Positions 1 through 63,745 of a stretch of DNA of 63,745 nt are shown here, in pieces (within the stretch, counting starts at the first letter, position 1; the number at the start of each line of letters is the position of its first letter). The translations under genes were made by a program, and so were the position numbers. The notes under the pieces were generated by a model. That model worked only from the letters and a program-made list of their open reading frames with translations. It had not been told where the DNA came from and ran no database searches. The stretch comes from an uncultured Lachnospiraceae bacterium (GTDB taxonomy: Bacteria; Bacillota; Clostridia; Lachnospirales; Lachnospiraceae), in contig CAJOMI010000001.1 of NCBI GenBank assembly GCA_905235545.1, positions 1 to 63,745 of the forward strand, in the 5' to 3' direction.

Positions 1-2
1 GT

Positions 3-221
3 AATACCAAGAGTCAGGCGTATTCTCTGGCGAAGAAGTATATGAAAAAATATTACAGTGCATGGAATAAGAAATATCCGGCTAAGTGTAAGGGTATCTC
101 TTATCTCACGGATTATGGACAGATGCGATGGAAGACCACCGGAGAGTCCGTGGTTTTGTCGGATCCGGACGGATATCAGGATATGAGTGCAGAGGAGATT
201 TTGCAGGATTTATTCCGATAA
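3..221 (+). CDS. hypothetical protein, C-terminal fragment (gene continues past the left edge)
   Basis: Frame 3 is open from the window edge to TAA at 219-221 (…SAEEILQDLFR*). No family recognised. Confidence 0.3.
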   Translation, partial: NTKSQAYSLAKKYMKKYYSAWNKKYPAKCKGISYLTDYGQMRWKTTGESVVLSDPDGYQDMSAEEILQDLFR

Positions 222-360
222 TACGGAAGGGATGGTATTTTTCAATTTAGCCAATGGTATGTTGACCGCTATTTTTTTTAGTGATAAGATTAAATGGTAA
301 ATATTCCTTGAAATGACGATTTTTTTTAAAGGGAAATTCTTTCCTGATATTAATAATGGA

Positions 361-394
361 TTGACAGGATACGGAGCGGATTGTATACACAATC
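361..394 (+). promoter_or_regulatory. candidate housekeeping-type promoter for the two-component operon, with overlapping palindrome
   Basis: TTGACA (361-366), 17-nt spacer, TATACA (384-389). An inverted repeat GATTGT-N4-ACAATC (379-394) overlaps the -10. It lies in an AT-rich non-coding gap about 80 nt upstream of the kinase start. Confidence 0.3.
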
Positions 395-467
395 GGAAGG
401 CAGGTTCATATGGCTATATATATATATTCGATTATCGTAACGGTACTGTTTCTTTTTGTAATTATTA

Positions 468-1127
468 ATGTTTCATTATAGGATTACATATAAAGAAAAA
501 AGTATAATTGAGCAAAAACATTTGGAAATTATAGCAAGCCAGATTAAACCGCATTTTATCTATAATGTTCTTAATACGATTTGGTATTTGTGCGAAAAAG
601 ATCCGGCGCGGGCCCAGCAGGCGATTGACGAATTTTCGGAATATTTGAGAGGCAATCTCGATGCTCTGAATTTGGATGATACGGTTCCGTTTACATGGGA
701 ATTGAATAATATAAAGAATTATCTGAAACTTGAAAAACTGCGTTTCGGAGATGAACTTGAAGTGATTTATGATATAGAGACAACTGAATTTCGGGTTCCG
801 GCGCTTTCTGTACAGCCTATCGTGGAAAATGCGGTAAAGCACGGTGTTTGTGCAAGCGAAGAAGGAGGAAAACTTGTAATATCCACCAGGGAAAACGCGA
901 AGGATTATGAAATCAGGGTGTTTAATACGGGGGCAATGTATGATCCGCATTCCAGGGGAGGCAATAAGGAAATAAGAAGCCATGTGGGAATACGTAATTC
1001 CAGAGAGAGAGTTCGATTGATGTGTGGGGGGACACTTCATATCGCCTCAACGGATGACAAGGGTACCACGGTTACAATAAAGATACCAAGGAAGAATAGG
1101 AATAAGAAACATAGGGAGAAGGGGTAA
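468..1127 (+). CDS. sensor-less histidine kinase (LytS/YesM-type His_kinase + HATPase_c), 219 aa
   Basis: The phosphoacceptor region QIKPHFIYNVLNTI is typical of the PF06580-type His_kinase domain. N-box PIVENAVKHG and a G-box-like GIRNSRERV are present. No TM or sensor domain is present, and upstream sequence is non-coding. Confidence 0.75.
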   Translation: MFHYRITYKEKSIIEQKHLEIIASQIKPHFIYNVLNTIWYLCEKDPARAQQAIDEFSEYLRGNLDALNLDDTVPFTWELNNIKNYLKLEKLRFGDELEVIYDIETTEFRVPALSVQPIVENAVKHGVCASEEGGKLVISTRENAKDYEIRVFNTGAMYDPHSRGGNKEIRSHVGIRNSRERVRLMCGGTLHIASTDDKGTTVTIKIPRKNRNKKHREKG

Positions 1128-1131
1128 TTAC

Positions 1132-1935
1132 ATGGAAATTATGGTGGTGGACGATGAGCAGCTGGCATTGGATAACGTCATGCTGGCCTTGGAAAAGCTG
1201 AATTTGGATGCAAATATAGCGGGGTTTCGAAAAGCATCAGAGGCGTTGGAATATGCGTTTTTGCACAAACTGGATATTGCGTTTCTGGATATTGAGATGC
1301 GCAACGTAAGTGGTGTGGATTTGGCTAAGAATCTGAAAAGACTGAATCCTCTGATCAATCTTATATTTACAACCGGTTATAAGGATTACACATCAGAGGC
1401 GATGGATCTGCATGCTTCGGGCTATATTTTAAAACCGATCACATCGGAAAAGATAAAGCAGGAACTGGCAGATCTTCGTTATAATATAGACGATATAACC
1501 GCTAAGAGCAAATTGCGAATTGTGACCTTTGGCAATTTTGGGGTGTATAACGGAGATATACCGGTTAAATTTAAATATCGAAAAACATTGGAGGTTTTGG
1601 CCTATCTTGTAGACAGAAAAGGTGCATTTGCCTCAAACGGCGAATTGATTGCGGCATTGTGGGAAGATGAGGGAGATTATGAAGGGAGAATATCCTACCT
1701 CAATAATATCAGAGCAGATTTGAAAAAAACGCTGTCGGATTTGGGATATGGTGATGCTATTATCCAGCAAAGAGGACATATGGCGATTGATGCAAAAAAG
1801 ATTTCTTGTGATTATTATGAGTATCTGAACGGAAAACTGGATAACGTAAACGGATATCACGGAGAATATATGAGCCAGTATTCATGGGCAGAGATTACAA
1901 ACGGAAGTTTGATGATTGATTTGAAAAAGGCATAA
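1132..1935 (+). CDS. response regulator: REC domain + OmpR/SARP-like winged-helix DNA-binding domain
   Basis: The N-terminus MVVDDE…AFLDIEM…GYILKPI is a receiver domain. The C-terminal half (LRIVTFGNF…KFKYRKTLEVLAYLVDRKG…ELIAALWED…YLNNIRADLKKTL…IIQQRGHMAID) matches the Trans_reg_C/SARP winged-helix pattern. It starts 4 nt after the kinase stop. Confidence 0.8.
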   Translation: MEIMVVDDEQLALDNVMLALEKLNLDANIAGFRKASEALEYAFLHKLDIAFLDIEMRNVSGVDLAKNLKRLNPLINLIFTTGYKDYTSEAMDLHASGYILKPITSEKIKQELADLRYNIDDITAKSKLRIVTFGNFGVYNGDIPVKFKYRKTLEVLAYLVDRKGAFASNGELIAALWEDEGDYEGRISYLNNIRADLKKTLSDLGYGDAIIQQRGHMAIDAKKISCDYYEYLNGKLDNVNGYHGEYMSQYSWAEITNGSLMIDLKKA

Positions 1936-1951
1936 GCGATTGCAATTTTAT

Positions 1952-1986
1952 GTGTGACTATTGTGTGACTTCCATTTGCATATAAT
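1952..1986 (+). promoter_or_regulatory. regulon promoter P1: direct repeats GTGTGACT (1952-1959, 1963-1970), N10, TATAAT (1981-1986)
   Basis: Same architecture as the four other sites. Intergenic, about 80 nt upstream of ATG 2068. Confidence 0.6.
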
Positions 1987-2067
1987 TGTAAAAGATGATT
2001 ATATGGGACGGAAAAGAATAATGAGCGGATAAAATCAAATGACAAATCGAATGAAAGGAAAAAGAAT

Positions 2068-3855
2068 ATGAATAACAACAAGCTCTACCCATTTGAAAGA
2101 AACCGTTACTATGCGGGAAAGATGCTCACCAGTGCTGATTTTCTGGCAGAGCAGACCTATTTTAACAACAAACGCCGTTTCTTGAATTCTGTAATGTACG
2201 GATCGGGAATTGTATGTGGACTGGGCGTATTCAGCTTAGATGATTTGTCGATTCTCGTAGAAAGCGGTGTGGCGATTGATGGCATGGGAAGGGAAATTGT
2301 CATCGATTCCTCTGTGGTAAAGAAACTATCTGCTGTAGACGGATTTGACAACCTGCGTTCGAACGATGTTTCCCTGTGCTTATCCTATGAAGAAAAAGAA
2401 GTGCATACGGTATATTCCGTCAATCAGACTAATCCGGATAAGGATTATGAGTATAACAGGATCGCGGAGGGATACAGACTTTTCCTTATGGACAAGGAGG
2501 ATATACCGCTTTCTTTTGAAATGGAATCGGAATTCCTTGCGAAAGGTGTACTCTTTGAGGATGAAAATTTTAGAATTGACTTTTGGATGCCGGCGAGAGT
2601 ATGTCGTGGCAGACAGGTTAAGGCTGTACTGCATGTGACAAAGTTATCCACTTCGGATGTAAAACTCAGGTACAATGGAATCCTTCAGATACCCGCATTC
2701 ACGGCACCGGATGGAGGACATGAGATTGAAGTGGATATAGATAATCTTTTGTTAAATCCGGGCAGAAGCGCAGATTTTGATTTTTGGATGATGACGCAGG
2801 ATGTTCCGACAGAGGAGACCAATATCATCTTAAAGAGCGGCAGTGTAGAGGTGACGGAGAACGGAGATACCGTTTCTGCTTCTGATAATTTTAACGTTCG
2901 CATCCTTCTCTCGGATACAGCACCAAGAGATTTGGTCAATACAGAGATCGGGAAAGTCAATCTTGAGATGAAGAGTGTAGGAAGTCAGGGCGATTATATT
3001 CGTCTTGCGGATATTCAGCTTGTGCGTACAGATCAGGCGTATATCATCGAAGAAGTTACGGAACGCAGTGTGAAATCCTATATAACGGCTCCTGCACAGA
3101 ATATGCTCAGGGAAAGCTATATGGATTTCTTTACGAAAAATGCAGATATTACGCCGGCAACAGTGGAGGTGCGCGATTTAAATCAACAACCAAAGGAGAA
3201 GGTAGAGCCATCGATTCCACAGATTGCCACGGGCGTATTGGAAATACCACTTGGTGAAATGCCAAGAAAGGGTGACATATATTATTCAGGCGAGATTATG
3301 CATGGACTTGGTAAGGGGAATGTATATGTCGATGTAGGATATGAGTTTATCAATGAGGATAAGAGCATATCGTCGAGTTCTAAGAGTACCATATTTGGCA
3401 ACCCGGAACTGTTTGAGGGAGCACAGGTTAATGAGGTAAATGCAGAGACTGCAATTCGTGTGTTGAATGATAAGGGAAGTTTCATTGTTGCAGCGAAACT
3501 CTTGGAAAATGTAGAATATCTGATGCTCACGTATCGCTGGATTGCAATAAAATTCCCTACCGGAAATGATTTGGAACTCATGGATGAGATGGGAGGAAAG
3601 AGTATTTCTGCAGCAACCCCGACTGTGGTTCTGGGCACAAAGGAGAGTCACTTCTTTGGTGTAGAATACCATAATATGGACCCTGTTTCCATTACTTATG
3701 AATTGACGGAGCCAAATTCCGGAGAGATTACACCGGATGGAATCTATACGGCACCAAATAAGGATGGAGTATATGAAATCTGTATTTATTGTACAGATAT
3801 GCCACTCATTTGCACTTATGCATATGCGATTGTAAAGAAAAAGGGGTTAGATTAA
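2068..3855 (+). CDS. conserved hypothetical protein, 595 aa, no signal peptide, beta-rich Ig-like C-terminus
   Basis: Long ORF with RBS GAAAGGAAAAAG. N-terminal motif ERNRYYAGKMLTSADFLAEQTYFNNKRRFLN…GSGIVCGLGV. C-terminal ITPDGIYTAPNKDGVYEICIYCTD resembles an Ig-like fold. Function not assignable. Confidence 0.55.
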   Translation: MNNNKLYPFERNRYYAGKMLTSADFLAEQTYFNNKRRFLNSVMYGSGIVCGLGVFSLDDLSILVESGVAIDGMGREIVIDSSVVKKLSAVDGFDNLRSNDVSLCLSYEEKEVHTVYSVNQTNPDKDYEYNRIAEGYRLFLMDKEDIPLSFEMESEFLAKGVLFEDENFRIDFWMPARVCRGRQVKAVLHVTKLSTSDVKLRYNGILQIPAFTAPDGGHEIEVDIDNLLLNPGRSADFDFWMMTQDVPTEETNIILKSGSVEVTENGDTVSASDNFNVRILLSDTAPRDLVNTEIGKVNLEMKSVGSQGDYIRLADIQLVRTDQAYIIEEVTERSVKSYITAPAQNMLRESYMDFFTKNADITPATVEVRDLNQQPKEKVEPSIPQIATGVLEIPLGEMPRKGDIYYSGEIMHGLGKGNVYVDVGYEFINEDKSISSSSKSTIFGNPELFEGAQVNEVNAETAIRVLNDKGSFIVAAKLLENVEYLMLTYRWIAIKFPTGNDLELMDEMGGKSISAATPTVVLGTKESHFFGVEYHNMDPVSITYELTEPNSGEITPDGIYTAPNKDGVYEICIYCTDMPLICTYAYAIVKKKGLD

Positions 3856-3859
3856 GAGG

Positions 3860-4702
3860 ATGAAATTTCAGTCTCAAAAGATGAACCTTGTAAGCGTGCG
3901 CCTAGTGCTTCGCAATGAAGTGAATGAGGTACATGTTTGCCGGAATTTAAATGATAAAAGTGGAGGATTGTATACTGTCATCTGTGTGAAGGATCACAGT
4001 TATGTAAAGAATTTCCTGGCGGTTTGTGAGCAGACGAAAGGAAATGAAGATTTCTTCGTGGACTGCTTTTCTGACGGCGAGAATCAGATCATTGTCTTCC
4101 CATACGTCAAAGAACGACCGTTGGAGGCATTTTATCGTCCGGATATTCTTTCGCTGCCGGAGTGCGAGGATATCTGTATCAATACGATCATAGCTTGTAT
4201 GAGTACACCACTTCCGTGGCCGCTTCTCTATCTTGCCCTGGCACAGAGACAATTGCATTTGTCCAGAGATGGATCTGTGTATCTGGGATATCTGATTGAT
4301 CTGCAGGAGTTAGATGTGACACGCACAGAGAAAGATTGTACCGTGCAGTGCGCAACACTGTTACTGGAGATGTTGCGACCGAAAGAGAGCAGACACGCAA
4401 ATAGTTTGAAGCTTTTGGAAAAAAAGGTGGCTAAGGAAAGTTACATAAGATTTGTCGAATTATATAAGGATATTCGCATATCGGCTGCACCGAAAAAAAA
4501 GGCGGGACTGTTGAGACGAATACGTCTTTGGTTTGTAAGAAACAAAGATATTCTGTTTCGATTGCTTTTGTGGTTGAGTGTAATACTTGTCATTTTTGTT
4601 GTGCTTTCATTTCTGACACAGATGGTATTTGGTGAGGTGCCGTGGCTCAGATTGTTTATTAACAGTTTTGACCAGATAGGAACCGAAAGTCTCCAACAAT
4701 AA
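3860..4702 (+). CDS. tail-anchored membrane protein, 280 aa, possible degenerate kinase-like fold
   Basis: C-terminal TM LLLWLSVILVIFVVLSFL. The N-terminal part has kinase-lobe-like strings (LYTVICVKD, IIVFPYVKERPLEAF) but no HRD/DFG motifs. Starts 4 nt after the previous stop. Confidence 0.4.
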   Translation: MKFQSQKMNLVSVRLVLRNEVNEVHVCRNLNDKSGGLYTVICVKDHSYVKNFLAVCEQTKGNEDFFVDCFSDGENQIIVFPYVKERPLEAFYRPDILSLPECEDICINTIIACMSTPLPWPLLYLALAQRQLHLSRDGSVYLGYLIDLQELDVTRTEKDCTVQCATLLLEMLRPKESRHANSLKLLEKKVAKESYIRFVELYKDIRISAAPKKKAGLLRRIRLWFVRNKDILFRLLLWLSVILVIFVVLSFLTQMVFGEVPWLRLFINSFDQIGTESLQQ

Positions 4703-4726
4703 AAATAATAGGCGGGGGGATGTAAT

Positions 4727-7258
4727 TTGACAAAGAGAATTATTATTGGACTGAATATAATATGGACCGTTGCCGTTGCCGTTTTTATGTTGATCTGCTT
4801 CTTCCCATGGATACATTCTACGGACGGAATTACGAAGGAGATGTCATATACTGCATCTGAAACGGAAGTATACGTCGCAGACAATATATTTGATCATGCA
4901 GTGATTTACAAATTGGGCAATGACGGATCAAAGAAAGAGATTTTGATAGGGCGGAACAACGATATGATCAGAGATTACAGGGTAAGTACTGTTTCTTATG
5001 AGCAGTCGCTTTTTGCGCTATTTTTTTATGATACGGTTTATGAGGGAAGAACAACTACCGCATACAGGATTGCCAGACTGGATGACGATATGAGAATTGC
5101 GCAGATTTCAGATTCTCTTGTACTTGGAAGCGAGATACGTGTGACATTTTTAAGCGTGGATGACAGTGATATATATATTTCGGCTGTGAACACATCCGGA
5201 AGTGAGGCGTATGTGTACAGGGTTTCACAAGAGGCCATGAGCGATGTGACAACCAAAAGCGGCTTGCATTTTTCTGATGTAAAGGGAAAAGTATCAGGGG
5301 ATAATTCTTCCGAAAAGACAATGGAGGAGGAAGAAAAGATTTCTGAAATCAAGCCTTTTATCTTTGAGGTTGCAGATACAGGCAGAGTCTATTCAGATTG
5401 TGCATATGAGCCGGGCGATCTCCATTTGCAGTATGACAGCGATAAGATGGACGATTTCTTTTCTGTACCGAGCAGGGTAGAAACGGCTTATGGACAGTTA
5501 CATATTACCGGAATTGAATTTAATCGTATGAGAGGGATTGAAATTGCCGCGATCATAATTATATGGGCATTGGGAATTCCTGTAATCATCATCATTACAG
5601 TCATTTTAAAGGGAAGAAACAGGGTGGTCTATTCCGGAGTCGTGATGGAGTTTGCACTGATCTTCCTTTTTGGAATGGCTATTTTCGGTATGGTGCAGTC
5701 TGCTACCGAACTTAGCGAGCGTGAACATGCGAACTTTATGGAATATATCATGAATGATGCATTCTCTAATCTGAATATCGATACGAATGCGTTCAATCTT
5801 TCTGAGAAGGGATCGGCGAGGGAGAATATATTACAATCATTCTATACAAGTGATCTGTATGAGAATATGTATACGGAATTGGCTGATATGAGCACTCTGC
5901 CGAAGGAAAACTGGAAGATTACCGGCATGGCGGTGATTGACCGGGAAAGCGGCGAGGTGTTGGTATCGAACGATCGCCGGAACAGGATACAGATGAGCAG
6001 ACTATACGGCAAAGAGGCATCCTCTTTTGCCCGGATTTCAAACGCAGGGAGCAGCATTCGAACCCGAAAATTCCAATCCGATGACAAGGAATGTGAGATA
6101 TTTGTCAGAAGTTTAGACAATATAGGAATGTCCGATTGTTCACTTGTGGGTGTTGTGTGGTATCAGGATTCCGTAAAAAATGCTGTCACATTATATAATA
6201 AGTATATCAAGAGAGCGATGATCGGATTTGTGATTGCTACGATCGCTATCATTCTTTTGCTGATTTTGGAAAATCGTGATATGCATGCCGTGGCAAAGAT
6301 GTTAAAACTGTTGGCGGAAGGCAGAGGCGTGATTACGAGCCCGGTCGTGCGGGGTAAAGATCTGGTCGCCATGAAAAACAGCACATTTGAGATAGAAAAA
6401 AATATTACAAGTATCAACCGGTCTAAATATCAGATATTTGAGGCGTATTACAGATTTGCGCCGAAATCCATCGAGAGTATGCTGGACAAGGATTCTATCA
6501 CGGAAGTTGAGATTGGTGATATTGCGGATGTTACCGGAACAGTGGCTATTTTTTCCATGAAAGAACGATATCGAACAGATGAAGAAACGCTGGCAAACAT
6601 GAATCACACCTTTGAAATCATGGAACAGTTCAGAGAAGAGCATGACGGTATCTATATCACCAATAATGAAACGCTTTCGCGGGCAAGATATTTGTTCTTA
6701 AAGGATAATAAAGAATCAATGGCGTTTGGTGAGGACGTGTTGGAAAGCATGCGTGAGTGGAAAAAACACGAATTTGTGGACACTCTTATTTTCCTGCATT
6801 ACACAACTTTTTCATACGGTATATGTGGAACGGAAACACAGAGTATGGCATTGCTTTCGTCAAGAGAGATTGAGCGGATTTCTTCGTTTGCCGAGTGGCT
6901 TCGAAAACTTAAAGTTTCGATGGTTGTTACAAAAGCAGTGTTGGAGAGAGAATCCCAATACGATGATGTGCGCTATCTGGGCTTTATTAAGACAGAGTTA
7001 GATGATCATTTGGAACTATATGAAGTTTTGAATGCGCAGGGAAAGCGCATGGCCGATGTTAAGAAAAATACCAAAACCGCTTTTGAGGAGGCAATTCGGC
7101 TCTTTTATGATAAGGACTTCTACCTTGCAAGAAATGCATTTACGGAGATACTCCGTGAAGCACCGGAAGACGGAATCACAAAGTGGTATTTGTTTGAATG
7201 TGAGACGCGGTTGAATGGAAACGCAGAAGATATCTTTACAGGGGCTTTGCACCTATAA
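4727..7258 (+). CDS. polytopic membrane protein, 843 aa, with degenerate class III nucleotidyl-cyclase-like domain and TPR-like C-terminus
   Basis: TTG start after a GGGGGGA RBS. Several TM segments are present (IIIGLNIIWTVAVAVFMLICFF, IAAIIIIWALGIPVIIIITVIL, MIGFVIATIAIILLLILE). The cytosolic RFAPKSIESML…EIGDIADVTGTVAIFSMKE resembles the cyclase homology domain start, but the metal-binding Asp (F-x-D) is absent. The C-terminus FYLARNAFTEILREAPEDGITKWYLFECE is TPR-like. Confidence 0.4.
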   Translation: MTKRIIIGLNIIWTVAVAVFMLICFFPWIHSTDGITKEMSYTASETEVYVADNIFDHAVIYKLGNDGSKKEILIGRNNDMIRDYRVSTVSYEQSLFALFFYDTVYEGRTTTAYRIARLDDDMRIAQISDSLVLGSEIRVTFLSVDDSDIYISAVNTSGSEAYVYRVSQEAMSDVTTKSGLHFSDVKGKVSGDNSSEKTMEEEEKISEIKPFIFEVADTGRVYSDCAYEPGDLHLQYDSDKMDDFFSVPSRVETAYGQLHITGIEFNRMRGIEIAAIIIIWALGIPVIIIITVILKGRNRVVYSGVVMEFALIFLFGMAIFGMVQSATELSEREHANFMEYIMNDAFSNLNIDTNAFNLSEKGSARENILQSFYTSDLYENMYTELADMSTLPKENWKITGMAVIDRESGEVLVSNDRRNRIQMSRLYGKEASSFARISNAGSSIRTRKFQSDDKECEIFVRSLDNIGMSDCSLVGVVWYQDSVKNAVTLYNKYIKRAMIGFVIATIAIILLLILENRDMHAVAKMLKLLAEGRGVITSPVVRGKDLVAMKNSTFEIEKNITSINRSKYQIFEAYYRFAPKSIESMLDKDSITEVEIGDIADVTGTVAIFSMKERYRTDEETLANMNHTFEIMEQFREEHDGIYITNNETLSRARYLFLKDNKESMAFGEDVLESMREWKKHEFVDTLIFLHYTTFSYGICGTETQSMALLSSREIERISSFAEWLRKLKVSMVVTKAVLERESQYDDVRYLGFIKTELDDHLELYEVLNAQGKRMADVKKNTKTAFEEAIRLFYDKDFYLARNAFTEILREAPEDGITKWYLFECETRLNGNAEDIFTGALHL

Positions 7259-7274
7259 AGTTTGATGGGAAGGG

Positions 7275-8519
7275 ATGTCTATGGGTAATTTATTTCAAGT
7301 TATGATCAATGCCATAAAGGCACGGTTTACGCGGATTGTTACGAAAATCAGAATGTTCACGCAGAAGGATTATCTGAAGACAAGAGTGATTGAGCGAATC
7401 CGACAGTTTTTCCAGCGCCTTTTTTCGGTCAAGCCAAAAGATAAGGACGATTACTATGGAGTATTTGGATGGCTGATATCCAAAAAGCTCGCATTTGCAA
7501 TTGTTATCATTGTGGGTGTGTTGTCATTGATCTATACATATTACACATATCCGTCTCTTTTTCCGGGAAAGAATACAGACTATATAAAGACATATCCTTA
7601 TAATTCGATCATGCTGAAGTTTGCGAAGGGAGATGTCAGAATTACAGGCAAATCCAAATACCTTGCATATGACGGCAGTGTATCTAAGGGGAAGTGCAAC
7701 GGATTTGGCACACTCTATAATCCGGCGGGGAATGTTGTATATCAGGGTAATTTTGAGAACAGTATGTATGAGGAACAGGGGAACTTTTATTATCCGGATG
7801 GCACCATGCATTATATGGGCGGCTTTCATGAAAATCTGTTTTCCGGTGACGGGGTTTTATATCGGGAGAACGGAAGTCTGGAATATGAAGGTGCATTTCT
7901 TCTCGGCATGAAAGAAGGAGAGGGAACCCTTTATGACACCGGACACAATAAAATATTTAACGGCAAATTTACACAGGATGAGGTGAAGTACAGTTCTCTT
8001 TTGGGTATGAATATACAGGAACTGGCAGGAGCTTATACCGGCAATGTTGTGCTTTATGATTCCGGTTTGGAAAGGGTTCGTTCCATGCAGGATATTGATG
8101 CATTGACTTCCGAGAGCAATGACAGTAATTCAGTAGAAGAAAACTACATAGTAAACAGTGTCTATGTATTGCACAATTATTTCCGAATCGGCGGGACTGA
8201 CCTCACCAGTATCACGGAGATAACAAAAGAGATGGGAACGCCTACCTATGAGGGTACCTCACGTGCTACTTTGCCGGAGGTCTTGGCTATAAATGAGAAA
8301 AATAACAATGAAGAAACGTTTGGCGGCACGGTAAATATCAATTTAAGACAAATCTATACAGAGTATATTGAAGTGGATGATTATGATACAGATTATGAAG
8401 TTTATCTTGTAAGCTACGCAAAGGATGGTCTTGTCTATAATTTTGTGACGGAACAGGGAAGAGACGACTTTGCTTTTTATTATATCATACAGGAAGATAA
8501 AAGCGATCTGAATCAGTAA
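7275..8519 (+). CDS. membrane-anchored MORN-repeat protein, 414 aa
   Basis: TM LAFAIVIIVGVLSLIYTY. Repeated Y-x-G-x-F-x-x-G-x-x-x-G-x-G units follow (YDGSVSKGKCNGFGTLY, YQGNFENSMYEEQGNFYY, YMGGFHENLFSGDGVLY, YEGAFLLGMKEGEGTLY). Confidence 0.6.
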   Translation: MSMGNLFQVMINAIKARFTRIVTKIRMFTQKDYLKTRVIERIRQFFQRLFSVKPKDKDDYYGVFGWLISKKLAFAIVIIVGVLSLIYTYYTYPSLFPGKNTDYIKTYPYNSIMLKFAKGDVRITGKSKYLAYDGSVSKGKCNGFGTLYNPAGNVVYQGNFENSMYEEQGNFYYPDGTMHYMGGFHENLFSGDGVLYRENGSLEYEGAFLLGMKEGEGTLYDTGHNKIFNGKFTQDEVKYSSLLGMNIQELAGAYTGNVVLYDSGLERVRSMQDIDALTSESNDSNSVEENYIVNSVYVLHNYFRIGGTDLTSITEITKEMGTPTYEGTSRATLPEVLAINEKNNNEETFGGTVNINLRQIYTEYIEVDDYDTDYEVYLVSYAKDGLVYNFVTEQGRDDFAFYYIIQEDKSDLNQ

Positions 8520-8582
8520 ATTTAAGAATGCTTCCGGCACTTTTGACTCGGAATGCATTTAAACTTTGCCAATTTATCATTT

Positions 8583-8616
8583 TGTGACGGCTTTGTGACT
8601 TTGAATGTTGCATAAT
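8583..8616 (+). promoter_or_regulatory. regulon promoter P2: TGTGAC (8583-8588), N5, TGTGACT (8594-8600), N10, CATAAT (8611-8616)
   Basis: Identical spacing to P1. Intergenic, about 90 nt upstream of ATG 8707. Confidence 0.6.
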
Positions 8617-8706
8617 ATAAACAGAATCGAACCGTAAACGGGTTCAGCGGGTAACAAGCGAGTCTTGACAATGTGAAAACCTTGCAGGGACGAGGAGAAG
8701 TGACAT

Positions 8707-10947
8707 ATGAAGAAACATGAAATGAAAAAAAATGGGATTCAAAAGTCCGAAACAAAAAAATACAGAAGAATAGGCAGGAAAATGACAGCCATAACCATGG
8801 CAACATTGCTTCTGGTATCATCTGTTGTGCCCGGTGAGGAAGTGCTGGCCGCACGAAAAAGTGGCGGAGGAACAAAGATTTCTCTTGCGACTGCAAAGAA
8901 ACTTGCGGTAGCGAAGAGTGAAAAGATTGAGGGCTTGGAACTTAGTATTGATGCAAAGGAAGCAGCGAGAATTTCAGCGACGAAGAGTCTTACCGAGAAG
9001 CAGAAGAATATGAATTCTTTTCGTTGGTCTCCTCTTTTGAAATTTAAATTGCCGACAAAACCGAATGAACAGGAGGCATTTGAATTTCAGTATAAACCGA
9101 TTCAGCTCCAGAGTGAAATCGACGTAATCCGGCATCAGGTAGATGATGCTAAGTTAAACGAGTACGAGAAGGTTTCCGATCTCTTTGTGGATATCGTATC
9201 CTATGAAGAGAAGATAACATTTTATACCGAGAGAGAGGAACAGTTGTCTGAGAGTCTGGGCAAATTGAATGCCAGAGTAAAGCTCGGAACGGCGACTCAG
9301 GCGGATGTTGACAAAGCCAGGACAAAGTTAAGTGATGTGAATTCAAAGCTCTCAAATGCAAAATCAAAGTATGAGACGGCGAAGGTGAAACTTGGCAATA
9401 TAATAGGACTGAATGTAAAAAACGGTTATACGTTTGAGAATCCGTTCGTGAGTGCCGAACTTGGAAGAAACGCATTGCCTTATCTTGAAAATTATACGGT
9501 TGCAAGAGACCAGACACTCTATGAGGCATCCAATGAGGAAAATCTTACCCTGCTCTCACTTCGAACAAATTACAGTCTGATGTCAAACTATTACGGATCC
9601 AAGATAAAAATGATTTCCAATTATATTACCCAGGTGAGTAACGGTGGAGATTTGGATAGACGAACCTTCAAGAAAGATTATGATGCCTTTCTCAAAAAGA
9701 TAGATCAGCCATGGCAGGGATATTATAAAATATGGTTTGTCAAGTTTCCGAAGGAATGGCTCAAAGGTAGTCTGGATGGTGTTCGTTATGTGGAAGACGA
9801 TCCCTATGTCTTATACCAGAATGCAATCGATTATCAGAGTGCGAGAAAGGACAAGGAAAATACGAAGGCAGAAGTGATCGCTAATGTGGAAGACGGTTAT
9901 GAGAATTATGTGGAGACCCGAAAGGCATATATTACAGCGGTGGATGAACTTACAAAGGCAGAGCAGGATTTGATTCTCGGAGATGTTAAGTTTATCTTAG
10001 GAGAGATAACAGCAGATGAATATTCGGAATTGGAAAATGCTTATAATACTGCGACAACGGAAGAAACGGAGACTTTGGCCGCGTACAGTCAGACAGTCTA
10101 TTCTTTTGACCGACTGACCTGCGGAGGGGTTTCGGCATTCTTTGAATCGCAGAATGTGGATATGACGGCAGAAACAAGAAGTATCGGTGCAGGGTCCAAA
10201 TCGACGGAAGATCTTATAAAAACGATGGTTCCGATTACGGAGGATGGTGTGGTCTATTCCATAGGATCATTGGGGGATGACCTGATGTTTGAACTTCGTA
10301 TCACGGTGCCATCCGATTTTTCCATTAGCAATCTGAATTACTATGAACTCTGGTGTGATAATGTAAAGATTGGAGACAGAACGGCAATCAATCTTCCGTT
10401 AAAGCACATGGTGCTTGCCACAAGTGAGATCACAACTTCTGAGATCCGGTTTTTCAGTTCGGAAAACGGTGATGACAGTTATATTACGAAGAGTGAATTT
10501 GATCCGACGGTTTCAAGGGGAACGCTTACCCTGATAAAGGGATATAATACATTTACAGCGGACGGTATGATTATCGGAAACTATGATGTGACAAACAGTT
10601 CTAAGACGGGAACGATTGAGATCAAGTTGAAACTCAATGAAAATTACGGCATCAGTAAATTTGCAATCAAATCGGGTAATCTCTACGCGCAGAAAGCGGA
10701 CCGGCTTAGTGACGAGCAGAGCGGAACACTGTATCTCAAAGAGGATACGACAGGTAAATATTCCGGAATATCCGATTCGTACAGTTATCTGGATGCGGTG
10801 AGCGGTGATCTGGAAGAACTTACCATAGAATTTACGGATGAACAGGGCAATAAGCTGTTTGAGGCGATTTTCAGCACCTCCGATCATAGTATCGTGGTGC
10901 CGAGAAATCAGCTTGAATATATTAACAATTATCAGTCAGAGAATTAG
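8707..10947 (+). CDS. secreted or anchored protein, 746 aa: TolC/OEP-like coiled-coil N-terminal half + beta-rich C-terminal part
   Basis: Signal or anchor MTAITMATLLLVSSVVPG. ISLATAKKLAVAKSEKIEGLELSIDAKEAARISA… and …GTATQADVDKARTKLSDVNSKLSNAKSKYETAKVKLGNIIGL follow the outer-membrane-efflux (OEP) repeat pattern. RBS GAGGAGA. Confidence 0.4.
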   Translation: MKKHEMKKNGIQKSETKKYRRIGRKMTAITMATLLLVSSVVPGEEVLAARKSGGGTKISLATAKKLAVAKSEKIEGLELSIDAKEAARISATKSLTEKQKNMNSFRWSPLLKFKLPTKPNEQEAFEFQYKPIQLQSEIDVIRHQVDDAKLNEYEKVSDLFVDIVSYEEKITFYTEREEQLSESLGKLNARVKLGTATQADVDKARTKLSDVNSKLSNAKSKYETAKVKLGNIIGLNVKNGYTFENPFVSAELGRNALPYLENYTVARDQTLYEASNEENLTLLSLRTNYSLMSNYYGSKIKMISNYITQVSNGGDLDRRTFKKDYDAFLKKIDQPWQGYYKIWFVKFPKEWLKGSLDGVRYVEDDPYVLYQNAIDYQSARKDKENTKAEVIANVEDGYENYVETRKAYITAVDELTKAEQDLILGDVKFILGEITADEYSELENAYNTATTEETETLAAYSQTVYSFDRLTCGGVSAFFESQNVDMTAETRSIGAGSKSTEDLIKTMVPITEDGVVYSIGSLGDDLMFELRITVPSDFSISNLNYYELWCDNVKIGDRTAINLPLKHMVLATSEITTSEIRFFSSENGDDSYITKSEFDPTVSRGTLTLIKGYNTFTADGMIIGNYDVTNSSKTGTIEIKLKLNENYGISKFAIKSGNLYAQKADRLSDEQSGTLYLKEDTTGKYSGISDSYSYLDAVSGDLEELTIEFTDEQGNKLFEAIFSTSDHSIVVPRNQLEYINNYQSEN

Positions 10948-10987
10948 TGAAAGCGCTTTTGTGTCATATCGATGAGGAGAATGTATT

Positions 10988-13900
10988 ATGAAAAAAATGC
11001 ACGGGGGAAAAACTGCATATCATCTCAAGATCATTGCTCTTTGCGGGACACTTTTTCTCGGCGCACTGGCAGTCGGAATCACAGCGGTGAAAAAAAACAA
11101 ACCTGCGAAGGCAGCTCCGACGAAACAGGAGGAATCGGGCTCCGGACTGGGACAACTTGTGAATGGTAAGTTGTCTCAGGAAGAATATGAGGAGCTGGTG
11201 GATGCCGAGTATAAGGAAAGTGGCGGTATGGTAAGGTTTGGCAGTTACAGAAAACGCTATGATGTCAGAAAGACCACCTTGTTTGTCGGAACCTATCTGA
11301 TCGAGTTTTCTGCGCTGAATGAAACATATTACCGTCTGGCAAATCTCTCGAAGACACAGCACACACAAAATATTGAGTTTTATAAGTCGGAACTGCAGAT
11401 GGTGGAGAACGGAAGCAATGTAAATGATGTGTGGGCTGAGCTGATGGATGCGAATCTCTCGTCTTTGACCACAGGTGCAAAGACAGAGGAAGAAAATCTG
11501 GACGAATACTGGATTAGCTGCGTGATCACGGATGATGGTGTATTTGATCCTAAGACCGGAGAAATAAAGGATCTGATGGGAGAAAATCTGTATGATTTGA
11601 TCAATCTTCCGGAACTTGCACCATTGAAAGTGAAGTATGATGAGATTGAGGAAAAGGCCGGACGAACGGAGGATGAGACCCTTCACAATTACTATACGAG
11701 AAACACCATCATATCCATCGATGATAATGCGGATCCTGTGGATCTGGAGATATTTAAGCGCTATGAGAATAATGGAAGAAATGATATTACAAATCGTTGC
11801 GATATTGAGATCAATGCGTTGAAAGCGTACCAGGGAAAATTCAGCGGTGAGGAGGATGATCTTACTGCGGCGAAAGCGGCGGCGATTCTCGATCTGTATG
11901 CACGTGAAGATGCAAAACGACGCGTGGAGATATACAAATTTTTATCTGTTGACACGGATGAAAGGGTGGCTGCACTGACAAGAATCGCTCAGATGATACA
12001 GGAAAAAGAGGAAGAGGAAGACTCCGCTTTTACTATGGATGAGAATTATATCAATGCGATTGAGGAGAGTTTGGAGAACTGTAAGAAGAGTTATGATCTG
12101 TATACCACCATGATGCTTACCAAAGGCAGTACGGTGATTTCGGAGTATCGCTATACATGGAGCGAAGAACTGCTTGACAGTGCCTATAACGGGAAATTAA
12201 ATGACAATGGAGAAAAATGGTTGCTTAATATCCTGGCCGTCAACAACATTGGTGCCGGTGAGATCAAGATGAGTGAAGCGGAGCAGCAGGTTCTTCAAAC
12301 CTATCTGATTCCGGAAGGGATCAAACGATACGAAAACAAGGTTCTGACGGAGGTGACCAGGGAATATACCAAAGCTCTGGCTGAAGGAAAAAGTGAAGAT
12401 GCGAAGAAAGATATTCTGATGGATCAGTATAACGATGCGGTTAAGCAGATGCAGGAACTGGAATTTCTCGTAAAGGCTACCTGTGACCGGAAGGAAAAGG
12501 AATATGCCATAAGTTTTATTAAAGAGCAGATTGAGCTTGCAACGCTTTGGAAGACTTTGGTGTTTGATGATCCTTACGGACCATTGGCAGATTACTGTAT
12601 TGACCTCTATATTGATTGGTTGAATAATCTTTATAAAGAGATCGTGGATGGAGATTCTGATTTCGATACAAACGGAATTGATCCGGATGAACTCGAGGCG
12701 GAAAAAGAGCGTGCAAAAGAGGAGAATAATCCGGAAAAATTAAAACAGCTCGAATTGCTGGAGGAACAATATGGCTCCAACGGAAGAAAAGACACGGATA
12801 GCAAGAATGGAGGGACAGGAGATGAAGGACCTGCCGTATTTGGATATTCCGTGAATAATATGACACCGCAGGAGTTGTTATCCGATCTTGGCGAGCGACT
12901 TAAGGACGATCTTAAACGGGCAAATTACAGTATATATGATGCCGTGATACGCGGTGCGGCAGATGCCGGTTTTGATCCGAATGCCGTTGTTTCGGGTACT
13001 CGAAATGGTGGGGAAGATGGAGAAGGCAGTGGTCGAAACACAAACGCAGGAGACGGAGATGACGATGACGCTGATAGAAACAGGAATGGTGTCGGTGATG
13101 GTCAGCCTGTAGATGATAATGACAGTAGCAGTGGAAGTGATGAGAATAGGGGAAGAAATTACGGAGGTGGCGATCAGGAAGGCACCGGTACTGACGGTAA
13201 CGACGATGAAAATGGAGACAATGCGTCAGGCAGAAACGGTAATGGAACCGGTAGTGATGATGGCAATAACGGTAGAAATTACGGTGGGGGTGATTCCGAT
13301 GGCAATGACGACGGAAGGAATGATACCGGTACCGGCAGTGATCCGGCAGCAGACGGAAAGAATCGCAAAAATCGACGGGATAATGAGAACTATGGCAGAA
13401 ATTATGGCAACGGCGATGAGGAAGGTGATGGAAGCGATAAACCTTGGAAAGATATATCTGCTTACGGAAAGGACCTGGATAATGAGGATAAGAACGGCAG
13501 TGAGGAAGATCGTTCCGATGAAGAAATAGAGAAAGCGATAGAAGACGCCTTCGGAAAAAGCTTTGGAGAACTGGATGCGGAAGCGCAGGCAGCTGTTGTA
13601 GTGGCACTCAATCGTTACGGTAAGATGCACAATGCCACAAACTGCCTTGCTTATGCGAGAAAACTGCTGACGACTATTATGAATAATAAGAACACGCTGG
13701 TATATGCACAGTATCAGGCAGATCAGAGTGCAGAATATATCAATCTGGGAGCGGTGGATTACAGCAGAATTTATACCGGGTTCCGGTATGTATTTATAGA
13801 TGGCGTGGACACTATAACGCAGATATCCGGTACAGCTGCATATTCCTTTGCAGGCAATCGTGTAACGAATTCCAACGGAGAGACGCAGGATCTGACAAGT

Positions 13901-14095
13901 GCGATTGGTTACCAGATAGATGACTATGTCAAACGCGGAACCAGGTTTCCGTACATCAATGAGACGGATTCCATGAAATATATGGTGGAAAGTGGAGAAT
14001 ATATAGTGGATACAGACTGGGGAATTGTTGTTACCGCGACAATGGAGCTTCAAGTTTCAAAGATCATAGAAATGCTTACACAGGCTGCGTCTTAA
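10988..14095 (+). CDS. large N-terminally anchored protein, 1035 aa, paralogue A (helical body, D/G/N-rich spacer, conserved C-terminal domain)
   Basis: TM IIALCGTLFLGALAVGITAV. It shares LFVGTYLIEF…FYKSELQ…DLINLPELAPLKVKY and the C-terminal …AVDYSRIYTGFRYVF… with the next gene. RBS GAGGAGA. Confidence 0.6.
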   Translation: MKKMHGGKTAYHLKIIALCGTLFLGALAVGITAVKKNKPAKAAPTKQEESGSGLGQLVNGKLSQEEYEELVDAEYKESGGMVRFGSYRKRYDVRKTTLFVGTYLIEFSALNETYYRLANLSKTQHTQNIEFYKSELQMVENGSNVNDVWAELMDANLSSLTTGAKTEEENLDEYWISCVITDDGVFDPKTGEIKDLMGENLYDLINLPELAPLKVKYDEIEEKAGRTEDETLHNYYTRNTIISIDDNADPVDLEIFKRYENNGRNDITNRCDIEINALKAYQGKFSGEEDDLTAAKAAAILDLYAREDAKRRVEIYKFLSVDTDERVAALTRIAQMIQEKEEEEDSAFTMDENYINAIEESLENCKKSYDLYTTMMLTKGSTVISEYRYTWSEELLDSAYNGKLNDNGEKWLLNILAVNNIGAGEIKMSEAEQQVLQTYLIPEGIKRYENKVLTEVTREYTKALAEGKSEDAKKDILMDQYNDAVKQMQELEFLVKATCDRKEKEYAISFIKEQIELATLWKTLVFDDPYGPLADYCIDLYIDWLNNLYKEIVDGDSDFDTNGIDPDELEAEKERAKEENNPEKLKQLELLEEQYGSNGRKDTDSKNGGTGDEGPAVFGYSVNNMTPQELLSDLGERLKDDLKRANYSIYDAVIRGAADAGFDPNAVVSGTRNGGEDGEGSGRNTNAGDGDDDDADRNRNGVGDGQPVDDNDSSSGSDENRGRNYGGGDQEGTGTDGNDDENGDNASGRNGNGTGSDDGNNGRNYGGGDSDGNDDGRNDTGTGSDPAADGKNRKNRRDNENYGRNYGNGDEEGDGSDKPWKDISAYGKDLDNEDKNGSEEDRSDEEIEKAIEDAFGKSFGELDAEAQAAVVVALNRYGKMHNATNCLAYARKLLTTIMNNKNTLVYAQYQADQSAEYINLGAVDYSRIYTGFRYVFIDGVDTITQISGTAAYSFAGNRVTNSNGETQDLTSAIGYQIDDYVKRGTRFPYINETDSMKYMVESGEYIVDTDWGIVVTATMELQVSKIIEMLTQAAS
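13151..13417 (+). repeat. three ~120-bp in-frame tandem units, each opening GRNYG(G/N)GD, inside a D/G/N-rich spacer
   Basis: GG(A/T/C)AGAAATTA(C/T)GG… recurs at 13151, 13271 and 13394. Confidence 0.6.
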
Positions 14096-14120
14096 GGTAA
14101 TGTGGATAGGGAGTGATAGA

Positions 14121-17100
14121 ATGAAGAGTAATAAGCGAACCGGAAGAAGATTGAAGATTCGAAAACTCTATAATTTGAAGAATAAGATAAAACATGCCGG
14201 TGTCAGAAAAAAGGCGATGGGCCTGATCGCTTTTTGTGTGGCTTTTTCTCTTGTTCTGACCGGCACTTTCTACAATTGGGGAAAGGCGCGTTCCGATTCC
14301 GAAGGGGCGAAAGCGGCAGAACTTGATGCTCTTGAAGGACTTCCGGGCGTGAAATTTTCCAGTATAAAAGACTCTGATATACCGAATGGGATGCTGCTGA
14401 TCGGGGCGTATCTGATCTATGACCAGTATTTGACAGATGCGGTTTACCAACTGGCTGTGGATAGTATGACAACATATAACCAGCCGATCATGTTCTATAA
14501 ATCCTCTATGGCAGGTGGTAACTGGCTTGATCTTTCATCGGCAGTCGGACTCTCGGATCTTCAGGGAAAGACCGGAGACTACGTAAAAAAGTCAGAACTG
14601 AATGACTGCATTGTGTGTGCCATGGTCGATTCGGATGGCAAGATAAGATCCTTACAGAAAACAGGAGCAGGTAAGATTATTTTCAATATTCAGGATCCCT
14701 ATGATTTTATGGAACTTCCGGAACTTGTTCCGGTAAAGCTTCTCTATAGTGGACTTACTGAGGGCGTGGATATCAAGTGGGCGTGGAATATATCCGATAT
14801 CCTTTCCAAGACAGACACCGGACGTATTGATCAGGTGTATGAGAAGATATGGACGGCCAGACTTCTTGACGGAGGGCTTGATGGGGATAGTGGCGGCAGG
14901 GCGGCCATGCAGGCGCTTGGAAACGGTCATAATGAGACAACTGACAAGTTAGATAAGGCGATAAGCGATCTCAATAACATATATTCGTATTATGTAGGTC
15001 AGGGAAACACACAATATATGCAGACTGTAATGGAGGCCATGGGACAGGCGGATTACTCCAGAAGATCCGAGATATATTATATGCTCGCATTCAACGGCAT
15101 GGGCAGGGTATATGACTATATAGTGAATAAGCAATATGATAAGCTGATCACGAAAGAGCAGTGGGCGGAACAGTTCATGATCGCCAATTGGGGAGAAAAC
15201 TGGCGCTATAATAAAAAGTGGTCTGCGGCAATAGATGCCACATTGGAAAATAATAGAAATTACAGTACATGGTCCAGTGTGAATTACGAGCAAATGAACA
15301 AAGAACTGGTTACAACATATCAGTCCATGTACGGCGGACTGAGTGATGGTGAAATTAAATTTTTAAATGCTTCTAATAGCAGTATATATGGTGATAAAGA
15401 TGATTCGGCGAATCGACTTGTAATAAATACGCTTCTCAACTCGAGTCCGAATAATGAAATTGGTAAGCTAAGCAGTTATAAAAATAAGATAGATGGTTCC
15501 TATTATTATTCGATAGCTTACCTCGCCTATGATTATGGCTGGGCAGTATCACAGGCGGGAGACCGTCTTGCTGATATCAGGTATTGGGCTGACAGGGGTG
15601 ATTATGACAAAGCTTTCGAGAATTATTTTTCTCTTATGCAGAGAACAGGCAGCACAAGAGAGAAAGGAGTAGACGGGACAAGTGACTACTATGTGGTAAG
15701 TAATTCGGGAAGACTGAACTCCCTTTTGCAACGACTTGAGACCGGAGATGACCTGTCGCCTGAACTTAGAAAGACATATACAACGGATGCTGAATATACG
15801 GATTCGGTTAAGGAGGCAATACAGAGTTGCGAGGAGAGTTATTACGAATATACAAGCCGTCTTGTGGAGAATGACAATACATTGCTTGGCGGTACCAGAT
15901 ACGATACGATGCAGTATCTTATTGACAATGCAGATGCGCAAAGCAAAACGAGTGTATCGGCAGAATATAATCAGAAGATCATGGAATATACATGCCTTCG
16001 GAATATAGCAGATAATGTGATTGCAGAGAGGGCAAATGAACTTTCACTGATCGATAATACACTTATGACTAAGGCGGAGAATAATTATCTGAAAGGAATA
16101 GCTGCGGGACCGGATAAACTGTATAACGATGCTGTAGCGGCGAATAAGCCGGAGGAGGTACTTAAGGGATACTTAGACAACCAGAAGGCAGCGCTGGATG
16201 GAACTCTTTCGGAATATGAATACATGATAGACGCAAGGATAAAAAGAATTGCATTGGGAGACAGAATCCCATATATTGACTCACTGCTCGGTAAAGCGAA
16301 CGGATATTATAACAGGGTTAGAAACGGCGCGTTTTCCGTAAAGGCGACAAAATCCGTAGACGAATTCATCGAGTGGCTGAATGATCTGAAAGGACAATGT
16401 CTGGCAGGAAGTACAGGCAGTCTGGCATTGGATGCTCTGGAGAGTCAGAAAGTGAACTATGAAGCGGAATATATGGATGCTCTGGACAAGGATGATCTGG
16501 ACGGTGCAGAGAAATGGAAGGATGCGTTGGATGATATTACGGCTCAGATCACTGAGATTCAAGACAGCGCATTGGACAGTTTTTTAAACGGGGACGCTAA
16601 GGGTGCCTCTGATGCGGCCAATTTGCTGGAGGGAACGCCGCAGGCTCTGGTTGAGGATATCAAAGGAAAAGCGGCCGATGATTTGGAAGATGGCGATTTG
16701 GCCATGATGGATACTTATATCAGCGCATTGGGAGATTTGGGCGGTTCTGATGCTTTGGAATATCTGGATCCATTGTTGAAGGATGCCGGTGCATCTACAG
16801 AATTGTTGAACAAGTTGAAAGATGCCAAGGATGTTGCGCTCGGAAGTGCATTTAATGCGGATGGTAACGGTAACGGAGATGAAACGGGCAATGGCAATGG
16901 AACCGGCACGGATGGCAACGGCGGAAGGAACGGTATTAGCGGCGACGATGGAACCGGTACGGGCGGTAATGGCAATGGAACCGGCAATGGTGCGGACGGC
17001 AGAGACGGAAGCGGCAATGGTACGGACGGAACCGGTAACGGAACCAGCACGGGTAGCAACGGAACCGGAGGAACCGGCACGGGCGGTAACGGAACCGGCA

Positions 17101-17915
17101 CGGATGGCAACGGCGGACGAAACGGTATCAGCGGAGGCAATGGAACCGGCACGGGCGGCAATGGTAACGGAGACGGAACAGGAGCAACCGGTACGGGTCG
17201 TAACGGAACCGGCACGGACGGCAACGGCGGACGAAACGGCACAGGTGGCAATGGCAGCGGAAATGGTTCCGACAGAAATATCGATACCACCGGGTTAGGG
17301 AATAAAAGTGATTCCAAATATGATGCATATAACGATGCCATATATGACTTTTTCGGTAAAGATTTTGATGATCTCAGCGATAAGGATAAGGCAGAAACAT
17401 TTGCTGGCATCGATCAGCACGCAAACGAAAAAGGCGATTATACAGGTAAACAATTTGCAAAACTTCTCTTAAAACAACTTTTGGATGAGGGTAATCCGTT
17501 TATATACCAGAAGTATAAGGATGAAAGTACTCACCTTTATGTCAATATGGCGGCGATTGACCGGTGCCGTTTGTATACAGGTTATCGGTATGTTTATAAA
17601 AATAACATGGATACATTAAGTAAGCTGAACAGTTCTGCAAGTTATATGTTTACGGTCGGCCTTTCGGTCGTGTTGAAGTCTGATGGCCGCAGAGCAGAGC
17701 TGACATCCTCTGTAGTGAGTCAGACGGATGTAACACTGGATGAAAAAGAGAAAAAAATATATCCATACCTTGTAAAAGAGGACAGTGAACATTATCTTGA
17801 TGTAAGCTGCTATTATATCCCGAATTGTATCTATGCGGTTCTGCTTCCACAGGATGTAGACGAAAAAGTAGAACAATTTCTTGGCGAATTGGATGCAAAT
17901 TCAAAAATTAATTAA
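14121..17915 (+). CDS. large N-terminally anchored protein, about 1264 aa, paralogue B (alternative start 14100)
   Basis: ATG 14121 follows an AGGGAG RBS. TM MGLIAFCVAFSLVLTGTF. It shares LLIGAYLIYD…FYKSSM…DFMELPELVPVKLLY and the C-terminal …AAIDRCRLYTGYRYVY… with paralogue A. Confidence 0.6.
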   Translation: MKSNKRTGRRLKIRKLYNLKNKIKHAGVRKKAMGLIAFCVAFSLVLTGTFYNWGKARSDSEGAKAAELDALEGLPGVKFSSIKDSDIPNGMLLIGAYLIYDQYLTDAVYQLAVDSMTTYNQPIMFYKSSMAGGNWLDLSSAVGLSDLQGKTGDYVKKSELNDCIVCAMVDSDGKIRSLQKTGAGKIIFNIQDPYDFMELPELVPVKLLYSGLTEGVDIKWAWNISDILSKTDTGRIDQVYEKIWTARLLDGGLDGDSGGRAAMQALGNGHNETTDKLDKAISDLNNIYSYYVGQGNTQYMQTVMEAMGQADYSRRSEIYYMLAFNGMGRVYDYIVNKQYDKLITKEQWAEQFMIANWGENWRYNKKWSAAIDATLENNRNYSTWSSVNYEQMNKELVTTYQSMYGGLSDGEIKFLNASNSSIYGDKDDSANRLVINTLLNSSPNNEIGKLSSYKNKIDGSYYYSIAYLAYDYGWAVSQAGDRLADIRYWADRGDYDKAFENYFSLMQRTGSTREKGVDGTSDYYVVSNSGRLNSLLQRLETGDDLSPELRKTYTTDAEYTDSVKEAIQSCEESYYEYTSRLVENDNTLLGGTRYDTMQYLIDNADAQSKTSVSAEYNQKIMEYTCLRNIADNVIAERANELSLIDNTLMTKAENNYLKGIAAGPDKLYNDAVAANKPEEVLKGYLDNQKAALDGTLSEYEYMIDARIKRIALGDRIPYIDSLLGKANGYYNRVRNGAFSVKATKSVDEFIEWLNDLKGQCLAGSTGSLALDALESQKVNYEAEYMDALDKDDLDGAEKWKDALDDITAQITEIQDSALDSFLNGDAKGASDAANLLEGTPQALVEDIKGKAADDLEDGDLAMMDTYISALGDLGGSDALEYLDPLLKDAGASTELLNKLKDAKDVALGSAFNADGNGNGDETGNGNGTGTDGNGGRNGISGDDGTGTGGNGNGTGNGADGRDGSGNGTDGTGNGTSTGSNGTGGTGTGGNGTGTDGNGGRNGISGGNGTGTGGNGNGDGTGATGTGRNGTGTDGNGGRNGTGGNGSGNGSDRNIDTTGLGNKSDSKYDAYNDAIYDFFGKDFDDLSDKDKAETFAGIDQHANEKGDYTGKQFAKLLLKQLLDEGNPFIYQKYKDESTHLYVNMAAIDRCRLYTGYRYVYKNNMDTLSKLNSSASYMFTVGLSVVLKSDGRRAELTSSVVSQTDVTLDEKEKKIYPYLVKEDSEHYLDVSCYYIPNCIYAVLLPQDVDEKVEQFLGELDANSKIN
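16864..17272 (+). repeat. G/N/T/D low-complexity coding repeats (GNGTG…GTGTDGNGGRNG unit three times)
   Basis: GGAACCGGCACGGA(T/C)GGCAACGGCGGA(A/C)G(G/A)AACGG recurs at 16899, 17091 and 17205. Confidence 0.7.
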
Positions 17916-17929
17916 AAAAATGCAATTAC

Positions 17930-17963
17930 AGTGACTGTTTCGTGACTGTTTGTGTTGTACAAT
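17930..17963 (+). promoter_or_regulatory. regulon promoter P3 (CIS tail operon): AGTGACT (17930-17936), CGTGACT (17941-17947), N10, TACAAT (17958-17963)
   Basis: Same 11-bp phasing and same N10 spacing to the -10. Intergenic, about 115 nt upstream of ATG 18080. Confidence 0.55.
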
Positions 17964-18079
17964 AATGACAACAGTTAAAGGTAAAACAGAAAGAAATTTG
18001 AATATTTGTCACACAATTGAAAAGATGTAATCAGAGTTTCACAATTACCGAATAATGGGATATATAGAAAGGGAAAAAT

Positions 18080-18676
18080 ATGGCAGATTATCCGATTATA
18101 GCAGATGTCAGTGCATATATTGTAAAAACGCTGCGGCAGAAGATGTGTCCGGAGCCGATACCGTCTCCGAATAACATAGAGATTTCTTCTCCGGCATCTC
18201 AGGATGTGGACTACATATTAGGTCTGTATCTGTATGATGTAAGGGAAGAGAATGATGTGACCAGACCCCCGCAGGTGCAGAGGGGCAGGGTGCAATTAAC
18301 CGTACCGCCAAAACCATATAGTTTATACTATATGGTGTTTATCAATGGGTCTTCCCAGATGGGACTTAAGGCTCCGGATATACAAAAAATTATAGGAAGG
18401 GTAGCACAAATTATCAATGATAACAATTCTGTGCGACCGAACGAACTGCAATCCTGGCTGGATACAGAGGAACCTCCGATTGTACTGTCTCAGGCGAAGA
18501 TAAGTCTGGAGGAGAAGGTAAGGGTGTGGAGCGCGATCAACAAGCCATATCAGATCAGTCTCTTTTACAAGGCGGCACCTGTTTTTCTGTCCAGTGAGGT
18601 TGTAATCAACACACCGAGAGTAACAGAAGCAAGTTTTGGTGTGGATATAACCGGTGTAGGAAGGAGGGAGCAGTAG
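18080..18676 (+). CDS. DUF4255 (Pvc16/Afp16 N-terminal-like) CIS tail terminator/cap-like protein
   Basis: IADVSAYIVKTLRQ…ILGLYLYDVREEN…YSLYYMVF…LSQAKISLEEKVRVWSAINKPYQISLFYKAAPVFL follows the DUF4255 pattern. Confidence 0.7.
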   Translation: MADYPIIADVSAYIVKTLRQKMCPEPIPSPNNIEISSPASQDVDYILGLYLYDVREENDVTRPPQVQRGRVQLTVPPKPYSLYYMVFINGSSQMGLKAPDIQKIIGRVAQIINDNNSVRPNELQSWLDTEEPPIVLSQAKISLEEKVRVWSAINKPYQISLFYKAAPVFLSSEVVINTPRVTEASFGVDITGVGRREQ

Positions 18677-18679
18677 AAT

Positions 18680-19417
18680 TTGGAAAATGGCGCTGTAATA
18701 AGGTACAGGCTGGATTTGCTGATCCGGCTCACAGACACGACCACGGGACAAGCCGTAACCTCACAGAGTGCAATGTTTCGAAGAGACGGAAAGTTGATGC
18801 CTTCCAGACTGAAGGGAGATGGCAATTATATCTTTGTAGATATTGGAAGAGAAAACTCTCTGATACAACTTACCGTTCCGGGATATGACGCACTGGAATT
18901 CTCAGTAGATTACGAAGAACTTGACGAGAACATGCCTTCCATAGATTTATTCCTGATACCGTCAGAGAATACAGAATCCATACTGACTCTTTCAGGGAAG
19001 ATGCGAGGCTTGACGGCAGTCGAGGCGGTGCAGCTTGGCAAACCGGTTTGCAGCATTAATGAATTTGATCCAAAGGGGAACCGGGTATCGCTCTTTTTGC
19101 CTAATCGGCAGATGAATATGGAGGGCGGTCATTATGGGCTCTTACATGGAGAGAAGGACTACGAACATTTTGTAGTCGAGGAGCAACCGAATCAATCAAC
19201 GGTTAAGCTCAAAGATCAATTAAAAGATGATTTTTCTGTCGGAAGCGGAATCGCCCGGGTGATTTTCGGGCGGGTAGGTGAAAAAGGCAATTATGTTTTG
19301 AGAGTCCGCAATACGGCAGAGCACCCCAGGTATCTGGTGCGTTATACCACAGATCAGAGTGTGAAATACCGGGTGTATGACTTTGGCGGTGATGAACCGG
19401 CCGAAGAAAAATCATAA
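18680..19417 (+). CDS. CIS-associated hypothetical protein, 245 aa, possible carboxypeptidase-regulatory-like beta-sandwich
   Basis: TTG start 4 nt after the previous stop, with GGAGGGAG upstream. LTDTTTGQAVTS…GDGNYIFVDIGRENSLIQLTVPGYD resembles the CarboxypepD_reg pattern. Weak call. Confidence 0.35.
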   Translation: MENGAVIRYRLDLLIRLTDTTTGQAVTSQSAMFRRDGKLMPSRLKGDGNYIFVDIGRENSLIQLTVPGYDALEFSVDYEELDENMPSIDLFLIPSENTESILTLSGKMRGLTAVEAVQLGKPVCSINEFDPKGNRVSLFLPNRQMNMEGGHYGLLHGEKDYEHFVVEEQPNQSTVKLKDQLKDDFSVGSGIARVIFGRVGEKGNYVLRVRNTAEHPRYLVRYTTDQSVKYRVYDFGGDEPAEEKS

Positions 19418-19429
19418 GAGGAGGAACCT

Positions 19430-19819
19430 ATGGGACAGATTGTGACAACAGGAGCAACGCTTATATGCAGTATGGGACTTGGCACATCTACATTGAATGT
19501 CACCAGCCAGCAGACGACACTTTCCGATGGAAAGCCGGTGGCGACAATAGGGGATGCAATGGCGATGACCAATATAGCTCCATTTGGTATGTGTACGTCA
19601 ATGGCAAACCCGCAGGTAGCGGCAGCTACGGCAGCAGCGATGGGAGTACTCACACCGCAACCGTGTATTCCACAGACGACAGGTTCGTGGATTCCAAGTC
19701 AGTCCAAGGTGCTTGCAGGCGGAAAACCCTGCCTCACAAATGATTGCAAATTGGCATGTGCATATGCGGGGAATATAAGCATTACCATGCCGGGACAATT
19801 AATTTCAAGTGTAAACTAA
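19430..19819 (+). CDS. DUF4280 PAAR-like spike-tip protein
   Basis: GATLICSMGLGTSTLNV…NIAPFGMCTSMANPQVAAATAAAMGVLTPQPCIP…W…GGKPCLTNDCKLACAYAGNISI is the DUF4280 signature. Confidence 0.75.
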   Translation: MGQIVTTGATLICSMGLGTSTLNVTSQQTTLSDGKPVATIGDAMAMTNIAPFGMCTSMANPQVAAATAAAMGVLTPQPCIPQTTGSWIPSQSKVLAGGKPCLTNDCKLACAYAGNISITMPGQLISSVN

Positions 19820-19837
19820 TTTGAAAGGAGAAAACGA

Positions 19838-21553
19838 ATGGCTGAATATTTTTCACCGGGGGTTTATGTTGAGGAGTACGACAACACTCCTCGTAGCATA
19901 GAGGGTGTAGGAACCAGCACCGCAGGCTTTGTAGGCTTTGCAGAAAAGGGTGCAACAACCGGAGCACCTGCCCTTGTAACAAATTTTAGAAGTTTTACCA
20001 AACAATTTGGAGGTTTTTTATCCGAATACACACACGGAGAATATCGTTTTCTTGCAAACAGTGTTGAGCAGTTCTTCGCAAACGGAGGAACTCGCTGTTA
20101 TGTAAGTCGTGTCGTACCGCCGGATGCAGTCAGTGCAAAGAAGAAGATGGGTATCCTCACGGTAACCGCAGCAAATGAGGGTAAGTGGGGTAATCGGATT
20201 CAAATTTCTTTGAACACAGTGACAAAACGTAAGATGCAGTTGATCGCCAAATCAGGAGACACATCCTATGTGGCAAAGGCCGTGGATGGATTCCGTGAGG
20301 GAGATGTGGTAACGATCAATGGAGAGTATAATCGCATCGCTGCAATCTATGATACAACCGTAACCTTTGAGAACAAATTCAAGGCAGATGTGGTTGATGA
20401 GTCGGTTATACCGCAGAAAGTTTTATATCTTGTAGCATTTAATGCACAGATTCGTTTTAACGATGATGTAGAGAATTACAGTGATCTTTCACTTAATGTA
20501 ACATCTCCGAATTATGTGGTTTCAAGATTGGCAGCAAGTGAACTTGTGAAGGTTGAGGCTTCACAGACCAAGGAAATCGGTAATCCGGTTGCAGCCATCC
20601 TTGGAAAGGGTGTTACGGATGGTATGTTCACACTGGAGGGAGGAAATGACGGTTCTATGAACAAAGTCAATGCCGGAACCTTTATCGGTGTGGATGATGG
20701 TCCGGGTAAACGAACCGGCCTTCAGGCTTTCTTAGAGAACGATGTAGTAAGCATGATGGCAATTCCGGGTGTAACCATTCCGGAAGTAGTCGCTGCACTC
20801 GTGGCACATTGTGAGAACTCAAGAAGCCGCTTCGCAGTGATCGATATGCCTGGAAACGCATACAAGACAGACGAATTGATCCAGTACAGAAGTATGATCG
20901 ATTCAACATATGCTGCCATGTATCATCCTTGGATTCAGGTATATGACAGAGGATCAAACAAACCTGACTTTATACCTCCTTCAGGAGCTGTCATGGGTGT
21001 TTATTCAAGAACAGACATCAATCGTGGTGTACATAAGGCTCCGGCGAATGAAACCGTATTCTGTTCCGGTCTTAAGGTGAATTACACCAAGGAAGAGCAG
21101 GATATCCTGAATCCGGAAGGCGTTAACCTGATCCGTAATATTCCGGGACAGGGCATTCGAATCTGGGGTGCCAGAACAGCGAGCAGTAACAGTGCATTTA
21201 AGTATGTCAATGTAAGACGACTCTTTATCTATGTGGAAGAGAGCATTCGTGCCAATACAAGCTGGGTTGTATTTGAACCGAATGATCCGACCCTTTGGCA
21301 GAGAGTAAGCCTTACGATCAGCTCCTTCTTAGATGGCATGTGGCGTTCCGGTCAGCTTTCCGGTTCATCGCCTTCAGAGGCATATTTTGTGGAAATCGGA
21401 CCGCAGACCATGAGTCGTGACGATATATTGAGCGGCAGATTGATCTGTAATATCGGAATTGCACCGTCAAGACCGGCAGAGTTTGTAATCTTCCGTGTAA
21501 CACAGCACACTGCAGAGGCAGGAGGTACTACAGAGGAGACGACAGAAGGTTAA
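19838..21553 (+). CDS. contractile tail sheath protein
   Basis: The N-terminus MAEYFSPGVYVEEYDNTPRSIEGVGTSTAGFVGFAEKG and the C-terminal GVNLIRNIPGQGIRIWGARTAS…YVNVRRLFIYVEESI are classic sheath motifs. Confidence 0.9.
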   Translation: MAEYFSPGVYVEEYDNTPRSIEGVGTSTAGFVGFAEKGATTGAPALVTNFRSFTKQFGGFLSEYTHGEYRFLANSVEQFFANGGTRCYVSRVVPPDAVSAKKKMGILTVTAANEGKWGNRIQISLNTVTKRKMQLIAKSGDTSYVAKAVDGFREGDVVTINGEYNRIAAIYDTTVTFENKFKADVVDESVIPQKVLYLVAFNAQIRFNDDVENYSDLSLNVTSPNYVVSRLAASELVKVEASQTKEIGNPVAAILGKGVTDGMFTLEGGNDGSMNKVNAGTFIGVDDGPGKRTGLQAFLENDVVSMMAIPGVTIPEVVAALVAHCENSRSRFAVIDMPGNAYKTDELIQYRSMIDSTYAAMYHPWIQVYDRGSNKPDFIPPSGAVMGVYSRTDINRGVHKAPANETVFCSGLKVNYTKEEQDILNPEGVNLIRNIPGQGIRIWGARTASSNSAFKYVNVRRLFIYVEESIRANTSWVVFEPNDPTLWQRVSLTISSFLDGMWRSGQLSGSSPSEAYFVEIGPQTMSRDDILSGRLICNIGIAPSRPAEFVIFRVTQHTAEAGGTTEETTEG

Positions 21554-21632
21554 TAAAACAGCAGATGAGAACAATGTCGTATAAGACAGATACAACACGC
21601 AAAGCATTGAATTAGAAAAAGGAGAATAAGTT

Positions 21633-22133
21633 ATGGCAGATAATCCATATCAGAACAGTAAGGGGCTTGCATATCCCTTAACCAAGATGAACTTCAAGGT
21701 AAGTGTGGCAAATGTAGAGGGTACAGCTGCATTTTCCCAGGTAACAGGCATTGAGGCAAGTGTTGATGTTATCGAGTTCCGTCAAGGCAATGCAAACTCA
21801 TTGGCACCGGTAAAGATTCCGGGACTGGTAAAGCATGGCAATGTAACACTTCGTTTTGGCTATACATTAGACAGTGCTTTTAAGACCTGGATTCAGGAGT
21901 GTGTGAGTGAGACACGTGGTCAGATACCGAGAAATGATGTACAGATTGAACTTGTGGATATCAACGGTGGAGCACCACAACAGCTGGCAACAGCAATTAC
22001 AGGTACCCGTGTTTGGCTGCTGACTAACGCATGGGTTACCAAGTACACGGCTCCGGAGCTTGATGCAAAGACGAGTGATGTCGCAATCGAATCCGTAGAG
22101 CTTGCGTATGAGGAGCTTATCATCCCGAACTAG
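21633..22133 (+). CDS. tail tube protein (T4 gp19-like / Afp1-like)
   Basis: YPLTKMNFKVSVANVEGTAAFSQVTGIEASVDVIEFRQGN… matches the phage tail tube family. It lies directly downstream of the sheath gene. Confidence 0.85.
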   Translation: MADNPYQNSKGLAYPLTKMNFKVSVANVEGTAAFSQVTGIEASVDVIEFRQGNANSLAPVKIPGLVKHGNVTLRFGYTLDSAFKTWIQECVSETRGQIPRNDVQIELVDINGGAPQQLATAITGTRVWLLTNAWVTKYTAPELDAKTSDVAIESVELAYEELIIPN

Positions 22134-22248
22134 AATCTGAAATAGTAATCGAAGCATTCAAAAAGATAACAGTTCATCTTAATGTTCCGCGAAAAAGCGG
22201 GATATTAAGGTGGACTTTATCTGCATTATATATGTTGAGGAGAATAGA

Positions 22249-22611
22249 ATGGAAACAGTATATGAATTTACCCTTCCAAAGGGATACATTGATGCAAATG
22301 GAGATATTCACAGAAATGGCAAGATGCGTCTGGCAACGGCAGGTGATGAGATCAGTGCGACGAGAGACCCGAGAGTATTGTCCAATCCGTCGTATCTTAC
22401 GATTGTAATTTTATCAAGAGTTGTTACGGAGTTAGAGGGCGTGCAGACCATAAGTGCTACATTGATCGAGCGGTTATTTACTGCGGATCTGGCTTTCCTG
22501 CAGGACATGTACCAGAGAATTAATGATATTGAGCCGCCGACTATGCAGGTGGTGTGTCCGGATTGTGGAAAGACATTTGAGGTACCGCTAAATTTTACCA
22601 TCGGGGAATAA
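22249..22611 (+). CDS. tail assembly chaperone-like protein with C-terminal zinc-ribbon (alternative GTG start 22210)
   Basis: ATG 22249 follows a GAGGAG RBS. It holds the conserved position after the tube gene and carries CPDCGKTF near the C-terminus. Confidence 0.55.
   Translation: METVYEFTLPKGYIDANGDIHRNGKMRLATAGDEISATRDPRVLSNPSYLTIVILSRVVTELEGVQTISATLIERLFTADLAFLQDMYQRINDIEPPTMQVVCPDCGKTFEVPLNFTIGE
22590..22596 (+). other. candidate -1 programmed frameshift heptamer A_AAT_TTT
   Basis: In the zero frame this reads cta AAT TTT, an X_XXY_YYZ pattern. The -1 frame is open from 22581 and continuous with the downstream 22614-22817 ORF. Confidence 0.35.
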
Positions 22612-22613
22612 GT

Positions 22614-22817
22614 TTGTATCCGGAGGATGAATTATATCGGGAGATGGCCTTTATCTCATACTATTTCCATTGGAGTGAACGGGAAGTTATGCAGATGGAA
22701 CATGGTGAGCGCAGACGCTGGTGTAATCAGATATCTTCCATCAATCAGAGCTTAAACCCCGCAGACAACAGAAAAGAAAAGAGTATTTTGGATATGAAAC
22801 CTACGAATGTGAGGTAA
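22614..22817 (+). CDS. small CIS protein, DUF6760-like (possibly also expressed as a -1 frameshift extension of the chaperone)
   Basis: MAFISYYFHWSEREVMQMEHGERRRWCNQISSIN matches the short conserved eCIS protein pattern. TTG start with GGGGA upstream. Confidence 0.55.
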   Translation: MYPEDELYREMAFISYYFHWSEREVMQMEHGERRRWCNQISSINQSLNPADNRKEKSILDMKPTNVR

Positions 22818-22821
22818 GAAT

Positions 22822-24183
22822 ATGGCAGATTTGATTGATACATCCGGAAATTTAAAAACGAGAACGAATATGACGCAACCTTCGGTTAATTTCAATTTTA
22901 TGTTGAGGATCGAAGCTGCTTTTGATGTTCCTTGCAAGTCGGTTCGAGTGATTCGTAAGGAGAATGAATATGACTATATACAGGAGGGCGGCGTAAATGA
23001 TTTTGTGCATATGATACGTAAGCCGATCACAAAGCCCTTCACACTTCAGATAGAGCGCTATGTGGGAGATCAGTTCTATGATCCGCTCTCCCTCGGAACC
23101 AAGCTTTTGTTGCCGGTATTCCTTAATGTGGGACGATACCTGGAACCGGCATTCTTTTTGCCGGACAGGCAGTATATTTTTACCGGCTGTGAAGTTATGA
23201 GTAAGGAGTACGGTGAACTGAATGCGGAGCGGAGCGGTTTGCTGACCGAGACGACCACCATAGCATTTTCAAGAATGTTTACAATAGACAGTCCCTTTGA
23301 CGGAGAAAAAAATACCTGGGCATTTGACGGTTACAAGAAGGACGGAAACGGAGAGGGACACAGAAAGAAAGATATGGAACCTTATGAACGTACCAAGGAT
23401 GAAATGGCAAGTCGCACCCAGAAATGGAGTATGGCAGAGAGACATGGAAACCTGGCAGGAGAAACGTCCGTAAGTTCCCGCCAGAATTTTAACTATAATA
23501 ATCTTTTGGATATGAGCAAAGAGGATATGGCGAATAAAGCTGTCCGTTGGGAATTTAATGAGAATAAGACAGAGGGGAATGGAAAAACGTCTGCCGACAC
23601 ACCGATAACCAGAAGTCTGCAAAGGGACGGGACAAATACACAGAAAGAGATGGCCCAAAGGGCGCTTGCGTGGGAATTTGACACAAAACAGAACTTTGGA
23701 GGCAAAGGAAATTCCGCCCGCGCCAATGTAGTGGAGGTAAAGGATCGTAACGGAGCTGTTGTTGGAAAAGCCGGACATGGAATTGTGGAAGAACGGGCCA
23801 ATACTATGGCTGAGCACGCAGCACTGTGGGAGATTGATACCAAAGACAATCCGAGCGGCAAGGGCGTAAGCTCCCGTCAGGGTGGAAAGACGACGATAGA
23901 TGAGAATGGAAATGCGGAATCCACGGGAGTCGGACTTCAAGTGGGAGATAAAAAGTCATTTGCACAGAATGCCAGTCATTGGGCGTTTGACGAGAAAAAG
24001 ACGGAAGGAAACGGAGTTAAGAATCGTGCAAATTACAGTGAGACTACAGATAAAAACGGGGAAAAGACAGCTTCCGGCATAGGTGTCAGAGAGTTAAGCC
24101 GTGAGGAGATGGTGGCCAAAGCAAATCTATGGCCGGGTGCGAAAAGCGCAAAGACGATGGCGGATTTTTTATCGAATATGTAA
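22822..24183 (+). CDS. second tube-domain protein (Afp5-like) fused to a ~290-aa W-x-F-D repeat extension
   Basis: The N-terminal ~155 aa (VNFNFMLRIEAAFDVPCKSVRVIRKENEYDYIQEGG…FTLQIERYV) is tube-like. Seven repeats of …EMA-x-[KR]A-x-x-W-x-F-[DN]-x-K-x-x-G-x-G follow. Confidence 0.65.
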   Translation: MADLIDTSGNLKTRTNMTQPSVNFNFMLRIEAAFDVPCKSVRVIRKENEYDYIQEGGVNDFVHMIRKPITKPFTLQIERYVGDQFYDPLSLGTKLLLPVFLNVGRYLEPAFFLPDRQYIFTGCEVMSKEYGELNAERSGLLTETTTIAFSRMFTIDSPFDGEKNTWAFDGYKKDGNGEGHRKKDMEPYERTKDEMASRTQKWSMAERHGNLAGETSVSSRQNFNYNNLLDMSKEDMANKAVRWEFNENKTEGNGKTSADTPITRSLQRDGTNTQKEMAQRALAWEFDTKQNFGGKGNSARANVVEVKDRNGAVVGKAGHGIVEERANTMAEHAALWEIDTKDNPSGKGVSSRQGGKTTIDENGNAESTGVGLQVGDKKSFAQNASHWAFDEKKTEGNGVKNRANYSETTDKNGEKTASGIGVRELSREEMVAKANLWPGAKSAKTMADFLSNM

Positions 24184-24187
24184 GTGA

Positions 24188-26728
24188 GTGGGGATTATGT
24201 TAAAGATTAAGGCACCAATTGAGATAAAATGTAATACAGATGTTACCTCTGTGGGAGATTCCTTTGGGGAACGCATTCGCAGCAATTACGGCGTTATGGG
24301 CGCCGGACTTACCGGCGAAGAACTGATGCATTTGGTCAGCCGCCCACCGGAGATCTATCTCGGTGAGGGCGGAATTACCAATCTGGTAAGTGAATCCAAC
24401 ATAGAGAATCGTCAGTACAACAAGGTTGAGATCGTGAATAATTTTCTGAATCGTGTTCTGGTGAATGCGGACGCAAATCTTACCTATCAGGACAGAGTTT
24501 TTATCACCAATGTACTCAACCAGTTGGGAATCAAAGATGAGCGCCATTTCATGCAACAGGTGGAGCAGATTAAACAGGAGATCAATAACACAGAGGAATT
24601 GGTAAATCTTTACTGGAATAATCTCTACCAGCTGGAGAGTCTGGTGAATCATTACCGTGAGGGAGACTCCGATACTACCAATATAGAGGAAGGAAATACG
24701 AATACGACGGAGCTTCACCTCCATGAGAATATCATGAACCGGTTGATGACAGGCGCAATCTATCAGATTGTGGAAAACTTCAGCAATCATACTGCCGGAG
24801 ATACGGTGATAACCGGTGAAGAATATCAGATATCGGAGCAGAATCGAATGACGCAGAACATTCTTCTGAATCGGCTTCAGAATGTAGTACGCCATGAAGA
24901 GGCTCCATTAACTTTCAGGCATGAGAATATATTTGAAGAGACGATAGGAGGTGATACGGAGATTACCGAAGAAACGGTAAATACGCAGGTCAACTCCGCT
25001 GTTCTTCTGAATTTGATTGACAATATATATCAGAGCCGCCATGAGAGTTTTAAAAAGGGCGGAGACAAACTATATCACATGGAAAGCACCTTCTATGAAG
25101 GAGCGGATAATACGATCAAGCGGATTACGCATAATGTGGAGCAGAATTTTGTGTATGCGAACAATGTGATACACACAGAGGAACGAGTGGAACAGTTAGG
25201 GGATGAGATTGATATCATCAATCATATACTCTCCGAGAGTTACACGGAACAGTTGAGGGCATTGACAGATGCGGATTATCGTCAATACAGAAGCACCAGT
25301 TACAGAGGTGGTGATGTAAGAAATGTTTCAACCACTAATATTAATCATTCCGAGAGCGGAGATATCGTAAGGCAGGGGGATACGATTCAAAATCTGGAGG
25401 ATCAGGTTCACTTTGGAGACCATATCACGAAGGAAGAGAATCTCATTCTTTATAGGGAAGGTGACAGTATCCGGATTGATGATGCCACCACAGAGATTGA
25501 AAACATCAACAGGGAACTTTCACTGATCAATGAGCATAATATGGTCCGCAATGAGGAGTATCAAAGGAATCTGACACGTATCACGCAGGAGATGCAGCAG
25601 CCATCCGGTTCGGGTGAAAGAACACCATCGGATCCGAATCGTCCGGAAACCCGTGAGCGTACGACGCTGATCTATGAGGAGCATCAGGGAGAAAAAATGG
25701 ACGGGGAGAATGCGGATGTCACAGTGATCCATGAGCACAACATTGCTCAGAACGAGGAATATTACCGAAATTTGACGCACATCACGCAGGAGATGCAACA
25801 GTCACCTGTTTCGGGAGAGAGGAAACCATCGGATCCGAATCATCCGGAAACCCGTGAGCACACGACCTTGATTTACGCAGATCAAACCTCCGGAGAAACT
25901 TCCGGGGAGAAGATGGATGTCACGGTTCACAATGAGCAGAATATAACACGGAACGAGGAGCTTTATCAGAATCTGACCCGTGTTACAAACGAGTTTAGCA
26001 AGTTGTCGGCTGAGAACGTAAGACACAGAGCTGTTGCCGACAGCCTCAAAGCACTGGAGAATCCGACGTTGTTCTTAAAGGAGGTTCGTGCGGAGGAGGC
26101 TGCCAGACAGAATTTGGAGGAAATTCGTCAGAATGCTATGCTGGAAGCGCTTCCGCCAAGGGAGAGAGAGACGACGAGACTTTTGAAAGAATATCTTGAA
26201 CGTCCGGAGGTCTTTCGTGACAGAAAAGTGGTTACGGAGAATAATCTGACACAGTTTATGGCGGATATCAACCGTGTGGAGAGGGAAAACCGGATACGGG
26301 AAGAGAGAGAGACGACCGAGCAAAGAGAAAGAGAGACCGTTACCGAGATTGTCACCGAGACGGTACGGGAGATGAAACAGAGTAAACCTGAGATCAAAGT
26401 GGAGGAGAGACCGGCCAAAGAGATCTCACTGGTACATAAGTCACAGGAAACACTGGTCAATGAAGAGATAATCGACGAGATTGTAGCACAGAATTACAGA
26501 ATTGAACGACAGAATGAGCGGATTGACACATTTATAACCAATAACCGGACAGAGACTAAGACGGTTGTGAACAATGTGGAGCATAACAACATAGTGGAAC
26601 AACAGCATCAGGATGTAACGGAGGCGGTAAAGCAAAGTATTCAGGGACAGATGGATACCATAACCGATAAAGTATACAATAAATTATCCAAGAGACTGGC
26701 AAACGAGAAGATAAGAAGAGGGTTATAG
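24188..26728 (+). CDS. tape-measure-like / tail length determinant candidate, 846 aa (GTG 24188 or ATG 24197)
   Basis: Long, charged, helical, repeat-bearing protein between the tube genes and the tube-initiator genes. No enzymatic motifs seen. Role inferred from position and composition. Confidence 0.45.
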   Translation: MGIMLKIKAPIEIKCNTDVTSVGDSFGERIRSNYGVMGAGLTGEELMHLVSRPPEIYLGEGGITNLVSESNIENRQYNKVEIVNNFLNRVLVNADANLTYQDRVFITNVLNQLGIKDERHFMQQVEQIKQEINNTEELVNLYWNNLYQLESLVNHYREGDSDTTNIEEGNTNTTELHLHENIMNRLMTGAIYQIVENFSNHTAGDTVITGEEYQISEQNRMTQNILLNRLQNVVRHEEAPLTFRHENIFEETIGGDTEITEETVNTQVNSAVLLNLIDNIYQSRHESFKKGGDKLYHMESTFYEGADNTIKRITHNVEQNFVYANNVIHTEERVEQLGDEIDIINHILSESYTEQLRALTDADYRQYRSTSYRGGDVRNVSTTNINHSESGDIVRQGDTIQNLEDQVHFGDHITKEENLILYREGDSIRIDDATTEIENINRELSLINEHNMVRNEEYQRNLTRITQEMQQPSGSGERTPSDPNRPETRERTTLIYEEHQGEKMDGENADVTVIHEHNIAQNEEYYRNLTHITQEMQQSPVSGERKPSDPNHPETREHTTLIYADQTSGETSGEKMDVTVHNEQNITRNEELYQNLTRVTNEFSKLSAENVRHRAVADSLKALENPTLFLKEVRAEEAARQNLEEIRQNAMLEALPPRERETTRLLKEYLERPEVFRDRKVVTENNLTQFMADINRVERENRIREERETTEQRERETVTEIVTETVREMKQSKPEIKVEERPAKEISLVHKSQETLVNEEIIDEIVAQNYRIERQNERIDTFITNNRTETKTVVNNVEHNNIVEQQHQDVTEAVKQSIQGQMDTITDKVYNKLSKRLANEKIRRGL
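25526..26000 (+). repeat. imperfect in-frame tandem repeat, period ~198-201 bp, 2.4 copies, inside the tape-measure-like gene
   Basis: ATCAATGAGCATAAT… (25526), ATCCATGAGCACAAC… (25727) and GTTCACAATGAGCAGAAT… (25925). Protein units: INEHNMVRNEEYQRNLTRITQEMQQPSGSGERTPSDPNRPETRERTTLIY / IHEHNIAQNEEYYRNLTHITQEMQQSPVSGERKPSDPNHPETREHTTLIY / VHNEQNITRNEELYQNLTRVTNEF. Confidence 0.8.
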
Positions 26729-26731
26729 CGT

Positions 26732-27595
26732 ATGAGTTTATTTGATAATCTCCAGGCGATAAATGGTGCAGTACCAAAGGCAATACTCTTTGTACAAAAG
26801 AGGAAGCTTAGTTATGAAAGTACTGAAAAGGCGACCAATATCAATAAGAATATTTCGGCGTTGAGAAATGTGACGAAGGCGGGTAAGTCAAGTTCTATAG
26901 CAAAGCGTATGGCAAAGATGAAACCCGGACAGGTCGTGGGCATAGGAACCATTGGAAGTAATCAGGTATCAAAGGCGCAGAGCGCAGATGAAGTGAATAT
27001 AGCTCTTGCACAGGAGAACTTTTTACGGTTTGAGGTACAGTATAATCCAAACACCATTTCAACAAGGACCAGTGCAGGAAGACATAATGATTATCGTGCC
27101 ATGGGCGATTCCGGTAACAGGCAGTTGAATACGATAAATCGTGTGCCGAACACTTATCTGGATGTGCAGCTTGTGTTTGAGGATATCAATGTGCAGGATG
27201 CGTTTATGACAGAGAATCTCAATCCTACGGTTGCAAATGCGGTTGATATGGTAGGGAATGTTATCCGTACGGTGAATAATGACAATCACAGTATTAAAGA
27301 TCAGGTGGAGGGGATACTTTCCCTGTTGATTACGGAGAATTCAAGAAGAGTTGTATTCTTCTGGTCAGAGATGTTTTTTCACGGAGTGGTCGAGTCCGTA
27401 CAGGCAACCTATACGATGTTCAATAAATTAGGAGATCCCATTAAGGCTACGGTCGATCTGACCATTCGTCAGGCTGCAGGTGGTGAAGCGTATAAATCAG
27501 ACATAGAATATTGGGATAAGGCATATAAACAGGTATTTCAGGAAAACGGTGCAGTGTCAAGCACAATGAAAAACATAAACCGGTTCTTTGGGTAG
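26732..27595 (+). CDS. CIS tube-initiator / baseplate-tube junction protein (CIS_tube-like, no LysM), paralogue 1
   Basis: FLRFEVQYNPNTISTRT… and …VVFFWSEMFFHGVVESVQATYTMFNKLGDPIKATVDLTI match the Afp7-type N-terminal tube fold pattern. Confidence 0.55.
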   Translation: MSLFDNLQAINGAVPKAILFVQKRKLSYESTEKATNINKNISALRNVTKAGKSSSIAKRMAKMKPGQVVGIGTIGSNQVSKAQSADEVNIALAQENFLRFEVQYNPNTISTRTSAGRHNDYRAMGDSGNRQLNTINRVPNTYLDVQLVFEDINVQDAFMTENLNPTVANAVDMVGNVIRTVNNDNHSIKDQVEGILSLLITENSRRVVFFWSEMFFHGVVESVQATYTMFNKLGDPIKATVDLTIRQAAGGEAYKSDIEYWDKAYKQVFQENGAVSSTMKNINRFFG

Positions 27596-27660
27596 AGAAT
27601 TTGTTAAAGTTGGACTGTCAGGGACAGAGTAAAGCTAAAGTATATGAGTAGGTGAAGCGT

Positions 27661-28986
27661 ATGGCTGTTTCAGATCTTTTAAAAAACGGAATAGCGGATA
27701 TAACAGGTACGGTGGAAAAGGCGATTATAAGGGTATGTGACGAGAGCCTTGCAGATGACCTTGAGAAAAAGGACGGCATCAAAACGAAGACACCTTCCGG
27801 TAATTCAATGGGGATTGGAGGCGGGATTGCCGCCAGTGTAATGGGTGAGGCACAGAATGCTGCGAAAAATGCCGCAGATAATGCGATCAAGTCAATGGCG
27901 AATGACTACGCAGCACTTGCGAACATTAAAAACACCATCCTGAAAGATCAAGCCATCGATTACAATCGGGAGTTTACCGTACAGTTTAATCCGTCCAGTA
28001 TGCAACTTACATCCTATCATTACACTTCGACCGATATAACAAAGGCAGACGGTTCACAAGCGGATCAATCCATTGGTCGTACGTCCCCATATCCGGATAT
28101 GGTTTTTTCTGTGAATTTGTTGTTTGAACGGGTGGTGGCAGAGGAGGCTTTCGTGCAGGATACCATGTTTAAGAGTATTTCAACCCTTGGAAAAACGGCT
28201 GTAAAGGCAGGGTTTGATGCAATTACAGGTGGATTTGAAACCGTGCAGAATATGGTGGAAGGCTTTGTGGGAGTCATCAGAAATCAGCGCACCAGACGAA
28301 TCTGTTTTTCATGGAACAATATGTCTTATGAGGGTGTTCTGAACAATGTGCGTTCCAAATACACGATGTTTGACCTGTATGGCAGACCAATCAGGGGAGA
28401 GGTGTATTTATCCATTCGTCTTTCCGATATGCAGGTTAGTGAAACCAACATGGGTTACTGGCAGGATGCTTATGATAATGCTTTTGGATTTGATCCGAAC
28501 GCAGAGGGTATGTATGGTAAACTTAAGAATGCTGCGAATACGATATCCAGCGCAGCGAATACAGTGTCAACTGCCGCATTGCAGACAGTCAATATGGCAT
28601 CTCAGGCAGCCGGAATGGTCGGCGGACTTTCGGATCAGATATACACTTCTCTTTTTGGCGATGAGATAAAGGAAAAGCAACAAAAAGAGTTCGAAGAGAC
28701 ATACACTAAGAAGAAAGAGGAAGAGGATCTGGCGACTGAAAAACAACAGAAAGAGAATGCGGACAGGAAAAGAAAGGAGCGAAGTTTTGTATCCGGTCAG
28801 ATCAACGACAGAATCGTTTCCGTCGACGAAGAAAAACGAAGCGAGGCGCGCAAGACGGATGCGGAACGCAACAGGGAGACGCAGAAAAGCATTAATGATC
28901 TGATAGGGGAACAGGAAGACAACAATATTCCGATGCAGGAAGCGGAGAATATAGAGACCGGAGAAAACGGTCTGATTGACATGTGA
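27661..28986 (+). CDS. CIS tube-initiator paralogue 2 with charged coiled-coil C-terminal tail (alternative GTG 27652)
   Basis: REFTVQFNPSSMQLTSYHY… and …RICFSWNNMSYEGVLNNVRSKYTMFDLYGRPIRGEVYLSI parallel the previous gene. ATG 27661 follows AGGTGA. The C-terminus is K/E-rich. Confidence 0.55.
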   Translation: MAVSDLLKNGIADITGTVEKAIIRVCDESLADDLEKKDGIKTKTPSGNSMGIGGGIAASVMGEAQNAAKNAADNAIKSMANDYAALANIKNTILKDQAIDYNREFTVQFNPSSMQLTSYHYTSTDITKADGSQADQSIGRTSPYPDMVFSVNLLFERVVAEEAFVQDTMFKSISTLGKTAVKAGFDAITGGFETVQNMVEGFVGVIRNQRTRRICFSWNNMSYEGVLNNVRSKYTMFDLYGRPIRGEVYLSIRLSDMQVSETNMGYWQDAYDNAFGFDPNAEGMYGKLKNAANTISSAANTVSTAALQTVNMASQAAGMVGGLSDQIYTSLFGDEIKEKQQKEFEETYTKKKEEEDLATEKQQKENADRKRKERSFVSGQINDRIVSVDEEKRSEARKTDAERNRETQKSINDLIGEQEDNNIPMQEAENIETGENGLIDM

Positions 28987-28998
28987 TAGGAGAAAATC

Positions 28999-30369
28999 GT
29001 GGCAGAATTTGAATTTAATGATTTGGAAAAAGAATATGAGCATTTCGGACATCCTGTTGTCAGTATCGAGATTAACGGAGAGGAGTTCGAGAATAACAAG
29101 TACGGTATGGGCGTCTCAGATATCCGGATAGAGCTTTCCGCAGGGTTTGAGGCGAGCATGGCGAGCTTTGTAATCTATAATGTATATGATCAGGTAAATG
29201 GTGCGTTTGTATTTGACCGTTTCAAGAAATATGTGTTATTGGGATCTTCCGTTGTCATATACACAGGATATGCTTCTACTGTACGTGAAGTATTCCGCGG
29301 ATTTATTGCAAAGGTCAATTTTATATATGAAGAGGATGATATTCCGGGTGTAATGGTGACGGCTATGGATATGAAGGGAATTATGATGACCAATAATTCA
29401 TCAAAGCAGCTGAAGGCAAAAACTTATTCGGCAGCACTCAAAGAAATATTGGCATCCGAACCTTATACCAGCCTGATTTCCGACGGAGTGATCAAGTCCT
29501 ATAAGATTTCAGATACTCCGGATGGTCAGATGAATGCATCCGGAGGCGGATTTGGTGGCATCACAGGAGCAGCATCAAGTGCGATGGGCAGTGTTCCCGG
29601 AGCATCAGATGCGCAGAATGCCGCAGGCCAGACAGAGGCACTTTCCGGAGCAGCGGGAGGAACAGGACAGCAAAGCTCGGATGTCTATACAGTAGAGATG
29701 GTGGGGGAGAGTGATTATGAATTTTTTGTGAGGACGGCAAAGAGGTTTAACTATGACTTCTTTATTCTGGGAGGAGAGCTTATCTTTCGTCCCGCAAAGA
29801 GCGACACTGCAGTCTATATGAATCTGGGTGTTAAGACGGGAATGCGAAACATTAATGTGGAGTATGACATCACCGGTCTTTTTGGAAAGGTAGAGGTGAG
29901 AAATGTGGATCCCGGAAAAGGCAAACTGATTTCTTCTTCGAAGAAATTTTCCAATAAAATCAGTCAGGGAAGCAAGGCAAAAGGGATCGTGGGAAAATTG
30001 GAAAAAGTATTTATTGACCCCACGGTATCATCTAAGGATGATGCGTCCTACAGGGCAAATTATCTGGTTGAAGATATGAGTTATCGTTTTGGAACATTAG
30101 AGGCAGATGTGATCGGACTGCCGGAAATTGTGCCCGGCAGATTCATACAGATCACAGGGCTTGGCAAGGATGTGGAAAACCAATACTATGTGCAGGAAGT
30201 CATACATACCTTCAATTCAGAAGGGGATTACATTACGCGGATAATAGGAAAGGCAGCGACCATTACCGATTCGGTAGGAATGGATTCTCTGGGCGGAGGT
30301 ATGTCTGCTGCAACAGGAGCAATATCGGGTGCTGCGGGAACAGTGTCCGGCATAGGAGGATTATTCTGA
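28999..30369 (+). CDS. gpD-like (late control D) baseplate hub protein
   Basis: DIRIELSAGFEASMASFVIYNVYD…, …YDFFILGGELIFRPA… and …YYVQEVIHTFNSEGDYITRIIG follow the P2 gpD / hub pattern. A G/A/S-rich insertion and tail are present. Confidence 0.6.
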   Translation: MAEFEFNDLEKEYEHFGHPVVSIEINGEEFENNKYGMGVSDIRIELSAGFEASMASFVIYNVYDQVNGAFVFDRFKKYVLLGSSVVIYTGYASTVREVFRGFIAKVNFIYEEDDIPGVMVTAMDMKGIMMTNNSSKQLKAKTYSAALKEILASEPYTSLISDGVIKSYKISDTPDGQMNASGGGFGGITGAASSAMGSVPGASDAQNAAGQTEALSGAAGGTGQQSSDVYTVEMVGESDYEFFVRTAKRFNYDFFILGGELIFRPAKSDTAVYMNLGVKTGMRNINVEYDITGLFGKVEVRNVDPGKGKLISSSKKFSNKISQGSKAKGIVGKLEKVFIDPTVSSKDDASYRANYLVEDMSYRFGTLEADVIGLPEIVPGRFIQITGLGKDVENQYYVQEVIHTFNSEGDYITRIIGKAATITDSVGMDSLGGGMSAATGAISGAAGTVSGIGGLF

Positions 30370-31262
30370 TGGGATTATTTGATGTTTTAGATGATATTGC
30401 AGAACGGAATGTTCAAAAGACCGAGACCGGAGATAACAGAATGTTTGGAATTGTGGTTGGGGAGGTAGTGGATAACTATGATGCAGACCGTGCAGGAAGA
30501 GTGTGTGTCTCCATACAGACCCGTGATTCGGAGGCAAATATATTGAAGTGGGCAAGAGTTTCCACGCCATATATGGGCAAGGAATGGGGTATGTATTTTT
30601 TCCCGGAGGTCGGAGATCAAGTGCTTGTCGCATTCGACGGTGGTAATATCGAACGACCGTATATAATTGGAAGTATTCCCAGGGACACGGATACATTTTT
30701 AAAAAAGTCCAAGCATGAAAAGAATAAGAAAAAACGTATTGTGACAAAGAGTGGTAATGCCATTGAGATAACGGATGGCACCTCTGAGGATGATATGGCG
30801 GAAACGTCATCTGTACCGTCAGCCACGGATGTGGCAGGTGGAGGTGTACCGGGATCTGCGGGCGGAGCAGCCATGGAAGGTGATAAGATCGTAATCATGA
30901 CTCCGGATGAGAAACACAGTGTCACTCTGGATGATGGAAAAAATCTCATTCAGATCAAAGATAAAGAAGGCAAATGTGATATTAAGATGCAGACCGTAGA
31001 CGGAACCATTAATGTCAATGCTGCCAGAAAGCTCATCATAAAAGTGGGCGAGACGATCAAAATTACCATGAACGGAGATTCCGGCAAGCTTTTAGTAGAG
31101 GCAAAGGATGTAGCGGTAGACTCCACCGGAAAGGTATCTGTTTCCGCAACCGGTAAAAATGAGATTTCAGCGGCCAATGTCAATATCAGCTCCAACAGTA
31201 CCATGAAGTTGCAGGCCAACACGATGGTATCGGTTGAGGGTAAACCGATAAAATTGGGATAA
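30369..31262 (+). CDS. VgrG / gp5-like spike protein (OB fold + beta-helix), 297 aa
   Basis: MFGIVVGEVVDNYDADRAGRVCVSIQ…WARVSTPYMGKEWGMYFFPEVGDQVLVAFDGGNIERPYIIGS is the gp5/VgrG OB signature. The C-terminus has a repetitive beta-helix-like sequence. The start overlaps the previous stop (TGATG). Confidence 0.8.
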   Translation: MGLFDVLDDIAERNVQKTETGDNRMFGIVVGEVVDNYDADRAGRVCVSIQTRDSEANILKWARVSTPYMGKEWGMYFFPEVGDQVLVAFDGGNIERPYIIGSIPRDTDTFLKKSKHEKNKKKRIVTKSGNAIEITDGTSEDDMAETSSVPSATDVAGGGVPGSAGGAAMEGDKIVIMTPDEKHSVTLDDGKNLIQIKDKEGKCDIKMQTVDGTINVNAARKLIIKVGETIKITMNGDSGKLLVEAKDVAVDSTGKVSVSATGKNEISAANVNISSNSTMKLQANTMVSVEGKPIKLG

Positions 31263-31264
31263 TA

Positions 31265-31298
31265 TGTGACTGTTTTGTGAGTATAACAGTGGTATAGT
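31265..31298 (+). promoter_or_regulatory. regulon promoter P4 (baseplate/ATPase operon): TGTGACT (31265-31271), TGTGAGT (31276-31282), N10, TATAGT (31293-31298)
   Basis: Same phasing and spacing as P1-P3. It lies in the 143-nt gap between the spike and gp25 genes. Confidence 0.55.
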
Positions 31299-31405
31299 TT
31301 ATCTTATCAGAGAAGACTTCCACTTTTGTAAGTGGTGAGGGATAGATACCAATATGTCTTCGTGGGAGTCTGGTCTTATTATCATTATTTAACAGGAGAA
31401 ATGCT

Positions 31406-31864
31406 ATGGCAGACAAAGATTTTTTGGGTGAGGGGATGAAGTTCCCACCGCAAATTAACAAAGCGACCGGACGATTTGTTACCGTGAGCGAGGAACAAAG
31501 CGTCAGACAGTCGGTGTATCTGATCCTGATGACACAATTAGGAGAACGCCCATTGAGGGAGAACTTTGGAAGCAATCTTATGAGCTATACATTTATGGAT
31601 TTGAGCGTTACAAGAATTAATATTCTGATTCGAACGCTGAAGGAACAGATATTGAATCAGGAGCCACGTATTGAGGATTTGAGAATAACGCCCAGTGAGG
31701 AATCAGGTAACGGAAGGATCATATTCGATATCGAATATACGGTTGTTGCAACCAATACAAGAGACAATCTTGTATTTCCGTTTTATTTGAACCAGGAGAC
31801 AGAAGTAAGAGAGGAAGAGCCAGAGAATTATGAGCCTATACCAGTCGAAGAAATTGAATATTGA
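31406..31864 (+). CDS. GPW/gp25-like baseplate wedge protein
   Basis: FLGEGMKFPPQIN…EEQSVRQSVYLILMTQLGERPLRENFGSNL is the gp25 signature. Confidence 0.85.
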   Translation: MADKDFLGEGMKFPPQINKATGRFVTVSEEQSVRQSVYLILMTQLGERPLRENFGSNLMSYTFMDLSVTRINILIRTLKEQILNQEPRIEDLRITPSEESGNGRIIFDIEYTVVATNTRDNLVFPFYLNQETEVREEEPENYEPIPVEEIEY

Positions 31865-34853
31865 TACGAGGACCGAGGAGGATATCAGGCGTGAGGTGAT
31901 CCGTCTTGCAAAGAATTACGAGACCGGATGGGAACCGGATGAGGAGAATCCGGATGTGGGATCTGCGCTTGCCAATGTGTTTGCCCATGAAGTTTCTGAG
32001 AACATAGATCGGATGAATGAAATTATGGACCGGTATCACACGGAGTTCGTTAATATGCTCGATATTTCACTGTTGCCTGCAAAACCGGCCAGTTCTATCG
32101 TTGTATGTGAATTAGCGGATGATACCATACCGGGGGCGGGAATCCCAAAGGGAACAAAACTTCTTACAGATTCCGAAGAACCGATTGTGTTTGAGACGGA
32201 ACACAGTCTTTATGTGACGAGTTCGCAGATCAATGCAGCCTTTATGACGGATAAAGAGACGGGTGCGATCGTGCCGATTTTCGGAAATTTTTACAATCCG
32301 GAACTGATTCCCGGGGAAACGCTGCTTTCTGAGTATACCGGTCATGACGGCATGATGGGAAATGCACAGATGCATCCATTTACCTTGTTCGGAGAGAACG
32401 GTGGGATAGAAAGAAATGTTGTGATCTTTTACCATTCTACGGTTTTTGATTGTGAAAATGATGATATCTATGTACGGATAGAAGGCGGAGAAGAACTTAT
32501 TTCCGATATCAGGGAAAAACGGGTGCGCTTTGCATATCTGTCAGAGGACGGAATAAAAGATTATCCATACTGTGAGCTTCGACATGACGGACAGACATTT
32601 GTACTTCACAAATATGAGGCGAATCGCAAGATTAATGCAGGCACAAAACAATACAGCATGCTGATTATGATCGCAGACAGGGCACCGTCGGAATCCAGAC
32701 ATGTGAACCGTATTACGTTTTCCGCACACGGGAAACCGGTGAAAGCAGAGAATGTCAACAACGGCTCCAATGATCTGGAAACAGAGAAGTTCCAGCCATT
32801 TACGGATACGATTTCTTTGTATGATGATTGTTATATATGCCATGATAATTATTTTTCAAAGGCAGGTGCAAGAATCAACGTATCCTTTAATCTGTCAATC
32901 AAGGAACACAAGGTAAGTCTTACGGCAGAGCAGGTCGAGGAGAGTCTGAAGGTAATAAAAAGAAAGCCAAAGACGGTATCTCATGAAGTGCCGGGTGATT
33001 GTTATGTCGAAGAGGTAGTCTTTGAATATTTCAATGGGACAGGATGGAAGAAGCTTCCGGCTATGACGGATATGAGAGGACTGTTTTCGACGGAGAATTC
33101 CGGCGGTAGATGTGAGATTTCCTTTATCTGTCCGGAAGATTGGGCGGGACAGGTAACCGGATCTTATGAGGGACGCTGTATCCGGATGCAGGTTACGAAA
33201 GCGGAGAATTGCTATATGCGTCCATGTATACATCATTATCCGGAGATCACAGATCTGGAGATTTCCTATACATACGAAAATCAATACGTTGACGCAGAAC
33301 GTGCGGAGACAATTATAGGTACCTCGCGTTGCGAGATTACGAGCAAGCTTAAGGCAGAGAATGGATATATAACCTTTCAGGCAGGGAGTTATAAAGAGGA
33401 TGCACTGTATCTCGGATTCTCCAAGCCTATGGAATCTGGACCTGTCAGCATTCTTTTCAATTTGGCGGACAGCATGGAATATGAAGGGTTGAAATGTCGC
33501 TTTGAGTACGTATCTTCGGAAGGTTTTAAACCTATGAAGATTTTGGATTATACGCAGGAATTTACCCATTCCGGAGTTGTTTTGTTCATTCCTCCGGCAG
33601 ACATGCATTCCATGGTGCTTGAGGGGAAAAATCAATATTGGATTCGTGTGATCAGAAGTCATGGGAATGAGAATTCGGAGAAACAGGAGAATCTGCCGCT
33701 GGTGAAAGATATTTGCCTGAATGCTGTGCAGGTATCCAATATAGAGACCAGAACAACACAGAGTTTCTTTGTGGAAGAGGTTACGCCGGGAATGCAGTTT
33801 TATCTTGGAGTGAATCATATCTTAGATGTGGATGTCTGGGTGAATGAGATGGGACGTCATTCCAGGGAGAGGATGATCTCCATGTGGGAGGAGGATCCGG
33901 AAAATGTAATCGTAGAACAGGACAGTATGGGCGGCATTACTGCTTTTTACAGACGGTGGCAGGAGACGGACCGTCTGGACACTGCGGAGAATCCAAGAAG
34001 CTATCAGCTTGACCGGCTGCTCAACCGCATCATATTCGGTGATGGAATAAAGACATGGATTCCGAGTGTTACGGATGATGAAGCGGTAAGGTGTACGGTG
34101 CGTTGTTGTAACGGAAAATACGGAAATGTGGACGTGGATATGATAACAGAGCCTCAGGGCTATCTCATGTATATAGGGAAAATAACCAATCCCGTAAAGG
34201 CATACGGTGGCAGTGATATCGAGGAGATTGATAAAGCGCTTAGCAGAGGAGCCGGCATATTGAGCAGTCGGAACCGTCTCGTCACCATGCAGGATTATAT
34301 ACGTGCAATTCAGGCATATTCCGATACGATCGCGCAGGTTAAGGGCATTGTGGGACGAACCAAGAACGGCAGAGGAAAACAGGGCGATCTTACGTTTGTT
34401 TTGTTGATGAAAGATTTTGCGGATGGTTCCTATGCGTTTCATCGCATTGTGCGCGGATTGACAGACTATCTGTTAGAACGGTCGGAAATTACAGTTACAG
34501 AGAATTATCTTCAAATTGTGGAACCTACCTTTGTGGAACTTTCGGTATCGTTGTGGATCAATGTGATCAATATGGATGAAAGTTTTGAAATACAGTCTCT
34601 TATGCAGCAGGCTCTTGCGGAATATCTGGACCCTGTGAATAGTCCCGGATTGACAATTGGAACATTGCCTCGCAAATCTCAGCTTTTAATTCGGTTGAAT
34701 AGTCTGAAGAACAAGGCAATCGTTAAGAAATCCATTGTGATCGCCAAATATCGGGATGAAAAGGGTGTACACGAGATGGATCTGGAAGATGTGAATGTAA
34801 CACCGTTTATGATAGCGAAAAACGGGGAGCATAAGGTACATATATTGAATTAG
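31830..34853 (+). CDS. baseplate J / gp6-like wedge protein (Afp11-like), 1007 aa
   Basis: Its size, its position after gp25 and its N-terminus (…EEDIRREVIRLAKNYETGWEPDEENPDVGSALANVFA…) fit the family. It overlaps the gp25 3' end by 35 nt. Confidence 0.6.
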   Translation: MSLYQSKKLNIDTRTEEDIRREVIRLAKNYETGWEPDEENPDVGSALANVFAHEVSENIDRMNEIMDRYHTEFVNMLDISLLPAKPASSIVVCELADDTIPGAGIPKGTKLLTDSEEPIVFETEHSLYVTSSQINAAFMTDKETGAIVPIFGNFYNPELIPGETLLSEYTGHDGMMGNAQMHPFTLFGENGGIERNVVIFYHSTVFDCENDDIYVRIEGGEELISDIREKRVRFAYLSEDGIKDYPYCELRHDGQTFVLHKYEANRKINAGTKQYSMLIMIADRAPSESRHVNRITFSAHGKPVKAENVNNGSNDLETEKFQPFTDTISLYDDCYICHDNYFSKAGARINVSFNLSIKEHKVSLTAEQVEESLKVIKRKPKTVSHEVPGDCYVEEVVFEYFNGTGWKKLPAMTDMRGLFSTENSGGRCEISFICPEDWAGQVTGSYEGRCIRMQVTKAENCYMRPCIHHYPEITDLEISYTYENQYVDAERAETIIGTSRCEITSKLKAENGYITFQAGSYKEDALYLGFSKPMESGPVSILFNLADSMEYEGLKCRFEYVSSEGFKPMKILDYTQEFTHSGVVLFIPPADMHSMVLEGKNQYWIRVIRSHGNENSEKQENLPLVKDICLNAVQVSNIETRTTQSFFVEEVTPGMQFYLGVNHILDVDVWVNEMGRHSRERMISMWEEDPENVIVEQDSMGGITAFYRRWQETDRLDTAENPRSYQLDRLLNRIIFGDGIKTWIPSVTDDEAVRCTVRCCNGKYGNVDVDMITEPQGYLMYIGKITNPVKAYGGSDIEEIDKALSRGAGILSSRNRLVTMQDYIRAIQAYSDTIAQVKGIVGRTKNGRGKQGDLTFVLLMKDFADGSYAFHRIVRGLTDYLLERSEITVTENYLQIVEPTFVELSVSLWINVINMDESFEIQSLMQQALAEYLDPVNSPGLTIGTLPRKSQLLIRLNSLKNKAIVKKSIVIAKYRDEKGVHEMDLEDVNVTPFMIAKNGEHKVHILN

Positions 34854-34917
34854 CAGGGAATAGATAAAGAGGATTGAATTTTGTAAGTGCCGATCTATAT
34901 TTAATGTACGAGGAGAG

Positions 34918-37047
34918 ATGGAAATGCTGGAGTATATTAGCAGTGACAGAAAAACCTATGATGAGCGTTATGAGGAAGCGGTTTCCCGAATACCGCTCTA
35001 TACAAAGGAATGGACCAATTTTAATCCATCCGATCCGGGAATCACTATTTTGGAGGTGCTTACCGGATATGAGACATTGGCACAGGAACATCTCGACAGG
35101 GTTCCGTTTACCGTGCAGGAAAATCTTCTTAAAATGATGGGATTCCGTATACGAAAGGGGAGGCCGGCAAGACTTCTTCTCTCTGCGGAGGGGGTGCAAA
35201 GTAATGTGTCTCTTCCTGCAAATCACAGATTTGTGATAGGGGATCTGATTTTTGAGACAAACAGAAAAATTGACCTTACCGGTGCGAAGATGACAGGGAT
35301 CTATTCCAAAACAGGTAATGGATTTAAGGATTGTTCCGGTCTTTTAGACAAGGAGACAAGAGTGCCGCAAAGTATATTCGGAAAACATCCGAAGGCAGGA
35401 AATGCCGTATATTTTGTGACGGACAAACTCCCGGCACCTTCTGAGGAAATGATTCTTTATGTGGAACTCAAAATGTCTGCCGACAGAAATCCTCTGACAG
35501 AGAAGATGAAAAATCCTTTTGCGGATGTGGAATTTCAGGTTTTGACGGCTGATGGATTTGTGCCGTGTAAGACAAGAGATTTTACCAGTGCTTTTTTGAC
35601 CAGCGGGGAGATCAGAGTACGCATGCCGGAGACAGAACCAATCTGGTCGGGAAACAGTGATAAGGAAGAAGAGATACCGTCACAGCCCGGGTATTTGGTC
35701 CGTGCGATACTAAAGGAGGCAAATTATGATGTGGCTCCGAGAGTGACATCTGTTTATCCGTTCCTTTTTGAGGTATGGCAGAAGTTCTCTATGTCAGAGT
35801 GTACCACTTATCAAAGAACTTCAGATATTACCGTCAGAAGTTCTATTGTCGGCGACGCATATATTGATGTATACTGTAAAGAGGAGAAGGGGAGTTCCTA
35901 CCGCAAGTATATGTATACATCTTCTTTTGACGAACCGGGACGCTATTACAGACAGACGATGGGAGAAGATGGATTTTATCATATTGATTTTGACAGGAAT
36001 ATAACCGGTTTCGGACCGGAAAAAGTCAAGAACTGTGTTAAGGTTGTATGTTACACCGAGGAGGTTATGCGCCAGTACGCACTCGGAAATGTAATGGGAT
36101 ATGATGATCAGGTGATCGATCTTCCGTTTAAAAATCTGGTATCGGAAGGATTTTCCGTGATTGCAAGACGGGAAGATGGCATGGGCGGATATATATATGA
36201 TTTTGTTCGTCCCGATTACGAGGCAGAAGATGCGTTGTGCTATCATTTACTGGAACATGATGGTAAGATTTTGATTGAGGATGCGGGAGATTTTATAGGT
36301 GCGGAATTGTTTCTGGCGGGTATTTCCGTAACCCGTGGCAGCGAGGGAAATATACGGGCGGGCAATGAACTTTTATCTGCAAATCCTGTGGCTGATGTAC
36401 CGGTACGTTTCTTCAATCCGGGGCCCGGAACAGGAGGAGCATACAGAGAACGCTTATCGGATGTGCGTCACAGATTTCTGGCGGATATGGAGAAATCCTA
36501 TACTGCAGTGACAGCATCTGATTTCGAAAAGCTGGTAAAGAGCACACCGGGGCTGATTATTCACAAGGCACGGGCGTATATGGACGAGGAAAAGAATATG
36601 GCAAGAATTGCCGTGAAGCCGGGTAATGATGAGGAATTTCCGAAATTGACGGAATATTACAAAAAGATCATTATGGAACATCTTGACTCGAGAAGGCTTC
36701 TTTCCACAAGGATAGAACTGACATCACCGGTATATACCAGAGTCAATGTGAGCGGCACGGTATATGTGAAGCTTAACTACGACAACAGTCTGGAACAGAT
36801 AGAGCAATGCATACGCGAGAAAATTGATTACATCCATACCGATAAAAATTTTGGTGAGAGACTGTCATTTGATGATTGTTTCCATGCAATCGAGTTGTTG
36901 GATTGTGTGAAGAATGTATATGATCTTTCCGTGTTGCCGCATTCACTGGCACATGCAAAGCTTGTTGAGGCAGACATTGTGCCGGATGACAACTGCCTGC
37001 TGTACCCGGGGGATATCAAGATAGAGGTTGTCACCTACGATCGTTAA
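34918..37047 (+). CDS. second large baseplate wedge protein (Afp12/gp7-position, baseplate-J-related), 709 aa
   Basis: YDERYEEAVSRIPLYTKEWTNFNPSDPGITILEVLTGYETLAQEHLDRV is typical of putative baseplate assembly proteins. Alternative ATG at 34924. Confidence 0.55.
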   Translation: MEMLEYISSDRKTYDERYEEAVSRIPLYTKEWTNFNPSDPGITILEVLTGYETLAQEHLDRVPFTVQENLLKMMGFRIRKGRPARLLLSAEGVQSNVSLPANHRFVIGDLIFETNRKIDLTGAKMTGIYSKTGNGFKDCSGLLDKETRVPQSIFGKHPKAGNAVYFVTDKLPAPSEEMILYVELKMSADRNPLTEKMKNPFADVEFQVLTADGFVPCKTRDFTSAFLTSGEIRVRMPETEPIWSGNSDKEEEIPSQPGYLVRAILKEANYDVAPRVTSVYPFLFEVWQKFSMSECTTYQRTSDITVRSSIVGDAYIDVYCKEEKGSSYRKYMYTSSFDEPGRYYRQTMGEDGFYHIDFDRNITGFGPEKVKNCVKVVCYTEEVMRQYALGNVMGYDDQVIDLPFKNLVSEGFSVIARREDGMGGYIYDFVRPDYEAEDALCYHLLEHDGKILIEDAGDFIGAELFLAGISVTRGSEGNIRAGNELLSANPVADVPVRFFNPGPGTGGAYRERLSDVRHRFLADMEKSYTAVTASDFEKLVKSTPGLIIHKARAYMDEEKNMARIAVKPGNDEEFPKLTEYYKKIIMEHLDSRRLLSTRIELTSPVYTRVNVSGTVYVKLNYDNSLEQIEQCIREKIDYIHTDKNFGERLSFDDCFHAIELLDCVKNVYDLSVLPHSLAHAKLVEADIVPDDNCLLYPGDIKIEVVTYDR

Positions 37048-37059
37048 TGGAGGGATACT

Positions 37060-38142
37060 ATGGCAAGAACTGTTTACAGCATTAAAAAGAATCGTTTAAA
37101 GCAGTCCTACGGAGAAGGCATTTCAATGGATCAGAATGCCACGATTTATCTGGACGAACATACCTCTGTACACAGGCTGTATCTAAAGAGTGTGGATGCT
37201 GCCGAGGAAGATGCGGAGTGGGGAAGATTCTCTTTTCGGACACATTTGTCTGAGGAGCAGGTGCTTTATGTATATGCCTTTGCATCCAATGATTCCTATA
37301 TTCGGATGGGGCAGGAGGATGTGGATATCAATCGTTTTCTCACCTCAGGCAATATATCCGATGATGCAAAGAAGATCCTTATGTGCCAGCCGGGGGCACT
37401 TCGTTTTGTAGAAAAGAACGATCTGCTTCTGTACGGATTGAAGGGAAGATATCTGTATCTTTCCATTGAAGTTATGGGAGAGGGGGACGGATATCTGTCA
37501 GCACTTAAGGTGGAACGCGGTTCCGATGAATTTATGGAAGCATTTCCGGAAATCTATCGGGAAAATAATGACTTTTTTCATCGTTATATGAGTGTATTTA
37601 ACAGTATTTATAACGATTTTGACGACAATGTAAATAAATTGCCGAAGTTGCTTGATCTGGATGCTTGTCCGGATCTGCTGCTTCCGATGTATGCGGGTTG
37701 GATGGGAATTGATGTTCAAGGAGATTTCTTAAAACCGGATGCGTTGAGGGAACTTGTAAAAGAAGCATATACCTTGAATCGGATGAAGGGAACAAAGGAA
37801 TGTATAAAGAGAATATTGGAGATTGCTATTGATGAGCAGTTTCTTATCTTAGAAGAAAACCAGATGAAAGAGTATACAGATGCGAGAGCTTCCAATGAAG
37901 GAGTGTTTGATGTTACGATTCTGGTGAAGAAACAATTGAGTGAAAATGAGAGATATCAACTTTCTTATCTTTTGGAGCAATTTATGCCGGTCAGATGCCG
38001 TTTGAAACTGGAAAGCTTCCGGGATTCCTCTATTATGGACAGCCGAGTATATCTGGATATGAATGCTCAGGTGGCCGGTGCGAAAAATGCTGCATTAGAT
38101 GATTATTTGGGACTTGATGGCAATATTATATTAGAAGAATAA
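37060..38142 (+). CDS. P2 gpI-like phage tail protein (baseplate periphery)
   Basis: FPEIYRENNDFFHRYMSVFNSIYNDFDDNVNKLPKLLDLDACPDLLLPMYAGWMGIDV…LNRMKGTKECIKRILE follows the tail protein I domain pattern. Confidence 0.6.
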   Translation: MARTVYSIKKNRLKQSYGEGISMDQNATIYLDEHTSVHRLYLKSVDAAEEDAEWGRFSFRTHLSEEQVLYVYAFASNDSYIRMGQEDVDINRFLTSGNISDDAKKILMCQPGALRFVEKNDLLLYGLKGRYLYLSIEVMGEGDGYLSALKVERGSDEFMEAFPEIYRENNDFFHRYMSVFNSIYNDFDDNVNKLPKLLDLDACPDLLLPMYAGWMGIDVQGDFLKPDALRELVKEAYTLNRMKGTKECIKRILEIAIDEQFLILEENQMKEYTDARASNEGVFDVTILVKKQLSENERYQLSYLLEQFMPVRCRLKLESFRDSSIMDSRVYLDMNAQVAGAKNAALDDYLGLDGNIILEE

Positions 38143-38164
38143 ATATGACTTGGAGGACAAAGAT

Positions 38165-38464
38165 ATGACGATTAAAGAGATAAAAAAAGAAGGAGAAATT
38201 TTACTTGAAATCACGGGAAGGATTGATACCACAACGGCACCGGAGTTGCAGCAGGCGATATTGATCGCATTTCAAAAGGTAAAGAAACTGGTGATTGATT
38301 TTAAAGCCGTTGAGTACATATCAAGTGCCGGCTTGAGGGCTCTGTTGATCGGAGAGAAAACAGCCAAATCCAAGGGAAGCAGTATGGTCATTACCGGTGC
38401 AAATGATGCTGTAATTGATATATTTAAGGTGACAGGTTTTATCAATATTCTTACATTGGAATAG
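38165..38464 (+). CDS. STAS-domain anti-sigma-factor antagonist (SpoIIAA/RsbV-like)
   Basis: ITGRIDTTTAPELQQ…LVIDFKAVEYISSAGLRALL…MVITGANDAVIDIFKVTGF, with the conserved phosphorylatable Ser in ISSAGL. ATG 38165 follows GGAGGA (alternative TTG 38150). Confidence 0.8.
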   Translation: MTIKEIKKEGEILLEITGRIDTTTAPELQQAILIAFQKVKKLVIDFKAVEYISSAGLRALLIGEKTAKSKGSSMVITGANDAVIDIFKVTGFINILTLE

Positions 38465-38477
38465 GAGATATTACACA

Positions 38478-39578
38478 ATGAAAAAAGGGAAAATAATACT
38501 ACTGAATCTTGTTATAATTGCATATATCGTAACGGTGGCCGGCTGGTTCTTCAATGACGGAAGACTGTTTTATGGCGGATTTGGAACATTCACGGTTGTT
38601 CTCATCGCATTTATGATTGTTGCTATGATAAGGCCGAATACGCACAAGGATTTACAAGAGGAAGAAATCGAGACGGATGATCTTTATGATGACGGAGAGA
38701 AATATGAGGATAATGGTACGGAGGGAGCATTATCCGAAGATTTCGATGCAGCAGATACGTCGTATGAAACATTGGAACAAATATCGGAACGGTTTCGAAA
38801 TGCCAATCGTCACGATGATGATCAGAATGACGAAAATGGCAGTGAAGAATCGCAGGACGGAGAGGAAATTACGGGAGATATCAGTGAAGAGTCGCAGGAC
38901 GAAGAGGAAGGTACGGGAGATTTTAGCGCAGAGTCGCAGAGCGGAGAGGAAGGCACAGGAGATGTCAGTGCTTACCGGATGGCGATTGAAGATCTGAAGG
39001 AAGAACTTGTCGAGGTGCGTGAGGAGCTGGAACGCGCAAACCATGAATTGGCGGAATTACGGTCCAAAGAAAAGGATTCTCGCGAGAGGGGATTGTCCAT
39101 CCTTCCGGAGAGTATGATGCCAAAGGAAGAACTGGACACCATTAATATCGTTGACGTCGCAAAGGGTGTGGCCGATGAACTTCAAACGGATGCTTTTAAG
39201 GCAGGTCTCAGAGTACAGGTTTCCGCCGGAGAGGAACAGATTCTTGTGCGGGCGGATGAAGAACTTCTCCGTGTTTTGTTCCGCAACATTGTGGACAATT
39301 CAATCAAATATATGAATCGTCAGGGGATTCTGGTCATTACACTTTCTACGATAGGTGATGATCTGTTTGTGGTTTTAAAGGATAACGGAGACGGATTAGA
39401 TCCGGAAGAGACAAATCATATTTTTGAGTTAAATTATCAGGGCTCAAACCGAATATCCGGAAACGGTCTTGGACTTGCACAGGCAAAGGCTGTTGTGGAA
39501 TATTATGGTGGAAATATATATGCGAAATCAACGCAGGGTGGCGGTATGGGAATATATATTCAACTGCCGACATCGTGA
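38478..39578 (+). CDS. membrane-anchored HATPase_c protein with acidic repeats and no clear DHp/H-box
   Basis: Two N-terminal TM segments, then an acidic repeat region and a coiled coil. N-box FRNIVDNSIKY, G1 DNGDGL and G2 GNGLGLAQAK follow. Only a weak NHELAEL string sits where an H-box would be, and the DHp second helix seems missing. Confidence 0.6.
   Translation: MKKGKIILLNLVIIAYIVTVAGWFFNDGRLFYGGFGTFTVVLIAFMIVAMIRPNTHKDLQEEEIETDDLYDDGEKYEDNGTEGALSEDFDAADTSYETLEQISERFRNANRHDDDQNDENGSEESQDGEEITGDISEESQDEEEGTGDFSAESQSGEEGTGDVSAYRMAIEDLKEELVEVREELERANHELAELRSKEKDSRERGLSILPESMMPKEELDTINIVDVAKGVADELQTDAFKAGLRVQVSAGEEQILVRADEELLRVLFRNIVDNSIKYMNRQGILVITLSTIGDDLFVVLKDNGDGLDPEETNHIFELNYQGSNRISGNGLGLAQAKAVVEYYGGNIYAKSTQGGGMGIYIQLPTS
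38844..38972 (+). repeat. three 42-45-bp in-frame tandem repeats (EESQDGEEITGDIS-like)
   Basis: GA(A/G)(GAA/GAG)TCGCAG(G/A)(A/G)CG(G/A)AGAGGAA… recurs at 38844, 38886 and 38931. Confidence 0.7.
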
Positions 39579-39638
39579 TTGTGCAGAATGGTTTGCAGAA
39601 CTGACTGAGAGGTATGAATTATAACCGGAGGTGAAAAC

Positions 39639-39902
39639 ATGTCATTACTGTATTCGAATCTGTCGGACCGTTTGATGGAAGAGAATCGGCGGGTAAATGC
39701 AGAAAACAAACAAAAAAATGATATTCAGCAGGATCAGGATGAGGATGAGATGGGATATGCCTACGATGAGCCGGTGCATTTTGGATTTCTCAATGAGAAC
39801 AGAGGTATCTTTGTCAATAATGACGATGAGAATGCGCTGAATACGGCTAAAAGTGTATTTGACAAGACAGCAGTCTTTCGAGTAAAGCAGGACGAAGACT
39901 AG
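39639..39902 (+). CDS. small acidic hypothetical protein, 87 aa
   Basis: ORF with a GGAGGTGA RBS, in the same orientation, inside the operon. No family recognised. Confidence 0.4.
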   Translation: MSLLYSNLSDRLMEENRRVNAENKQKNDIQQDQDEDEMGYAYDEPVHFGFLNENRGIFVNNDDENALNTAKSVFDKTAVFRVKQDED

Positions 39903-39969
39903 ATGAACATAGCAATAACAGGATAATGTAATGATCGGTCAGATCAATATGAGATGAGGAGATGGAAGA

Positions 39970-42465
39970 TTGGCAGGTAGAAAGAAAAAAACGGATGAAA
40001 TGGAAGAACAGAATGTAGCGTTGGCGGAAACAAAGGGTACGAATGTTAAGAAGAAGTCGGATTCCGATGTGGAAGTGACGGGTGAAGAAAAGAAAAGAAC
40101 GCAAAGACCTTCTACGATAGACGGGAAGAAAGTCTGCGCATTTACGGGCTATGATGAATATATGCGGCATGTATTCCACTGTGTGAACACATGCCTTTCC
40201 GCATATTTGGAGAATATGAAGTTCACCTTTTCAAACGGACAGGGCGGATATAAAAACGTGCTCTATCCGGATTTGGAGATTGCTTCCGATTCCTGTAATG
40301 AGCAGATCATGAAATACGAGCAGATGTATGGGGAGCAGGAGGAAGTGGAAAAAGAGTATACGGAAAAAACAGGGGGAAAAGAAGAATTCGATGAGGATTT
40401 CCTTTCTCTGCTTGACGCATTTTCTGAGACTTCCGACAATGGGCAGGAAGAAAATTCAAAGAGCAACAAGAAATCTTCTGCCTCCGGTTCAAGCAAGGCA
40501 TTTGATGTGTTAGCACGTCTTGAATGGATATCGGCATGTGCGGAACGCACTGCGGAAAACGGAGTAAGGATGCCTTTTTACGAGCTTACAAAGAAGCTTG
40601 AAATGAGTCCTTTTGCAATGTTTACCTTTGCGAGTGGTGTGCTTTCTTCCACACAGACGGATTATGCCGGTATCTTCCAGATTGTGAATGAGAACGGCGG
40701 TCTCTCTTCTCCGACGATAGAAAGTGCGGCCAAAATCTTTTTCGGCCCCAATTATTCAATAACAGGGGCATACGGTGAGATGAGTGAATGCCTTGAAGTA
40801 TTGCTGCCAATCCTGGATCTTAGGGTAGTTTCCAGTATGCCGTTTTCCACGGTAATTTCTCCGGATAAGCGTATTATCGACTATTTGTTCGGCAAAGATC
40901 CTATGCGCCTTGATGAAAATTATATTCGTTTTTTCAAAATGCTTACGAATGATGAGGAACTGGATCCCATTATGGCGAATGATGGTCAACTTGAGGCAAT
41001 GAAAATATCCTACGGTGAGGGTGTCCGTATTTTCTCCTATTATGGAGACGAAGGAAGCGGAAGAAAGTTCTTTATACGTCATTTCTGCAAAGAAAACGAC
41101 CTTGGTGCGATATCGATCAATTGCAAGAAGTTGTTTGTATATGACTTTAATTTTGTGGAAAAGGCTCTGTGGGCAGTGACAAGAGAGTGTATCTTAACCA
41201 ATTCCTGCTGCTGTCTGGATGAGCTTACCTTTAGAGAGGATGAGAAGGAAAAATTCTACGGCTACATGGATCTGGCATTTGCAAAGCTTACGCAAAAGAA
41301 GATACTGGTATTTGCCATTAGCCGTGAGAAGTTAGCCATGAGAGATATTACCAAAGAAGAGGTGACGGAACTTGAGATACCGACCCCTACCAATGAGGAA
41401 CGCGAGAAATGCTGGAATTATTTTTCGGAAAAGTATGCGCTTGATAAGGATGTGGATAAGTTGGAGATGGCGACCAAGTTCCTTTTTACACCGGGTAAGA
41501 TCAAGTCCGCACTTCACAGTGCCAGAAGTCTTGCAACCATGAACAAGGAGATATTGATTTCACGCGCTACTCTGTTCCAGGGTTGTTACGGTCAGATGAG
41601 TTCGGAACTTACCCAGAAAGCTACTAAGATAAAGGCGAACTTTGGTTTTGAGGATATCGTTATGAATCGTGATCAGCGTGAGACGCTGGAGCATGCGATC
41701 GATCAGATGAACTTTAGAAAACAGGTATATGACGGTTGGCACTATACCAAGAAGTATCCATACGGACGAGGACTTTCAATTCTTCTGTTCGGAGCACCCG
41801 GTACCGGTAAATCCATGTGTGCCCAGGTTATCGCGCATGAACTGAATCTTGAACTTTACAGAGTCGATCTTTCAAAGGTTATTGATAAATACGTCGGTGA
41901 GACTGAAAAGTCTATTTCCATGATCTTTCGAGAGGCAAAGAAATGTAATGTCGTGTTGTTCTTTGATGAGTGTGATACCCTGTTTGCGAAGCGTTCCGAT
42001 GATGGAGGATCCAATCAGGCGTCCAACAATAATAAGACTGCTTTGCTGCTGCAGGAGGTTGAGGGATATGACGGTGTGTCTGTGCTTGCCACGAACTACA
42101 AGCATAATATAGATCCTGCGTTCTTCAGACGTATGAAATATATTGTAGAGTTCCAGTTCCCGGATGTGGACACGAGGGAGATGCTCTGGAACACTACGAT
42201 ACCGAAAGACACTCCTTTGGCCGATGATGTGGATATCCGATATCTGGCTGAAAAGTACGAGCTGGTTGGTGGTAATATCAAGAACTGTATACTGAATGCC
42301 GCTTTTCTGGCCGCAGCAGATCCTGAAGCCGAAGGAAAGGTACACATGGTACACTACCTGCAGGCTGTCAAATACGAGTTTGTTAAGGTTGGTAAAGTAT
42401 TTACACGTTCCGATTTTGAGCCTTATGCAGACCTGATCTTCGGAAAACAGGGCAGCCTGATATGA
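39970..42465 (+). CDS. Afp15-like CIS AAA+ ATPase, copy 1 (831 aa)
   Basis: The C-terminal AAA module has Walker A LLFGAPGTGKS, Walker B VVLFFDECD, and VLATNYKHNIDPAFFRRM. The N-terminal region is long and non-ATPase. TTG start after GAGGAG (alternative ATG 40000). Confidence 0.8.
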   Translation: MAGRKKKTDEMEEQNVALAETKGTNVKKKSDSDVEVTGEEKKRTQRPSTIDGKKVCAFTGYDEYMRHVFHCVNTCLSAYLENMKFTFSNGQGGYKNVLYPDLEIASDSCNEQIMKYEQMYGEQEEVEKEYTEKTGGKEEFDEDFLSLLDAFSETSDNGQEENSKSNKKSSASGSSKAFDVLARLEWISACAERTAENGVRMPFYELTKKLEMSPFAMFTFASGVLSSTQTDYAGIFQIVNENGGLSSPTIESAAKIFFGPNYSITGAYGEMSECLEVLLPILDLRVVSSMPFSTVISPDKRIIDYLFGKDPMRLDENYIRFFKMLTNDEELDPIMANDGQLEAMKISYGEGVRIFSYYGDEGSGRKFFIRHFCKENDLGAISINCKKLFVYDFNFVEKALWAVTRECILTNSCCCLDELTFREDEKEKFYGYMDLAFAKLTQKKILVFAISREKLAMRDITKEEVTELEIPTPTNEEREKCWNYFSEKYALDKDVDKLEMATKFLFTPGKIKSALHSARSLATMNKEILISRATLFQGCYGQMSSELTQKATKIKANFGFEDIVMNRDQRETLEHAIDQMNFRKQVYDGWHYTKKYPYGRGLSILLFGAPGTGKSMCAQVIAHELNLELYRVDLSKVIDKYVGETEKSISMIFREAKKCNVVLFFDECDTLFAKRSDDGGSNQASNNNKTALLLQEVEGYDGVSVLATNYKHNIDPAFFRRMKYIVEFQFPDVDTREMLWNTTIPKDTPLADDVDIRYLAEKYELVGGNIKNCILNAAFLAAADPEAEGKVHMVHYLQAVKYEFVKVGKVFTRSDFEPYADLIFGKQGSLI

Positions 42466-42569
42466 CAATAGATCAGAGCATTAGGGGGGCAAAATACCTT
42501 TTGACCCCAACATCATGATATAGATACATAATACTTCGTTAATTATTTTTCGGGAAACGGGGGGATAGT

Positions 42570-45500
42570 ATGGATGAAGTCGTATTGTCTGAAGAAGAGA
42601 TAAAAGAGCTGAAAAATCAGATTTTAAATGGTGTAAAAAATGCGAAAGCTCAAAATATAAAAGAAAGAAAACAAAAAATTTACAATGATAATGCAAATTT
42701 GATAAATGATTATCTGAAAAAACAAAGAGAACAGGAAATAGTACGGCGTAATAGAAAAAAGAAGTCCCGGACCGGTGGTAATAAGAATATCCAAAACAAT
42801 TATAATCGGACAGTAAAGAATGATCAGTCGGATAATTCTTTAAAGAATAATTTTATAAAGAAGGAAGAAGAAAAAAGGGAAGAGATCAATAACAGAATAA
42901 AGAAAAGCTTTCCGGAACCGGAAAAAACAGACGAAAATAAGCTTCCTGAGGTAGAAGGCGGGAAGGGTGTATTTGAGTTGCCACAAGATATGGAAATTGA
43001 AAAACAGCCTGAGGAGAAGAATGCAGGACAGGAAGATGAACTTATCTTAGAGATTAATGGAAAAGTGGTAGATATAGAGAATCTTGAGGAGAGAGTTTCC
43101 GCTGTACCGGGAATGGAAGAAGTAGAACAGAATGAAGAAAATGACCGGCAAGGTGACATTGCGGATCATGTGATCAATGAAGTCGGTGCAGCAAAGAATG
43201 AACCGAATAACGAAGTAGAGGAAGAAGCAAAGAATGAACGGAATAACGAAATAGAGGAAGAAGCAAAGAATGAACGGAATAATGAACCGAATAACGAAAT
43301 AGAGGAAGAAGCAAAGAATGAACGGAATAATGAACCGAAGGAAGAAGCAAAGAATGAACGGAATAATGAACCGAATAATGAAGTAGAGGACGCAGCAAAG
43401 AATGAACCGGAAATAGAATACGATGATTTTCTGAGTGGCTTATATTTTGTGCTGACCGGAAAAGAGAAGAGATATACTGCAGTAGAGAGAAATGAGCTTA
43501 TGGACAAAGACGTCGATAAGCGATTGTTATATCACCGTACGATGCAAAAAAAACTGGAACTTGATGCCGTTAACCAGATTAAAAAGGAAAGAAACAAAAA
43601 TGAGTTCAAAGACAAGATAAAAAATTTTGAAGAGAATATGCGGGATACTGACGGAATGAGGCGGATTGACGGTTTTCTTAAGATGGACTATACCATTTTT
43701 GATAACTTCGAAGACATCTATATTGTGTTGAACTTCGAAAAATTGAATAATGCAATTGAACAGTCGGAACATATTTATAAGGATGTGTTACCTTTAGCAG
43801 TCGAGGCCGGAACCATTGACGAGAACACCCGGGTGAATGTTACCGCGCTTGCAATGGCAATCGATGACTACAAGGAATATATGAATTATCGTATCATGAT
43901 AATAGCAGATGAGAATTATACGTTGGCATTAGACGAAGAACCGTTTAGAATGAACGCAGATGACGCTGCAATTTATGAGAGATTAGACAAGTTCACTTCA
44001 GACAATAATCTGAGTGAAAGAAACCTCAATACTTTGATGCACTTTGTTACATATAAGACCGGCATGAACGGTAATGACAAAGGTGATAGAAAAAGGAATC
44101 CTTTGTTTGCCGAACATTTTAATGATGAGAAGAGCAATATGCTTACCCGTATGCAGCAATACGGGTTTAGTGCTGAGGAAAAGGAAGAAAATGTTGATGA
44201 GGATATCGATGAGGATCTCGCTGCGCTTGAACAACAGGTAAAGGCTGAGGATGTTGATCAGGAGGCTGACAGGGAAGCTGCGAATATTCCTGAAGTCCCT
44301 GAGATACTTATTCCTAAGAGAAGAAGACAGCTTAATTATCTTATAACGGGAAATGATATTATGCCACAAGAGTTGCATGAGGGCGAAGAGAAAAACAGAA
44401 GTGACCTTGCGGGCAAGGCAAGAGAGATATATCAGGCGTGGGAGAATATGAATCCTGAACTTTCACTGGAAAGAGCTCTTCTTGATGTGTCCAAGTATGA
44501 GGAACAGGGTTTTATACTTCCGCCTGAGATACTTGAAGTGGTAAGGGCGGGAATCCGACCGGGAGAATCTCTTGAGGTAAGGAAGGCGAATGCAGATACT
44601 TTGGCTGAAGGAATGTATCGTGGAGATAATGAGGATGCTAAGCAACTTCCACATATATTGATCAGCAATTATATGCGGACTGATTTTTCAATATTTGATG
44701 CGCTGGATGATGAAGCAATCGTCAGTCATTACAACGAAGCAAAACGTCTGTTGAATTATGGTCTTTCTCTGCAGGAGCTGTTTTATCAGACAGCTGATAA
44801 TAAAACCTGTCTGCTTTCGCAGGACAGGGCAGATAATTTTTATGCCATTCTCTCCGCACTTAGGGATTATATGGATTACGCCACAATACGTATGGATATC
44901 ATTAGAAGTCCGTTTTATTCCCTGTTTGATGTTGATAAAGAGATTAAGGAACAGGATATTAAGCAGGTTGAGGATGCAGGTAAAGGAGAATATGAGGCAG
45001 ATTTGTTGATGTATATAAAAAAATATGCAGATATTGCTCCGTATATTGAAAAAGTAAAAAGAGGAGGCTTCTATGAACGTGCTTCGGGTTATGGATATGT
45101 TGATATAAATGAGTATCTTGATGAAAATCCGGAAATGCAGGAGAAATTCAGAGAGTATATCACACAGGAAAAGAATATGGAAATGTTTGCTGTACTTCCC
45201 CAACTGGTGGAGTATTATGGGGAGGAGGATGAGACAGCAATAGAAAATATTGCCCGAAGTAACGAATTGCGAATTGAGCGTAATAATTTTAACAATGTTC
45301 AAAAGGTTGTAGGCAGCAATAAGGATTATGATGAAGTGAAGAACGATCCGAAGTATGAAGAACAGACTGCAGGGCGTGAAGCTCTTTCGGAGAGGGCGGT
45401 TGAACTGATCAACAGTCTGAATGTTGAGGAAACGGATGCCAATATATGGCTGGATGAACTTATGGATACTGATGTGAGCATACTCGATAACATGTCTTCC

Positions 45501-48500
45501 GATGAGAAGCTGATAGAGCATTTTGAGGATATATTAAAGCTTACCACCAGATGGAAAATCATCAAGGAGAAGCTTTCCGTATATGATGAACAGGGAATGC
45601 ATATTCCTTCCGAAGACAGGATAAAACTTAAGGGATTACAGGAGATGCTTTCTGACGCACAGGTTTACCTTATATTAAAACTGAATCAGATAAAAAATCC
45701 ATTTTATAAGAATATGCACCTCTCTGACGAGATAGGCAATGAAAATACGGATGTAGAAGCATTTAACAGACGGTTAGAAAAATTCGAGAATGACAATGCG
45801 GAGCTTATGAACTATGTGCAGGCAACAGGGCTTGTTGTCAATTCCGCATTTCTTTCGATGTTTGCCGGCAATGGAAAGAATACGGCAGAGAAATATATTC
45901 AGGCTGTTTCAACTTCAGAGGAAGCAAGAATACAGGAAACAAACCAAAATCGTATATCGAAAATGGCAGATAACTATGCAGCTGTCACTTATCTGTTTGA
46001 CGGAGGAGAGGGACAGATTAACGCAGATATGCGCTTATTTTCTGAGGGATCAGGTAAGCGAGAAGGAAGAACCAAAAAAAGCTTAGAGGCAGTAGACGCG
46101 TATACTGCGTATAACGAAAAAGTTATGGATACTTTTAAGACGGCCAAAGAAAGGTTAAAAGTAATCCGTTATGCAAATTATGATATCGATCCTAAGATCA
46201 TCAACGGAATTTATACAATGTTAAAGATCGGAGGTACTGAAGAGGACATCAAGTATAATACAGAGCTCCTTATGAACCTCGGGGCGGAGAATATTAACAC
46301 AAGAGGAGCAGCGTACAAAGAGATGGTAGATAACTTACTCGCTGTTGAGCTATCTAAGTTTGACAGATGCGATGATGAGTATTTTATCGCTAATTATACG
46401 GAGCTTAAGTCTTTAGCGGAACCGGCAATCGCATTGGCCCGGCCGGGAGTGATCAATTCGTTTGCAAAGAACGGATATCGAATATCAGAACAGAAGAAGA
46501 AAAATCTGGTTGCCCTTTCGGATAATATCAAAAAATATATGGACTTTATGGATGCACGTATGAAGGTCATTCAACATCCGCTTTACGAACTCGTATTTCG
46601 GGAGACGGATAACAACAAGGATTTCAAACCTGAGGAATTGAAACAACGGATGTTAAGAGCCGGTCAGATGATGAGTTCAAAAGACAGGGACTATATAGAG
46701 GTTCTTGTGAATGCATTCTCCGTAAGCTTTCCGTTTGCAATGCGTAATATGTCTATGCGGGAACGACTTGAAGCAGACGGTTATAAAACTCCGGAGGGAG
46801 GAGCTTATGATGAGGATATCGCCGGTAATGAGGCTTATCAGCAAGAGATTGCAGACGATCATATAATAAAAGAGACAGTGGAGCTTCGGACAGAGCAGTT
46901 CGTTACCAATGTGCTCAAAGAACTTGGCACGGGTGATGGAAAGCAGAGTTTGGAGGATTATGAGAAGCAGAACGCTGACAGGGAGAAGAGAAAAACACTT
47001 TCCGAGAAAATGAGAACACTTCCGGAATTCGATAGCGTCGAGCCGGTAATACTTGTAATGGATCTTTTGGCAGGACATGAGGATGTAATTAATGCATTCC
47101 TCTCCATGGATTTTAAGGAACTTGATAATCTTAGTGATGAAACTATCGTTGAAAGATATCAGGATATAGCAGCACTTTGCAGAGTGGATGATCAGGTTCG
47201 TCCGGCGCTTGAAACACTAAGGGCAGATTATAATGATACGAACAAGGATGCGAAGGATAAACCAACAACCACAACAATATCTGCAGTGGTGGGCAGACTG
47301 GAAATGCTGAATGATCTGAGAAATTATATGGTGGTTAAGAGATTGGTTATCAGCAATCCACTATATGAGAAGCATTATAATGAGGCTTATCTATCGTATC
47401 ATGAAGATGCGGGTGCTATGCATGATAAGATAGATTCTTTGGAGGGAAAGCTAAGCGAAGATGAGGCGGAATATCTTAGGAATGTTGCAAGTATTATGAG
47501 TAAACCGTTCATGGCAAGATACACCGGCAACGGTAAAACCACGGCTGATGCTTATGGAAAACAGCAGGAAAACGATAACTTTGCAAGAGGCGAGCTGAAA
47601 GATGAAGGTAAAAAGAACGTCATTTTAGATGAGAATGAAAGATCTGCGGGTGAGATTTCCGGTGATCCGGAGGATATCAATACTTCGTTGGCGAATATAG
47701 AGGGAGAACTGGGTTCTAAAGCAATGTCGGAACCGTTGAATGAATTGAAAACATTCACGGAAACTTCCCAATATCAGCAACGGCTCTATAAGAGAGAAAT
47801 GCAAACCAGAAATTTTTCCAAAGATATCAACCATAATATGCAGCCGATCAAGGAACAGATTAAAATAATATTTAATCTGTTAAATGAGGAGATGAATTAC
47901 GGTCATGATGACCAGTTTGCTGAAGAATTGGATTTGCTACTCAATCATTTTGAGGTATTGGGTGTATTATGCAGTCAGTATCTGACCGGTACGCGAAACA
48001 AAACGTCGGATGATATGAATCAGGCTGCGATCAGAAAGGTGCGAAGGATCAGAGATATTGCCCATTATGCATATACCCAGACATACACCAGTGCGCGCAT
48101 GAGCCGTATATATTTCAGACAGCAGGATATATCCGGAAGAAGAGTTCCATGGATCAATATGTATCACTATGCGGAGCAACCTATTGTATGGGAACAGGGA
48201 TTGGTTCCATATACAGAGATCAATAAAGAAGAAATATCGGCGATAAAAGGTGAGAAGAAACCAAGGACCAGGCTTAAGGAATTTACACCTGAGGATAATT
48301 CTTTTGTGAAGATCGAACACTGGATGACAATATTTTCCGAATGCAAGCCAGACTATGTCAATGCGATTGACCGTGAGCTGTCCATTAAAGACATGGAAAA
48401 GATTGAGAAGCTGGTAAACACTGTAAATATGCGGACAAATCAGGGGCTTCCGGATGATTCGAGGGATTTTATCCGGGCATGTGATGATATGATACATTCC

Positions 48501-48803
48501 TTTACCGCTACGAATATTCGATTAAAAAAGTATATTGATAATATGAAGGTTGAGACGGAGGATGACAAGACACAGAAGCGGATGTTGGAGAATGTTATGT
48601 ACCTGTTGAAGTCACAGATTGATTTATACAATGTATATGGAAATAGCGTTCCGGATACATACGAGGTTATAAAGAATGATCCCAAGAATGATACGATCAG
48701 TGATGTATTTTTGTCATGGTATCAGGATTATGCAGCCAGAGCCATAAAAAAGATGGAACAGATGAAGCAGGTGGAAGCAGGTACAGGTGAGAAAGATTCG
48801 TAA
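42570..48803 (+). CDS. giant charged repeat protein, 2077 aa, five ~250-330-aa internal modules; function unknown (cargo or scaffold candidate)
   Basis: Single uninterrupted ORF with a GGGGGGA RBS. A recurring motif pair [ST]D[FV]SI[FL]D … Y[ML]D[YF]…R[ML]x[IV]I..P[FL]Y appears five times. No signal peptide, TM or catalytic motif recognised. Confidence 0.6.
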   Translation: MDEVVLSEEEIKELKNQILNGVKNAKAQNIKERKQKIYNDNANLINDYLKKQREQEIVRRNRKKKSRTGGNKNIQNNYNRTVKNDQSDNSLKNNFIKKEEEKREEINNRIKKSFPEPEKTDENKLPEVEGGKGVFELPQDMEIEKQPEEKNAGQEDELILEINGKVVDIENLEERVSAVPGMEEVEQNEENDRQGDIADHVINEVGAAKNEPNNEVEEEAKNERNNEIEEEAKNERNNEPNNEIEEEAKNERNNEPKEEAKNERNNEPNNEVEDAAKNEPEIEYDDFLSGLYFVLTGKEKRYTAVERNELMDKDVDKRLLYHRTMQKKLELDAVNQIKKERNKNEFKDKIKNFEENMRDTDGMRRIDGFLKMDYTIFDNFEDIYIVLNFEKLNNAIEQSEHIYKDVLPLAVEAGTIDENTRVNVTALAMAIDDYKEYMNYRIMIIADENYTLALDEEPFRMNADDAAIYERLDKFTSDNNLSERNLNTLMHFVTYKTGMNGNDKGDRKRNPLFAEHFNDEKSNMLTRMQQYGFSAEEKEENVDEDIDEDLAALEQQVKAEDVDQEADREAANIPEVPEILIPKRRRQLNYLITGNDIMPQELHEGEEKNRSDLAGKAREIYQAWENMNPELSLERALLDVSKYEEQGFILPPEILEVVRAGIRPGESLEVRKANADTLAEGMYRGDNEDAKQLPHILISNYMRTDFSIFDALDDEAIVSHYNEAKRLLNYGLSLQELFYQTADNKTCLLSQDRADNFYAILSALRDYMDYATIRMDIIRSPFYSLFDVDKEIKEQDIKQVEDAGKGEYEADLLMYIKKYADIAPYIEKVKRGGFYERASGYGYVDINEYLDENPEMQEKFREYITQEKNMEMFAVLPQLVEYYGEEDETAIENIARSNELRIERNNFNNVQKVVGSNKDYDEVKNDPKYEEQTAGREALSERAVELINSLNVEETDANIWLDELMDTDVSILDNMSSDEKLIEHFEDILKLTTRWKIIKEKLSVYDEQGMHIPSEDRIKLKGLQEMLSDAQVYLILKLNQIKNPFYKNMHLSDEIGNENTDVEAFNRRLEKFENDNAELMNYVQATGLVVNSAFLSMFAGNGKNTAEKYIQAVSTSEEARIQETNQNRISKMADNYAAVTYLFDGGEGQINADMRLFSEGSGKREGRTKKSLEAVDAYTAYNEKVMDTFKTAKERLKVIRYANYDIDPKIINGIYTMLKIGGTEEDIKYNTELLMNLGAENINTRGAAYKEMVDNLLAVELSKFDRCDDEYFIANYTELKSLAEPAIALARPGVINSFAKNGYRISEQKKKNLVALSDNIKKYMDFMDARMKVIQHPLYELVFRETDNNKDFKPEELKQRMLRAGQMMSSKDRDYIEVLVNAFSVSFPFAMRNMSMRERLEADGYKTPEGGAYDEDIAGNEAYQQEIADDHIIKETVELRTEQFVTNVLKELGTGDGKQSLEDYEKQNADREKRKTLSEKMRTLPEFDSVEPVILVMDLLAGHEDVINAFLSMDFKELDNLSDETIVERYQDIAALCRVDDQVRPALETLRADYNDTNKDAKDKPTTTTISAVVGRLEMLNDLRNYMVVKRLVISNPLYEKHYNEAYLSYHEDAGAMHDKIDSLEGKLSEDEAEYLRNVASIMSKPFMARYTGNGKTTADAYGKQQENDNFARGELKDEGKKNVILDENERSAGEISGDPEDINTSLANIEGELGSKAMSEPLNELKTFTETSQYQQRLYKREMQTRNFSKDINHNMQPIKEQIKIIFNLLNEEMNYGHDDQFAEELDLLLNHFEVLGVLCSQYLTGTRNKTSDDMNQAAIRKVRRIRDIAHYAYTQTYTSARMSRIYFRQQDISGRRVPWINMYHYAEQPIVWEQGLVPYTEINKEEISAIKGEKKPRTRLKEFTPEDNSFVKIEHWMTIFSECKPDYVNAIDRELSIKDMEKIEKLVNTVNMRTNQGLPDDSRDFIRACDDMIHSFTATNIRLKKYIDNMKVETEDDKTQKRMLENVMYLLKSQIDLYNVYGNSVPDTYEVIKNDPKNDTISDVFLSWYQDYAARAIKKMEQMKQVEAGTGEKDS
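43191..43410 (+). repeat. tandem 36/48-bp in-frame DNA repeats encoding AKNE(R/P)NNE(PNNE)(I/V)EEE units
   Basis: GCAAAGAATGAAC(C/G)GAATAA(C/T)GAA… recurs six times from 43191 to 43395. Confidence 0.8.
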
Positions 48804-48851
48804 ACGAGTCTTGACATGAAATGAGGTCAGGGATAGAAGAGGTGATATACA

Positions 48852-51056
48852 ATGTATGGATACGGAGATTATTATGACGAGAGACTTACCCAAATTCCAT
48901 ATACGGACAGCAGTGAAGAACTTGAGGATTACAGGGCATTAGTTGAGATTATGTTAGAGGATCTGGCGGGAATCAAGGGGGTCGGCACAGAGGAAGGATT
49001 GTTCTCCAAAGGGCTGGTAATCTCCGAAGCAGAGATGCAGGAGTATTTTGTGAATCACCCTTCCGTCAGAGAAAAGGATTTTTATTTCTATATATTGGGT
49101 GATGTGGTGAAACAGGCAATAGGACACATAGAAAGCAGAGAGGAGAGCACATCGGATAATGTCTTTTTGCCCATAAGGAATATCAGAAAGAATTTTGGAC
49201 TCAGTGACGCTTGGACAGTGGCATTGGTACTTGCCTTCCTTGCCCATACGAACAGGGGATATGAGAGAATATATGGATTTTTGCAGGATGATATAGAAAG
49301 CAGTGAACCGACACTGGGACTTGCTGTTTCTTTGTGTGAGAGAGCCTTTTATGAGGATAAACTCAGTGCTTCAGATATACTGTCGGACAAGTCATATCTG
49401 TTCGGAACGTTATTCATGGAGGAGGGAATCAATCCGGTATATCCTCTTCGCACGAAACTGATCCTGACAGGAGCAGCACTGACTTATATGAATGGGAATA
49501 CCACTCTTTTTGGTTATGGTGCCGGGATTCCGTATGGCTTGCTATGTGAATATGAAGACGGGAAGACGCCGGCCTTTTTTGAAAAGGAGGTAAAGGTGCT
49601 TTTCAATCTGATCAGACATGGTGACGCGTTACCGTGCCTGTTTGTGGAAGGCAGGGATCAGGATGCGATCATTCATGTGGCAGCGCTGGCGGCGCGTGCT
49701 AACGGAAAGCGTTTCGTCACCGTGTCGGGTGAGTCAATAAGTACGGCAGATGAAATGGAATGTTCCGGTATGGTGGCTTTTTTGTCTTTTTATGGTCATA
49801 TGGAAGGAATTACGGTGATGGTAACGGATGTGACGGATGAGAGGCTTGCAGATGAATCCTTTACGCGCATATTGAAGAGATTGATCCGGACAGAGGGAAT
49901 TGCCCCATTTCTATTTGCAGGAAGTGATCAGACACCGGAAAGATTTAAGACCGGAGCTGCGACGGGAACGCCTGTCCTCCATTTGCAACTACCGGTACCG
50001 GATGTAAAAGTCCGAACCACGATATGGGATTATTTTATCAAAGATGCCGGATTGTCCAAAGAAAAGGGATTTTCCAGCGAGGAGATCGCAGACTGTTATG
50101 AGGTAGGCTATGGTGTTATCAAGACTGCAGTGTCCCAGGCAAAACTCAATATGCTGGCAAATGGAGTAAAAAAGGTTAACAAGGATATCGTAGCCGATGC
50201 ACTGAAAGGAATCGGAACGGTCAACTTCAAAGGACTGGCCAAGGAGGTGCGGGCAGTCTACACATGGGAGGATCTTTGTATTGGAGATACGGAGCGCAGA
50301 GTGCTTCAGACGGCATGTGACCGCTATAAGATAAAGAACCGCATCGGTGAGAACTGGGGCATTACGAAAAAAAATGCTTACGGAAACGGTGTATCGGTGT
50401 TGTTGTATGGTCCGCCGGGAACCGGTAAAACCATGTCGGCACAGGTGGTGGCAAGAGAAATCGGACTTCCGTTATATCGTGTAGATACGTCGCAGCTCTT
50501 CTCAAAATATATCGGGGAGACACAAAAGAACTTAAATGCGGTATTTGACGAGGCAGAGGCTTCCAATGTGATACTGTTTTTTGATGAGGCGGATGCGCTT
50601 TTTTCAAAGAGGACGGATGTGGAGAGTTCCAATGACCGTCATGCTAATCAGGAAATCGCTTTTCTTCTCCAGAGGATAGAGGAATATAAAGGAATGAGTC
50701 TGCTTGCCACAAACTTTTATTCGGGATTTGATCAGGCATTTGTACGTCGTATCACATACGCGGTGAGATTAGAACAGCCGGATTACGAGACAAGACTCTC
50801 TCTTTGGAACAATACGCTTCCGGAAGAGGTCCCGAAGGAAAAATCAATTGATTATGAATTTTTAGCAAAGAATTTTGAACTTACGGGAAGTAACATCAAG
50901 GCAATCCTTCTCTCGGCTGCTTATATGGCCGGAGCAGAGGACGGAATGCTTTCCATGGCACATATCGTCCGGGCTATGAAATATGAGTTTGACAAGCTCG
51001 GCATGATGCCGGACTCGGGCAAATTTGGACCTTATTCCGTGTATTTGTTTGGATGA
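48852..51056 (+). CDS. Afp15-like CIS AAA+ ATPase, copy 2 (734 aa)
   Basis: Walker A LLYGPPGTGKT, Walker B ILFFDEAD, and LLATNFYSGFDQAFVRRI. The C-terminal module is clearly alignable to copy 1. Confidence 0.8.
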   Translation: MYGYGDYYDERLTQIPYTDSSEELEDYRALVEIMLEDLAGIKGVGTEEGLFSKGLVISEAEMQEYFVNHPSVREKDFYFYILGDVVKQAIGHIESREESTSDNVFLPIRNIRKNFGLSDAWTVALVLAFLAHTNRGYERIYGFLQDDIESSEPTLGLAVSLCERAFYEDKLSASDILSDKSYLFGTLFMEEGINPVYPLRTKLILTGAALTYMNGNTTLFGYGAGIPYGLLCEYEDGKTPAFFEKEVKVLFNLIRHGDALPCLFVEGRDQDAIIHVAALAARANGKRFVTVSGESISTADEMECSGMVAFLSFYGHMEGITVMVTDVTDERLADESFTRILKRLIRTEGIAPFLFAGSDQTPERFKTGAATGTPVLHLQLPVPDVKVRTTIWDYFIKDAGLSKEKGFSSEEIADCYEVGYGVIKTAVSQAKLNMLANGVKKVNKDIVADALKGIGTVNFKGLAKEVRAVYTWEDLCIGDTERRVLQTACDRYKIKNRIGENWGITKKNAYGNGVSVLLYGPPGTGKTMSAQVVAREIGLPLYRVDTSQLFSKYIGETQKNLNAVFDEAEASNVILFFDEADALFSKRTDVESSNDRHANQEIAFLLQRIEEYKGMSLLATNFYSGFDQAFVRRITYAVRLEQPDYETRLSLWNNTLPEEVPKEKSIDYEFLAKNFELTGSNIKAILLSAAYMAGAEDGMLSMAHIVRAMKYEFDKLGMMPDSGKFGPYSVYLFG

Positions 51057-51121
51057 AAAAATAATTACTTAATATTAAGGAGAGGGCCTGCTAAAACTAT
51101 CTCTGACAGAAGCATAAAGAT

Positions 51122-51155
51122 TGTGACATTTATGTGACATTTAATGTGGTATCTT
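51122..51155 (+). promoter_or_regulatory. regulon promoter P5: TGTGACA (51122-51128), TGTGACA (51133-51139), N10, TATCTT (51150-51155)
   Basis: Perfect TGTGAC hexamers at 11-bp phasing with the same N10 spacing. Intergenic, about 90 nt upstream of ATG 51244. Confidence 0.55.
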
Positions 51156-51243
51156 AAGAAAAGATACGTAGAAGGAGAAGAGTGTAAGTTTTTTAAAGAT
51201 AAATTTTTACACCACATAAGAAGATAATAGACGAGGATAGCTT

Positions 51244-52203
51244 ATGAAACCAGATACCAAAACCTATTATGATATTCCTGAAGATTTTATGAATCGCTTA
51301 AAAGAGCGGGGATATAAGAAAGTAACCGGCGAACAGAAGAAAGAGTTCGATCCTTATTATGATAAGATGAATGAACATTGGTGTGCGAATACCAGTTTTG
51401 TGAATCTATGGGGATGGAGTGATACCTTTCCGGTATATTGTAAAATATCAAACGGATATGTATACCTGATCCAATTCCTGCGGACAGACGGATATCCGGT
51501 GGCTAGTCCTTTTTTGGGATGTTATACGAAAGATGGGATTACAGAGGCAATCAGGGAAATTAAAAAGGATTTTGAATATTTTGAGTATCCGTTGGTGTTC
51601 ATGGATATTACGCCATGGATGCTCCCCTATTTTACAGAGACCGGAATTGATTTTGAGATAGAAGATCTTAGAGAACTTCAGGATTATATCTATACACCGG
51701 AGGCTTTATGGGAGGGATTGAATCAATCCGATGATCGTTATCGGTATCGTTATTTTAAGAGAAGATATCAATACGAGACAATAGAACTGAACTCAGAACA
51801 TGCAGATGAGTGTCTGCGCTTCATGGATGAGCATTGGTGTAAATTCGAGGAGTGCAGCAAATGCTGCGGTTGTTTGAAACAAGTGATATTCCGTGTGGTT
51901 TCAAAATTTGACACGCCTGACGAATATGGTATATTGGTACGTGTAGAGGGGAAGACAGCCGGTATATGCATTGTGTCAAACAGAAATGGTCTTGGAATTT
52001 ATCAATACAAAAATGCTGTCAATCAGATCAAGGGAATCAATGAATATTTGTTGCGCGAATGCTTTGAACGCTATTTGCAGAATGTAGATGTTATTAATTA
52101 TACAGAAGATATGGGTATAGAAAATCTGCGTTATTATAAGGAGCATTTGACCTCTCATTATTCGCTGCTCTCAAAATATACATTAAGTGAAAAGGTTAGA
52201 TGA
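51244..52203 (+). CDS. DUF2156 / LPG_synthase_C-like (GNAT-fold, aminoacyl-transferase-like) protein, paralogue A
   Basis: …DYIYTPEAL…DDRYRYRYFKRRYQYETIEL…GILVRVEGKTAGICIVS…KGINEYLLRECFERYL…INYTEDMGIENLRYYKEHL follows the DUF2156 layout as I remember it. It has a CSKCCGC cysteine cluster. Confidence 0.5.
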   Translation: MKPDTKTYYDIPEDFMNRLKERGYKKVTGEQKKEFDPYYDKMNEHWCANTSFVNLWGWSDTFPVYCKISNGYVYLIQFLRTDGYPVASPFLGCYTKDGITEAIREIKKDFEYFEYPLVFMDITPWMLPYFTETGIDFEIEDLRELQDYIYTPEALWEGLNQSDDRYRYRYFKRRYQYETIELNSEHADECLRFMDEHWCKFEECSKCCGCLKQVIFRVVSKFDTPDEYGILVRVEGKTAGICIVSNRNGLGIYQYKNAVNQIKGINEYLLRECFERYLQNVDVINYTEDMGIENLRYYKEHLTSHYSLLSKYTLSEKVR

Positions 52204-55163
52204 TTATGCGATATTTATTTTTAAAGAAACAAACCGAATCAAATGAAGAACGGACAAAACAGGTGAATAAATATTTGGTTGCTATATTGATGTTGCTGCT
52301 GATCGTTTTTTCGGTTTTGCTCTTTCTGTTTAGAGGCTGGATTGGGGAGACAGAACTCTCTTCTTATGCACTGAGTGAGGTCTCTGATATTGCGGCAGAT
52401 CGTGAGGGAAATCTTTATATTTTGGCAGATGCGACGGATGCTGTGTTAAAAGTGTCGCCGGATGGAGTTTTGTTAGACAGAATTCGATTCCCGGAACTCG
52501 ATGATATGTCCTCTGCAATCCATATCGCAGTGGGTGGAGATGATAATATATATCTGCATGAAGTGGTGATCGATCAGGGAGTTTTGCTGGAAAAAGAGCA
52601 GATTGGACGATTGAATTCAAAACTGCATGATCTTGAAGTGCTGGATACCATTTGGGAAAAAGACGGAACCGTGCGGCAGTCTGTTGCAGGTATTGCGCCC
52701 ACAAAAACAGGAATCCGTTATATCAAAAAAGATTCATCCGGTATGGTAGTATATGATGAGAACGCTACGGAGACAGTAAGTTGTTCCTATCCAAAGGCGG
52801 ATGAGCAAATTCTGTATGCCGTTACGGACGATATTGGAAATGATATCTTCTATGTTACATATAATGGAGAGGTTTATCGTTATGTGAATGGAAAAGAGGA
52901 TACCCTGCTCTATGACAGCGATGAACGAGAAGGAAGCGTTCCACAGTCTGTAAGCTATGCAGACGGGATATTGTATGTGACAGATATCGGATTGCGTGAT
53001 ATCATCATGATCAACGTGGACACAGGAGAAATGAAATTTCGTTCTACCGAGGGTGAGATCAAGGAACGTGCGATTGAATATTTTGTATCCGCTACGAATC
53101 ATATGGTGTCTGCAGGGGAATATTCAATTACCCTTTGGAATGAAACGGATTATGTGCAACTGTGGGACTTGGAAATTGGCGGCGGTGTGAAAGCAAAAAT
53201 TATATTCACATGGATTGCGATATTTTATATTGGCATTTTTCTGTTTATCATGTTGACCAGATTGCTTCATTATTTTTTCAGGCGGGCCAATATATATAGT
53301 AAGGTTGCTTTTTTTATCTTTATAGGCGTTGCGATTCTGGTTGCCCTTTTGGTTGGAACGATGTTCCCGGAGTTTCTCTCCCAGCTTACCGAGCAGATAT
53401 ACGAAAAAGAGATTCTTGCAGCTTCCGTGGTGGCAGATCAGATACCGGAAGATTCTTTTCTGGCACTGAATAAGCCTTCGGATTTTATGAATGAGGATTA
53501 TAAGAAAGTGCAAAGTGTGCTGGACAGTGTATTTGCATCGGAAGATAGTGGATCCCAAGCGTATTATTGCGTGCTTTATCGCCTGATGGATGGAGTGATT
53601 ACTCTGACTTATACCATGGAGGATATCTGCGTTGTATATCCTTATGATTGGGAGTATGAGGGAAGCGGAATGCAGGATGTCATGGAGAAAGGGACGATAT
53701 CCCAATACAGCAGTACCAGTAATACCGGTAGTTATCTGTTTGTGCATTACCCGATTACCGGCAGTGATGGGAACATCATTGGATTGGTAGAGGTTGGTAC
53801 CGATTTGAATTCAGTGACAGAAAAAAATAAAAATATTATTCTTTCTATGTTGTTAAATGTATTTGCCATGACAGTGGCTGTCATCATGCTCCTGGTTGAA
53901 ATCATGTATTATGTGAAGGACAGAAATGCTTATATAGAAAAGAATAAACATTCGACAGATCCCGTATCATTGCCACCGGGGATTTTCAGATTTATTGTAT
54001 TTTTAATATTTTTATTTACAAACCTGACCTGTGTGATTCTGCCAATTCATGCAAAGGAGCTTGCGGGGGGACAGGGAATATTTGGTCTTTCTCCGGCTAT
54101 TTCAGCTGCGATTCCGATTTCGGCAGAAGTTTTTTCAGGTGCGGTCTTTTCTGCACTTGGAGGGAAAATCATTGACAAACTCGGTGCAAAAAAGGCGATA
54201 TTGGTTTCCGGTATATCGTTTACACTTGGACTTTTGGTGCGTGTGGTGCCGCATATTTTGATGCTGATTCTGGGTTCTGTCCTGTTAGGTGCCGGATGGG
54301 GCGTGCTGCTGATTATGGTAAATGTACAGATTGCGGAACTTTCAGATGAGGAGAAGGATAAGGGGTATTCTTATTATAGTGTATCCTCTATATCGGGGGT
54401 TAATTGTGGAGTTATACTCGGAGGATTTCTGGTACAGTGGTGTTCCTATACCACAATCTTTTTAATAACCGCTGCAGTCAGTGTGTTGTTATATATTGTC
54501 TGTCGAAAGTATCTTGCAGACAATATGCCGAAGTATGATAAGACAGAATCAGAAGAGAACACATCGGACGGTCATAGTAACTGGAGATTGATTTTAAGTC
54601 CTCGTGTTTTATGTTTCTTTGGAATGGTGTTAACACCGCTTTTGATCTGCGGATATTTCCTGAATTATCTTTTCCCGATCCTGGGATCGGAATGGGGCAT
54701 GTCCGACTCCTATATCAGTTATGCTTTTATGATCAGCGGAGTGATTGTGCTTTGTTTTGGAACGCATTTGACGGAAGTTTTTACCAGACGTAATCTGCGG
54801 CGTTTTGGTCTTACGGTGTCAGTTTTACTTTATGCGGAGGCATTTCTGGCTATGGCACTTATGGAGAATATTCCATCGCTTTTGCTGGCGCTTGTATTGA
54901 TCGGATTTGCAGACAGTTTCGGAATACCACTGTTAACCAGTTACTTTACGGAGCTTGATGAAGTCGAACAGTTTGGTTATGACAGAGCATTTGGTGTTTA
55001 CAGTGTGTTTGAGAACGGCGCACAGTCGCTGGGCGCTTATGTACTGGGTATTGTATATAATATCGGGATACAAAAAGGTATGTTATTATTAGTAGGAGTC
55101 ATCACGATATTTGCATTAGCCTTTTTCTTCACGTCGCTTCCGAAAAAGAGCGCTTGCAAATGA
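52200..55163 (+). CDS. fusion protein: extracytoplasmic NHL/beta-propeller-like + Cache-like sensor region + C-terminal MFS transporter domain, 987 aa
   Basis: ATGA overlap with the upstream gene. Repeated LY[IV][LT][AD]D strings are present (NLYILADATD, GILYVTDIGL). A Cache-like segment (…YLFVHYPITGSDGNIIGLVEVGTDL) follows. The C-terminal part has about 12 hydrophobic helices with the MFS-like GGKIIDKLGAKKAILVSG. Confidence 0.55.
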   Translation: MIMRYLFLKKQTESNEERTKQVNKYLVAILMLLLIVFSVLLFLFRGWIGETELSSYALSEVSDIAADREGNLYILADATDAVLKVSPDGVLLDRIRFPELDDMSSAIHIAVGGDDNIYLHEVVIDQGVLLEKEQIGRLNSKLHDLEVLDTIWEKDGTVRQSVAGIAPTKTGIRYIKKDSSGMVVYDENATETVSCSYPKADEQILYAVTDDIGNDIFYVTYNGEVYRYVNGKEDTLLYDSDEREGSVPQSVSYADGILYVTDIGLRDIIMINVDTGEMKFRSTEGEIKERAIEYFVSATNHMVSAGEYSITLWNETDYVQLWDLEIGGGVKAKIIFTWIAIFYIGIFLFIMLTRLLHYFFRRANIYSKVAFFIFIGVAILVALLVGTMFPEFLSQLTEQIYEKEILAASVVADQIPEDSFLALNKPSDFMNEDYKKVQSVLDSVFASEDSGSQAYYCVLYRLMDGVITLTYTMEDICVVYPYDWEYEGSGMQDVMEKGTISQYSSTSNTGSYLFVHYPITGSDGNIIGLVEVGTDLNSVTEKNKNIILSMLLNVFAMTVAVIMLLVEIMYYVKDRNAYIEKNKHSTDPVSLPPGIFRFIVFLIFLFTNLTCVILPIHAKELAGGQGIFGLSPAISAAIPISAEVFSGAVFSALGGKIIDKLGAKKAILVSGISFTLGLLVRVVPHILMLILGSVLLGAGWGVLLIMVNVQIAELSDEEKDKGYSYYSVSSISGVNCGVILGGFLVQWCSYTTIFLITAAVSVLLYIVCRKYLADNMPKYDKTESEENTSDGHSNWRLILSPRVLCFFGMVLTPLLICGYFLNYLFPILGSEWGMSDSYISYAFMISGVIVLCFGTHLTEVFTRRNLRRFGLTVSVLLYAEAFLAMALMENIPSLLLALVLIGFADSFGIPLLTSYFTELDEVEQFGYDRAFGVYSVFENGAQSLGAYVLGIVYNIGIQKGMLLLVGVITIFALAFFFTSLPKKSACK

Positions 55164-55235
55164 GATTGAAATTGCGGGAAAAACGGATGAATCGACACGA
55201 AGTGGAAACTGCTATGAAAGAGGAGTAATAATGGC

Positions 55236-56900
55236 ATGAAGAGATCAGAAGGAAAGAAGAAAAAAAAGATAGGAAAAAGATTACGTCTGTTTACAACAAT
55301 TGTAATATTGACATTGACTATTATTTTAATTGGTAGTTCCACGGTACTGAATGTTATTTTTTTAAAAAACTTTTATAACGATAAAACGATGCAGATCGCA
55401 AAAGAAGCGGCAGATATGGTGGACCCGGAATATATCAGTGAATTATATGCAGCAATTTCGACAGAAGAGTATCGTCAAATATTTCAAAGAGCAGAGGAAC
55501 AGAATGACTTCTCAGAGGTTGAACAGTGGATGGACGAAAAAGGCTTTCGGACAGAATTTGAACAGGAGATTGCCAAGTTAAAACAATTGGGAGAAAATAT
55601 GTCAGCGAAATATATTTATGTTCAAATCGTGGAGGGGGATAAGTGCTTTACGATTTTAGACCCGTATGAAGAATATATTTCAGTTGGATGTGTAGATGAG
55701 CTTACAGGCAGCGCTTATGAAGATATTCATGGAAACCAACAGGTAACTCCTATCGTGGCAAAAACGGAATATGGCTGGTTGTCGACCGGAGGACAACCTA
55801 TTTACAACACGTCAGGGGACCCGATTGCGATTGCGTTCTGTGATGTTGATGTGACGGATATGGTCAACAATATTGGAAGGACGGTATATATTAATGCAGC
55901 TATAAGTTTATTGATGGCATGTTGTATTTCTCTCTATATGGGAAGACATATCAAAAGAGAAATTACGTCTCCCATTGAAAAACTTACGGATGCGGCAGAT
56001 GACTTCCGAAACGATGAGGCAGGCTTTTCAAAAGATAAGGTTGCTTTTTTGGATATAAATACCGGTGATGAGATTGAAGAATTATATCATGCTATACATT
56101 TCATGCAGGAAAGTATTATAGAATATATGGATAATCTGACCACGATTACAGCGGAGAAAGAGAGAATCAGTGCAGAGCTGGATGTGGCGACACGCATTCA
56201 GGCAAGTATGCTTCCAACAGTATATCCGGCCTTTCCGGATCAAAAAGAGTTTGATATTTATGCATCCATGAAACCCGCGAAGGAGGTGGGCGGTGATTTT
56301 TATGATTACTTTTTAATAGATGATGATCATCTGGGAATTGTGATCGCGGATGTTTCGGGAAAGGGAGTACCTGCTGCACTCTTTATGATGATGAGCAAGA
56401 TTGTAATATCGAACTTTGCGCATATGGGACTTTCGCCGTCGGAAGTCTTGAAGAAGACGAATGACTATATATGCAAGAGCAACGAAGAGGAAATGTTTGT
56501 AACGGTATGGTTTGGAATTATGGAAATATCGACCGGGCATATTGTGGCAGGAAATGCAGGGCATGAATATCCTATGATCCGGAGAAAGGATGGAGACTTC
56601 GAGATCATGGAAGATAAGCATGATTTTGTGCTTGGCGGTATAGCAGAGATGTCATATACAGAGTATGCGTTCGATTTGGAAAAGGGAGATACTCTTTTCA
56701 TCTATACGGACGGATGTCCGGAAGCGACAAATGAGCAGAATGAACTCTTTGGTACAGACCGTATGTTGGAGGCATTGAACAGAAATGCCGATGCAGATCC
56801 AATAGAGATTTTGGAAAATATGACAAGTGCAGTAAATGATTTTGTGAAGAGTTCCCCACAATTTGATGATTTGACCATGCTTGCGTTGAAATTTGTATGA
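55236..56900 (+). CDS. membrane-bound PP2C (SpoIIE/RsbU-type) phosphoserine phosphatase with extracytoplasmic sensor and HAMP-like linker
   Basis: TM LFTTIVILTLTIILIG, a Cache-like segment, a second TM, then ELDVATRIQASMLP…EVGGDFYDYFLIDDDHLGIVIADVSGKGVPAALFMMM…LFIYTDGCPEA…DDLTMLALKF. Confidence 0.8.
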   Translation: MKRSEGKKKKKIGKRLRLFTTIVILTLTIILIGSSTVLNVIFLKNFYNDKTMQIAKEAADMVDPEYISELYAAISTEEYRQIFQRAEEQNDFSEVEQWMDEKGFRTEFEQEIAKLKQLGENMSAKYIYVQIVEGDKCFTILDPYEEYISVGCVDELTGSAYEDIHGNQQVTPIVAKTEYGWLSTGGQPIYNTSGDPIAIAFCDVDVTDMVNNIGRTVYINAAISLLMACCISLYMGRHIKREITSPIEKLTDAADDFRNDEAGFSKDKVAFLDINTGDEIEELYHAIHFMQESIIEYMDNLTTITAEKERISAELDVATRIQASMLPTVYPAFPDQKEFDIYASMKPAKEVGGDFYDYFLIDDDHLGIVIADVSGKGVPAALFMMMSKIVISNFAHMGLSPSEVLKKTNDYICKSNEEEMFVTVWFGIMEISTGHIVAGNAGHEYPMIRRKDGDFEIMEDKHDFVLGGIAEMSYTEYAFDLEKGDTLFIYTDGCPEATNEQNELFGTDRMLEALNRNADADPIEILENMTSAVNDFVKSSPQFDDLTMLALKFV

Positions 56901-56960
56901 AGCGAACAAGGCATTTATCTCGTTAGTGAATCTTGGAGTGATGTTGAGGAGGTATATTTT

Positions 56961-57392
56961 ATGAGTAGCAAGGAAGAATTAGAAATTGAAGCGGTGGTGG
57001 AAAATTTACCGCGGGTACTTGATTTTGTGAATTGCAATTTGGAAAACAAAGATTGTCCACAAAATGTGCGGGTGCAGATTGATATTGCAGTAGAGGAGAT
57101 CTTTGTCAATATAGCATCCTATGCGTATCAACCGGGAAAAGGTCCGGCGTGTATTGAAGTTGAGGTAAAAGACGATCCACTTTCTGTGGAACTAACATTT
57201 ATCGATGGAGGTGTACAGTATGATCCGTTGGCGAAGGATGACCCGGACATTTCAATGTCGGTTGATGAGCGTGAGATTGGCGGACTTGGAATTTTTATGG
57301 TGAAACAAACTATGGATTATGTAGAATATGAATATGTAAATGGCAGGAATATTCTAAGGATAAAGAAAAATTTTGACAACGAAGAGCAATGA
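56961..57392 (+). CDS. RsbW/SpoIIAB-like anti-sigma factor / STAS serine kinase (HATPase_c_2)
   Basis: 143 aa. …VQIDIAVEEIFVNIASYAY…FIDGGVQYDP…GGLGIFMVKQTMDYVEYEYVNGRNILRIKK matches the anti-sigma regulatory kinase pattern. Confidence 0.75.
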   Translation: MSSKEELEIEAVVENLPRVLDFVNCNLENKDCPQNVRVQIDIAVEEIFVNIASYAYQPGKGPACIEVEVKDDPLSVELTFIDGGVQYDPLAKDDPDISMSVDEREIGGLGIFMVKQTMDYVEYEYVNGRNILRIKKNFDNEEQ

Positions 57393-57455
57393 GAATAAGA
57401 AGAATGGATGCAGATGTATTTTTCTGCAGTATTCTTTAATGTTAGGATGATGCGA

Positions 57456-58601
57456 ATGAGAAAATATAAGATATTCGTAAGTTCGGTTATTTTAGTGCTT
57501 TTCTCCATAATAGTCAATACAATGGATTTGACAGTGTATGCGACTCCCGTATCAGGTGTTCATGAAGAATATGAGGAGGCGAAAAATCAGGCCGAGATGG
57601 ATGATTTGACGGTAAGCAGGCTGATTGAACGGATAGCGGAGATGAATAGCGAAATGATAGAAGATGCCGAATTGATCGAACGGACATTTCAGGAATTGTC
57701 CGACCTTGAGAAAAAGACGAAAGAGTCCGAACAACGGCTTGAGGAATATGAAGATGACTATGAAATGGCAAAAGAGTATCTTTATAAAAATATTCAAATG
57801 GAATATGAATCAGGTGTCCGCAAGAGTTTATTGCTTTCCTTTTTGGACTCGGAGTCGATAATGGATTTTCTGCATCGCACGGAGTATCATGATGCTGTTC
57901 ATACATATATCGATGAGAGGATGTTTTCCTCTGAATGGATGATCGAGCGGTCGGAAAAAGAGAAAGAAAATCTTTCGGAAATAACAAATGCAAAGAAGAT
58001 AGAACTGGAAAAATATGAAAGTCAAAAAGAAGTTCTTAGTGAAAAGGTGACCGAGCTTTCCATCATGATGCAGGAAGCGAAGGAGATGGCAGATTCCTCC
58101 AAAAAATTTGAAGAAGAACTTGAGAAAAAAATAGCGGAAATGGAAGAACAGGAGCGGGAACTGACCAGACAGGGCGGGAATAACGGAGATAACAGTAATG
58201 TTGATTATACAGGGAATGGCACAAAGTATTATTATGAGTCGGCATATCCATATACTGATACCGAACTTACGTTGATGGCAGGAATTATTCAGGCAGAGGC
58301 AGGCAGTACAAGCTATCCGGGGATGATTGCGGTTGGGAGTGTTGTCATGAATCGTGTGGCAAGTCCCCGATTTGATAATACGATTGAAGGTGTGATCTAT
58401 GCCAAAAGTCAGTTTGAACCGGTAGCAACCGGAAGACTTGCCGTAATTCTTGCAAACGGTCCGGAAGCTTCGTGTTATACGGCTGCAAAAGATGTTTTAA
58501 GCGGGAAACGCAATGTCCCTAATTATTATTTTAAAGCTGCATGGTATGCAAGGGAGCATGGTATACAGGGAGTTGAGATTGGAGGAAATGTGTTTCATTA
58601 A
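57456..58601 (+). CDS. secreted cell-wall hydrolase: coiled-coil N-terminal region + SleB/Hydrolase_2 domain (ORF opens at 57408)
   Basis: The signal peptide MRKYKIFVSSVILVLFSIIVNTMDLTVYA fits ATG 57456, which follows AGGA. The C-terminus LTLMAGIIQAEAGSTSYPGMIAVGSVVMNRVASPRFDNTIEGVIYAKSQFEP is the SleB-type hydrolase signature. Confidence 0.7.
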   Translation: MRKYKIFVSSVILVLFSIIVNTMDLTVYATPVSGVHEEYEEAKNQAEMDDLTVSRLIERIAEMNSEMIEDAELIERTFQELSDLEKKTKESEQRLEEYEDDYEMAKEYLYKNIQMEYESGVRKSLLLSFLDSESIMDFLHRTEYHDAVHTYIDERMFSSEWMIERSEKEKENLSEITNAKKIELEKYESQKEVLSEKVTELSIMMQEAKEMADSSKKFEEELEKKIAEMEEQERELTRQGGNNGDNSNVDYTGNGTKYYYESAYPYTDTELTLMAGIIQAEAGSTSYPGMIAVGSVVMNRVASPRFDNTIEGVIYAKSQFEPVATGRLAVILANGPEASCYTAAKDVLSGKRNVPNYYFKAAWYAREHGIQGVEIGGNVFH

Positions 58602-58732
58602 GTTTCATTAAGTACCGGCGGCTCCAAAGCACCTGTTTGTGGAATCTGTACAATATGTACAATCTAATATATAATATTAATGAGTTTCACAATTATCTAG
58701 AGATAAGGAGAGTTGAAGGGAGATATAGAACT

Positions 58733-59689
58733 ATGAAAAACAGAAATGCTGTTTTACCAATGTCTCAGGAAATGTTGAAAATAATATCTGACTGTGGGTA
58801 CAGAAAAGTAAAACCGGATGATCAGGTATTATTTGATTTGTATTATGATAAGATGAATCAGCCATGGTCAGCTGCGACCAGTTTTTTGAATGCAGTTGTA
58901 TGGGAGGAGAGCTTACCTGTATATTTTAAAGAATATGAAGGAGTCATAATTGGAATTTGTTATATAGCCGAAGAAAAAAAACTGGTGGGAATACCTTTTA
59001 TCGGACATTATACCGATGCGTCGGTTGCACGTTCCTTTGCAGTCTTAAAAAAAGATCTGCAAGCGCTACATGCACCGGTTGTCATCATGGATGTGACGAA
59101 ATGGATGTTGCCATATTATGAGTCGATAGAGGGGGAAGCTTTTGATGTGGAAGACAGACGTGACTACATGGAATATATCTATCAGACGGAAAGTTTTGAA
59201 GCAGGGATGAATAAGCAGGATGACCGATATCGCTATCATTATTTCATGCGTAAGTTTAACTATGAAACGGAGGAGATCACAAAGGATCATCGTGAGGAGA
59301 TTTTTGAATTTATGGAGCAAATCTGGTGCGGAAACAGAGACTGCAAGGAATGCGATTTTGGATGTCTTCTGGATGGAACGGACCGTGTTCTTTCGGTATA
59401 TGACCGCATCCGAGCTGATGGAATATTGGTGCGTGTAGATGGGAAAATGGTAGGATTTTGTATCGTGACGAAACGTATGGGGCAGGGCGTATATCAGTTC
59501 AAACATGCGCTCAAGCAATATAAAGGAATCAATGAATATTTGTTAAGGGAATGCTATGAGCGATTTCTGAAGGACGTGGATTTTATTAATTATACAGAAG
59601 ATTGTGGAATTGAAAGTCTCAGAAGATATAAGATGAACCTGGCAGAAGAATATTCATTGTCTTCCAGACTGACACTCGTGGAAAAATAA
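58733..59689 (+). CDS. DUF2156 / LPG_synthase_C-like protein, paralogue B (ORF opens at 58637)
   Basis: Alignable end to end with 51244-52203 (DDRYRYHYF, GILVRVDGK, KGINEYLLRECYERFL, INYTEDCGIESLRRYK). ATG 58733 follows GAAGGGAG. Confidence 0.5.
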   Translation: MKNRNAVLPMSQEMLKIISDCGYRKVKPDDQVLFDLYYDKMNQPWSAATSFLNAVVWEESLPVYFKEYEGVIIGICYIAEEKKLVGIPFIGHYTDASVARSFAVLKKDLQALHAPVVIMDVTKWMLPYYESIEGEAFDVEDRRDYMEYIYQTESFEAGMNKQDDRYRYHYFMRKFNYETEEITKDHREEIFEFMEQIWCGNRDCKECDFGCLLDGTDRVLSVYDRIRADGILVRVDGKMVGFCIVTKRMGQGVYQFKHALKQYKGINEYLLRECYERFLKDVDFINYTEDCGIESLRRYKMNLAEEYSLSSRLTLVEK

Positions 59690-59756
59690 ATGATAATTCT
59701 TTTATGTTTCAGTATCATAACATCGGAGAGATCCATACTCTAGTAATAGATAAAGT

Positions 59757-61547
59757 ATGGATCTTTTTATGATTGAAAGTAAAATGAGCCCGGAATTGTT
59801 AATGGCATTGGGTATTGCGGAAGAAGAGAGGAAAAAAAGTCTGAATCTGAATGTGGGATACAGTACTGCATCAGATCTGTGGGAACTGATCATTCGCTAT
59901 ACGGGAAACCTGATCGCAATTCGGGAAGAACTTGAAATCCGGATCGAGGAATTATTGGGCGGATATGCAGTGATCCGGATTCCTGAATTTCTGATCGGCA
60001 GACTTTCCGATTATTCGGAAATTGACTATATAGAAAAGCCGAAGGCGCTCCTTTTGTCGGAGATGGAAGGCATTCGTCAGTCTTGTGTCAACAGGGTTCG
60101 GTTGCCGGATTATGATCTGACCGGACGTGGTGTGTTGGTGGCTTGCCTCGACTCCGGAGTGGATATCTATCATCCGGATTTTCGAAATGCTGATGGTACG
60201 ACAAGGATTGTTACACTTTGGGATCAGACCGTGCCGGGCAATCCACCGGTCGGATATACCATTGGGAGCGTGTATTCTGCACAGGATATCAACATGGCTT
60301 TAGAGGAAGGGGAAAGTGGACGTGGTTTGTCGGCAAGTCGTATTTACAGGAACTTAGTCTATCCGGTAAGTGACCGGGTGCCGGAATATGATTCGACCGG
60401 ACACGGAACTGCTGTCCTCGGAATTATGGCAGGAAATGGAAATGCATCGAATGGAGAGATTGTAGGTGTAGCACCGGAGGCAGATATCATTGTAGTGAAA
60501 CTTGGAAATACAGATGACAGGGGATTTCCCAGGACCACACAATTGATGCGCGCCATTGACTATTCGGTGCGATATGCAATCGAGGTCGGGAAACCGCTTG
60601 CAATCAATGTCAGTTTTGGAAATAATTACGGTGCGCATAATGGAGATTCCATATTGGAACGGTATATCGATACCGTATCCGGACTGCATAGAATATCGAT
60701 TGTTGCAGGAACCGGAAATGATGGTATGACTGCACGTCATACGTTTGGAACGCTCCGAAGCGGCGCGACGGAAAGTGTAGAGATCTTTGTGTCAGACTAT
60801 GTGAGTTCTTTTAATTTGCAGATATGGAAGCATTATCAGGATGTTTTTTCCATATCCATAGAATCCCCGACCGGGAGGCGAATCGGCCCGGTTTCCGTCT
60901 ATGCCGGTGTGCAGGAATATATTCTTCCGGAAGATATTATTACAATCTATTACGGAGAACCGACGCCGTATAATCCGGAGCAGGAAATCTATCTCTCATG
61001 GATTCCAAGGGAGACATATATTACATCAGGAATTTGGAAGATAGAGGTGGAACCGCAACGTATCATTGCAGGTGATTATAATATGTGGCTTCGCAGTACC
61101 ACGGCTGAAGTATCCTTTGTCCGCGCATCGAAGTTCAACACGTTGGTGATCCCCTCCACTGCAAGGTCTGTGATATCGGTTGCTGCCTATGACTCGAGAA
61201 ATGATACCTTCGCGGCTTTTTCCGGAAGAGGACCGAGTCTTGAAATGGAGTTGCCACAAGGAGTCGGGAAACCGGATCTCACCGCACCGGGAGTTGCCAT
61301 CAACACTTGCATGGTGGGTGGCGGGTACGGTGTTGTTTCCGGTACCTCCTTTGCCGCTCCGTTTGTGACAGGTGCTGCCGCACTGCTGATGCAGTATGGG
61401 ATTGTGGATGGGAAGGATCCGTATTTCTATGGTGAAAAGATACGGGCAAACCTGATCAAGGGGGCACGCAGATTGCCATTTCAGGAACAACAGCCCTCTC
61501 CAAGAGTTGGGTGGGGAGCTCTTTGTGTGGCTGACAGCCTGCCATAA
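59757..61547 (+). CDS. subtilisin-family (S8) serine protease with Csp-like N-terminal prodomain
   Basis: Catalytic triad contexts VLVACLDSGVD, DSTGHGTAVLGIMAG and VSGTSFAAPFVTGAAALL. The N-terminus WELIIRYTGNL…LLGGYAVIRIPEF…IDYIEKPKAL resembles clostridial Csp germination protease prodomains. Confidence 0.75.
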   Translation: MDLFMIESKMSPELLMALGIAEEERKKSLNLNVGYSTASDLWELIIRYTGNLIAIREELEIRIEELLGGYAVIRIPEFLIGRLSDYSEIDYIEKPKALLLSEMEGIRQSCVNRVRLPDYDLTGRGVLVACLDSGVDIYHPDFRNADGTTRIVTLWDQTVPGNPPVGYTIGSVYSAQDINMALEEGESGRGLSASRIYRNLVYPVSDRVPEYDSTGHGTAVLGIMAGNGNASNGEIVGVAPEADIIVVKLGNTDDRGFPRTTQLMRAIDYSVRYAIEVGKPLAINVSFGNNYGAHNGDSILERYIDTVSGLHRISIVAGTGNDGMTARHTFGTLRSGATESVEIFVSDYVSSFNLQIWKHYQDVFSISIESPTGRRIGPVSVYAGVQEYILPEDIITIYYGEPTPYNPEQEIYLSWIPRETYITSGIWKIEVEPQRIIAGDYNMWLRSTTAEVSFVRASKFNTLVIPSTARSVISVAAYDSRNDTFAAFSGRGPSLEMELPQGVGKPDLTAPGVAINTCMVGGGYGVVSGTSFAAPFVTGAAALLMQYGIVDGKDPYFYGEKIRANLIKGARRLPFQEQQPSPRVGWGALCVADSLP

Positions 61548-61620
61548 CGTACAGCTTGTAAAAACGGTCTGTTGTGATATGCATCATGATAACACTTGGA
61601 TTTTATTCTGCAACAGAAAA

Positions 61621-61655
61621 CCCCCTCCAACCTGATCTGACAGGTTAGAAGGGGG
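61621..61655 (-). terminator. intrinsic terminator hairpin between convergent genes
   Basis: CCCCCTCCAACCTG (61621-61634), 6-nt loop, CAGGTTAGAAGGGGG (61641-61655), a 14-15 bp stem with two mismatches. On the minus strand it is followed by TTTTCTGTTG. Confidence 0.65.
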
Positions 61656-61700
61656 CAACGTCCGGCTTAACCGAATGACATTGGCTGTGAAGCGTAGCGA

Positions 61701-63455
61701 TTATCCGAGTTCACAGATAATCTCTTTAATTTCACCGTTTCTTACCTTTTCGGCAAGTTCACCGGTCAGTTTGGTTCCGTAAGAAGTTCCGTCAATCTGG
61801 ATATCGGTTACGGCAACTCCATTTTCACCATAGGTACTCTTGTGAGCAGGGTTCTTATAGGTAACCTTTGTGTTGGAGCAAAGCTGGAATTCTACTTCGC
61901 CGTTGTCGTCGAACAGCCAGTCAACCAAAGCAGGCTGTAAGCGGAAAGTCAGTTCGCCATTCTCTACAGTAAATGGATTCTTGCCTGCCATCATCGTGCT
62001 CCACATAGAAAGAACCTCGGTATTGGAACCGGAAAGTCTTGCCTGGAATCCTCTTCCGTGAGTAGATGGATCCGGATTCAGGCTGGAAGCGATGAAGGAG
62101 GAATTTTCCAGAGTGCTTCTTCCGTATACGGCAGGATCCACAAACGGGATAAATACCGTCTGTAATTCCTCGTAGAATGCATCATATAAGCCGGCTTCCA
62201 GAATACCTAATTGATACTTGTAAGCCATGTGAAGGAATATGCTTTCTCTCTCCAGCCAACCGGCGGTGAAGGCACGTACACGTCCGTTTTCCATGCTGAG
62301 TGCATCGATCGGTACACTGGTCTTGTACATCTTCAGTTTCCTGTCATAAAGATCACTTGCCTTTACGGTCTTTACCAGATTGAGAGCTTCCTCTTTGTCG
62401 GATAAGGTCTTTAGGTATCTTGCCGGTCCCTCTAAGAAGGCAGGGAGTTTAACAGGGGTAAGATGATTGACCTTAACGGCAGGAAGACCATAATGTGTCA
62501 GAACCGGATTGCCTTCGGCATCCTTTACCACTTCGTAATCATCTGCCTCGTATGTAATATAGGTCGGCATCAATCCATCTCCGAATTCTTTTGCCTTCTG
62601 GATACCCTTTAAGATCTTCTCATGGGCATTGTCTAAATATTCTTTCAGTTCTTTTCCGGAGAGGGTTTCCTCTTTTCCGGTCATGGTGATCCATACCCTG
62701 TCACGATAATTCTCGCGAACGGTAGCCACTGCATCCCAATACTCAAAATCAGACAGTTCGCCGGCTTTATAAGCGGATAACTTGGCAGCGGTTTCACGGA
62801 TCAGATAAGCAATCTCTTCCGGAAGAGCGTAATCCTTGGACGGATCGATCTCATCCGCCAGGAAGTGTACGATACGCTCTAATTCCATTGTCTCTGCAAT
62901 ACCGCTTCCGATCAGACCCGGAAGTCCGTTCATGGCGTCATTCCATCCCGGTTTGCCACCTTCCATCTCGACACCCATACCTTCCGGATCCAAGGTCGCG
63001 AATTTGATGGCTGCAAGGAATAACATCTTGGTAAACAGAGATACTTCGATGATATTGCCGTTTTCATCTTTTAACCAGTTGGTATCATTCTCGTCAAAGT
63101 CCTCCCGTCGACTCTTTTCCACATCTTTTTTCAGAGCGCCGTACTGTCTTACTTTGCCGTTGTTATCTACATATTTTTCACTTCTCGGCATAACCTTTTC
63201 CACACTGTCATAGAAACGGTAAGTTGCATTGCCATATAAGAATTCCTCTTTCTTGTCCGGGAAGATACGAAGATAATCTTCCACCAGATCGAAGTTGTAG
63301 TCAAAGTGGTCACTCCAGTAACCTTCTCCAAACTTCGCCTCAATATTCTGGGAGCAAAGCTCGGTCACTTCCTGTAAAAATGCATCCTCATCGATGGCAA
63401 GTTCGATATTCTTGCGGAAGATAGAGGGTGAAACGTCCCTGTACAAATCCGGCAA
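61701..63455 (-). CDS. C-terminal ~584 aa of a large conserved protein, possibly an (alpha/alpha)6 glycoside phosphorylase/hydrolase-like enzyme
   Basis: Long minus-strand ORF. GGKPGWNDAMNGLPGL resembles the GWND motif region of GH94-type phosphorylases. The function call is weak. Confidence 0.4.
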   Translation of the reverse strand: MPDLYRDVSPSIFRKNIELAIDEDAFLQEVTELCSQNIEAKFGEGYWSDHFDYNFDLVEDYLRIFPDKKEEFLYGNATYRFYDSVEKVMPRSEKYVDNNGKVRQYGALKKDVEKSRREDFDENDTNWLKDENGNIIEVSLFTKMLFLAAIKFATLDPEGMGVEMEGGKPGWNDAMNGLPGLIGSGIAETMELERIVHFLADEIDPSKDYALPEEIAYLIRETAAKLSAYKAGELSDFEYWDAVATVRENYRDRVWITMTGKEETLSGKELKEYLDNAHEKILKGIQKAKEFGDGLMPTYITYEADDYEVVKDAEGNPVLTHYGLPAVKVNHLTPVKLPAFLEGPARYLKTLSDKEEALNLVKTVKASDLYDRKLKMYKTSVPIDALSMENGRVRAFTAGWLERESIFLHMAYKYQLGILEAGLYDAFYEELQTVFIPFVDPAVYGRSTLENSSFIASSLNPDPSTHGRGFQARLSGSNTEVLSMWSTMMAGKNPFTVENGELTFRLQPALVDWLFDDNGEVEFQLCSNTKVTYKNPAHKSTYGENGVAVTDIQIDGTSYGTKLTGELAEKVRNGEIKEIICELG

Positions 63456-63745
63456 GTGCTTTCTTGTCCGCGTCAGACTTGGCAGCTTTCGAAAGCAGTG
63501 TATCCAGGTCAGACTCCTTATCCGGCAGTACGGAGAAAGTAGAAGAGCGGATCTCCAACGGGTTGTAACCGTCTGCCTGCACCAGACTGAAGAAAGTCTT
63601 TACGTTGAAATCACCGACTTCCGGATGGAAGAATACGTCATTTCTGCGGTTCTGGTTCACGTCACGGAAGTTACCGTTACCCTGTGAATAATATTCTCCG
63701 GCCGTTGAGAAGAAGTTGTAGTCACGCTCCGGATCGCCGTGCTTT
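63388..63745 (-). CDS. upstream part of the same minus-strand gene in a different frame (runs off the right edge)
   Basis: The frame is open from the window edge (KHGDPERDYNFFSTAGEYYSQGNGNFRDVNQNRRND…) to a stop at 63388. It overlaps the 61701-63455 ORF by 68 nt. Confidence 0.4.
   Translation of the reverse strand, partial: KHGDPERDYNFFSTAGEYYSQGNGNFRDVNQNRRNDVFFHPEVGDFNVKTFFSLVQADGYNPLEIRSSTFSVLPDKESDLDTLLSKAAKSDADKKALAGFVQGRFTLYLPQEYRTCHR

Follow-up and report, generated by a model that had tools for sequence, protein, structure and literature searches.

In this study we analysed a 63,745 nt stretch of DNA (the window) from an uncultured Lachnospiraceae bacterium (GCA_905235545.1, contig CAJOMI010000001.1), which carries a gene cluster for a phage-tail-like contractile injection system (CIS). 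The genes and features relevant to signalling were as follows.

468..1935 (+), two-component pair at the left end of the island, a LytS-type His_kinase (468-1127) and a response regulator with an OmpR/PhoB-like C-terminal part (1132-1935)
31265..31298 (+), predicted promoter of the baseplate/STAS operon, a TGTGAC-N5-TGTGAG box, 11 nt, then a TATAGT -10 preceded by TGG
38165..38464 (+), single-domain STAS protein of anti-sigma-antagonist type (99 aa), the last gene of the baseplate block
38478..39578 (+), membrane-anchored histidine-kinase-like ATPase (366 aa) directly after the STAS gene, with 2 TM, acidic linker, coiled coil and HATPase_c
39970..42465 (+), AAA+ ATPase (831 aa)
51122..51155 (+), predicted promoter of the LPG319-MFS987-PP2C-kinase operon, a TGTGAC-N5-TGTGAC box, 11 nt, then a TATCTT -10 preceded by TGG
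51244..55163 (+), LPG_synthase_C protein (51244-52203) plus a 987-aa MFS fusion protein (52200-55163), the first two genes of the operon that ends with the phosphatase and kinase
55236..56900 (+), membrane sensor phosphatase (554 aa), with TM, extracytoplasmic PDC/single-Cache-like domain, TM, HAMP, coiled coil and PP2C of SpoIIE/RsbU/SiaA type
56961..57392 (+), RsbW/SpoIIAB-like GHKL serine kinase (143 aa)

The STAS protein matched Pfam STAS (E 1.2e-17) and STAS_2 (E 1.9e-15), and passed the cut-off of the NCBIfam anti-sigma-factor-antagonist superfamily (ant_ant_sig) with 71 bits against 53.45. Its best solved relatives are SpoIIAA-like 4hyl, TM1442 and RsbV 6m36_B. S53 and S54 in YISSAGLR are invariant in 34 homologues, and S54 is the phospho-acceptor serine by family. 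The ATG at 38165 matches the N-termini of the homologues. The gene located 22 nt after Tail_P2_I (37060-38142) and 13 nt before the next gene.

The phosphatase matched Pfam SpoIIE (E 2.3e-50) with a weak HAMP hit. The PP2C signature motifs read in the translation (GDFYD, DVSGKG, TDG and FDD) fall on columns invariant across 40 homologues. The AF2 model (pLDDT 85.9) shows a TM helix, an extracytoplasmic alpha/beta domain (about residues 45-205), a TM/HAMP helix, a coiled coil and then the PP2C domain, the last of which matched RssB, SiaA, Rv1364c and SpoIIE in Foldseek. Modelled alone (pLDDT 94.9), the sensor domain matched the PDC (single-Cache) sensors of CitA/DcuS (Foldseek E 1e-4 to 2e-3, target-normalised TM 0.53-0.67). 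Therefore the description of this sensor as Cache-like in the earlier note is supported at fold level, although Pfam gave no Cache hit.

The kinase matched Pfam HATPase_c_2 (E 2.7e-20), and the N-box (E..N), G1 (DGG) and G2 (GGLG) motifs are present in the translation. The only solved relative found by sequence is Bacillus subtilis RsbW (6m36_A, E 1e-3), and its best NCBIfam hits are RsbW, below threshold. The earlier note omitted the membrane-anchored protein at 38478-39578, which gave a Pfam HATPase_c hit (E 1.9e-20) but no HisKA hit. Through an alignment of 24 orthologs, we found that the His of NHELA is not conserved, so the family has no conserved phospho-acceptor His. This gene occupies the slot after STAS in 16 or more CIS loci. 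The two-component pair, the AAA+ ATPase, and the LPG_synthase_C and MFS proteins were identified by Pfam.

Two operons were revealed. The genes from gp25 through STAS to the AAA+WHD gene (31406-51056) have only short intergenic gaps, and a separate promoter box at 51122 precedes LPG319-MFS987-PP2C-kinase. Both operons carry the same promoter design, which also occurs at 1953, 8583 and 17930, and the box is conserved upstream of gp25 in three related loci (L010, L012 and L013; loci of related genomes are numbered with L here).

No sigma factor was found in the window, either by Pfam on all large ORFs, where no Sigma70 domain was detected, or by phmmer against every ORF of 50 aa or more with approximate SigF, SigB and SigW probe sequences, which could miss very divergent sigmas. 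The 9 kb upstream of the window, examined on a same-sequence contig, also contained none. Thus the observation of the earlier note, a STAS antagonist inside the baseplate operon with an RsbU-type phosphatase and an RsbW-like kinase about 17 kb downstream and no sigma factor encoded in the window, was confirmed, and all three genes look intact.

Through comparison with related genomes, we found that the grouping is not chance. In 44 of the 80 species-level genomes with the closest STAS homologues, many of them gut and rumen Clostridia, the STAS gene directly follows the Tail_P2_I baseplate gene (gp25-J-J-Tail_P2_I) of the same injection-system lineage. With only 10 kb on each side of each STAS gene visible, 21 of those 44 have an RsbW-like kinase gene within 10 kb and 15 also have a Cache-HAMP-PP2C, often touching the STAS gene, and no sigma-70-family ORF occurs in any of the 44. 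Examples are P2_I-MFS-PP2C-STAS-kinase-AAA (L029, L031-L034 and L038) and STAS-ABC-PP2C-kinase (L023). The PP2Cs of relatives show dCache_1+HAMP+SpoIIE. Since the loci were retrieved through the STAS gene, these counts do not give the fraction of all CIS clusters of this lineage that carry it, and a retrieval attempt independent of STAS found nothing.

The split layout recurs in the window's own clade. GCA_024712465.1 has STAS and PP2C-kinase 19 kb apart in the same gene order, and L096 has the same right-hand end as the window. L100 is permuted, with LPG-MFS and a 714-aa PP2C::kinase fusion moved to the other end of the island, next to the two-component pair. L007 is a deletion of ~54 kb joining the left-end regulator genes to PP2C-kinase. 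The order LPG-MFS-PP2C-kinase is the same in L096, L100, L101 and L056, and MFS lies next to PP2C in L029, L031-L034, L038, L051 and L058.

The interpretation of the earlier note was only partly supported. It is right that the three genes are genuine partner-switching parts, of a phospho-switch that normally controls a sigma factor, and they belong to the injection-system island rather than lying near it by chance. The suggestion that a sigma factor encoded elsewhere reads the TGTGAC promoters was not supported: the motif is a tandem direct repeat with 11-bp register placed 11 nt upstream of a TATAAT-like, sigma-A-like extended -10. This looks like the pho-box design of an OmpR/PhoB-type response regulator acting with the housekeeping sigma, not an alternative-sigma promoter. 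Such a regulator is encoded at 1132-1935, where NCBIfam PhoB/CreB/VanR-type hits span the DNA-binding part, and it is the likely reader of the boxes. The other suggestion, a non-transcriptional output on the injection system, is plausible and is our preferred reading, as an inference from gene content. However, it is less of a new use of this signalling logic than the note stated, because sigma-less partner switches already control type III secretion in Bordetella, biofilm in Vibrio fischeri and gene-transfer-agent production in Rhodobacter (PMC8256260). We found no paper describing the association with a contractile injection system.

Considering these results, we suggest with a probability of roughly 55% that this is a partner-switching phospho-module dedicated to the CIS and working without a sigma factor, and so a candidate trigger for when the machine is built or fired. 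The analysis itself establishes that the island encodes an intact STAS protein, a Cache-like/HAMP/PP2C membrane phosphatase and an RsbW-like kinase, that the STAS gene is a fixed member of the baseplate operon in this Clostridial CIS lineage, that the kinase and phosphatase recur inside or at the edges of the same islands, and that the two operons share one promoter type; the mechanism is inferred from sequence, without biochemical or genetic data. In this view, the response regulator would turn on all operons of the island through the pho-box-like TGTGAC repeats, using the housekeeping sigma, and the RsbW-like kinase would then keep the STAS protein phosphorylated on Ser54, the off state. When the extracytoplasmic Cache-like domain senses a ligand or an envelope cue, the HAMP domain would relay the signal and the PP2C would dephosphorylate STAS-P. 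Unphosphorylated STAS would be the active output, as in SypA, SiaC or BtrV, and may bind a CIS component, either the baseplate or the AAA+ ATPase, and license assembly, loading or firing.

The invariant element is P2_I-STAS while the positions of kinase and phosphatase vary, and this pattern fits STAS as the output. The split arrangement in the window would be one of several layouts of a module that is contiguous in many relatives. The AAA+ ATPase, the most conserved protein of the island (median identity 67% in distant CIS loci, against 39-44% for baseplate proteins), is a candidate target, and in one clade the end of the kinase ORF overlaps the start of the AAA ORF (L031, L034, L038 and L040). 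On the other hand, the kinase belongs to a very widespread Clostridial family (6104 hits, with identities of 58-79% among the 120 best listed), of which members also occur outside CIS contexts, for example STAS-kinase-STAS in L004. In a rough NJ tree the CIS-linked kinases are not monophyletic and the window's kinase nests with non-CIS ones, so it could serve other STAS proteins or a target elsewhere.

A canonical anti-sigma circuit with a remote target is possible but less likely. Here the kinase would sequester a sigma factor or another transcription factor encoded elsewhere in the genome, dephosphorylated STAS would release it, and the output would be transcriptional, on the island or on other genes. 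The three families are those of the RsbU/V/W and SpoIIE/AA/AB systems, the conservation and wide distribution of the kinase family fit a conserved, non-CIS partner, and the organism looks like a spore-former with sporulation sigmas (CspB-like and SleB-like genes). However, no sigma gene was found in the window, in the 9 kb upstream or within 10 kb of the STAS gene in the 44 related loci. The five promoters of the island, with their sigma-A-like extended -10 and response-regulator-type repeats, need no alternative sigma, and the fixed gene pair is baseplate-STAS, not STAS-kinase-sigma.

It is unlikely, though conceivable, that the module controls envelope remodelling linked to the machine rather than the particle itself, with the STAS protein or the kinase regulating membrane or cell-wall functions encoded beside it, in order to prepare the Gram-positive envelope for anchoring, exit or self-protection. 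The LPG_synthase_C/MFS pair may form a split MprF-like lipid aminoacylation and flipping system, a role inferred only from Pfam, and LPG_synthase_C-MFS-PP2C-kinase is a conserved unit. In relatives, an FtsE-like ABC_tran ATPase of about 220 aa (MlaB-MlaF style) directly follows the STAS gene in 21 CIS loci, and an SH3_3 protein (TM-SH3b) occurs in 13. The STAS protein has a weak MlaB similarity, and regulation of an ABC ATPase by a STAS protein is known (MlaFB, PMC7367683). However, the ABC ATPase and SH3b genes are absent from the window and its clade, where the STAS gene is retained, and no permease partner was seen.

The weakest alternative is that the three genes are not one module, with STAS acting with the adjacent His-less HK-like ATPase or alone and the distal pair serving another STAS protein elsewhere in the genome; the 17 kb distance, the separate operons, the non-CIS relatives of the kinase and the HK-like gene taking, in 16 loci, the slot that the RsbW-like gene occupies in others would fit it, but all three genes are contiguous in many related CIS clusters, the distal pair stays attached to the island in four further genomes despite changed flanks, a permutation and a fusion, the two operons share a promoter box, and all three islands of the 366-aa HK type for which we located the STAS and PP2C/kinase genes together (the window, GCA_024712465.1 and GCA_017525525.1) also carry the PP2C and kinase, so the HK-like gene does not replace them.

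The closest known systems are the RsbU-RsbV-RsbW and SpoIIE-SpoIIAA-SpoIIAB modules of Firmicutes, which comprise the same three families: a single-domain STAS with the conserved phospho-serine, a HATPase_c_2 GHKL kinase and a SpoIIE-family PP2C. The window differs in having no adjacent sigma factor, in the genes being split over two operons 17 kb apart, in the STAS gene fixed behind a baseplate gene, and in a phosphatase carrying an extracytoplasmic Cache-like sensor and a HAMP domain. Bordetella BtrU-BtrV-BtrW is likewise a partner-switching trio encoded with, and acting on, a protein-injection apparatus, with control that is post-transcriptional rather than through sigma sequestration, and in the account of the review phosphorylation of BtrV promotes binding to BtrW (PMC8256260). 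Its machine is a T3SS and not a contractile phage-tail-like system, and the phylum is different.

In Vibrio fischeri SypE-SypA and Pseudomonas aeruginosa SiaA-SiaB-SiaC-SiaD, both sigma-less switches, the unphosphorylated STAS-like protein is the output. SypE fuses the kinase and PP2C, as does the fusion in L100. SiaA is a membrane HAMP-PP2C, and is the best NCBIfam hit and a top structural match of the window's phosphatase. One relative, L045, has a GGDEF protein between its kinase and PP2C genes. The outputs of these systems are biofilm polysaccharide and c-di-GMP, not an injection machine, and SiaC is not a classical STAS protein.

Rhodobacter capsulatus RbaV-RbaW-RbaY is a partner switch that governs production of a phage-derived particle, the gene transfer agent (cited in PMC8256260). 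It is not encoded inside the structural cluster and acts on expression through the CtrA network, and the particle packages DNA and is not an injection device. The type VI secretion threonine-phosphorylation pathway (PpkA-PppA-Fha1) gives post-translational phospho-control of the assembly of a contractile injection machine, with a PP2C phosphatase (PppA, also a structural match of the window's phosphatase) and a membrane sensor input. It uses a Hanks kinase and an FHA protein, while no Pkinase or FHA domain was found by Pfam in the window, where the chemistry is GHKL kinase plus STAS.

Nearly all large ORFs of the window lie on the + strand, and the GC content is about 0.42. Through Pfam searches of the large ORFs, a contractile injection system (CIS) island was identified, with the hits Pvc16_N, DUF4280, Phage_sheath_1, Phage_T4_gp19, two CIS_tube, Phage_base_V, GPW_gp25, two Baseplate_J, Tail_P2_I and two AAA, which together supply the sheath, tube, spike, baseplate, cap and AAA+ ATPase expected of an eCIS/Afp/PVC-like cluster. 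The features are as follows.

468-1127, LytS-type His_kinase at the left end of the island
1132-1935, response regulator with PhoB/CreB/VanR-like similarity through its C-terminal part
2068-17915, block of seven large genes
18080, Pvc16_N cap
19430, DUF4280/PAAR-like protein
19838, sheath
21633, tube
26732 and 27652, two CIS_tube proteins
30369, VgrG-like Phage_base_V
31406, gp25
31830 and 34918, two Baseplate_J proteins
37060, Tail_P2_I
38165-38464, single-domain STAS protein, 99 aa
38478-39578, membrane-anchored HATPase_c protein (HK-like)
39970-42465, first AAA+ ATPase
42570-48803, 2077-aa protein with no Pfam match
48852-51056, second AAA+ ATPase
51244-55163, LPG_synthase_C protein and 987-aa MFS fusion protein
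55236-56900, SpoIIE-family PP2C phosphatase, 554 aa
56961-57392, HATPase_c_2 GHKL kinase, 143 aa
57408-61547, SleB-like cell-wall hydrolase and, later, a CspB-like subtilase
58637-59689, further LPG_synthase_C paralog

The block of seven genes includes a MORN-repeat protein and a 746-aa protein with weak OEP similarity, while the other five had no Pfam match; it is conserved with the island in two related loci (L059 and L100; L numbers denote the loci retrieved from relatives) and may be an anchoring or envelope-crossing apparatus. The 2077-aa protein lies between the two AAA+ ATPases, giant proteins of 1993-2266 aa occupy the same place in relatives, and it could be cargo, a toxin or a fibre. 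Both AAA+ ATPases gave their best NCBIfam hit, below cut-off, to the anti-phage ATPase IteA. Three LPG_synthase_C (aminoacyl-phosphatidylglycerol synthase-like) paralogs lie in and around the island (the third at 925-1827 of L001), and the one paired with the MFS fusion protein is a possible split MprF-like lipid-modification unit that travels with the phosphatase. The SleB-like hydrolase (Hydrolase_2) follows the kinase gene after 15 nt; these spore-germination-type genes are not conserved beside the island in relatives, and GC rises to 0.48 at 60-62 kb. STAS homologues that carry a name are from Lachnospiraceae MAGs, and a contig with identical proteins comes from an ENA metagenome assembly. 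This contig ends near window position 58,667, and exact-protein look-ups for the flanks of the window found three proteins not on record.

The earlier note had described a partner-switching trio split over two operons with no sigma factor in the window, and this observation holds. The STAS protein is of the anti-sigma-antagonist type (Pfam STAS E 1.2e-17; NCBIfam ant_ant_sig above cut-off), and its putative phospho-acceptor serine (S54 in YISSAGLR) aligns with the phospho-serine position of SpoIIAA/TM1442-type proteins and is invariant in homologues. The phosphatase (Pfam SpoIIE E 2.3e-50) has intact catalytic motifs, and D354, D372, D492, D544 and D545 are invariant. A confident AF2 model predicts a TM helix, an extracytoplasmic alpha/beta domain at about residues 45-205, TM/HAMP, a coiled coil and then PP2C, of which the PP2C part matches RssB, SiaA, Rv1364c, SpoIIE and RsbX. 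Modelled alone (pLDDT 94.9), the sensor domain matches CitA/DcuS PDC sensors and chemoreceptor Cache domains, so that the “Cache-like” label of the note is supported at fold level. The kinase (Pfam HATPase_c_2 E 2.7e-20) has N, G1 and G2 boxes in its translation and RsbW is its only solved relative by sequence, but the NCBIfam RsbW equivalog scores fall below cut-off, so it is not an RsbW ortholog. The phosphatase and kinase genes are separate in the window, with a 60-nt gap, and lie 17 kb from the STAS gene in another operon, although both operons carry the same promoter box; in many relatives the genes are contiguous.

No Sigma70 domain was found in any large ORF of the window, SigF, SigB and SigW probes found nothing among all window ORFs of 50 aa or more, and there was no Sigma70 domain or probe hit in the 9 kb upstream or in 44 related CIS loci. 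The probes could miss very divergent sigmas, but they did pick up ECF sigmas in a few unrelated loci, so they work; these ECF sigmas were seen only in non-CIS loci, and 3.4 kb downstream on the opposite strand in L098.

The note missed one gene, the membrane-anchored HK-like protein directly after STAS. It has a long acidic linker, and its family's coiled coil has no conserved histidine in 23 of 24 members, so it is probably not a classical sensor kinase. In Pseudobutyrivibrio loci (L056, L057 and L060) an OmpR-type regulator gene lies between the STAS gene and this gene. We considered that it replaces RsbW as the STAS kinase, but the three HK366-type islands (those with the 366-aa HK-like protein) in which the STAS and PP2C/kinase genes were located together also carry PP2C and kinase, and replacement was rejected.

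To ask whether the grouping is more than chance, one genome per species was scanned with a STAS alignment, which returned 80 loci with ±10 kb of flank, and the proteins of the window were mapped onto them. Forty-four are CIS loci, and in all 44 the STAS ortholog directly follows gp25-J-J-Tail_P2_I; they come from Lachnospiraceae, Butyrivibrio, Acetatifactor, Oscillospiraceae, Anaeromassilibacillus, Flavonifractor, Pseudoflavonifractor and Caccousia. Seven more loci have other island genes next to the STAS gene. Of the 44, 21 have an RsbW-like gene within 10 kb and 15 also have a PP2C, sixteen show only the HK-like gene, and seven show neither, several of which are cut by contig ends. Because the loci were retrieved by STAS similarity, these counts do not give the fraction of this CIS lineage that carries the gene, and a scan of viral contigs with a Tail_P2_I alignment returned nothing. 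A metagenome scan with the PP2C returned only 6 distant loci. Two STAS loci sit on contigs labelled Escherichia coli (L086) and Dehalococcoidales (L019), which are probably binning or contamination errors in the source assemblies.

Contiguous layouts include P2_I-MFS-(D-Ala-D-Ala-ligase-like)-PP2C-STAS-(ABC ATPase)-kinase-AAA+ (L029, L031-L034, L038), STAS-ABC-PP2C-kinase (L023) and STAS-kinase (L015, L017, L041). In Oscillospiraceae the kinase and PP2C lie on the opposite strand just after STAS (L036, L037, L045, L049, L052, L054, L070). The genes lying between kinase and PP2C there are a GGDEF diguanylate cyclase in L045 (10837-12090, - strand), reminiscent of SiaD, and a C-A-T-R NRPS-like reductase protein of 1419 aa, confirmed by Pfam in L036 (9976-14232, - strand), with similarly sized ORFs at this position in L049, L052 and L070. 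The PP2Cs in these loci carry Pfam dCache_1+HAMP+SpoIIE. One CIS locus (L015, 7909-10128) has a ClpB/ClpV-like double-AAA ATPase shortly after STAS-kinase, recalling the T6SS sheath recycler. More distant STAS homologues (40-50% identity) sit in ordinary STAS/PP2C/kinase trios without CIS genes.

An ORF of about 220 aa directly follows the STAS gene in 21 CIS loci (L016, L020-L023, L025-L030, L032-L035, L039, L042, L046, L053, L061, L068), and we considered that it might be the missing sigma; it is an FtsE-like ABC ATPase, with no visible permease. A TM-plus-SH3b protein follows the HK-like gene in 13 loci. Both are absent from the window and its clade, and the pairing of STAS with the ABC ATPase recalls MlaB-MlaF.

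The split layout is conserved in the clade of the window. In GCA_024712465.1 the STAS gene (71% identity) and the PP2C-kinase pair lie on one contig and the same strand, about 19 kb apart, and the gene order is that of the window: STAS, HK-like, 85-aa protein, AAA+, giant protein, AAA+WHD, two ORFs, LPG_synthase_C, MFS, PP2C, kinase. Locus L096 shows the same right-hand end followed by unrelated genes. In GCA_017525525.1 the unit LPG_synthase_C-MFS-PP2C::kinase, with phosphatase and kinase fused into one 714-aa protein (L100, 10001-12145), sits at the other end of the island, next to the His_kinase/response-regulator pair and about 40 kb from the STAS gene. Such fusions of SpoIIE and HATPase_c_2, of about 700 aa and like SypE and Rv1364c, also occur in several database homologues (P0260, P0263, P0299, P0310). 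Comparison of the longest contigs of STAS and kinase homologues, as a sign of co-location, matched only the window's own contig, while for PP2C against STAS it did work (contigs of 77,240 and 55,210 bp).

We first suspected that the phosphatase-kinase pair was a housekeeping module merely next to the island, because in locus L007 a 75% kinase homologue sits beside hprK/murB/whiA with no CIS. This was rejected, as L007 (7808-10415) derives from a natural deletion of about 54 kb covering the whole CIS: window 408-1256 (the His_kinase gene plus the first 125 nt of the regulator gene) is joined to window 55962-57374 (PP2C from about codon 243, its last two thirds, plus the kinase gene), and other close homologues keep the island context. 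The phosphatase-kinase pair thus stays attached to the island through changed flanks, a permutation, a fusion and a deletion.

Five intergenic regions share a TGTGAC-N5-TGTGA(C/G) direct repeat, followed after 11 nt by a TATAAT-like -10 that is preceded by TG.

1953-1969, before u595
8583-8599, before the OEP-like gene
17930-17946, before Pvc16
31265-31281, before gp25
51122-51138, before LPG319

The box before gp25 is conserved in L010, L012 and L013. Two repeats in 11-bp register replace the -35 element and sit about 10 nt from the -10, which is the pho-box design used by OmpR/PhoB-type regulators with the housekeeping sigma, and it fits the OmpR/PhoB-like response regulator at 1132-1935. 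So, on this sequence evidence, the STAS operon and the phosphatase-kinase operon belong to one island-wide regulon, which does not call for an alternative sigma. The interpretation in the earlier note is therefore only partly supported: it had proposed either a sigma encoded elsewhere, possibly reading the TGTGAC promoters, or a non-transcriptional target such as CIS assembly or firing, and of these the promoters speak against the first as reader of the boxes, while the second is our preferred inference.

The gene content, the intact motifs, the recurrent gene order and the shared promoter box were observed directly, whereas phosphorylation of STAS by the kinase, its dephosphorylation by the PP2C, phospho-dependent binding, signal sensing and any action on the CIS are inferred. 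The fixed pair is baseplate-STAS, while the kinase and phosphatase move about, fuse or switch strand; in canonical systems the fixed unit is antagonist-kinase-sigma, and no sigma gene was found within the ±10 kb visible around the 44 STAS genes. We therefore favour a SypA/SiaC/BtrV-like logic (PMC8256260), in which the kinase would hold STAS phosphorylated, the Cache-HAMP-PP2C would dephosphorylate it when its extracytoplasmic domain senses a ligand or envelope cue, and unphosphorylated STAS would then act on a CIS component. Candidate targets are the baseplate and the AAA+ ATPase at 39970, the most conserved island protein, with median identity of 67% in distant loci against 39-44% for baseplate proteins. 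In one clade the kinase gene overlaps the start of this ATPase gene, which we considered as a “sigma position” argument, but the overlap holds in that clade only and is a weak hint. Tentatively, and rather less likely than not, we might speculate that STAS is a phospho-switchable checkpoint that docks directly on the baseplate or the AAA+ ATPase, so that an extracellular ligand would decide post-translationally when particles are assembled, loaded or fired; this would be the first defined signal-to-trigger pathway hard-wired into a CIS cluster, conserved across gut and rumen Clostridia.

Among the other explanations, a remote sigma or transcription factor held by the kinase remains possible. 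The kinase family is large (6104 hits, with 58-79% identity among the 120 best listed) and also occurs without CIS genes, and a rough NJ tree places the kinase of the window among non-CIS ones, with the CIS-linked kinases not monophyletic, which suggests repeated recruitment, or shared use of the kinase. Control of envelope functions encoded beside the module may also be considered, namely the LPG_synthase_C/MFS unit and, in relatives, the FtsE-like ABC ATPase after STAS and the TM-SH3b proteins. An incidental grouping is the least likely, since the phosphatase-kinase pair stays attached to the island through several rearrangements.

What tells a contractile injection system to assemble or fire is largely unknown outside the T6SS. 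Here a sensory module with a predicted extracellular Cache-type input, a putative reversible phospho-switch and a small putative STAS output appears to be genetically built into the machine, its STAS gene being found there in at least 44 species-level genomes of rumen and gut Clostridia. An earlier survey reported eCIS as depleted from mammalian microbiomes (PMC8213781). The module gives a concrete handle for experiments: a ligand to find, one serine to mutate, and a small protein whose partner can be fished. It also widens the list of sigma-independent uses of partner switching, and the split gene layout in the window is one of several arrangements of a single module.

Full-text literature searches found no paper linking partner switching, STAS, RsbW or SpoIIE-type phosphatases to contractile injection systems, nor one on this association in Lachnospiraceae, and the large eCIS survey lists GerE, BTAD and histidine-kinase regulators but not this module. 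The association is real, conserved and apparently undescribed, though its parts are those of RsbU/V/W and SpoIIE/AA/AB; it differs from these in that the defining adjacent sigma was looked for and not found. The PpkA/PppA/Fha1 pathway of the T6SS has the same purpose but different chemistry, and no Pkinase or FHA Pfam hit was found on any large ORF of the window. The system is best placed as working like a sigma-less partner switch, for which the other nearest functional analogues are BtrU/V/W, acting on the T3SS, SypE/SypA, SiaABCD, and RbaV/W/Y, acting on gene-transfer-agent particles.

Follow-up and report, generated by a model that had tools for sequence, protein, structure and literature searches.

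The role of the Afp15/Pvc15 (Cis15) ATPases of contractile injection systems (CIS) in assembly, payload recognition, unfolding and loading is still debated, and this debate limits the engineering of the particles as protein-delivery tools. Pvc15 was found to bind payload signal peptides and to load payloads, and particles assemble in its absence (PMC11495950). The described core gene sets of eCIS contain one Afp15 (PMC6899500). We found no report in the literature of a second Afp15 in a locus. Here we analyze a stretch of 63,745 nucleotides (the window) from an uncultured Lachnospiraceae bacterium, in which two Afp15-like ATPases, AAA1 (831 aa, 39970..42465) and AAA2 (734 aa, 48852..51056), bracket an ORF of 2077 aa (42570..48803, hereafter the giant), all three being located on the plus strand. 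This arrangement, proposed in the first-pass annotation of the sequence, was confirmed by the ORF coordinates and the domain layout.

Pfam matches between positions 18080 and 38142 comprise the Pvc16_N cap, Phage_sheath_1/1C, Phage_T4_gp19, two CIS_tube, YQBQ, the Phage_base_V spike, GPW_gp25, two Baseplate_J and Tail_P2_I, the YQBQ-like ORF being in the split-spike/hub position. Judging by this gene content, i.e., sheath, tube, spike, gp25, Baseplate_J and the Pvc16_N cap clustered with an AAA+ ATPase, the locus is a class-II CIS of a Lachnospiraceae-type bacterium; two afp11-like genes and a split spike, as in the window locus, occur in subtypes IIa and IIc (PMC6899500). An ORF of 846 aa (24188-26728), which contains tandem repeats of 74 aa, lies between the tube and baseplate-hub genes, in the usual position of a tape measure. 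The baseplate genes are separated from AAA1 by the genes of a STAS protein (38150-38464, plus strand) and a HATPase_c kinase-like protein (38478-39578, plus strand), which, according to their Pfam domains, are a partner-switching-type regulator; STAS and kinase-like genes occupy the equivalent position in loci L003, L006, L007 and L010. An 87-aa ORF (39639..39902, plus strand) directly 5' of AAA1 shows 68-84% identity in six related loci, and an ORF of 85-87 aa was called at this place also in L001, L003 and L010. Downstream of AAA2, a conserved accessory block (51244..57392, plus strand) consists of the genes of an LPG_synthase_C protein (51244-52203), an MFS fusion (52200-55163) and a SpoIIE phosphatase (55236-56900), all assigned by Pfam, and of a 143-aa ORF (56961-57392), which is HATPase_c_2 by annotation of the near-identical contig L001; L010 and L022 keep this LPG_synthase_C/MFS/SpoIIE order, and L008 keeps part of it. 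The public gene calls of L001 include the same 831-aa and 734-aa products. The intergenic gaps in the window are 104 nt (AAA1-giant) and 48 nt (giant-AAA2), and neither contains a terminator-like site. A SleB-type hydrolase and membrane proteins are encoded nearby and may bear on whether the particles would be released or cytoplasmic/membrane-anchored.

AAA1 starts with TTG, with GAGGAG 8 nt upstream, and is predicted to consist of a low-complexity N-terminal extension (aa 1-177), a diverged winged-helix N-domain, D1 and, as judged by its motifs, an active D2. The P-loop of D1 is deviant (YGDEGSGRKF), and the D2 core (aa 604-729, 41779..42156, plus strand; PF00004, E 6.6e-27) carries GAPGTGKS, VLFFDECD, the sensor-1 N in ATN, RR fingers and the KYVG pore loop. 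There was no direct Pfam WHD match in the window protein; the winged-helix assignment is based on profile alignment to the AAA2 N-region and on PF22977 in family members, relatives of the AAA1 N-region being abundant in Lachnospiraceae and Anaerotignum, many of them with the PF22977 WHD plus AAA. In AAA2, Pfam recognized both the WHD (PF22977, aa 85-186; 42.3 bits at a cut-off of 27) and the AAA domain (PF00004, aa 516-638; 98.8 bits, E 4e-28); the D1 P-loop is missing altogether, and the D2 motifs are GPPGTGKT, ILFFDEAD, ATN, RR and KYIG. Both proteins thus display the layout of Pvc15/Afp15 (PMC11495950), that is, a winged-helix-type N-domain, a non-canonical, degenerate D1 and one active classic-clade D2 with Walker A/B, sensor 1, a double arginine finger and an aromatic pore loop, all this within a CIS locus. 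To the ATPase that occupies the Pvc15 position in a PVC-like locus of Serratia, AAA1 is 39% identical over 259 aa, and AAA2 36% over 361 aa together with a weak WHD match. The window-type locus differs from the described ones in having two such enzymes with split evolutionary behaviour: AAA1 bears the extension of ~170 aa and a WHD below Pfam detection, while AAA2 is devoid of a P-loop in D1 and is coupled with a giant ORF.

The C-terminal 404 aa of AAA1 and AAA2 are 36% identical (E 4e-84), PF00004 is found in both, and the catalytic and pore-loop residues (KY[IV]G) are intact in both D2 modules, in agreement with the relatedness previously read from the motifs alone (GAPGTGKS/VLFFDECD versus GPPGTGKT/ILFFDEAD). 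The N-terminal regions, described by eye as much less alike, share indeed only ~16% identity, but they proved homologous throughout (hhalign probability 99.6%, E 1.3e-24, 380 columns, AAA1 178-586 versus AAA2 84-498). In a midpoint-rooted neighbour-joining tree of D2 modules, AAA1 and AAA2 fell within separate clades, which, together with the 36% identity, speaks against a recent tandem duplication of the ATPase; by these comparisons, the two are old paralogues with different roles. The second ATPases of the lineage tentatively appear polyphyletic in the same midpoint-rooted tree. Searches of the ATPases against PHROGs, NCBIfam and PADLOC returned generic D2 similarity only (IetA/IteA, PAN, Cdc48), far below the family cut-offs.

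ATPases of the AAA1 type were found 3' of baseplate genes in ~76 distinct related loci, usually as the sole ATPase. Among the 28 AAA1-type loci in which the downstream sequence extends for 6 kb or more, 22 show no second ATPase, AAA1 being normally alone in this lineage. Across the eight complete AAA1-giant-AAA2 triads, the identity of AAA1 has a median of 87% (range 83-96%). On the grounds of its position, layout and conservation, AAA1 is the core Afp15/Pvc15-equivalent ATPase of a clostridial CIS lineage. The AAA2 family is small (16 clusters), and its identity across the same triads has a median of 57% (range 53-79%).

The giant is predicted from its composition and hydropathy to be soluble and acidic, with no transmembrane segment and no signal peptide, and it has no match in Pfam, PHROGs, NCBIfam, PADLOC or PDB sequences. 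An exhaustive search with aa 880-2077 revealed only 8 clusters of its family among 1.84 billion representative proteins; this part was used as the query, as a word-index search with the whole giant had returned the query alone, the low-complexity N-terminus having probably swamped the candidates. The N-terminal region of ~330 aa (42570..43559, plus strand) is charged and of low complexity, basic in its first 100 aa and then acidic, its disorder being judged by composition only; it contains a DNA tandem repeat (43190-43412), and the difference between the giants of the window and L001 (2077 versus 2065 aa) falls within it. Self-BLAST of the whole giant showed no repeats; segment-wise BLAST, followed by alignment A1 and an iterated HMM, exposed five copies of a new ~155-aa domain, namely aa 363-537 (43656..44180), 697-849 (44658..45116), 957-1109 (45438..45896), 1249-1407 (46314..46790) and 1505-1662 (47082..47555), all on the plus strand. 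The best conserved part of the protein is the C-terminal domain (aa 1693-2071, 47646..48782, plus strand; alignment A4) with the core motif RKVRRIR..YA.TQTYTSARMSRIYFRQQD..G.R.PW.N.YYYAEQPIVWEQGLVPY., the A4 profile of which matches exclusively giants adjoining AAA2 and, in the PDB, only designed coiled coils with E above 1e-3. The giant is predicted to be mostly alpha-helical on the basis of two AF2 models of moderate to low confidence: repeat 1 (five-row alignment) is all helices at pLDDT 64, with no match in a Foldseek search of the PDB (best E ~4), and the C-terminal domain (single sequence) is helical at pLDDT 36. No toxin or enzyme domain was detected in the giant with Pfam, PHROGs, NCBIfam, PADLOC, PDB sequences or Foldseek-PDB.

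The slot 3' of AAA1, where the giant resides, is hypervariable among related loci and filled with large ORFs having no matches in the libraries searched; eight of these other large proteins were sampled against Pfam and yielded nothing beyond a sub-threshold ADP-ribosyltransferase hint. In the first 150 aa, slot ORFs are charge-rich with a median hydrophobic fraction of 0.24 versus 0.35 in the upstream structural ORFs, as is expected of disordered payload N-termini, which are poor in hydrophobic residues and rich in charge (PMC12210884). The ~155-aa repeat of the giant is also found once, close to the N-terminus, in same-slot proteins of 740-1456 aa encoded by other loci. The region is also a hotspot of insertion of unrelated genes, including those of surface proteins with Sec signals.

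In all 11 distinct loci with an AAA2-family gene and upstream sequence, the ORF directly 5' of AAA2 is a giant or a contig-cut ORF with the giant C-terminal domain, and AAA1 lies directly 5' of the giant in each of the eight AAA2 loci that reach far enough. The giants range between 1677 and 2666 aa, the number of repeats being four or five; their identity across the eight complete triads has a median of 27%. The divergence of AAA2 follows that of the giant with a Spearman rank correlation of 0.97 (28 locus pairs), compared to 0.77 both for AAA1 and the giant and for AAA1 and AAA2; as the locus pairs are not independent, this co-divergence may reflect mere linkage and shared history. Locus L006, with a homologous core, has neither the giant nor a second ATPase, and hence the pair is accessory; judging by this synteny, AAA2 is a rare accessory ATPase borne on a cassette together with the giant. 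In L008, the closest AAA2 homologue (69% identity) stands 3' of a non-homologous giant of 2666 aa, with no AAA1 within 10 kb upstream, which indicates that AAA2 is linked to a giant ORF in general rather than to one protein family. A single fast-evolving family comprising all slot giants was rejected: BLAST showed no match of the window giant to those of L003, L007 and L008, nor between the L003 and L007 proteins, the iterated repeat HMM matched none of the three, and the C-domain profile did not match the one of L008. Nor are giants and second ATPases strictly tied to each other throughout the lineage, as unrelated second ATPases occur without giants in L029, L097 and L099, and non-secreted ORFs of 1571-1596 aa occur in L056 and L062 with no second ATPase within reach. 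The co-occurrence of the duplicated ATPase with a giant, offered as a check on the initial reading, is strict for the AAA2 family and loose in the wider lineage.

We tentatively favour, at a little short of even confidence, the view that the giant and AAA2 constitute a payload-type cassette with its own loader/unfoldase, AAA1 being the core ATPase. The two genes would be an accessory unit within the variable, payload-type stretch that follows the core. AAA2 would assemble into its own, homo-oligomeric hexamer, in which the fast-evolving N-domain and D1 may recognize the giant, presumably a payload or payload scaffold, via either of its ends, the charged and disordered N-terminus or the conserved C-terminal domain, and the intact D2 may keep the 2077-aa protein soluble and unfold or thread it for association with the particle, in the way Pvc15 handles payloads bearing a signal tag, while AAA1 would perform a generic conserved job for the machine. 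The shared Pvc15 layout, the usual occurrence of AAA1 as the sole ATPase, the constant position of the rare AAA2 3' of the giant, their 0.97 correlation, the hypervariable slot with its payload-like N-termini, the single-copy occurrence of the repeat domain in other slot proteins and the absence of the pair from L006 all speak for the loader cassette. Similarly to eCIS payloads such as Pnf and Cif of PVC, the giant has its gene 3' of the core set, in a slot that varies among related loci, and appears cytoplasmic, with neither signal peptide nor transmembrane segment; its N-terminus is charged and of low complexity, disorder being deduced from composition. The giant differs from these payloads in its length (2077 versus a few hundred aa) and that of the disordered region (~330 versus ~50-70 aa), in the lack of a toxin domain, and in possessing five internal repeats and an adjacent ATPase of its own. 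To our knowledge, lumen-loaded payloads are far smaller than 2077 aa. Also against the loader cassette are the lack of a toxin or enzyme domain, the fivefold repetition of a putative adaptor domain, which would be unusual in a simple cargo, the unaccompanied ORFs of L056 and L062, and the L008 locus, where a 69%-identical AAA2 beside a non-homologous giant weakens the idea of sequence-specific recognition. Of the earlier proposal of a dedicated ATPase for the giant, the adjacency (11/11) stands, but the two ATPases are not equivalent copies, and the giant in L008 is a different protein. A comparable logic may be seen in T6SS adaptors of the DUF4123/DUF1795 type and class-I chaperones of T3SS, where a handling factor is encoded beside a large client and inherited together with it; unlike these small passive chaperones, AAA2 would be a full AAA+ unfoldase paralogous to the core ATPase.

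Less probable, though still to be reckoned with, is a role of the giant in the structure or assembly of the particle, as a ruler similar to a tape measure, a scaffold on the inside or a tether/anchor, with AAA2 as its assembly chaperone. The order giant-AAA2 echoes that of class-I Afp14 (tape measure) and Afp15, the annotated CIS tape-measure gene of a Serratia class-I locus being directly 5' of the ATPase gene, and, like the Afp14/Cis14 proteins, the giant is long, repetitive and fast-evolving, lacks enzyme domains and came out helical in each of the two AF2 models; besides, no ORF of the window matches a tape-measure model, and Tail_P2_I is not followed by any obvious tail-fibre gene. However, the 846-aa repeat ORF already fills the usual tape-measure position, and the giant is neither present in every same-core locus nor matched in length to the tube, as it is missing from L006 and from most AAA1-type loci, its length varies among loci, and its L008 counterpart is non-homologous, in contrast to the conservation of the core ATPase, the one core gene for which these loci were compared. 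A ruler of 2077 aa would, at ~0.15-0.2 nm per residue, correspond to a tube longer than 300 nm, and the occurrence of the repeat domain in single copy in the 740-1456-aa slot proteins does not fit a ruler either. No match of the giant to tape measures was found in NCBIfam, Pfam or PHROGs, and no BLASTP similarity to the 585-aa Serratia CIS tape measure, a null result of little weight since the latter itself matches no library model.

Two further readings concern the ATPases and the autonomy of the cassette. AAA1 and AAA2 might form a single hetero-hexameric ATPase specialized for this locus type, as do Pex1 and Pex6, paralogous double-ring (type-II) AAA proteins with one degenerate ring (PMC4740771); AAA1 and AAA2 are likewise full-length paralogues of the same three-domain layout and are co-present in 8/8 complete triads. 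We consider this improbable, and the obligate form of the hetero-oligomer suggested at the outset is disfavoured, because AAA1 normally occurs without AAA2, being the sole ATPase in most related loci, in which it differs from the Pex1/Pex6 pair; moreover, a distant AAA2-like WHD-AAA ATPase stands alone in Flexilinea (P0136), L008 has no AAA1 in the 10 kb upstream, and the disparity between 83-96% and 53-79% identity, with a correlation of 0.77, fits poorly with a co-evolving interface. More doubtful still is that the giant and AAA2 represent an independent module, either a conflict/defence system or a self-contained ATPase-substrate pair, lodged in the variable end of the CIS without depending on it. 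WHD-AAA ATPases do exist outside CIS loci (besides Flexilinea, L004 contains a Pvc16_N + ATPase pair alone), the D2 modules resemble the defence ATPase IetA/IteA, albeit far below the family cut-offs, and the region is prone to unrelated insertions. Yet all instances share the same CIS context, with AAA1 5' in the eight loci reaching that far and the LPG_synthase_C/MFS/SpoIIE block 3' in the window/L001, L008, L010 and L022, the loci with enough matching 3' sequence; a genome scan revealed no copy of the pair outside such loci, and the giant has no PADLOC match.

Taken together, the giant-linked, fast-evolving second ATPase in CIS of gut and rumen Lachnospiraceae suggests a dedicated handler of the giant. 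A locus of this type provides a natural separation of function, with one ATPase near-constant and the other co-varying with its huge neighbour. We regard it as possible, although rather doubtful, that clostridial CIS have split the Afp15/Pvc15 jobs between a slow core enzyme and exchangeable, cassette-borne, client-specific unfoldases, the AAA2 motor feeding the ~240-kDa giant into or onto the particle; if so, the giant would represent a new class of very large CIS client, a five-module alpha-helical new family, and the AAA2 proteins the first effector-linked AAA+ loaders in any contractile system. Should AAA2 be a client-specific loader, its N-domain and the terminal regions of the giant would comprise a portable recognition pair and would show how a CIS handles very large proteins. 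The analysis further delineates, in Lachnospiraceae of gut and rumen, a hitherto uncharacterised CIS lineage, the variable region of which is rich in large domain-less proteins and which, according to its gene content, appears to have a partner-switching regulatory module built in.

The three large plus-strand ORFs under study, an 831-aa ATPase (AAA1, 39970-42465), a 2077-aa giant protein (42570-48803) and a 734-aa ATPase (AAA2, 48852-51056), were located at precisely the coordinates claimed in the first-pass annotation. Its proposal that the C-terminal AAA modules are related was confirmed by 36% identity over the final 404 residues (E 4e-84), and in both proteins a single classic AAA module (PF00004) was detected close to the C-terminus. 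The N-terminal halves, regarded there as unlike by eye, indeed share only ~16% identity, yet they are homologous, as the recommended N-domain alignment aligned the two family profiles over 380 columns (probability 99.6%, E 1.3e-24). Since these profiles align, both ATPases possess the layout of Pvc15, in which an N-domain is followed by a non-canonical first AAA module (D1) and an active second one (D2; PMC11495950), with a winged helix as the N-domain; PF22977, its Pfam model, directly matched AAA2 as well as many relatives of AAA1. By sequence reading, D2 is intact in both (Walker A, Walker B, sensor-1 Asn, double Arg finger and KY[VI]G pore loop), D1 of AAA1 retains a deviant P-loop, GDEGSGRKF, and D1 of AAA2 has no P-loop. 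AAA1 additionally bears a low-complexity N-extension of ~170 aa. A Serratia plasmid with a true PVC-like locus provided the reference ATPase, whose gene occupies the Pvc15 position, flanked by those annotated as tape measure and Pvc16. It matched AAA2 (217 bits over 361 aa, with an additional weak winged-helix segment) slightly better than AAA1 (186 bits, 259 aa). Because both match this reference, AAA1 and AAA2 are genuine members of the Afp15/Pvc15 kind, every sequence-testable feature of which is present. In the neighbor-joining (NJ) tree of D2 modules, all AAA1 copies form one tight clade, and AAA2 groups apart from them, on long branches, in a clade shared with a stand-alone ATPase of Flexilinea.

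The window (G+C 39-48%) has a strong strand bias, nearly all genes being on the plus strand, and Pfam analysis revealed a complete contractile injection system (CIS) core at 18080-38142: a Pvc16_N cap, sheath, gp19-like tube, two CIS_tube proteins, a YQBQ-like ORF in the split-spike/hub position, a Phage_base_V spike, gp25, two Baseplate_J proteins and Tail_P2_I. Every sequence-testable feature of the CIS class is present, and the two afp11-like genes and split spike of the locus correspond to subtypes IIa/IIc of the published classification (PMC6899500). Downstream of the core lie genes of a STAS protein, a HATPase_c protein and an 87-aa ORF, then AAA1, the giant and AAA2; after AAA2 come, in order, LPG_synthase_C, MFS-fusion and SpoIIE phosphatase genes and a small ORF resembling a kinase. 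Contigs identical or near-identical to the window come from metagenome assemblies, and relatives are Lachnospiraceae and Anaerotignum MAGs from rumen and gut. Between the tube and baseplate-hub genes, an 846-aa ORF (24188-26728) matching no library model is rich in E, N and R, with internal tandem repeats of ~74 aa (aa 414-644); judged by position, it is a likely tape measure candidate, with no similarity found to the annotated tape measure of the Serratia CIS. Upstream of the cap gene, seven large plus-strand ORFs (2068-17915; 595, 280, 843, 414, 746, 1035 and 1271 aa) are nearly devoid of Pfam matches: one contains MORN repeats, and a second weakly matches OEP. The two largest, of 1035 and 1271 aa, are paralogous to each other, three segments showing 26-33% identity.

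The distribution of the two ATPases does not agree with an equivalent pair, as AAA1 mostly occurs solo and AAA2 is confined to few loci. A search with the AAA1 N-region retrieved 175 clusters, and only 16 were obtained with that of AAA2. The metagenome scan yielded 80 AAA1-type loci (about 76 distinct), in which the gene lies directly 3' of the baseplate genes and small regulators. No second ATPase was within reach in 22 of the 28 distinct loci having at least 6 kb downstream, the second-ATPase count being a lower bound as the flanks end at 10 kb; one related locus (L006) has the same core, a single ATPase and no giant. The genome scan for AAA2 found eight loci, all in Lachnospiraceae or Clostridiales MAGs. 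When the suggested check of co-occurrence was run, AAA2 was immediately preceded, in all 11 distinct loci with upstream sequence (the window, L008, L010, L011/12 and L015-L021), by a giant (1677-2666 aa) or by an ORF cut short by the contig but ending in the C-terminal domain of the giant, and AAA1 directly preceded the giant in 8/8 loci extending far enough. Across the eight loci with all three genes, median pairwise identity was 87% for AAA1, 57% for AAA2 and 27% for the giant, and identity ranks gave a Spearman coefficient of 0.97 for AAA2 and giant and 0.77 for AAA1 with either, values which are descriptive and not a test, locus pairs being phylogenetically non-independent. Taken together, these data show that AAA1 is the core ATPase, and the giant with AAA2 is an accessory, co-inherited two-gene unit of a payload-type region.

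Searches of Pfam, PHROGs, NCBIfam, PADLOC and PDB sequences gave no match for the giant, and an exhaustive HMMER search with aa 880-2077 against 1.84 billion representatives gave eight clusters. It is soluble and acidic, without transmembrane segment or signal peptide. Its charged, low-complexity N-terminal region (~330 aa) turns from basic to acidic and includes a DNA tandem repeat (43190-43412; periods 36, 48 and 84 nt) encoding the NERNNEP/EEEAK stretch. Here two contigs that agree elsewhere across the aligned giant sequence differ by 36 nt (2065 vs 2077 aa), and because the near-identical contig thus encodes a giant 12 aa shorter, the array varies naturally in copy number. Further on lie five copies of an all-alpha domain (~155 aa each, ~20% mutual identity; four or five in homologous giants). 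The first was modeled by AF2 as all helices at pLDDT 64, with no Foldseek match to the repeat model. The C-terminal domain (~380 aa), the best conserved part, occurs only in giants adjoining AAA2. The giant has the position and composition of a payload, shows no recognizable toxin domain and lacks the testable features of a tape measure.

The slot downstream of AAA1 is hypervariable across the lineage, its large ORFs having no library-model match where tested. In slot ORFs of at least 600 aa, the first 150 residues have a median hydrophobic fraction of 0.24 vs 0.35 in upstream structural proteins, and a higher charge; low-hydrophobic, charge-rich N-termini were described for CIS payloads (PMC12210884). 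A subset of slot ORFs carries a Sec-type signal or anchor; in seven loci (L027, L050, L065, L076, L093, L094, L101) the first large ORF after AAA1, of 1250-1620 aa, starts in this classic manner, e.g., KKVCVGMLVLSLLSTATGIGSVFVYADE. In view of such starts, part of the slot probably encodes unrelated surface proteins, not cytoplasmic payload candidates. GNAT-like ORFs of ~290-310 aa also recur in the slot of many other loci. The ~155-aa repeat of the giant is found as a single copy near the N-terminus (~aa 210-400) of 740-1456-aa slot proteins encoded after the ATPases in L011 (2859-6908, 7863-12233), L019 (12229-16251, 17206-21432), L043, L048, L091 and L103, and might serve the slot proteins as a common module for adaptor or recognition functions. 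Among eight large slot proteins scanned, the sole toxin-like hint was a sub-threshold ADP-ribosyltransferase match (PF03496, E 0.002; PF01129, E 0.005) in a 744-aa protein (L048:17483-19717).

Second ATPases are not restricted to the AAA2 family, and the D2 tree places them in at least three lineages. A distant winged-helix ATPase follows the giant and an 852-aa ORF in L003; a 686-aa second copy lies directly 3' of AAA1 in L029, L030 and L045; further forms were found in L035, L048, L072, L097 and L099. L007, which has two AAA1-type copies, is a different route to two ATPases and a giant: in this Clostridia MAG (GCA_026000755.1; L007:6307-12250) the copies (63% mutual identity) are parted by STAS and histidine kinase genes, with a 291-aa ORF and an unrelated giant of 1973 aa coming next. 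None of the giants in L003 (1874 aa), L007 and L008 (2666 aa) is related to that of the window, nor are those of L003 and L007 related to each other. Co-occurrence of duplication and giant is strict for the AAA2 family but loose for second ATPases across the lineage, where L029, L097 and L099 have a second ATPase without a nearby giant, and L056 and L062 a non-secreted 1571-1596-aa ORF without a second ATPase within reach. The various second ATPases show that addition of an extra Afp15-like ATPase to the slot is a recurring theme of this lineage. The AAA1-type gene of L073 is broken into 564-aa and 210-aa ORFs, which may reflect a frameshift, pseudogene or assembly error. Isolated pairs of a cap-like Pvc16_N gene and an AAA1-type ATPase gene occur at L004:9399-12187 and L005:562-3350, adjoining a response regulator and histidine kinase beside flagellar genes, with no further CIS structural gene within 10 kb.

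Pvc15 recognizes payload N-termini, stabilizes and loads payloads, and particles assemble without it (PMC11495950). By analogy, AAA2 would act as a cassette-borne, client-dedicated unfoldase/loader of the giant, the most economical mechanism, to which we lean tentatively. The two-gene unit itself stands, and the handling of the giant by a dedicated ATPase, as proposed in the first-pass annotation, is what we infer. In L008, a conserved AAA2 adjoins a non-homologous giant, which cuts against strict sequence-specific recognition and fits recognition of a generic feature, e.g., a long disordered charged terminus.

The giant might instead be structural (a ruler, scaffold or tether) and AAA2 the factor that assembles it, a reading favored by the tape-measure-then-ATPase order of class-I loci, but the separate 846-aa tape measure candidate, loci sharing the same core without a giant, and the varying length and family of giants make this unlikely. 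A hetero-hexamer of AAA1 and AAA2 is quite improbable, since AAA1 commonly occurs alone and the two evolve at different rates, and the constant genomic context leaves very little probability for a giant-AAA2 module merely lodged in a CIS locus.

The CIS locus also embeds a partner-switching-type set (38150-39578, 55236-57392) of STAS, HATPase_c/HATPase_c_2 kinase-like proteins and a HAMP-SpoIIE phosphatase, recurring in varied arrangement in L003, L006 (with a dCache-SpoIIE-HATPase_c_2 fusion), L007, L008 and L010; this embedding and recurrence suggest an anti-sigma-like or phospho-switch control of CIS firing or assembly. The LPG_synthase_C (MprF C-terminal, GNAT-fold) protein and the ~990-aa MFS fusion with extra N-terminal transmembrane segments (51244-55163) are kept directly 3' of the ATPase region in L008, L010 and L022 (51-71% identity), and a second LPG_synthase_C paralogue lies at 58637-59689. 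Just past the locus (57408-61547) lie two genes of spore-germination type, coding for a cell wall hydrolase of the SleB type (Hydrolase_2) and a CspB-like subtilase with Csp prodomain, which fit a Clostridia host that forms spores; alternatively, the hydrolase could serve particle release.

In the core gene sets described so far, Afp15 is listed only once (PMC6899500), and our full-text literature search of partial coverage turned up no account of a CIS with a second ATPase. The arrangement of two ATPases and a giant is real, conserved and, as far as that search reached, unreported, and it opens the function of Afp15-type ATPases to direct testing.

Follow-up and report, generated by a model that had tools for sequence, protein, structure and literature searches.

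Directly behind an AAA+ ATPase gene in a contractile-injection-system locus, an uncultured Lachnospiraceae bacterium encodes a giant protein composed of a ~310-aa disordered leader, five all-alpha modules and a helical C-terminal domain (~330-375 aa). The ~250-residue module is previously undescribed. Judged from genomic context, the most likely function of the protein is that of a large cargo of the injection system, an assignment that we put forward tentatively and that may well prove wrong.

A lineage-restricted giant protein

The open reading frame occupies positions 42570..48803 on the forward strand of the analyzed stretch of DNA (63,745 nucleotides, hereafter the window) and codes for 2077 aa plus stop. 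A G-run Shine-Dalgarno-like site lies just 5' of its ATG, at 42559-42565. The only database entry with 100% identity was that of this contig. A word-indexed homology search with the full-length giant returned itself alone, its low-complexity N-terminus having probably crowded out other candidates; with the N-terminus removed, four homologues were found. When 1.84 billion proteins were searched exhaustively by profile, only 13 relatives emerged. Those of full length, from Lachnospiraceae genomes, all contained five modules, measured 1954-2266 aa, and occupied an equivalent position within their contractile-injection-system loci. The frame codes for a real, lineage-restricted giant protein.

The first-pass annotation of this DNA had described the protein as strongly charged and predicted helical, lacking a signal peptide, TM segment or catalytic motif and unlike the usual enzymatic toxins. 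This description held throughout. Charged residues account for 34% of the sequence (net charge -132), no signal peptide was present, no TM segment was found with a highest Kyte-Doolittle 19-residue mean of 1.45, and we recognized no enzymatic feature. AlphaFold2 models of module 4 and the C-terminal domain, of moderate confidence with pLDDT of 63-68, were all-helical.

Five modules of common origin

Five copies of a two-part signature had been reported, and all ten peptides quoted for them were located in the protein. The first part lies at aa 373, 704, 967, 1260, and 1511 (nt 43686, 44679, 45468, 46347, and 47100) and the second at aa 434, 764, 1032, 1320, and 1583; their spacing, given earlier as 55-75 aa, is 60-72 aa, and the signature recurs with periods of 331, 263, 293, and 251 aa. 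Pairwise alignments showed that the similarity extends far past the two motifs. The modules, of ~250 aa, are of two types in the order A-A-B-A-B, all on the forward strand: module 1 (type A, 43506..44279, aa 313-570), module 2 (type A, 44499..45248, aa 644-893), module 3 (type B, 45276..46037, aa 903-1156), module 4 (type A, 46167..46919, aa 1200-1450), which is the most conserved, and module 5 (type B, 46920..47675, aa 1451-1702).

Internal homology was significant by two methods. Pairwise BLASTP aligned nine of the ten module pairs in register over 91-239 columns (E 3e-4 to 2e-12), and Smith-Waterman z values for the same nine ranged from 5.7 to 15.5, with none of the 200 shuffles equalling the observed score. 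Modules 3 and 4 formed the sole weak pair (z = 1.9). Negative controls, in which modules were compared with the N-terminus or the C-terminus, gave z values of -1.6 to 1.9. A profile built from the five modules matched five times in each full-length homologue. On this sequence evidence, the five modules are ancient paralogues. The AlphaFold2 model of module 4 was all-alpha (pLDDT 68, pTM 0.62), with 14 helices of 4-29 residues connected by short loops into what is predicted, at moderate model confidence, to be a compact bundle.

The giant matched nothing in Pfam, PHROGs, NCBIfam, PADLOC, or PDB sequences, either as a single sequence or with profiles. In Pfam, the whole protein had no match at E up to 0.01, and the leader (aa 1-312), module 4, and the C-terminal domain each had none at E up to 10; the same searches found no DUF4157. 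A match to a known structural family had been named as grounds for abandoning the earlier interpretation, and Foldseek likewise returned nothing significant for the module (best E 0.66 in PDB and 0.26 in BFVD, TM 0.25 or less); for the C-terminal domain, the best PDB match (E 0.35) covered only a ~115-residue four-helix segment. Talin rod, spectrin, BAR, and PhoU folds gave no significant superposition. Although the chain of ~200-250-aa all-alpha bundles recalls talin rod, spectrin, and vinculin-type repeats, and talin R5, R9, and R4 were among the nominal top Foldseek matches, these fell short of significance (E 0.66 or worse, TM no higher than 0.25); the likeness is an analogy of architecture only and not membership. 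Literature searches found no description of the family.

A hypervariable leader and a conserved C-terminal domain

The region not covered by modules had been given as a non-repeat C-terminus of ~550 aa. This requires revision: the C-terminal domain (47676..48800, + strand) spans ~375 aa (1703-2077; core ~1750-2050), and a non-repeat leader of ~310 aa is also present at the N-terminus, with a short tandem repeat of its own. By charge and hydropathy, residues 1-312 score as strongly disorder-type, whereas the modules are borderline; apart from one short conserved motif, residues 1-312 are also hypervariable. The leader comprises a basic disorder-type segment (42570..42929, + strand, aa 1-120, net charge +10) and an acidic low-complexity spacer (42930..43505, + strand, aa 121-312, net charge -38). 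The spacer is the least conserved part of the giant and contains 2.6 copies of an 84-nt unit (nt 43197-43412). The conserved motif, SRTGGNK at aa 66-72 (nt 42765-42785), reads [RQ]QP[AG]GNK in orthologues and is confined to them, and a leader common to other putative effectors was accordingly rejected. Neither the giant nor any other part of the window contains the ~75-aa leader that calpain-like and ADP-ribosyltransferase-associated open reading frames have in common.

The C-terminal domain is the best conserved region of the giant and is unrelated to the modules. Long helices made up its all-alpha AlphaFold2 model. Among the invariant residues are V1824-R1825-R1826, Y1833, Q1837-T1838, K1896, D1963, D2029, and W2050. 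A degenerate sixth module was ruled out by a profile-profile probability of 0.2% and by shuffling. We also dismissed a catalytic Cys/His hydrolase pair because these residues are not invariant: a Cys and a His are kept in close homologues (SECKPD, RACxDMIH) and replaced in the homologues P0007-P0009, and neither amino acid occurs among the 19 invariant residues.

The injection-system locus

In agreement with the first-pass annotation, the giant belongs to a contractile-injection-system locus of rumen Lachnospiraceae, with genes for a cap, a PAAR-like protein, sheath, tube, spike, gp25, and baseplate, and directly follows the first ATPase. It sits downstream of the baseplate genes with AAA+ genes on both sides and no convincing terminator between it and either of them. 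ATPase 1 (39970..42465, + strand, 831 aa) has a single C-terminal AAA domain, and ATPase 2 (48852..51056, + strand, 734 aa), the right neighbor of the giant, combines a winged-helix domain with a Cdc48/VAT-like AAA domain; in locus L001, ATPase 2 was absent within 7.7 kb downstream of the giant. Upstream of ATPase 1 lie a conserved 87-aa open reading frame (39639..39902, + strand; 68-84% identical across loci) and two partner-switch-type regulators whose synteny is conserved across loci, a STAS-domain protein (38150-38464, + strand) and a membrane HATPase_c kinase (38478-39578, + strand). The tube gene and a chaperone-like frame are followed downstream by an 846-aa repetitive open reading frame (24188-26728), with just one 453-aa tube-domain frame in between. 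No tail fibre gene was recognized in the locus. The closest solved structures to the sheath were 9ezm and then 8bky/8bl4, which we take to be a cytoplasmic Streptomyces system, and we therefore did not adopt the label 'extracellular' for this locus.

Synteny was retained in nine related loci, even where the giant was ~19% identical. Across loci, ATPase 1 kept an identity of 84-88% and the baseplate proteins 68-80%, but the giant only 42-57% and ~19%; its identity fell to ~19% where the adjoining ATPase was still 86% identical. By these sequence comparisons, the giant evolves much faster than its neighbors. In its own sub-lineage it is a fixed component, and recognizable toxin-domain genes vary downstream of ATPase 2. 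Shorter proteins with one to three modules occur in the arrays of related loci, where the first module usually follows directly after a ~130-aa N-terminal stretch.

A variable slot behind the first ATPase

A search with ATPase 1 led to 80 sister loci, which came from the rumen and the human gut. They retain ATPase 1, the universal left neighbor of the slot that the giant occupies, and the core baseplate genes were present wherever upstream sequence was available; none of the 80 yielded a full-length homologue of the giant. Slot content was assessed in the 47 sister loci that extend past the ATPase. Other large open reading frames, falling into 21 sequence clusters, occupied the slot in 40 of them, and seven had none. 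These frames encode 600-2100 aa, are mostly acidic, lack a Pfam domain in those tested, and often adjoin GNAT acetyltransferase genes; arrangements with a large frame sandwiched between two AAA+ genes recur. Different large slot proteins have N-terminal regions in common in the style of polymorphic effectors, and some carry toxin-like domains or have toxin-type domains nearby (ADP-ribosyltransferase, calpain-like protease). The toxin-type domains detected in the arrays were ADPrib_exo_Tox, calpain-like protease, and Fic. This suggests that the position after ATPase 1 is a variable cargo slot.

Neither phmmer nor the module profile, even with filters off, identified the ~2000-aa frames of sister loci as remote homologues of the giant. 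A GNAT gene as giant-specific partner or immunity gene was likewise unsupported, as the neighbor in the window belongs to another family (PF09924) and has no detectable similarity to the GNATs of related loci. No description of a GNAT association was found in the literature.

Cargo or component?

It is the variable slot, and hence context, on which the interpretation of the giant as cargo rests. By analogy with PVC and AlgoCIS, one or both ATPases would recognize the giant by its disordered leader, and its helical modules, which are presumed to be marginally stable, would be unfolded as the chain is fed into the lumen of the tube; contraction would then expel the giant together with the tube, and the C-terminal domain may carry a non-enzymatic or not yet recognizable activity. 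Recognition by the ATPase, lumen loading, injection, and an effect on the target are all inferred steps. Like the cargo proteins of PVC (Pdp1/Pnf), AlgoCIS (Cgo1/Cgo2), and MAC (Mif1/Pne1), the giant is encoded next to a Cis15-type AAA+ ATPase, in a slot whose content changes from one related locus to another, and has no secretion signal. Ahead of its folded domains it has a long N-terminus that is disorder-type and apparently system-specific. The giant differs from those cargo proteins in that no sequence or fold similarity was detected and neither DUF4157 nor a recognizable effector domain is present; it is 2-4 times larger, has five paralogous modules and two flanking ATPases, and comes from a Gram-positive Lachnospiraceae host. 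According to a published rule, cargo unfolds easily, carries a disordered N-terminal loading sequence specific to its system, and depends on Cis15 for loading (bioRxiv 10.64898/2026.05.27.728243).

With Afp18 of Serratia entomophila and Tme of Streptomyces davawensis (2247 aa), the giant shares a size class of ~2,000-2,400 aa, a gene alongside those for a contractile injection system, and extensive stretches of unknown function ahead of a C-terminal domain that is functional or, in the giant, putatively so. Tme provides a precedent for cargo of ~2,250 aa, yet it is described as having DUF4157, TM helices by prediction, a region resembling a tape measure, and a nuclease domain of the EndA type (PMC11126660), none of which the giant has.

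Several observations speak against cargo. Neither an enzymatic nor a known effector domain was recognized in the giant, and DUF4157 is missing too; the ~75-aa leader of other putative effectors in the related loci has no sequence in common with its own; its N-terminus is the least and its C-terminus the most conserved part, the reverse of the usual cross-family cargo pattern; and the structure models reach only moderate confidence. Being fixed in position in its sub-lineage, the giant could alternatively be an accessory or structural component. Since it is fixed there while toxin-domain genes vary further downstream, calling it the 'prime' candidate, as was done at first, is too strong. Another candidate in the window is a SleB-type cell-wall hydrolase (57408-58601).

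A fixed component could act inside the producer cell as a non-injected scaffold, tether, or regulatory substrate or adaptor, acting together with both AAA+ ATPases and with the STAS/kinase/phosphatase partner-switch proteins, for instance to position or license a cytoplasmic injection system. The presence, position, and five-module layout are strictly kept in all full-length relatives, the conserved C-terminus is as expected of a docking domain, the partner-switch regulators are conserved, and the nearest sheaths after 9ezm presumably belong to a cytoplasmic system, with no tail fibre recognized. Accessory proteins specific to a lineage are known in related systems, from Streptomyces (CisA) and haloarchaea (a membrane anchor). 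However, the giant has no TM segment or membrane-binding feature, diverges very fast relative to its presumed partners, and is missing from 80 sister loci with the same ATPase and baseplate genes, which implies that the machine as such does not need it. We consider such a role unlikely, though worth keeping in view.

A tape measure like Cis14/Afp14 would lie as a chain in the tube during assembly, with its C-terminus docked on the spike or hub and its length setting that of the tube. Afp14 is encoded directly upstream of a Cis15-like ATPase, as is the giant, which also resembles tape measures (Afp14/Pvc14/Alg14, phage gp29/gpT) in being helical and repetitive, in keeping its length (1954-2266 aa) while its sequence drifts, and in having its most conserved part at the C-terminus. 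A recognizable Afp14 is moreover missing from lineage II systems (PMC6899500). Nevertheless, no similarity to tape-measure families was found in Pfam, PHROGs, NCBIfam, or PDB sequences and no significant match among BFVD folds; in the model of module 4, helices of 14-29 residues pack into a compact bundle rather than forming an extended helix; and the 846-aa repetitive frame is a more conventional ruler candidate. With the published rise of ~0.22 nm per residue (bioRxiv 10.64898/2026.05.27.728243), 2077 aa would predict a ~450 nm tube, far too long for known particles. The family is also not universal in the lineage, being absent from the 80 sister loci, where the slot encodes 600-2100 aa or, in 7/47, no large frame. 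A ruler function is disfavoured and appears improbable. Still more remote is a target-recognition or other hypervariable surface component standing in for the missing tail fibre; the variability of the slot between loci and the fast evolution of the giant would suit it, but an all-alpha, very acidic protein with a 300-aa disordered N-terminus is unlike the known fibres, to our knowledge beta-rich trimers, and the giant adjoins unfoldases rather than baseplate genes.

Cargo of the injection system is the function that we tentatively favor. A more speculative version, which we regard as a long shot, is a new class of non-enzymatic 'structural' cargo: five marginally stable bundles would be threaded by two dedicated unfoldases and fill most of the lumen, maybe gauging or stabilizing the tube, and after injection would fold again into a large, acidic scaffold that works through binding; the module would then be a Lachnospiraceae counterpart of DUF4157-like loading domains.

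Hardly any work has addressed the contractile injection systems of Gram-positive bacteria from gut and rumen, and their cargo escapes the usual toxin-domain searches. The locus type described here, an extremely conserved ATPase and a slot of unrelated giant acidic proteins interleaved with GNAT genes, is widespread in rumen and human-gut metagenomes. The five-module family supplies a defined module domain and a conserved C-terminal domain for experimental tests. If the slot proteins are cargo, they would represent a large hidden effector repertoire and a natural example of loading very large proteins, with bearing on unfoldase-mediated loading and on particle engineering for protein delivery.

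A giant protein built from five homologous modules

The ORF at 42570-48803 (plus strand; ATG start, G-rich ribosome-binding site at 42559-42565) lies in one long run of plus-strand genes and encodes a protein of 2077 aa, here called the giant. The first-pass annotation had described a two-part signature recurring five times in this protein. All ten quoted motif peptides were found, each at most 3 nt from its reported position, and the distance from motif 1 to motif 2 was 60-72 aa in the five modules (M1-M5), which follow each other with periods of 331, 263, 293 and 251 aa. Internal homology was borne out by both BLASTP and shuffle tests. Nine of the ten module pairs aligned in register over 91-239 columns (BLASTP of non-overlapping segments, E 3e-4 to 2e-12), and the same nine gave z = 5.7-15.5 in Smith-Waterman comparisons, where the observed score was never equalled in 200 shuffles. 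Against the N- or C-terminal regions of the giant, the modules scored at chance level (Smith-Waterman, shuffles). The homologous unit spans ~250 aa and reaches far beyond both motifs, up to a conserved F..[RK]Y.G.GK....Y stretch.

Across seven homologues, modules at the same position scored 278-394 against each other, compared to 63-117 for modules at different positions, and two types could be distinguished (A: M1, M2, M4; B: M3, M5). Because same-position modules match best and fall into two types, the five-fold A-A-B-A-B structure predates the whole family.

The modules are preceded by a leader that is basic at aa 1-120 and strongly acidic at aa 121-312, the acidic part containing an 84-nt tandem repeat (43197-43412). 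In a charge-hydropathy plot, both parts fall deep among disordered proteins. Conservation is lowest in this N-terminus, apart from a short SRTGGNK / QP[AG]GNK motif. The best conserved part is a separate C-terminal domain (aa 1703-2077), for which a relationship to the modules was ruled out. Of its residues, 19 are invariant, among them a VRR triplet and several Tyr, Gln, Lys and Asp; none is a Cys or His. An alignment of 20 modules yielded an all-helical AlphaFold2 model of module 4 (helices of 14-29 residues; pLDDT 68, pTM 0.62), and the model of the C-terminal domain is all-helical too (several helices of 30-39 residues; pLDDT 63). The models thus agree with the helical fold predicted in the first-pass annotation, and its description of a strongly charged protein lacking a transmembrane segment or signal peptide also holds: the net charge is -132, and neither feature was detected.

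Relatives of the giant protein

Single-sequence and profile searches of Pfam, PHROGs, NCBIfam, PADLOC and PDB sequences returned no significant match to the giant, and the Foldseek check that the first-pass annotation had called for, run with the module against PDB and BFVD and with the C-terminal domain against PDB, gave nothing significant. When the module profile was run exhaustively against 1.84 billion representative proteins (HMMER), 13 matched at E up to 1e-3; the top five have ~1950-2270 aa and five modules apiece, and the remainder are shorter and carry one, two or three modules. Four homologues of the giant (42-62% identity) were found by indexed search, and four further giant loci in Lachnospiraceae metagenome-assembled genomes, two of them from roe-deer abomasum and goat rumen according to the record titles. 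In most short relatives, a ~130-aa N-terminal stretch precedes the first module, and single-module proteins directly follow the first ATPase gene in three loci (L030, L034 and L091). The giant founds an undescribed domain family.

The giant gene in a contractile injection system locus

The genes at 18080-38142 code for a contractile injection system, with a Pvc16-type cap, a PAAR-like DUF4280 protein, sheath, gp19-type tube, a chaperone-like ORF, a tube-domain protein with repeats, two CIS_tube proteins, a hub-like protein, a spike OB-fold protein, gp25, two baseplate-J proteins and a P2-I-like protein. The 453-aa tube-domain protein (22822-24183) begins with a tube-like domain followed by about six W[AE]FD..K..G.G repeats. 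By position, the adjacent 846-aa protein (24188-26728), with long internal repeats (NI.QNEE.YRNLT.ITQEMQQ...SGER.PSDPN.PETRE), is the candidate tape measure. Among solved sheaths, the nearest are 9ezm and next 8bky/8bl4, which we take to represent the cytoplasmic system of Streptomyces. The cap gene is preceded by seven successive plus-strand ORFs (2068-17915; 595, 280, 843, 414, 746, 1035 and 1271 aa), which yielded hardly any Pfam domains beyond MORN repeats and a weak OEP-like coiled coil; additional accessory or cargo proteins of the system may be encoded here.

Past the injection genes follow a STAS gene, a membrane HATPase_c kinase, an 87-aa ORF, the AAA+ protein ATPase 1 (39970-42465), the giant and ATPase 2 (48852-51056), a second AAA+ protein, which has a winged-helix domain. 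The STAS protein and this kinase, together with a HAMP-SpoIIE PP2C phosphatase and an RsbW-like HATPase_c_2 kinase, form a full partner-switch set within and behind the locus (38150-39578 and 55236-57392), which suggests phosphorylation control of assembly or firing; synteny of the STAS gene and first kinase is kept across loci.

Wherever the contig suffices, the related Lachnospiraceae loci keep the order Tail_P2_I, STAS, kinase, ~86-aa ORF, ATPase 1, giant, ATPase 2. This includes L008, despite a giant only ~19% identical overall; in L001, no second ATPase was found within 7.7 kb of downstream sequence. Across the same loci, identity to the window was 84-88% for ATPase 1, 68-80% for baseplate proteins and 54-66% for ATPase 2, whereas the giant reached 42-57% and was scarcely alignable in L008. 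The giant is therefore fixed in position and architecture, yet drifting rapidly. ATPase 1, an unusually conserved protein whose ~560-aa N-terminal region lacks a known domain, has more than 80 relatives in rumen and human-gut metagenomes.

A variable slot downstream of ATPase 1

With ATPase 1 as a probe, we collected 80 sister loci from rumen and human-gut metagenomes (62-87% identity). Their upstream genes cluster tightly, whereas the downstream genes do not. A full-length homologue of the giant was found in none of the 80. Of the 47 loci with enough sequence, 40 have a different ORF of 600 aa or more, and these ORFs fall into 21 clusters; those examined were mostly acidic, and five of six tested had no Pfam domain, the sixth being the second ATPase. 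In L019, L076, L085-087 and L090, unrelated proteins are sandwiched between the two ATPases. Some large ORFs of different clusters have N-termini of ~90-220 aa in common, with identities reaching 53%, but diverge over the rest of the sequence compared, as in L028/L029 (15786-19931 vs 20014-22503) and L035 (14089-20382) vs L063 (10935-13745). Such a pattern is that of polymorphic effectors sharing a delivery domain.

Toxin-type domains occur in the same arrays, namely an ADP-ribosyltransferase (L002), calpain-like proteases (L003; weakly L036) and Fic (L011). The ~75-aa N-terminus of the calpain-like 755-aa protein (L003, 14924-17191) recurs at 67% identity as free-standing 77-aa ORFs (L002, 19664-19897; L005, 14470-14706; L006, 12126-12362), in L002 just upstream of the ADP-ribosyltransferase toxin gene, and may represent a shared loading leader or a split gene. 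In L012-L091, the variable large ORFs that follow the ATPase 1 orthologue are interspersed with genes encoding GNAT acetyltransferases of ~280-305 aa (38 in 31 loci; PF00583 in nine of ten tested). The window instead has two paralogous PF09924 genes (LPG_synthase_C-like, double-GNAT-type; 51244-52203 and 58637-59689). The literature yielded no report that connects GNATs with injection-system cargo. Two experimentally toxic eCIS-associated proteins of unknown fold, both annotated 'Nucleoporin?', are listed from Firmicutes, namely EAT8 (Paenibacillus) and EAT12 (Ccel_1518, Ruminiclostridium) (PMC8213781).

Possible roles of the giant protein

A slot adjoining an unfoldase-type ATPase and filled, from strain to strain, by different large proteins among which toxin-domain proteins are interspersed is what cargo looks like at the genome level. 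In PVC and AlgoCIS, the loading sequence of cargo is N-terminal, disordered and specific to the system, loading requires the AAA+ protein Cis15, and poorly unfoldable cargo stays unloaded (bioRxiv 10.64898/2026.05.27.728243). The long disordered leader and borderline-stable helical modules of the giant are in keeping with such cargo, and Tme, with 2247 aa, provides a precedent for its size (PMC11126660). Because of the variable slot, this fit and the size precedent, we rank first, tentatively and at slightly less than even probability, a large cargo that is non-enzymatic or of unrecognised activity and that would be loaded and injected. The comparative context supports cargo as a putative role, as the first-pass annotation had proposed, but 'prime' candidate was overstated. 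The window also encodes a 397-aa SleB-type cell-wall hydrolase (57408-58601). In this protein, which is flanked by the two PF09924 paralogues, a C-terminal PF07486 domain is preceded by a hydrophobic segment at the N-terminus, possibly a signal or anchor, and by an acidic region resembling a coiled coil. We see it either as a candidate for alternative antibacterial cargo or for lysis or, because a CspB protease gene lies at 59757-61547, as an ordinary germination enzyme.

A non-injected accessory such as a scaffold, tether or ATPase adaptor would account for the conserved C-terminus and for the strictly conserved position and architecture within the sub-lineage; however, the giant has no membrane feature and is dispensable across the lineage, and we consider this role possible, though less probable than cargo. 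A tape measure is disfavoured: the 846-aa candidate is better placed, the module is modelled as a compact bundle, the giant lacks similarity to ruler families and has no full-length homologue found in the sister loci, and at 0.22 nm per residue (bioRxiv 10.64898/2026.05.27.728243) it would predict a tube of ~450 nm. Its acidic, all-alpha character likewise makes a fibre-like targeting component unlikely. The giant belongs to an injection-system lineage that is little studied, yet widespread in gut and rumen.
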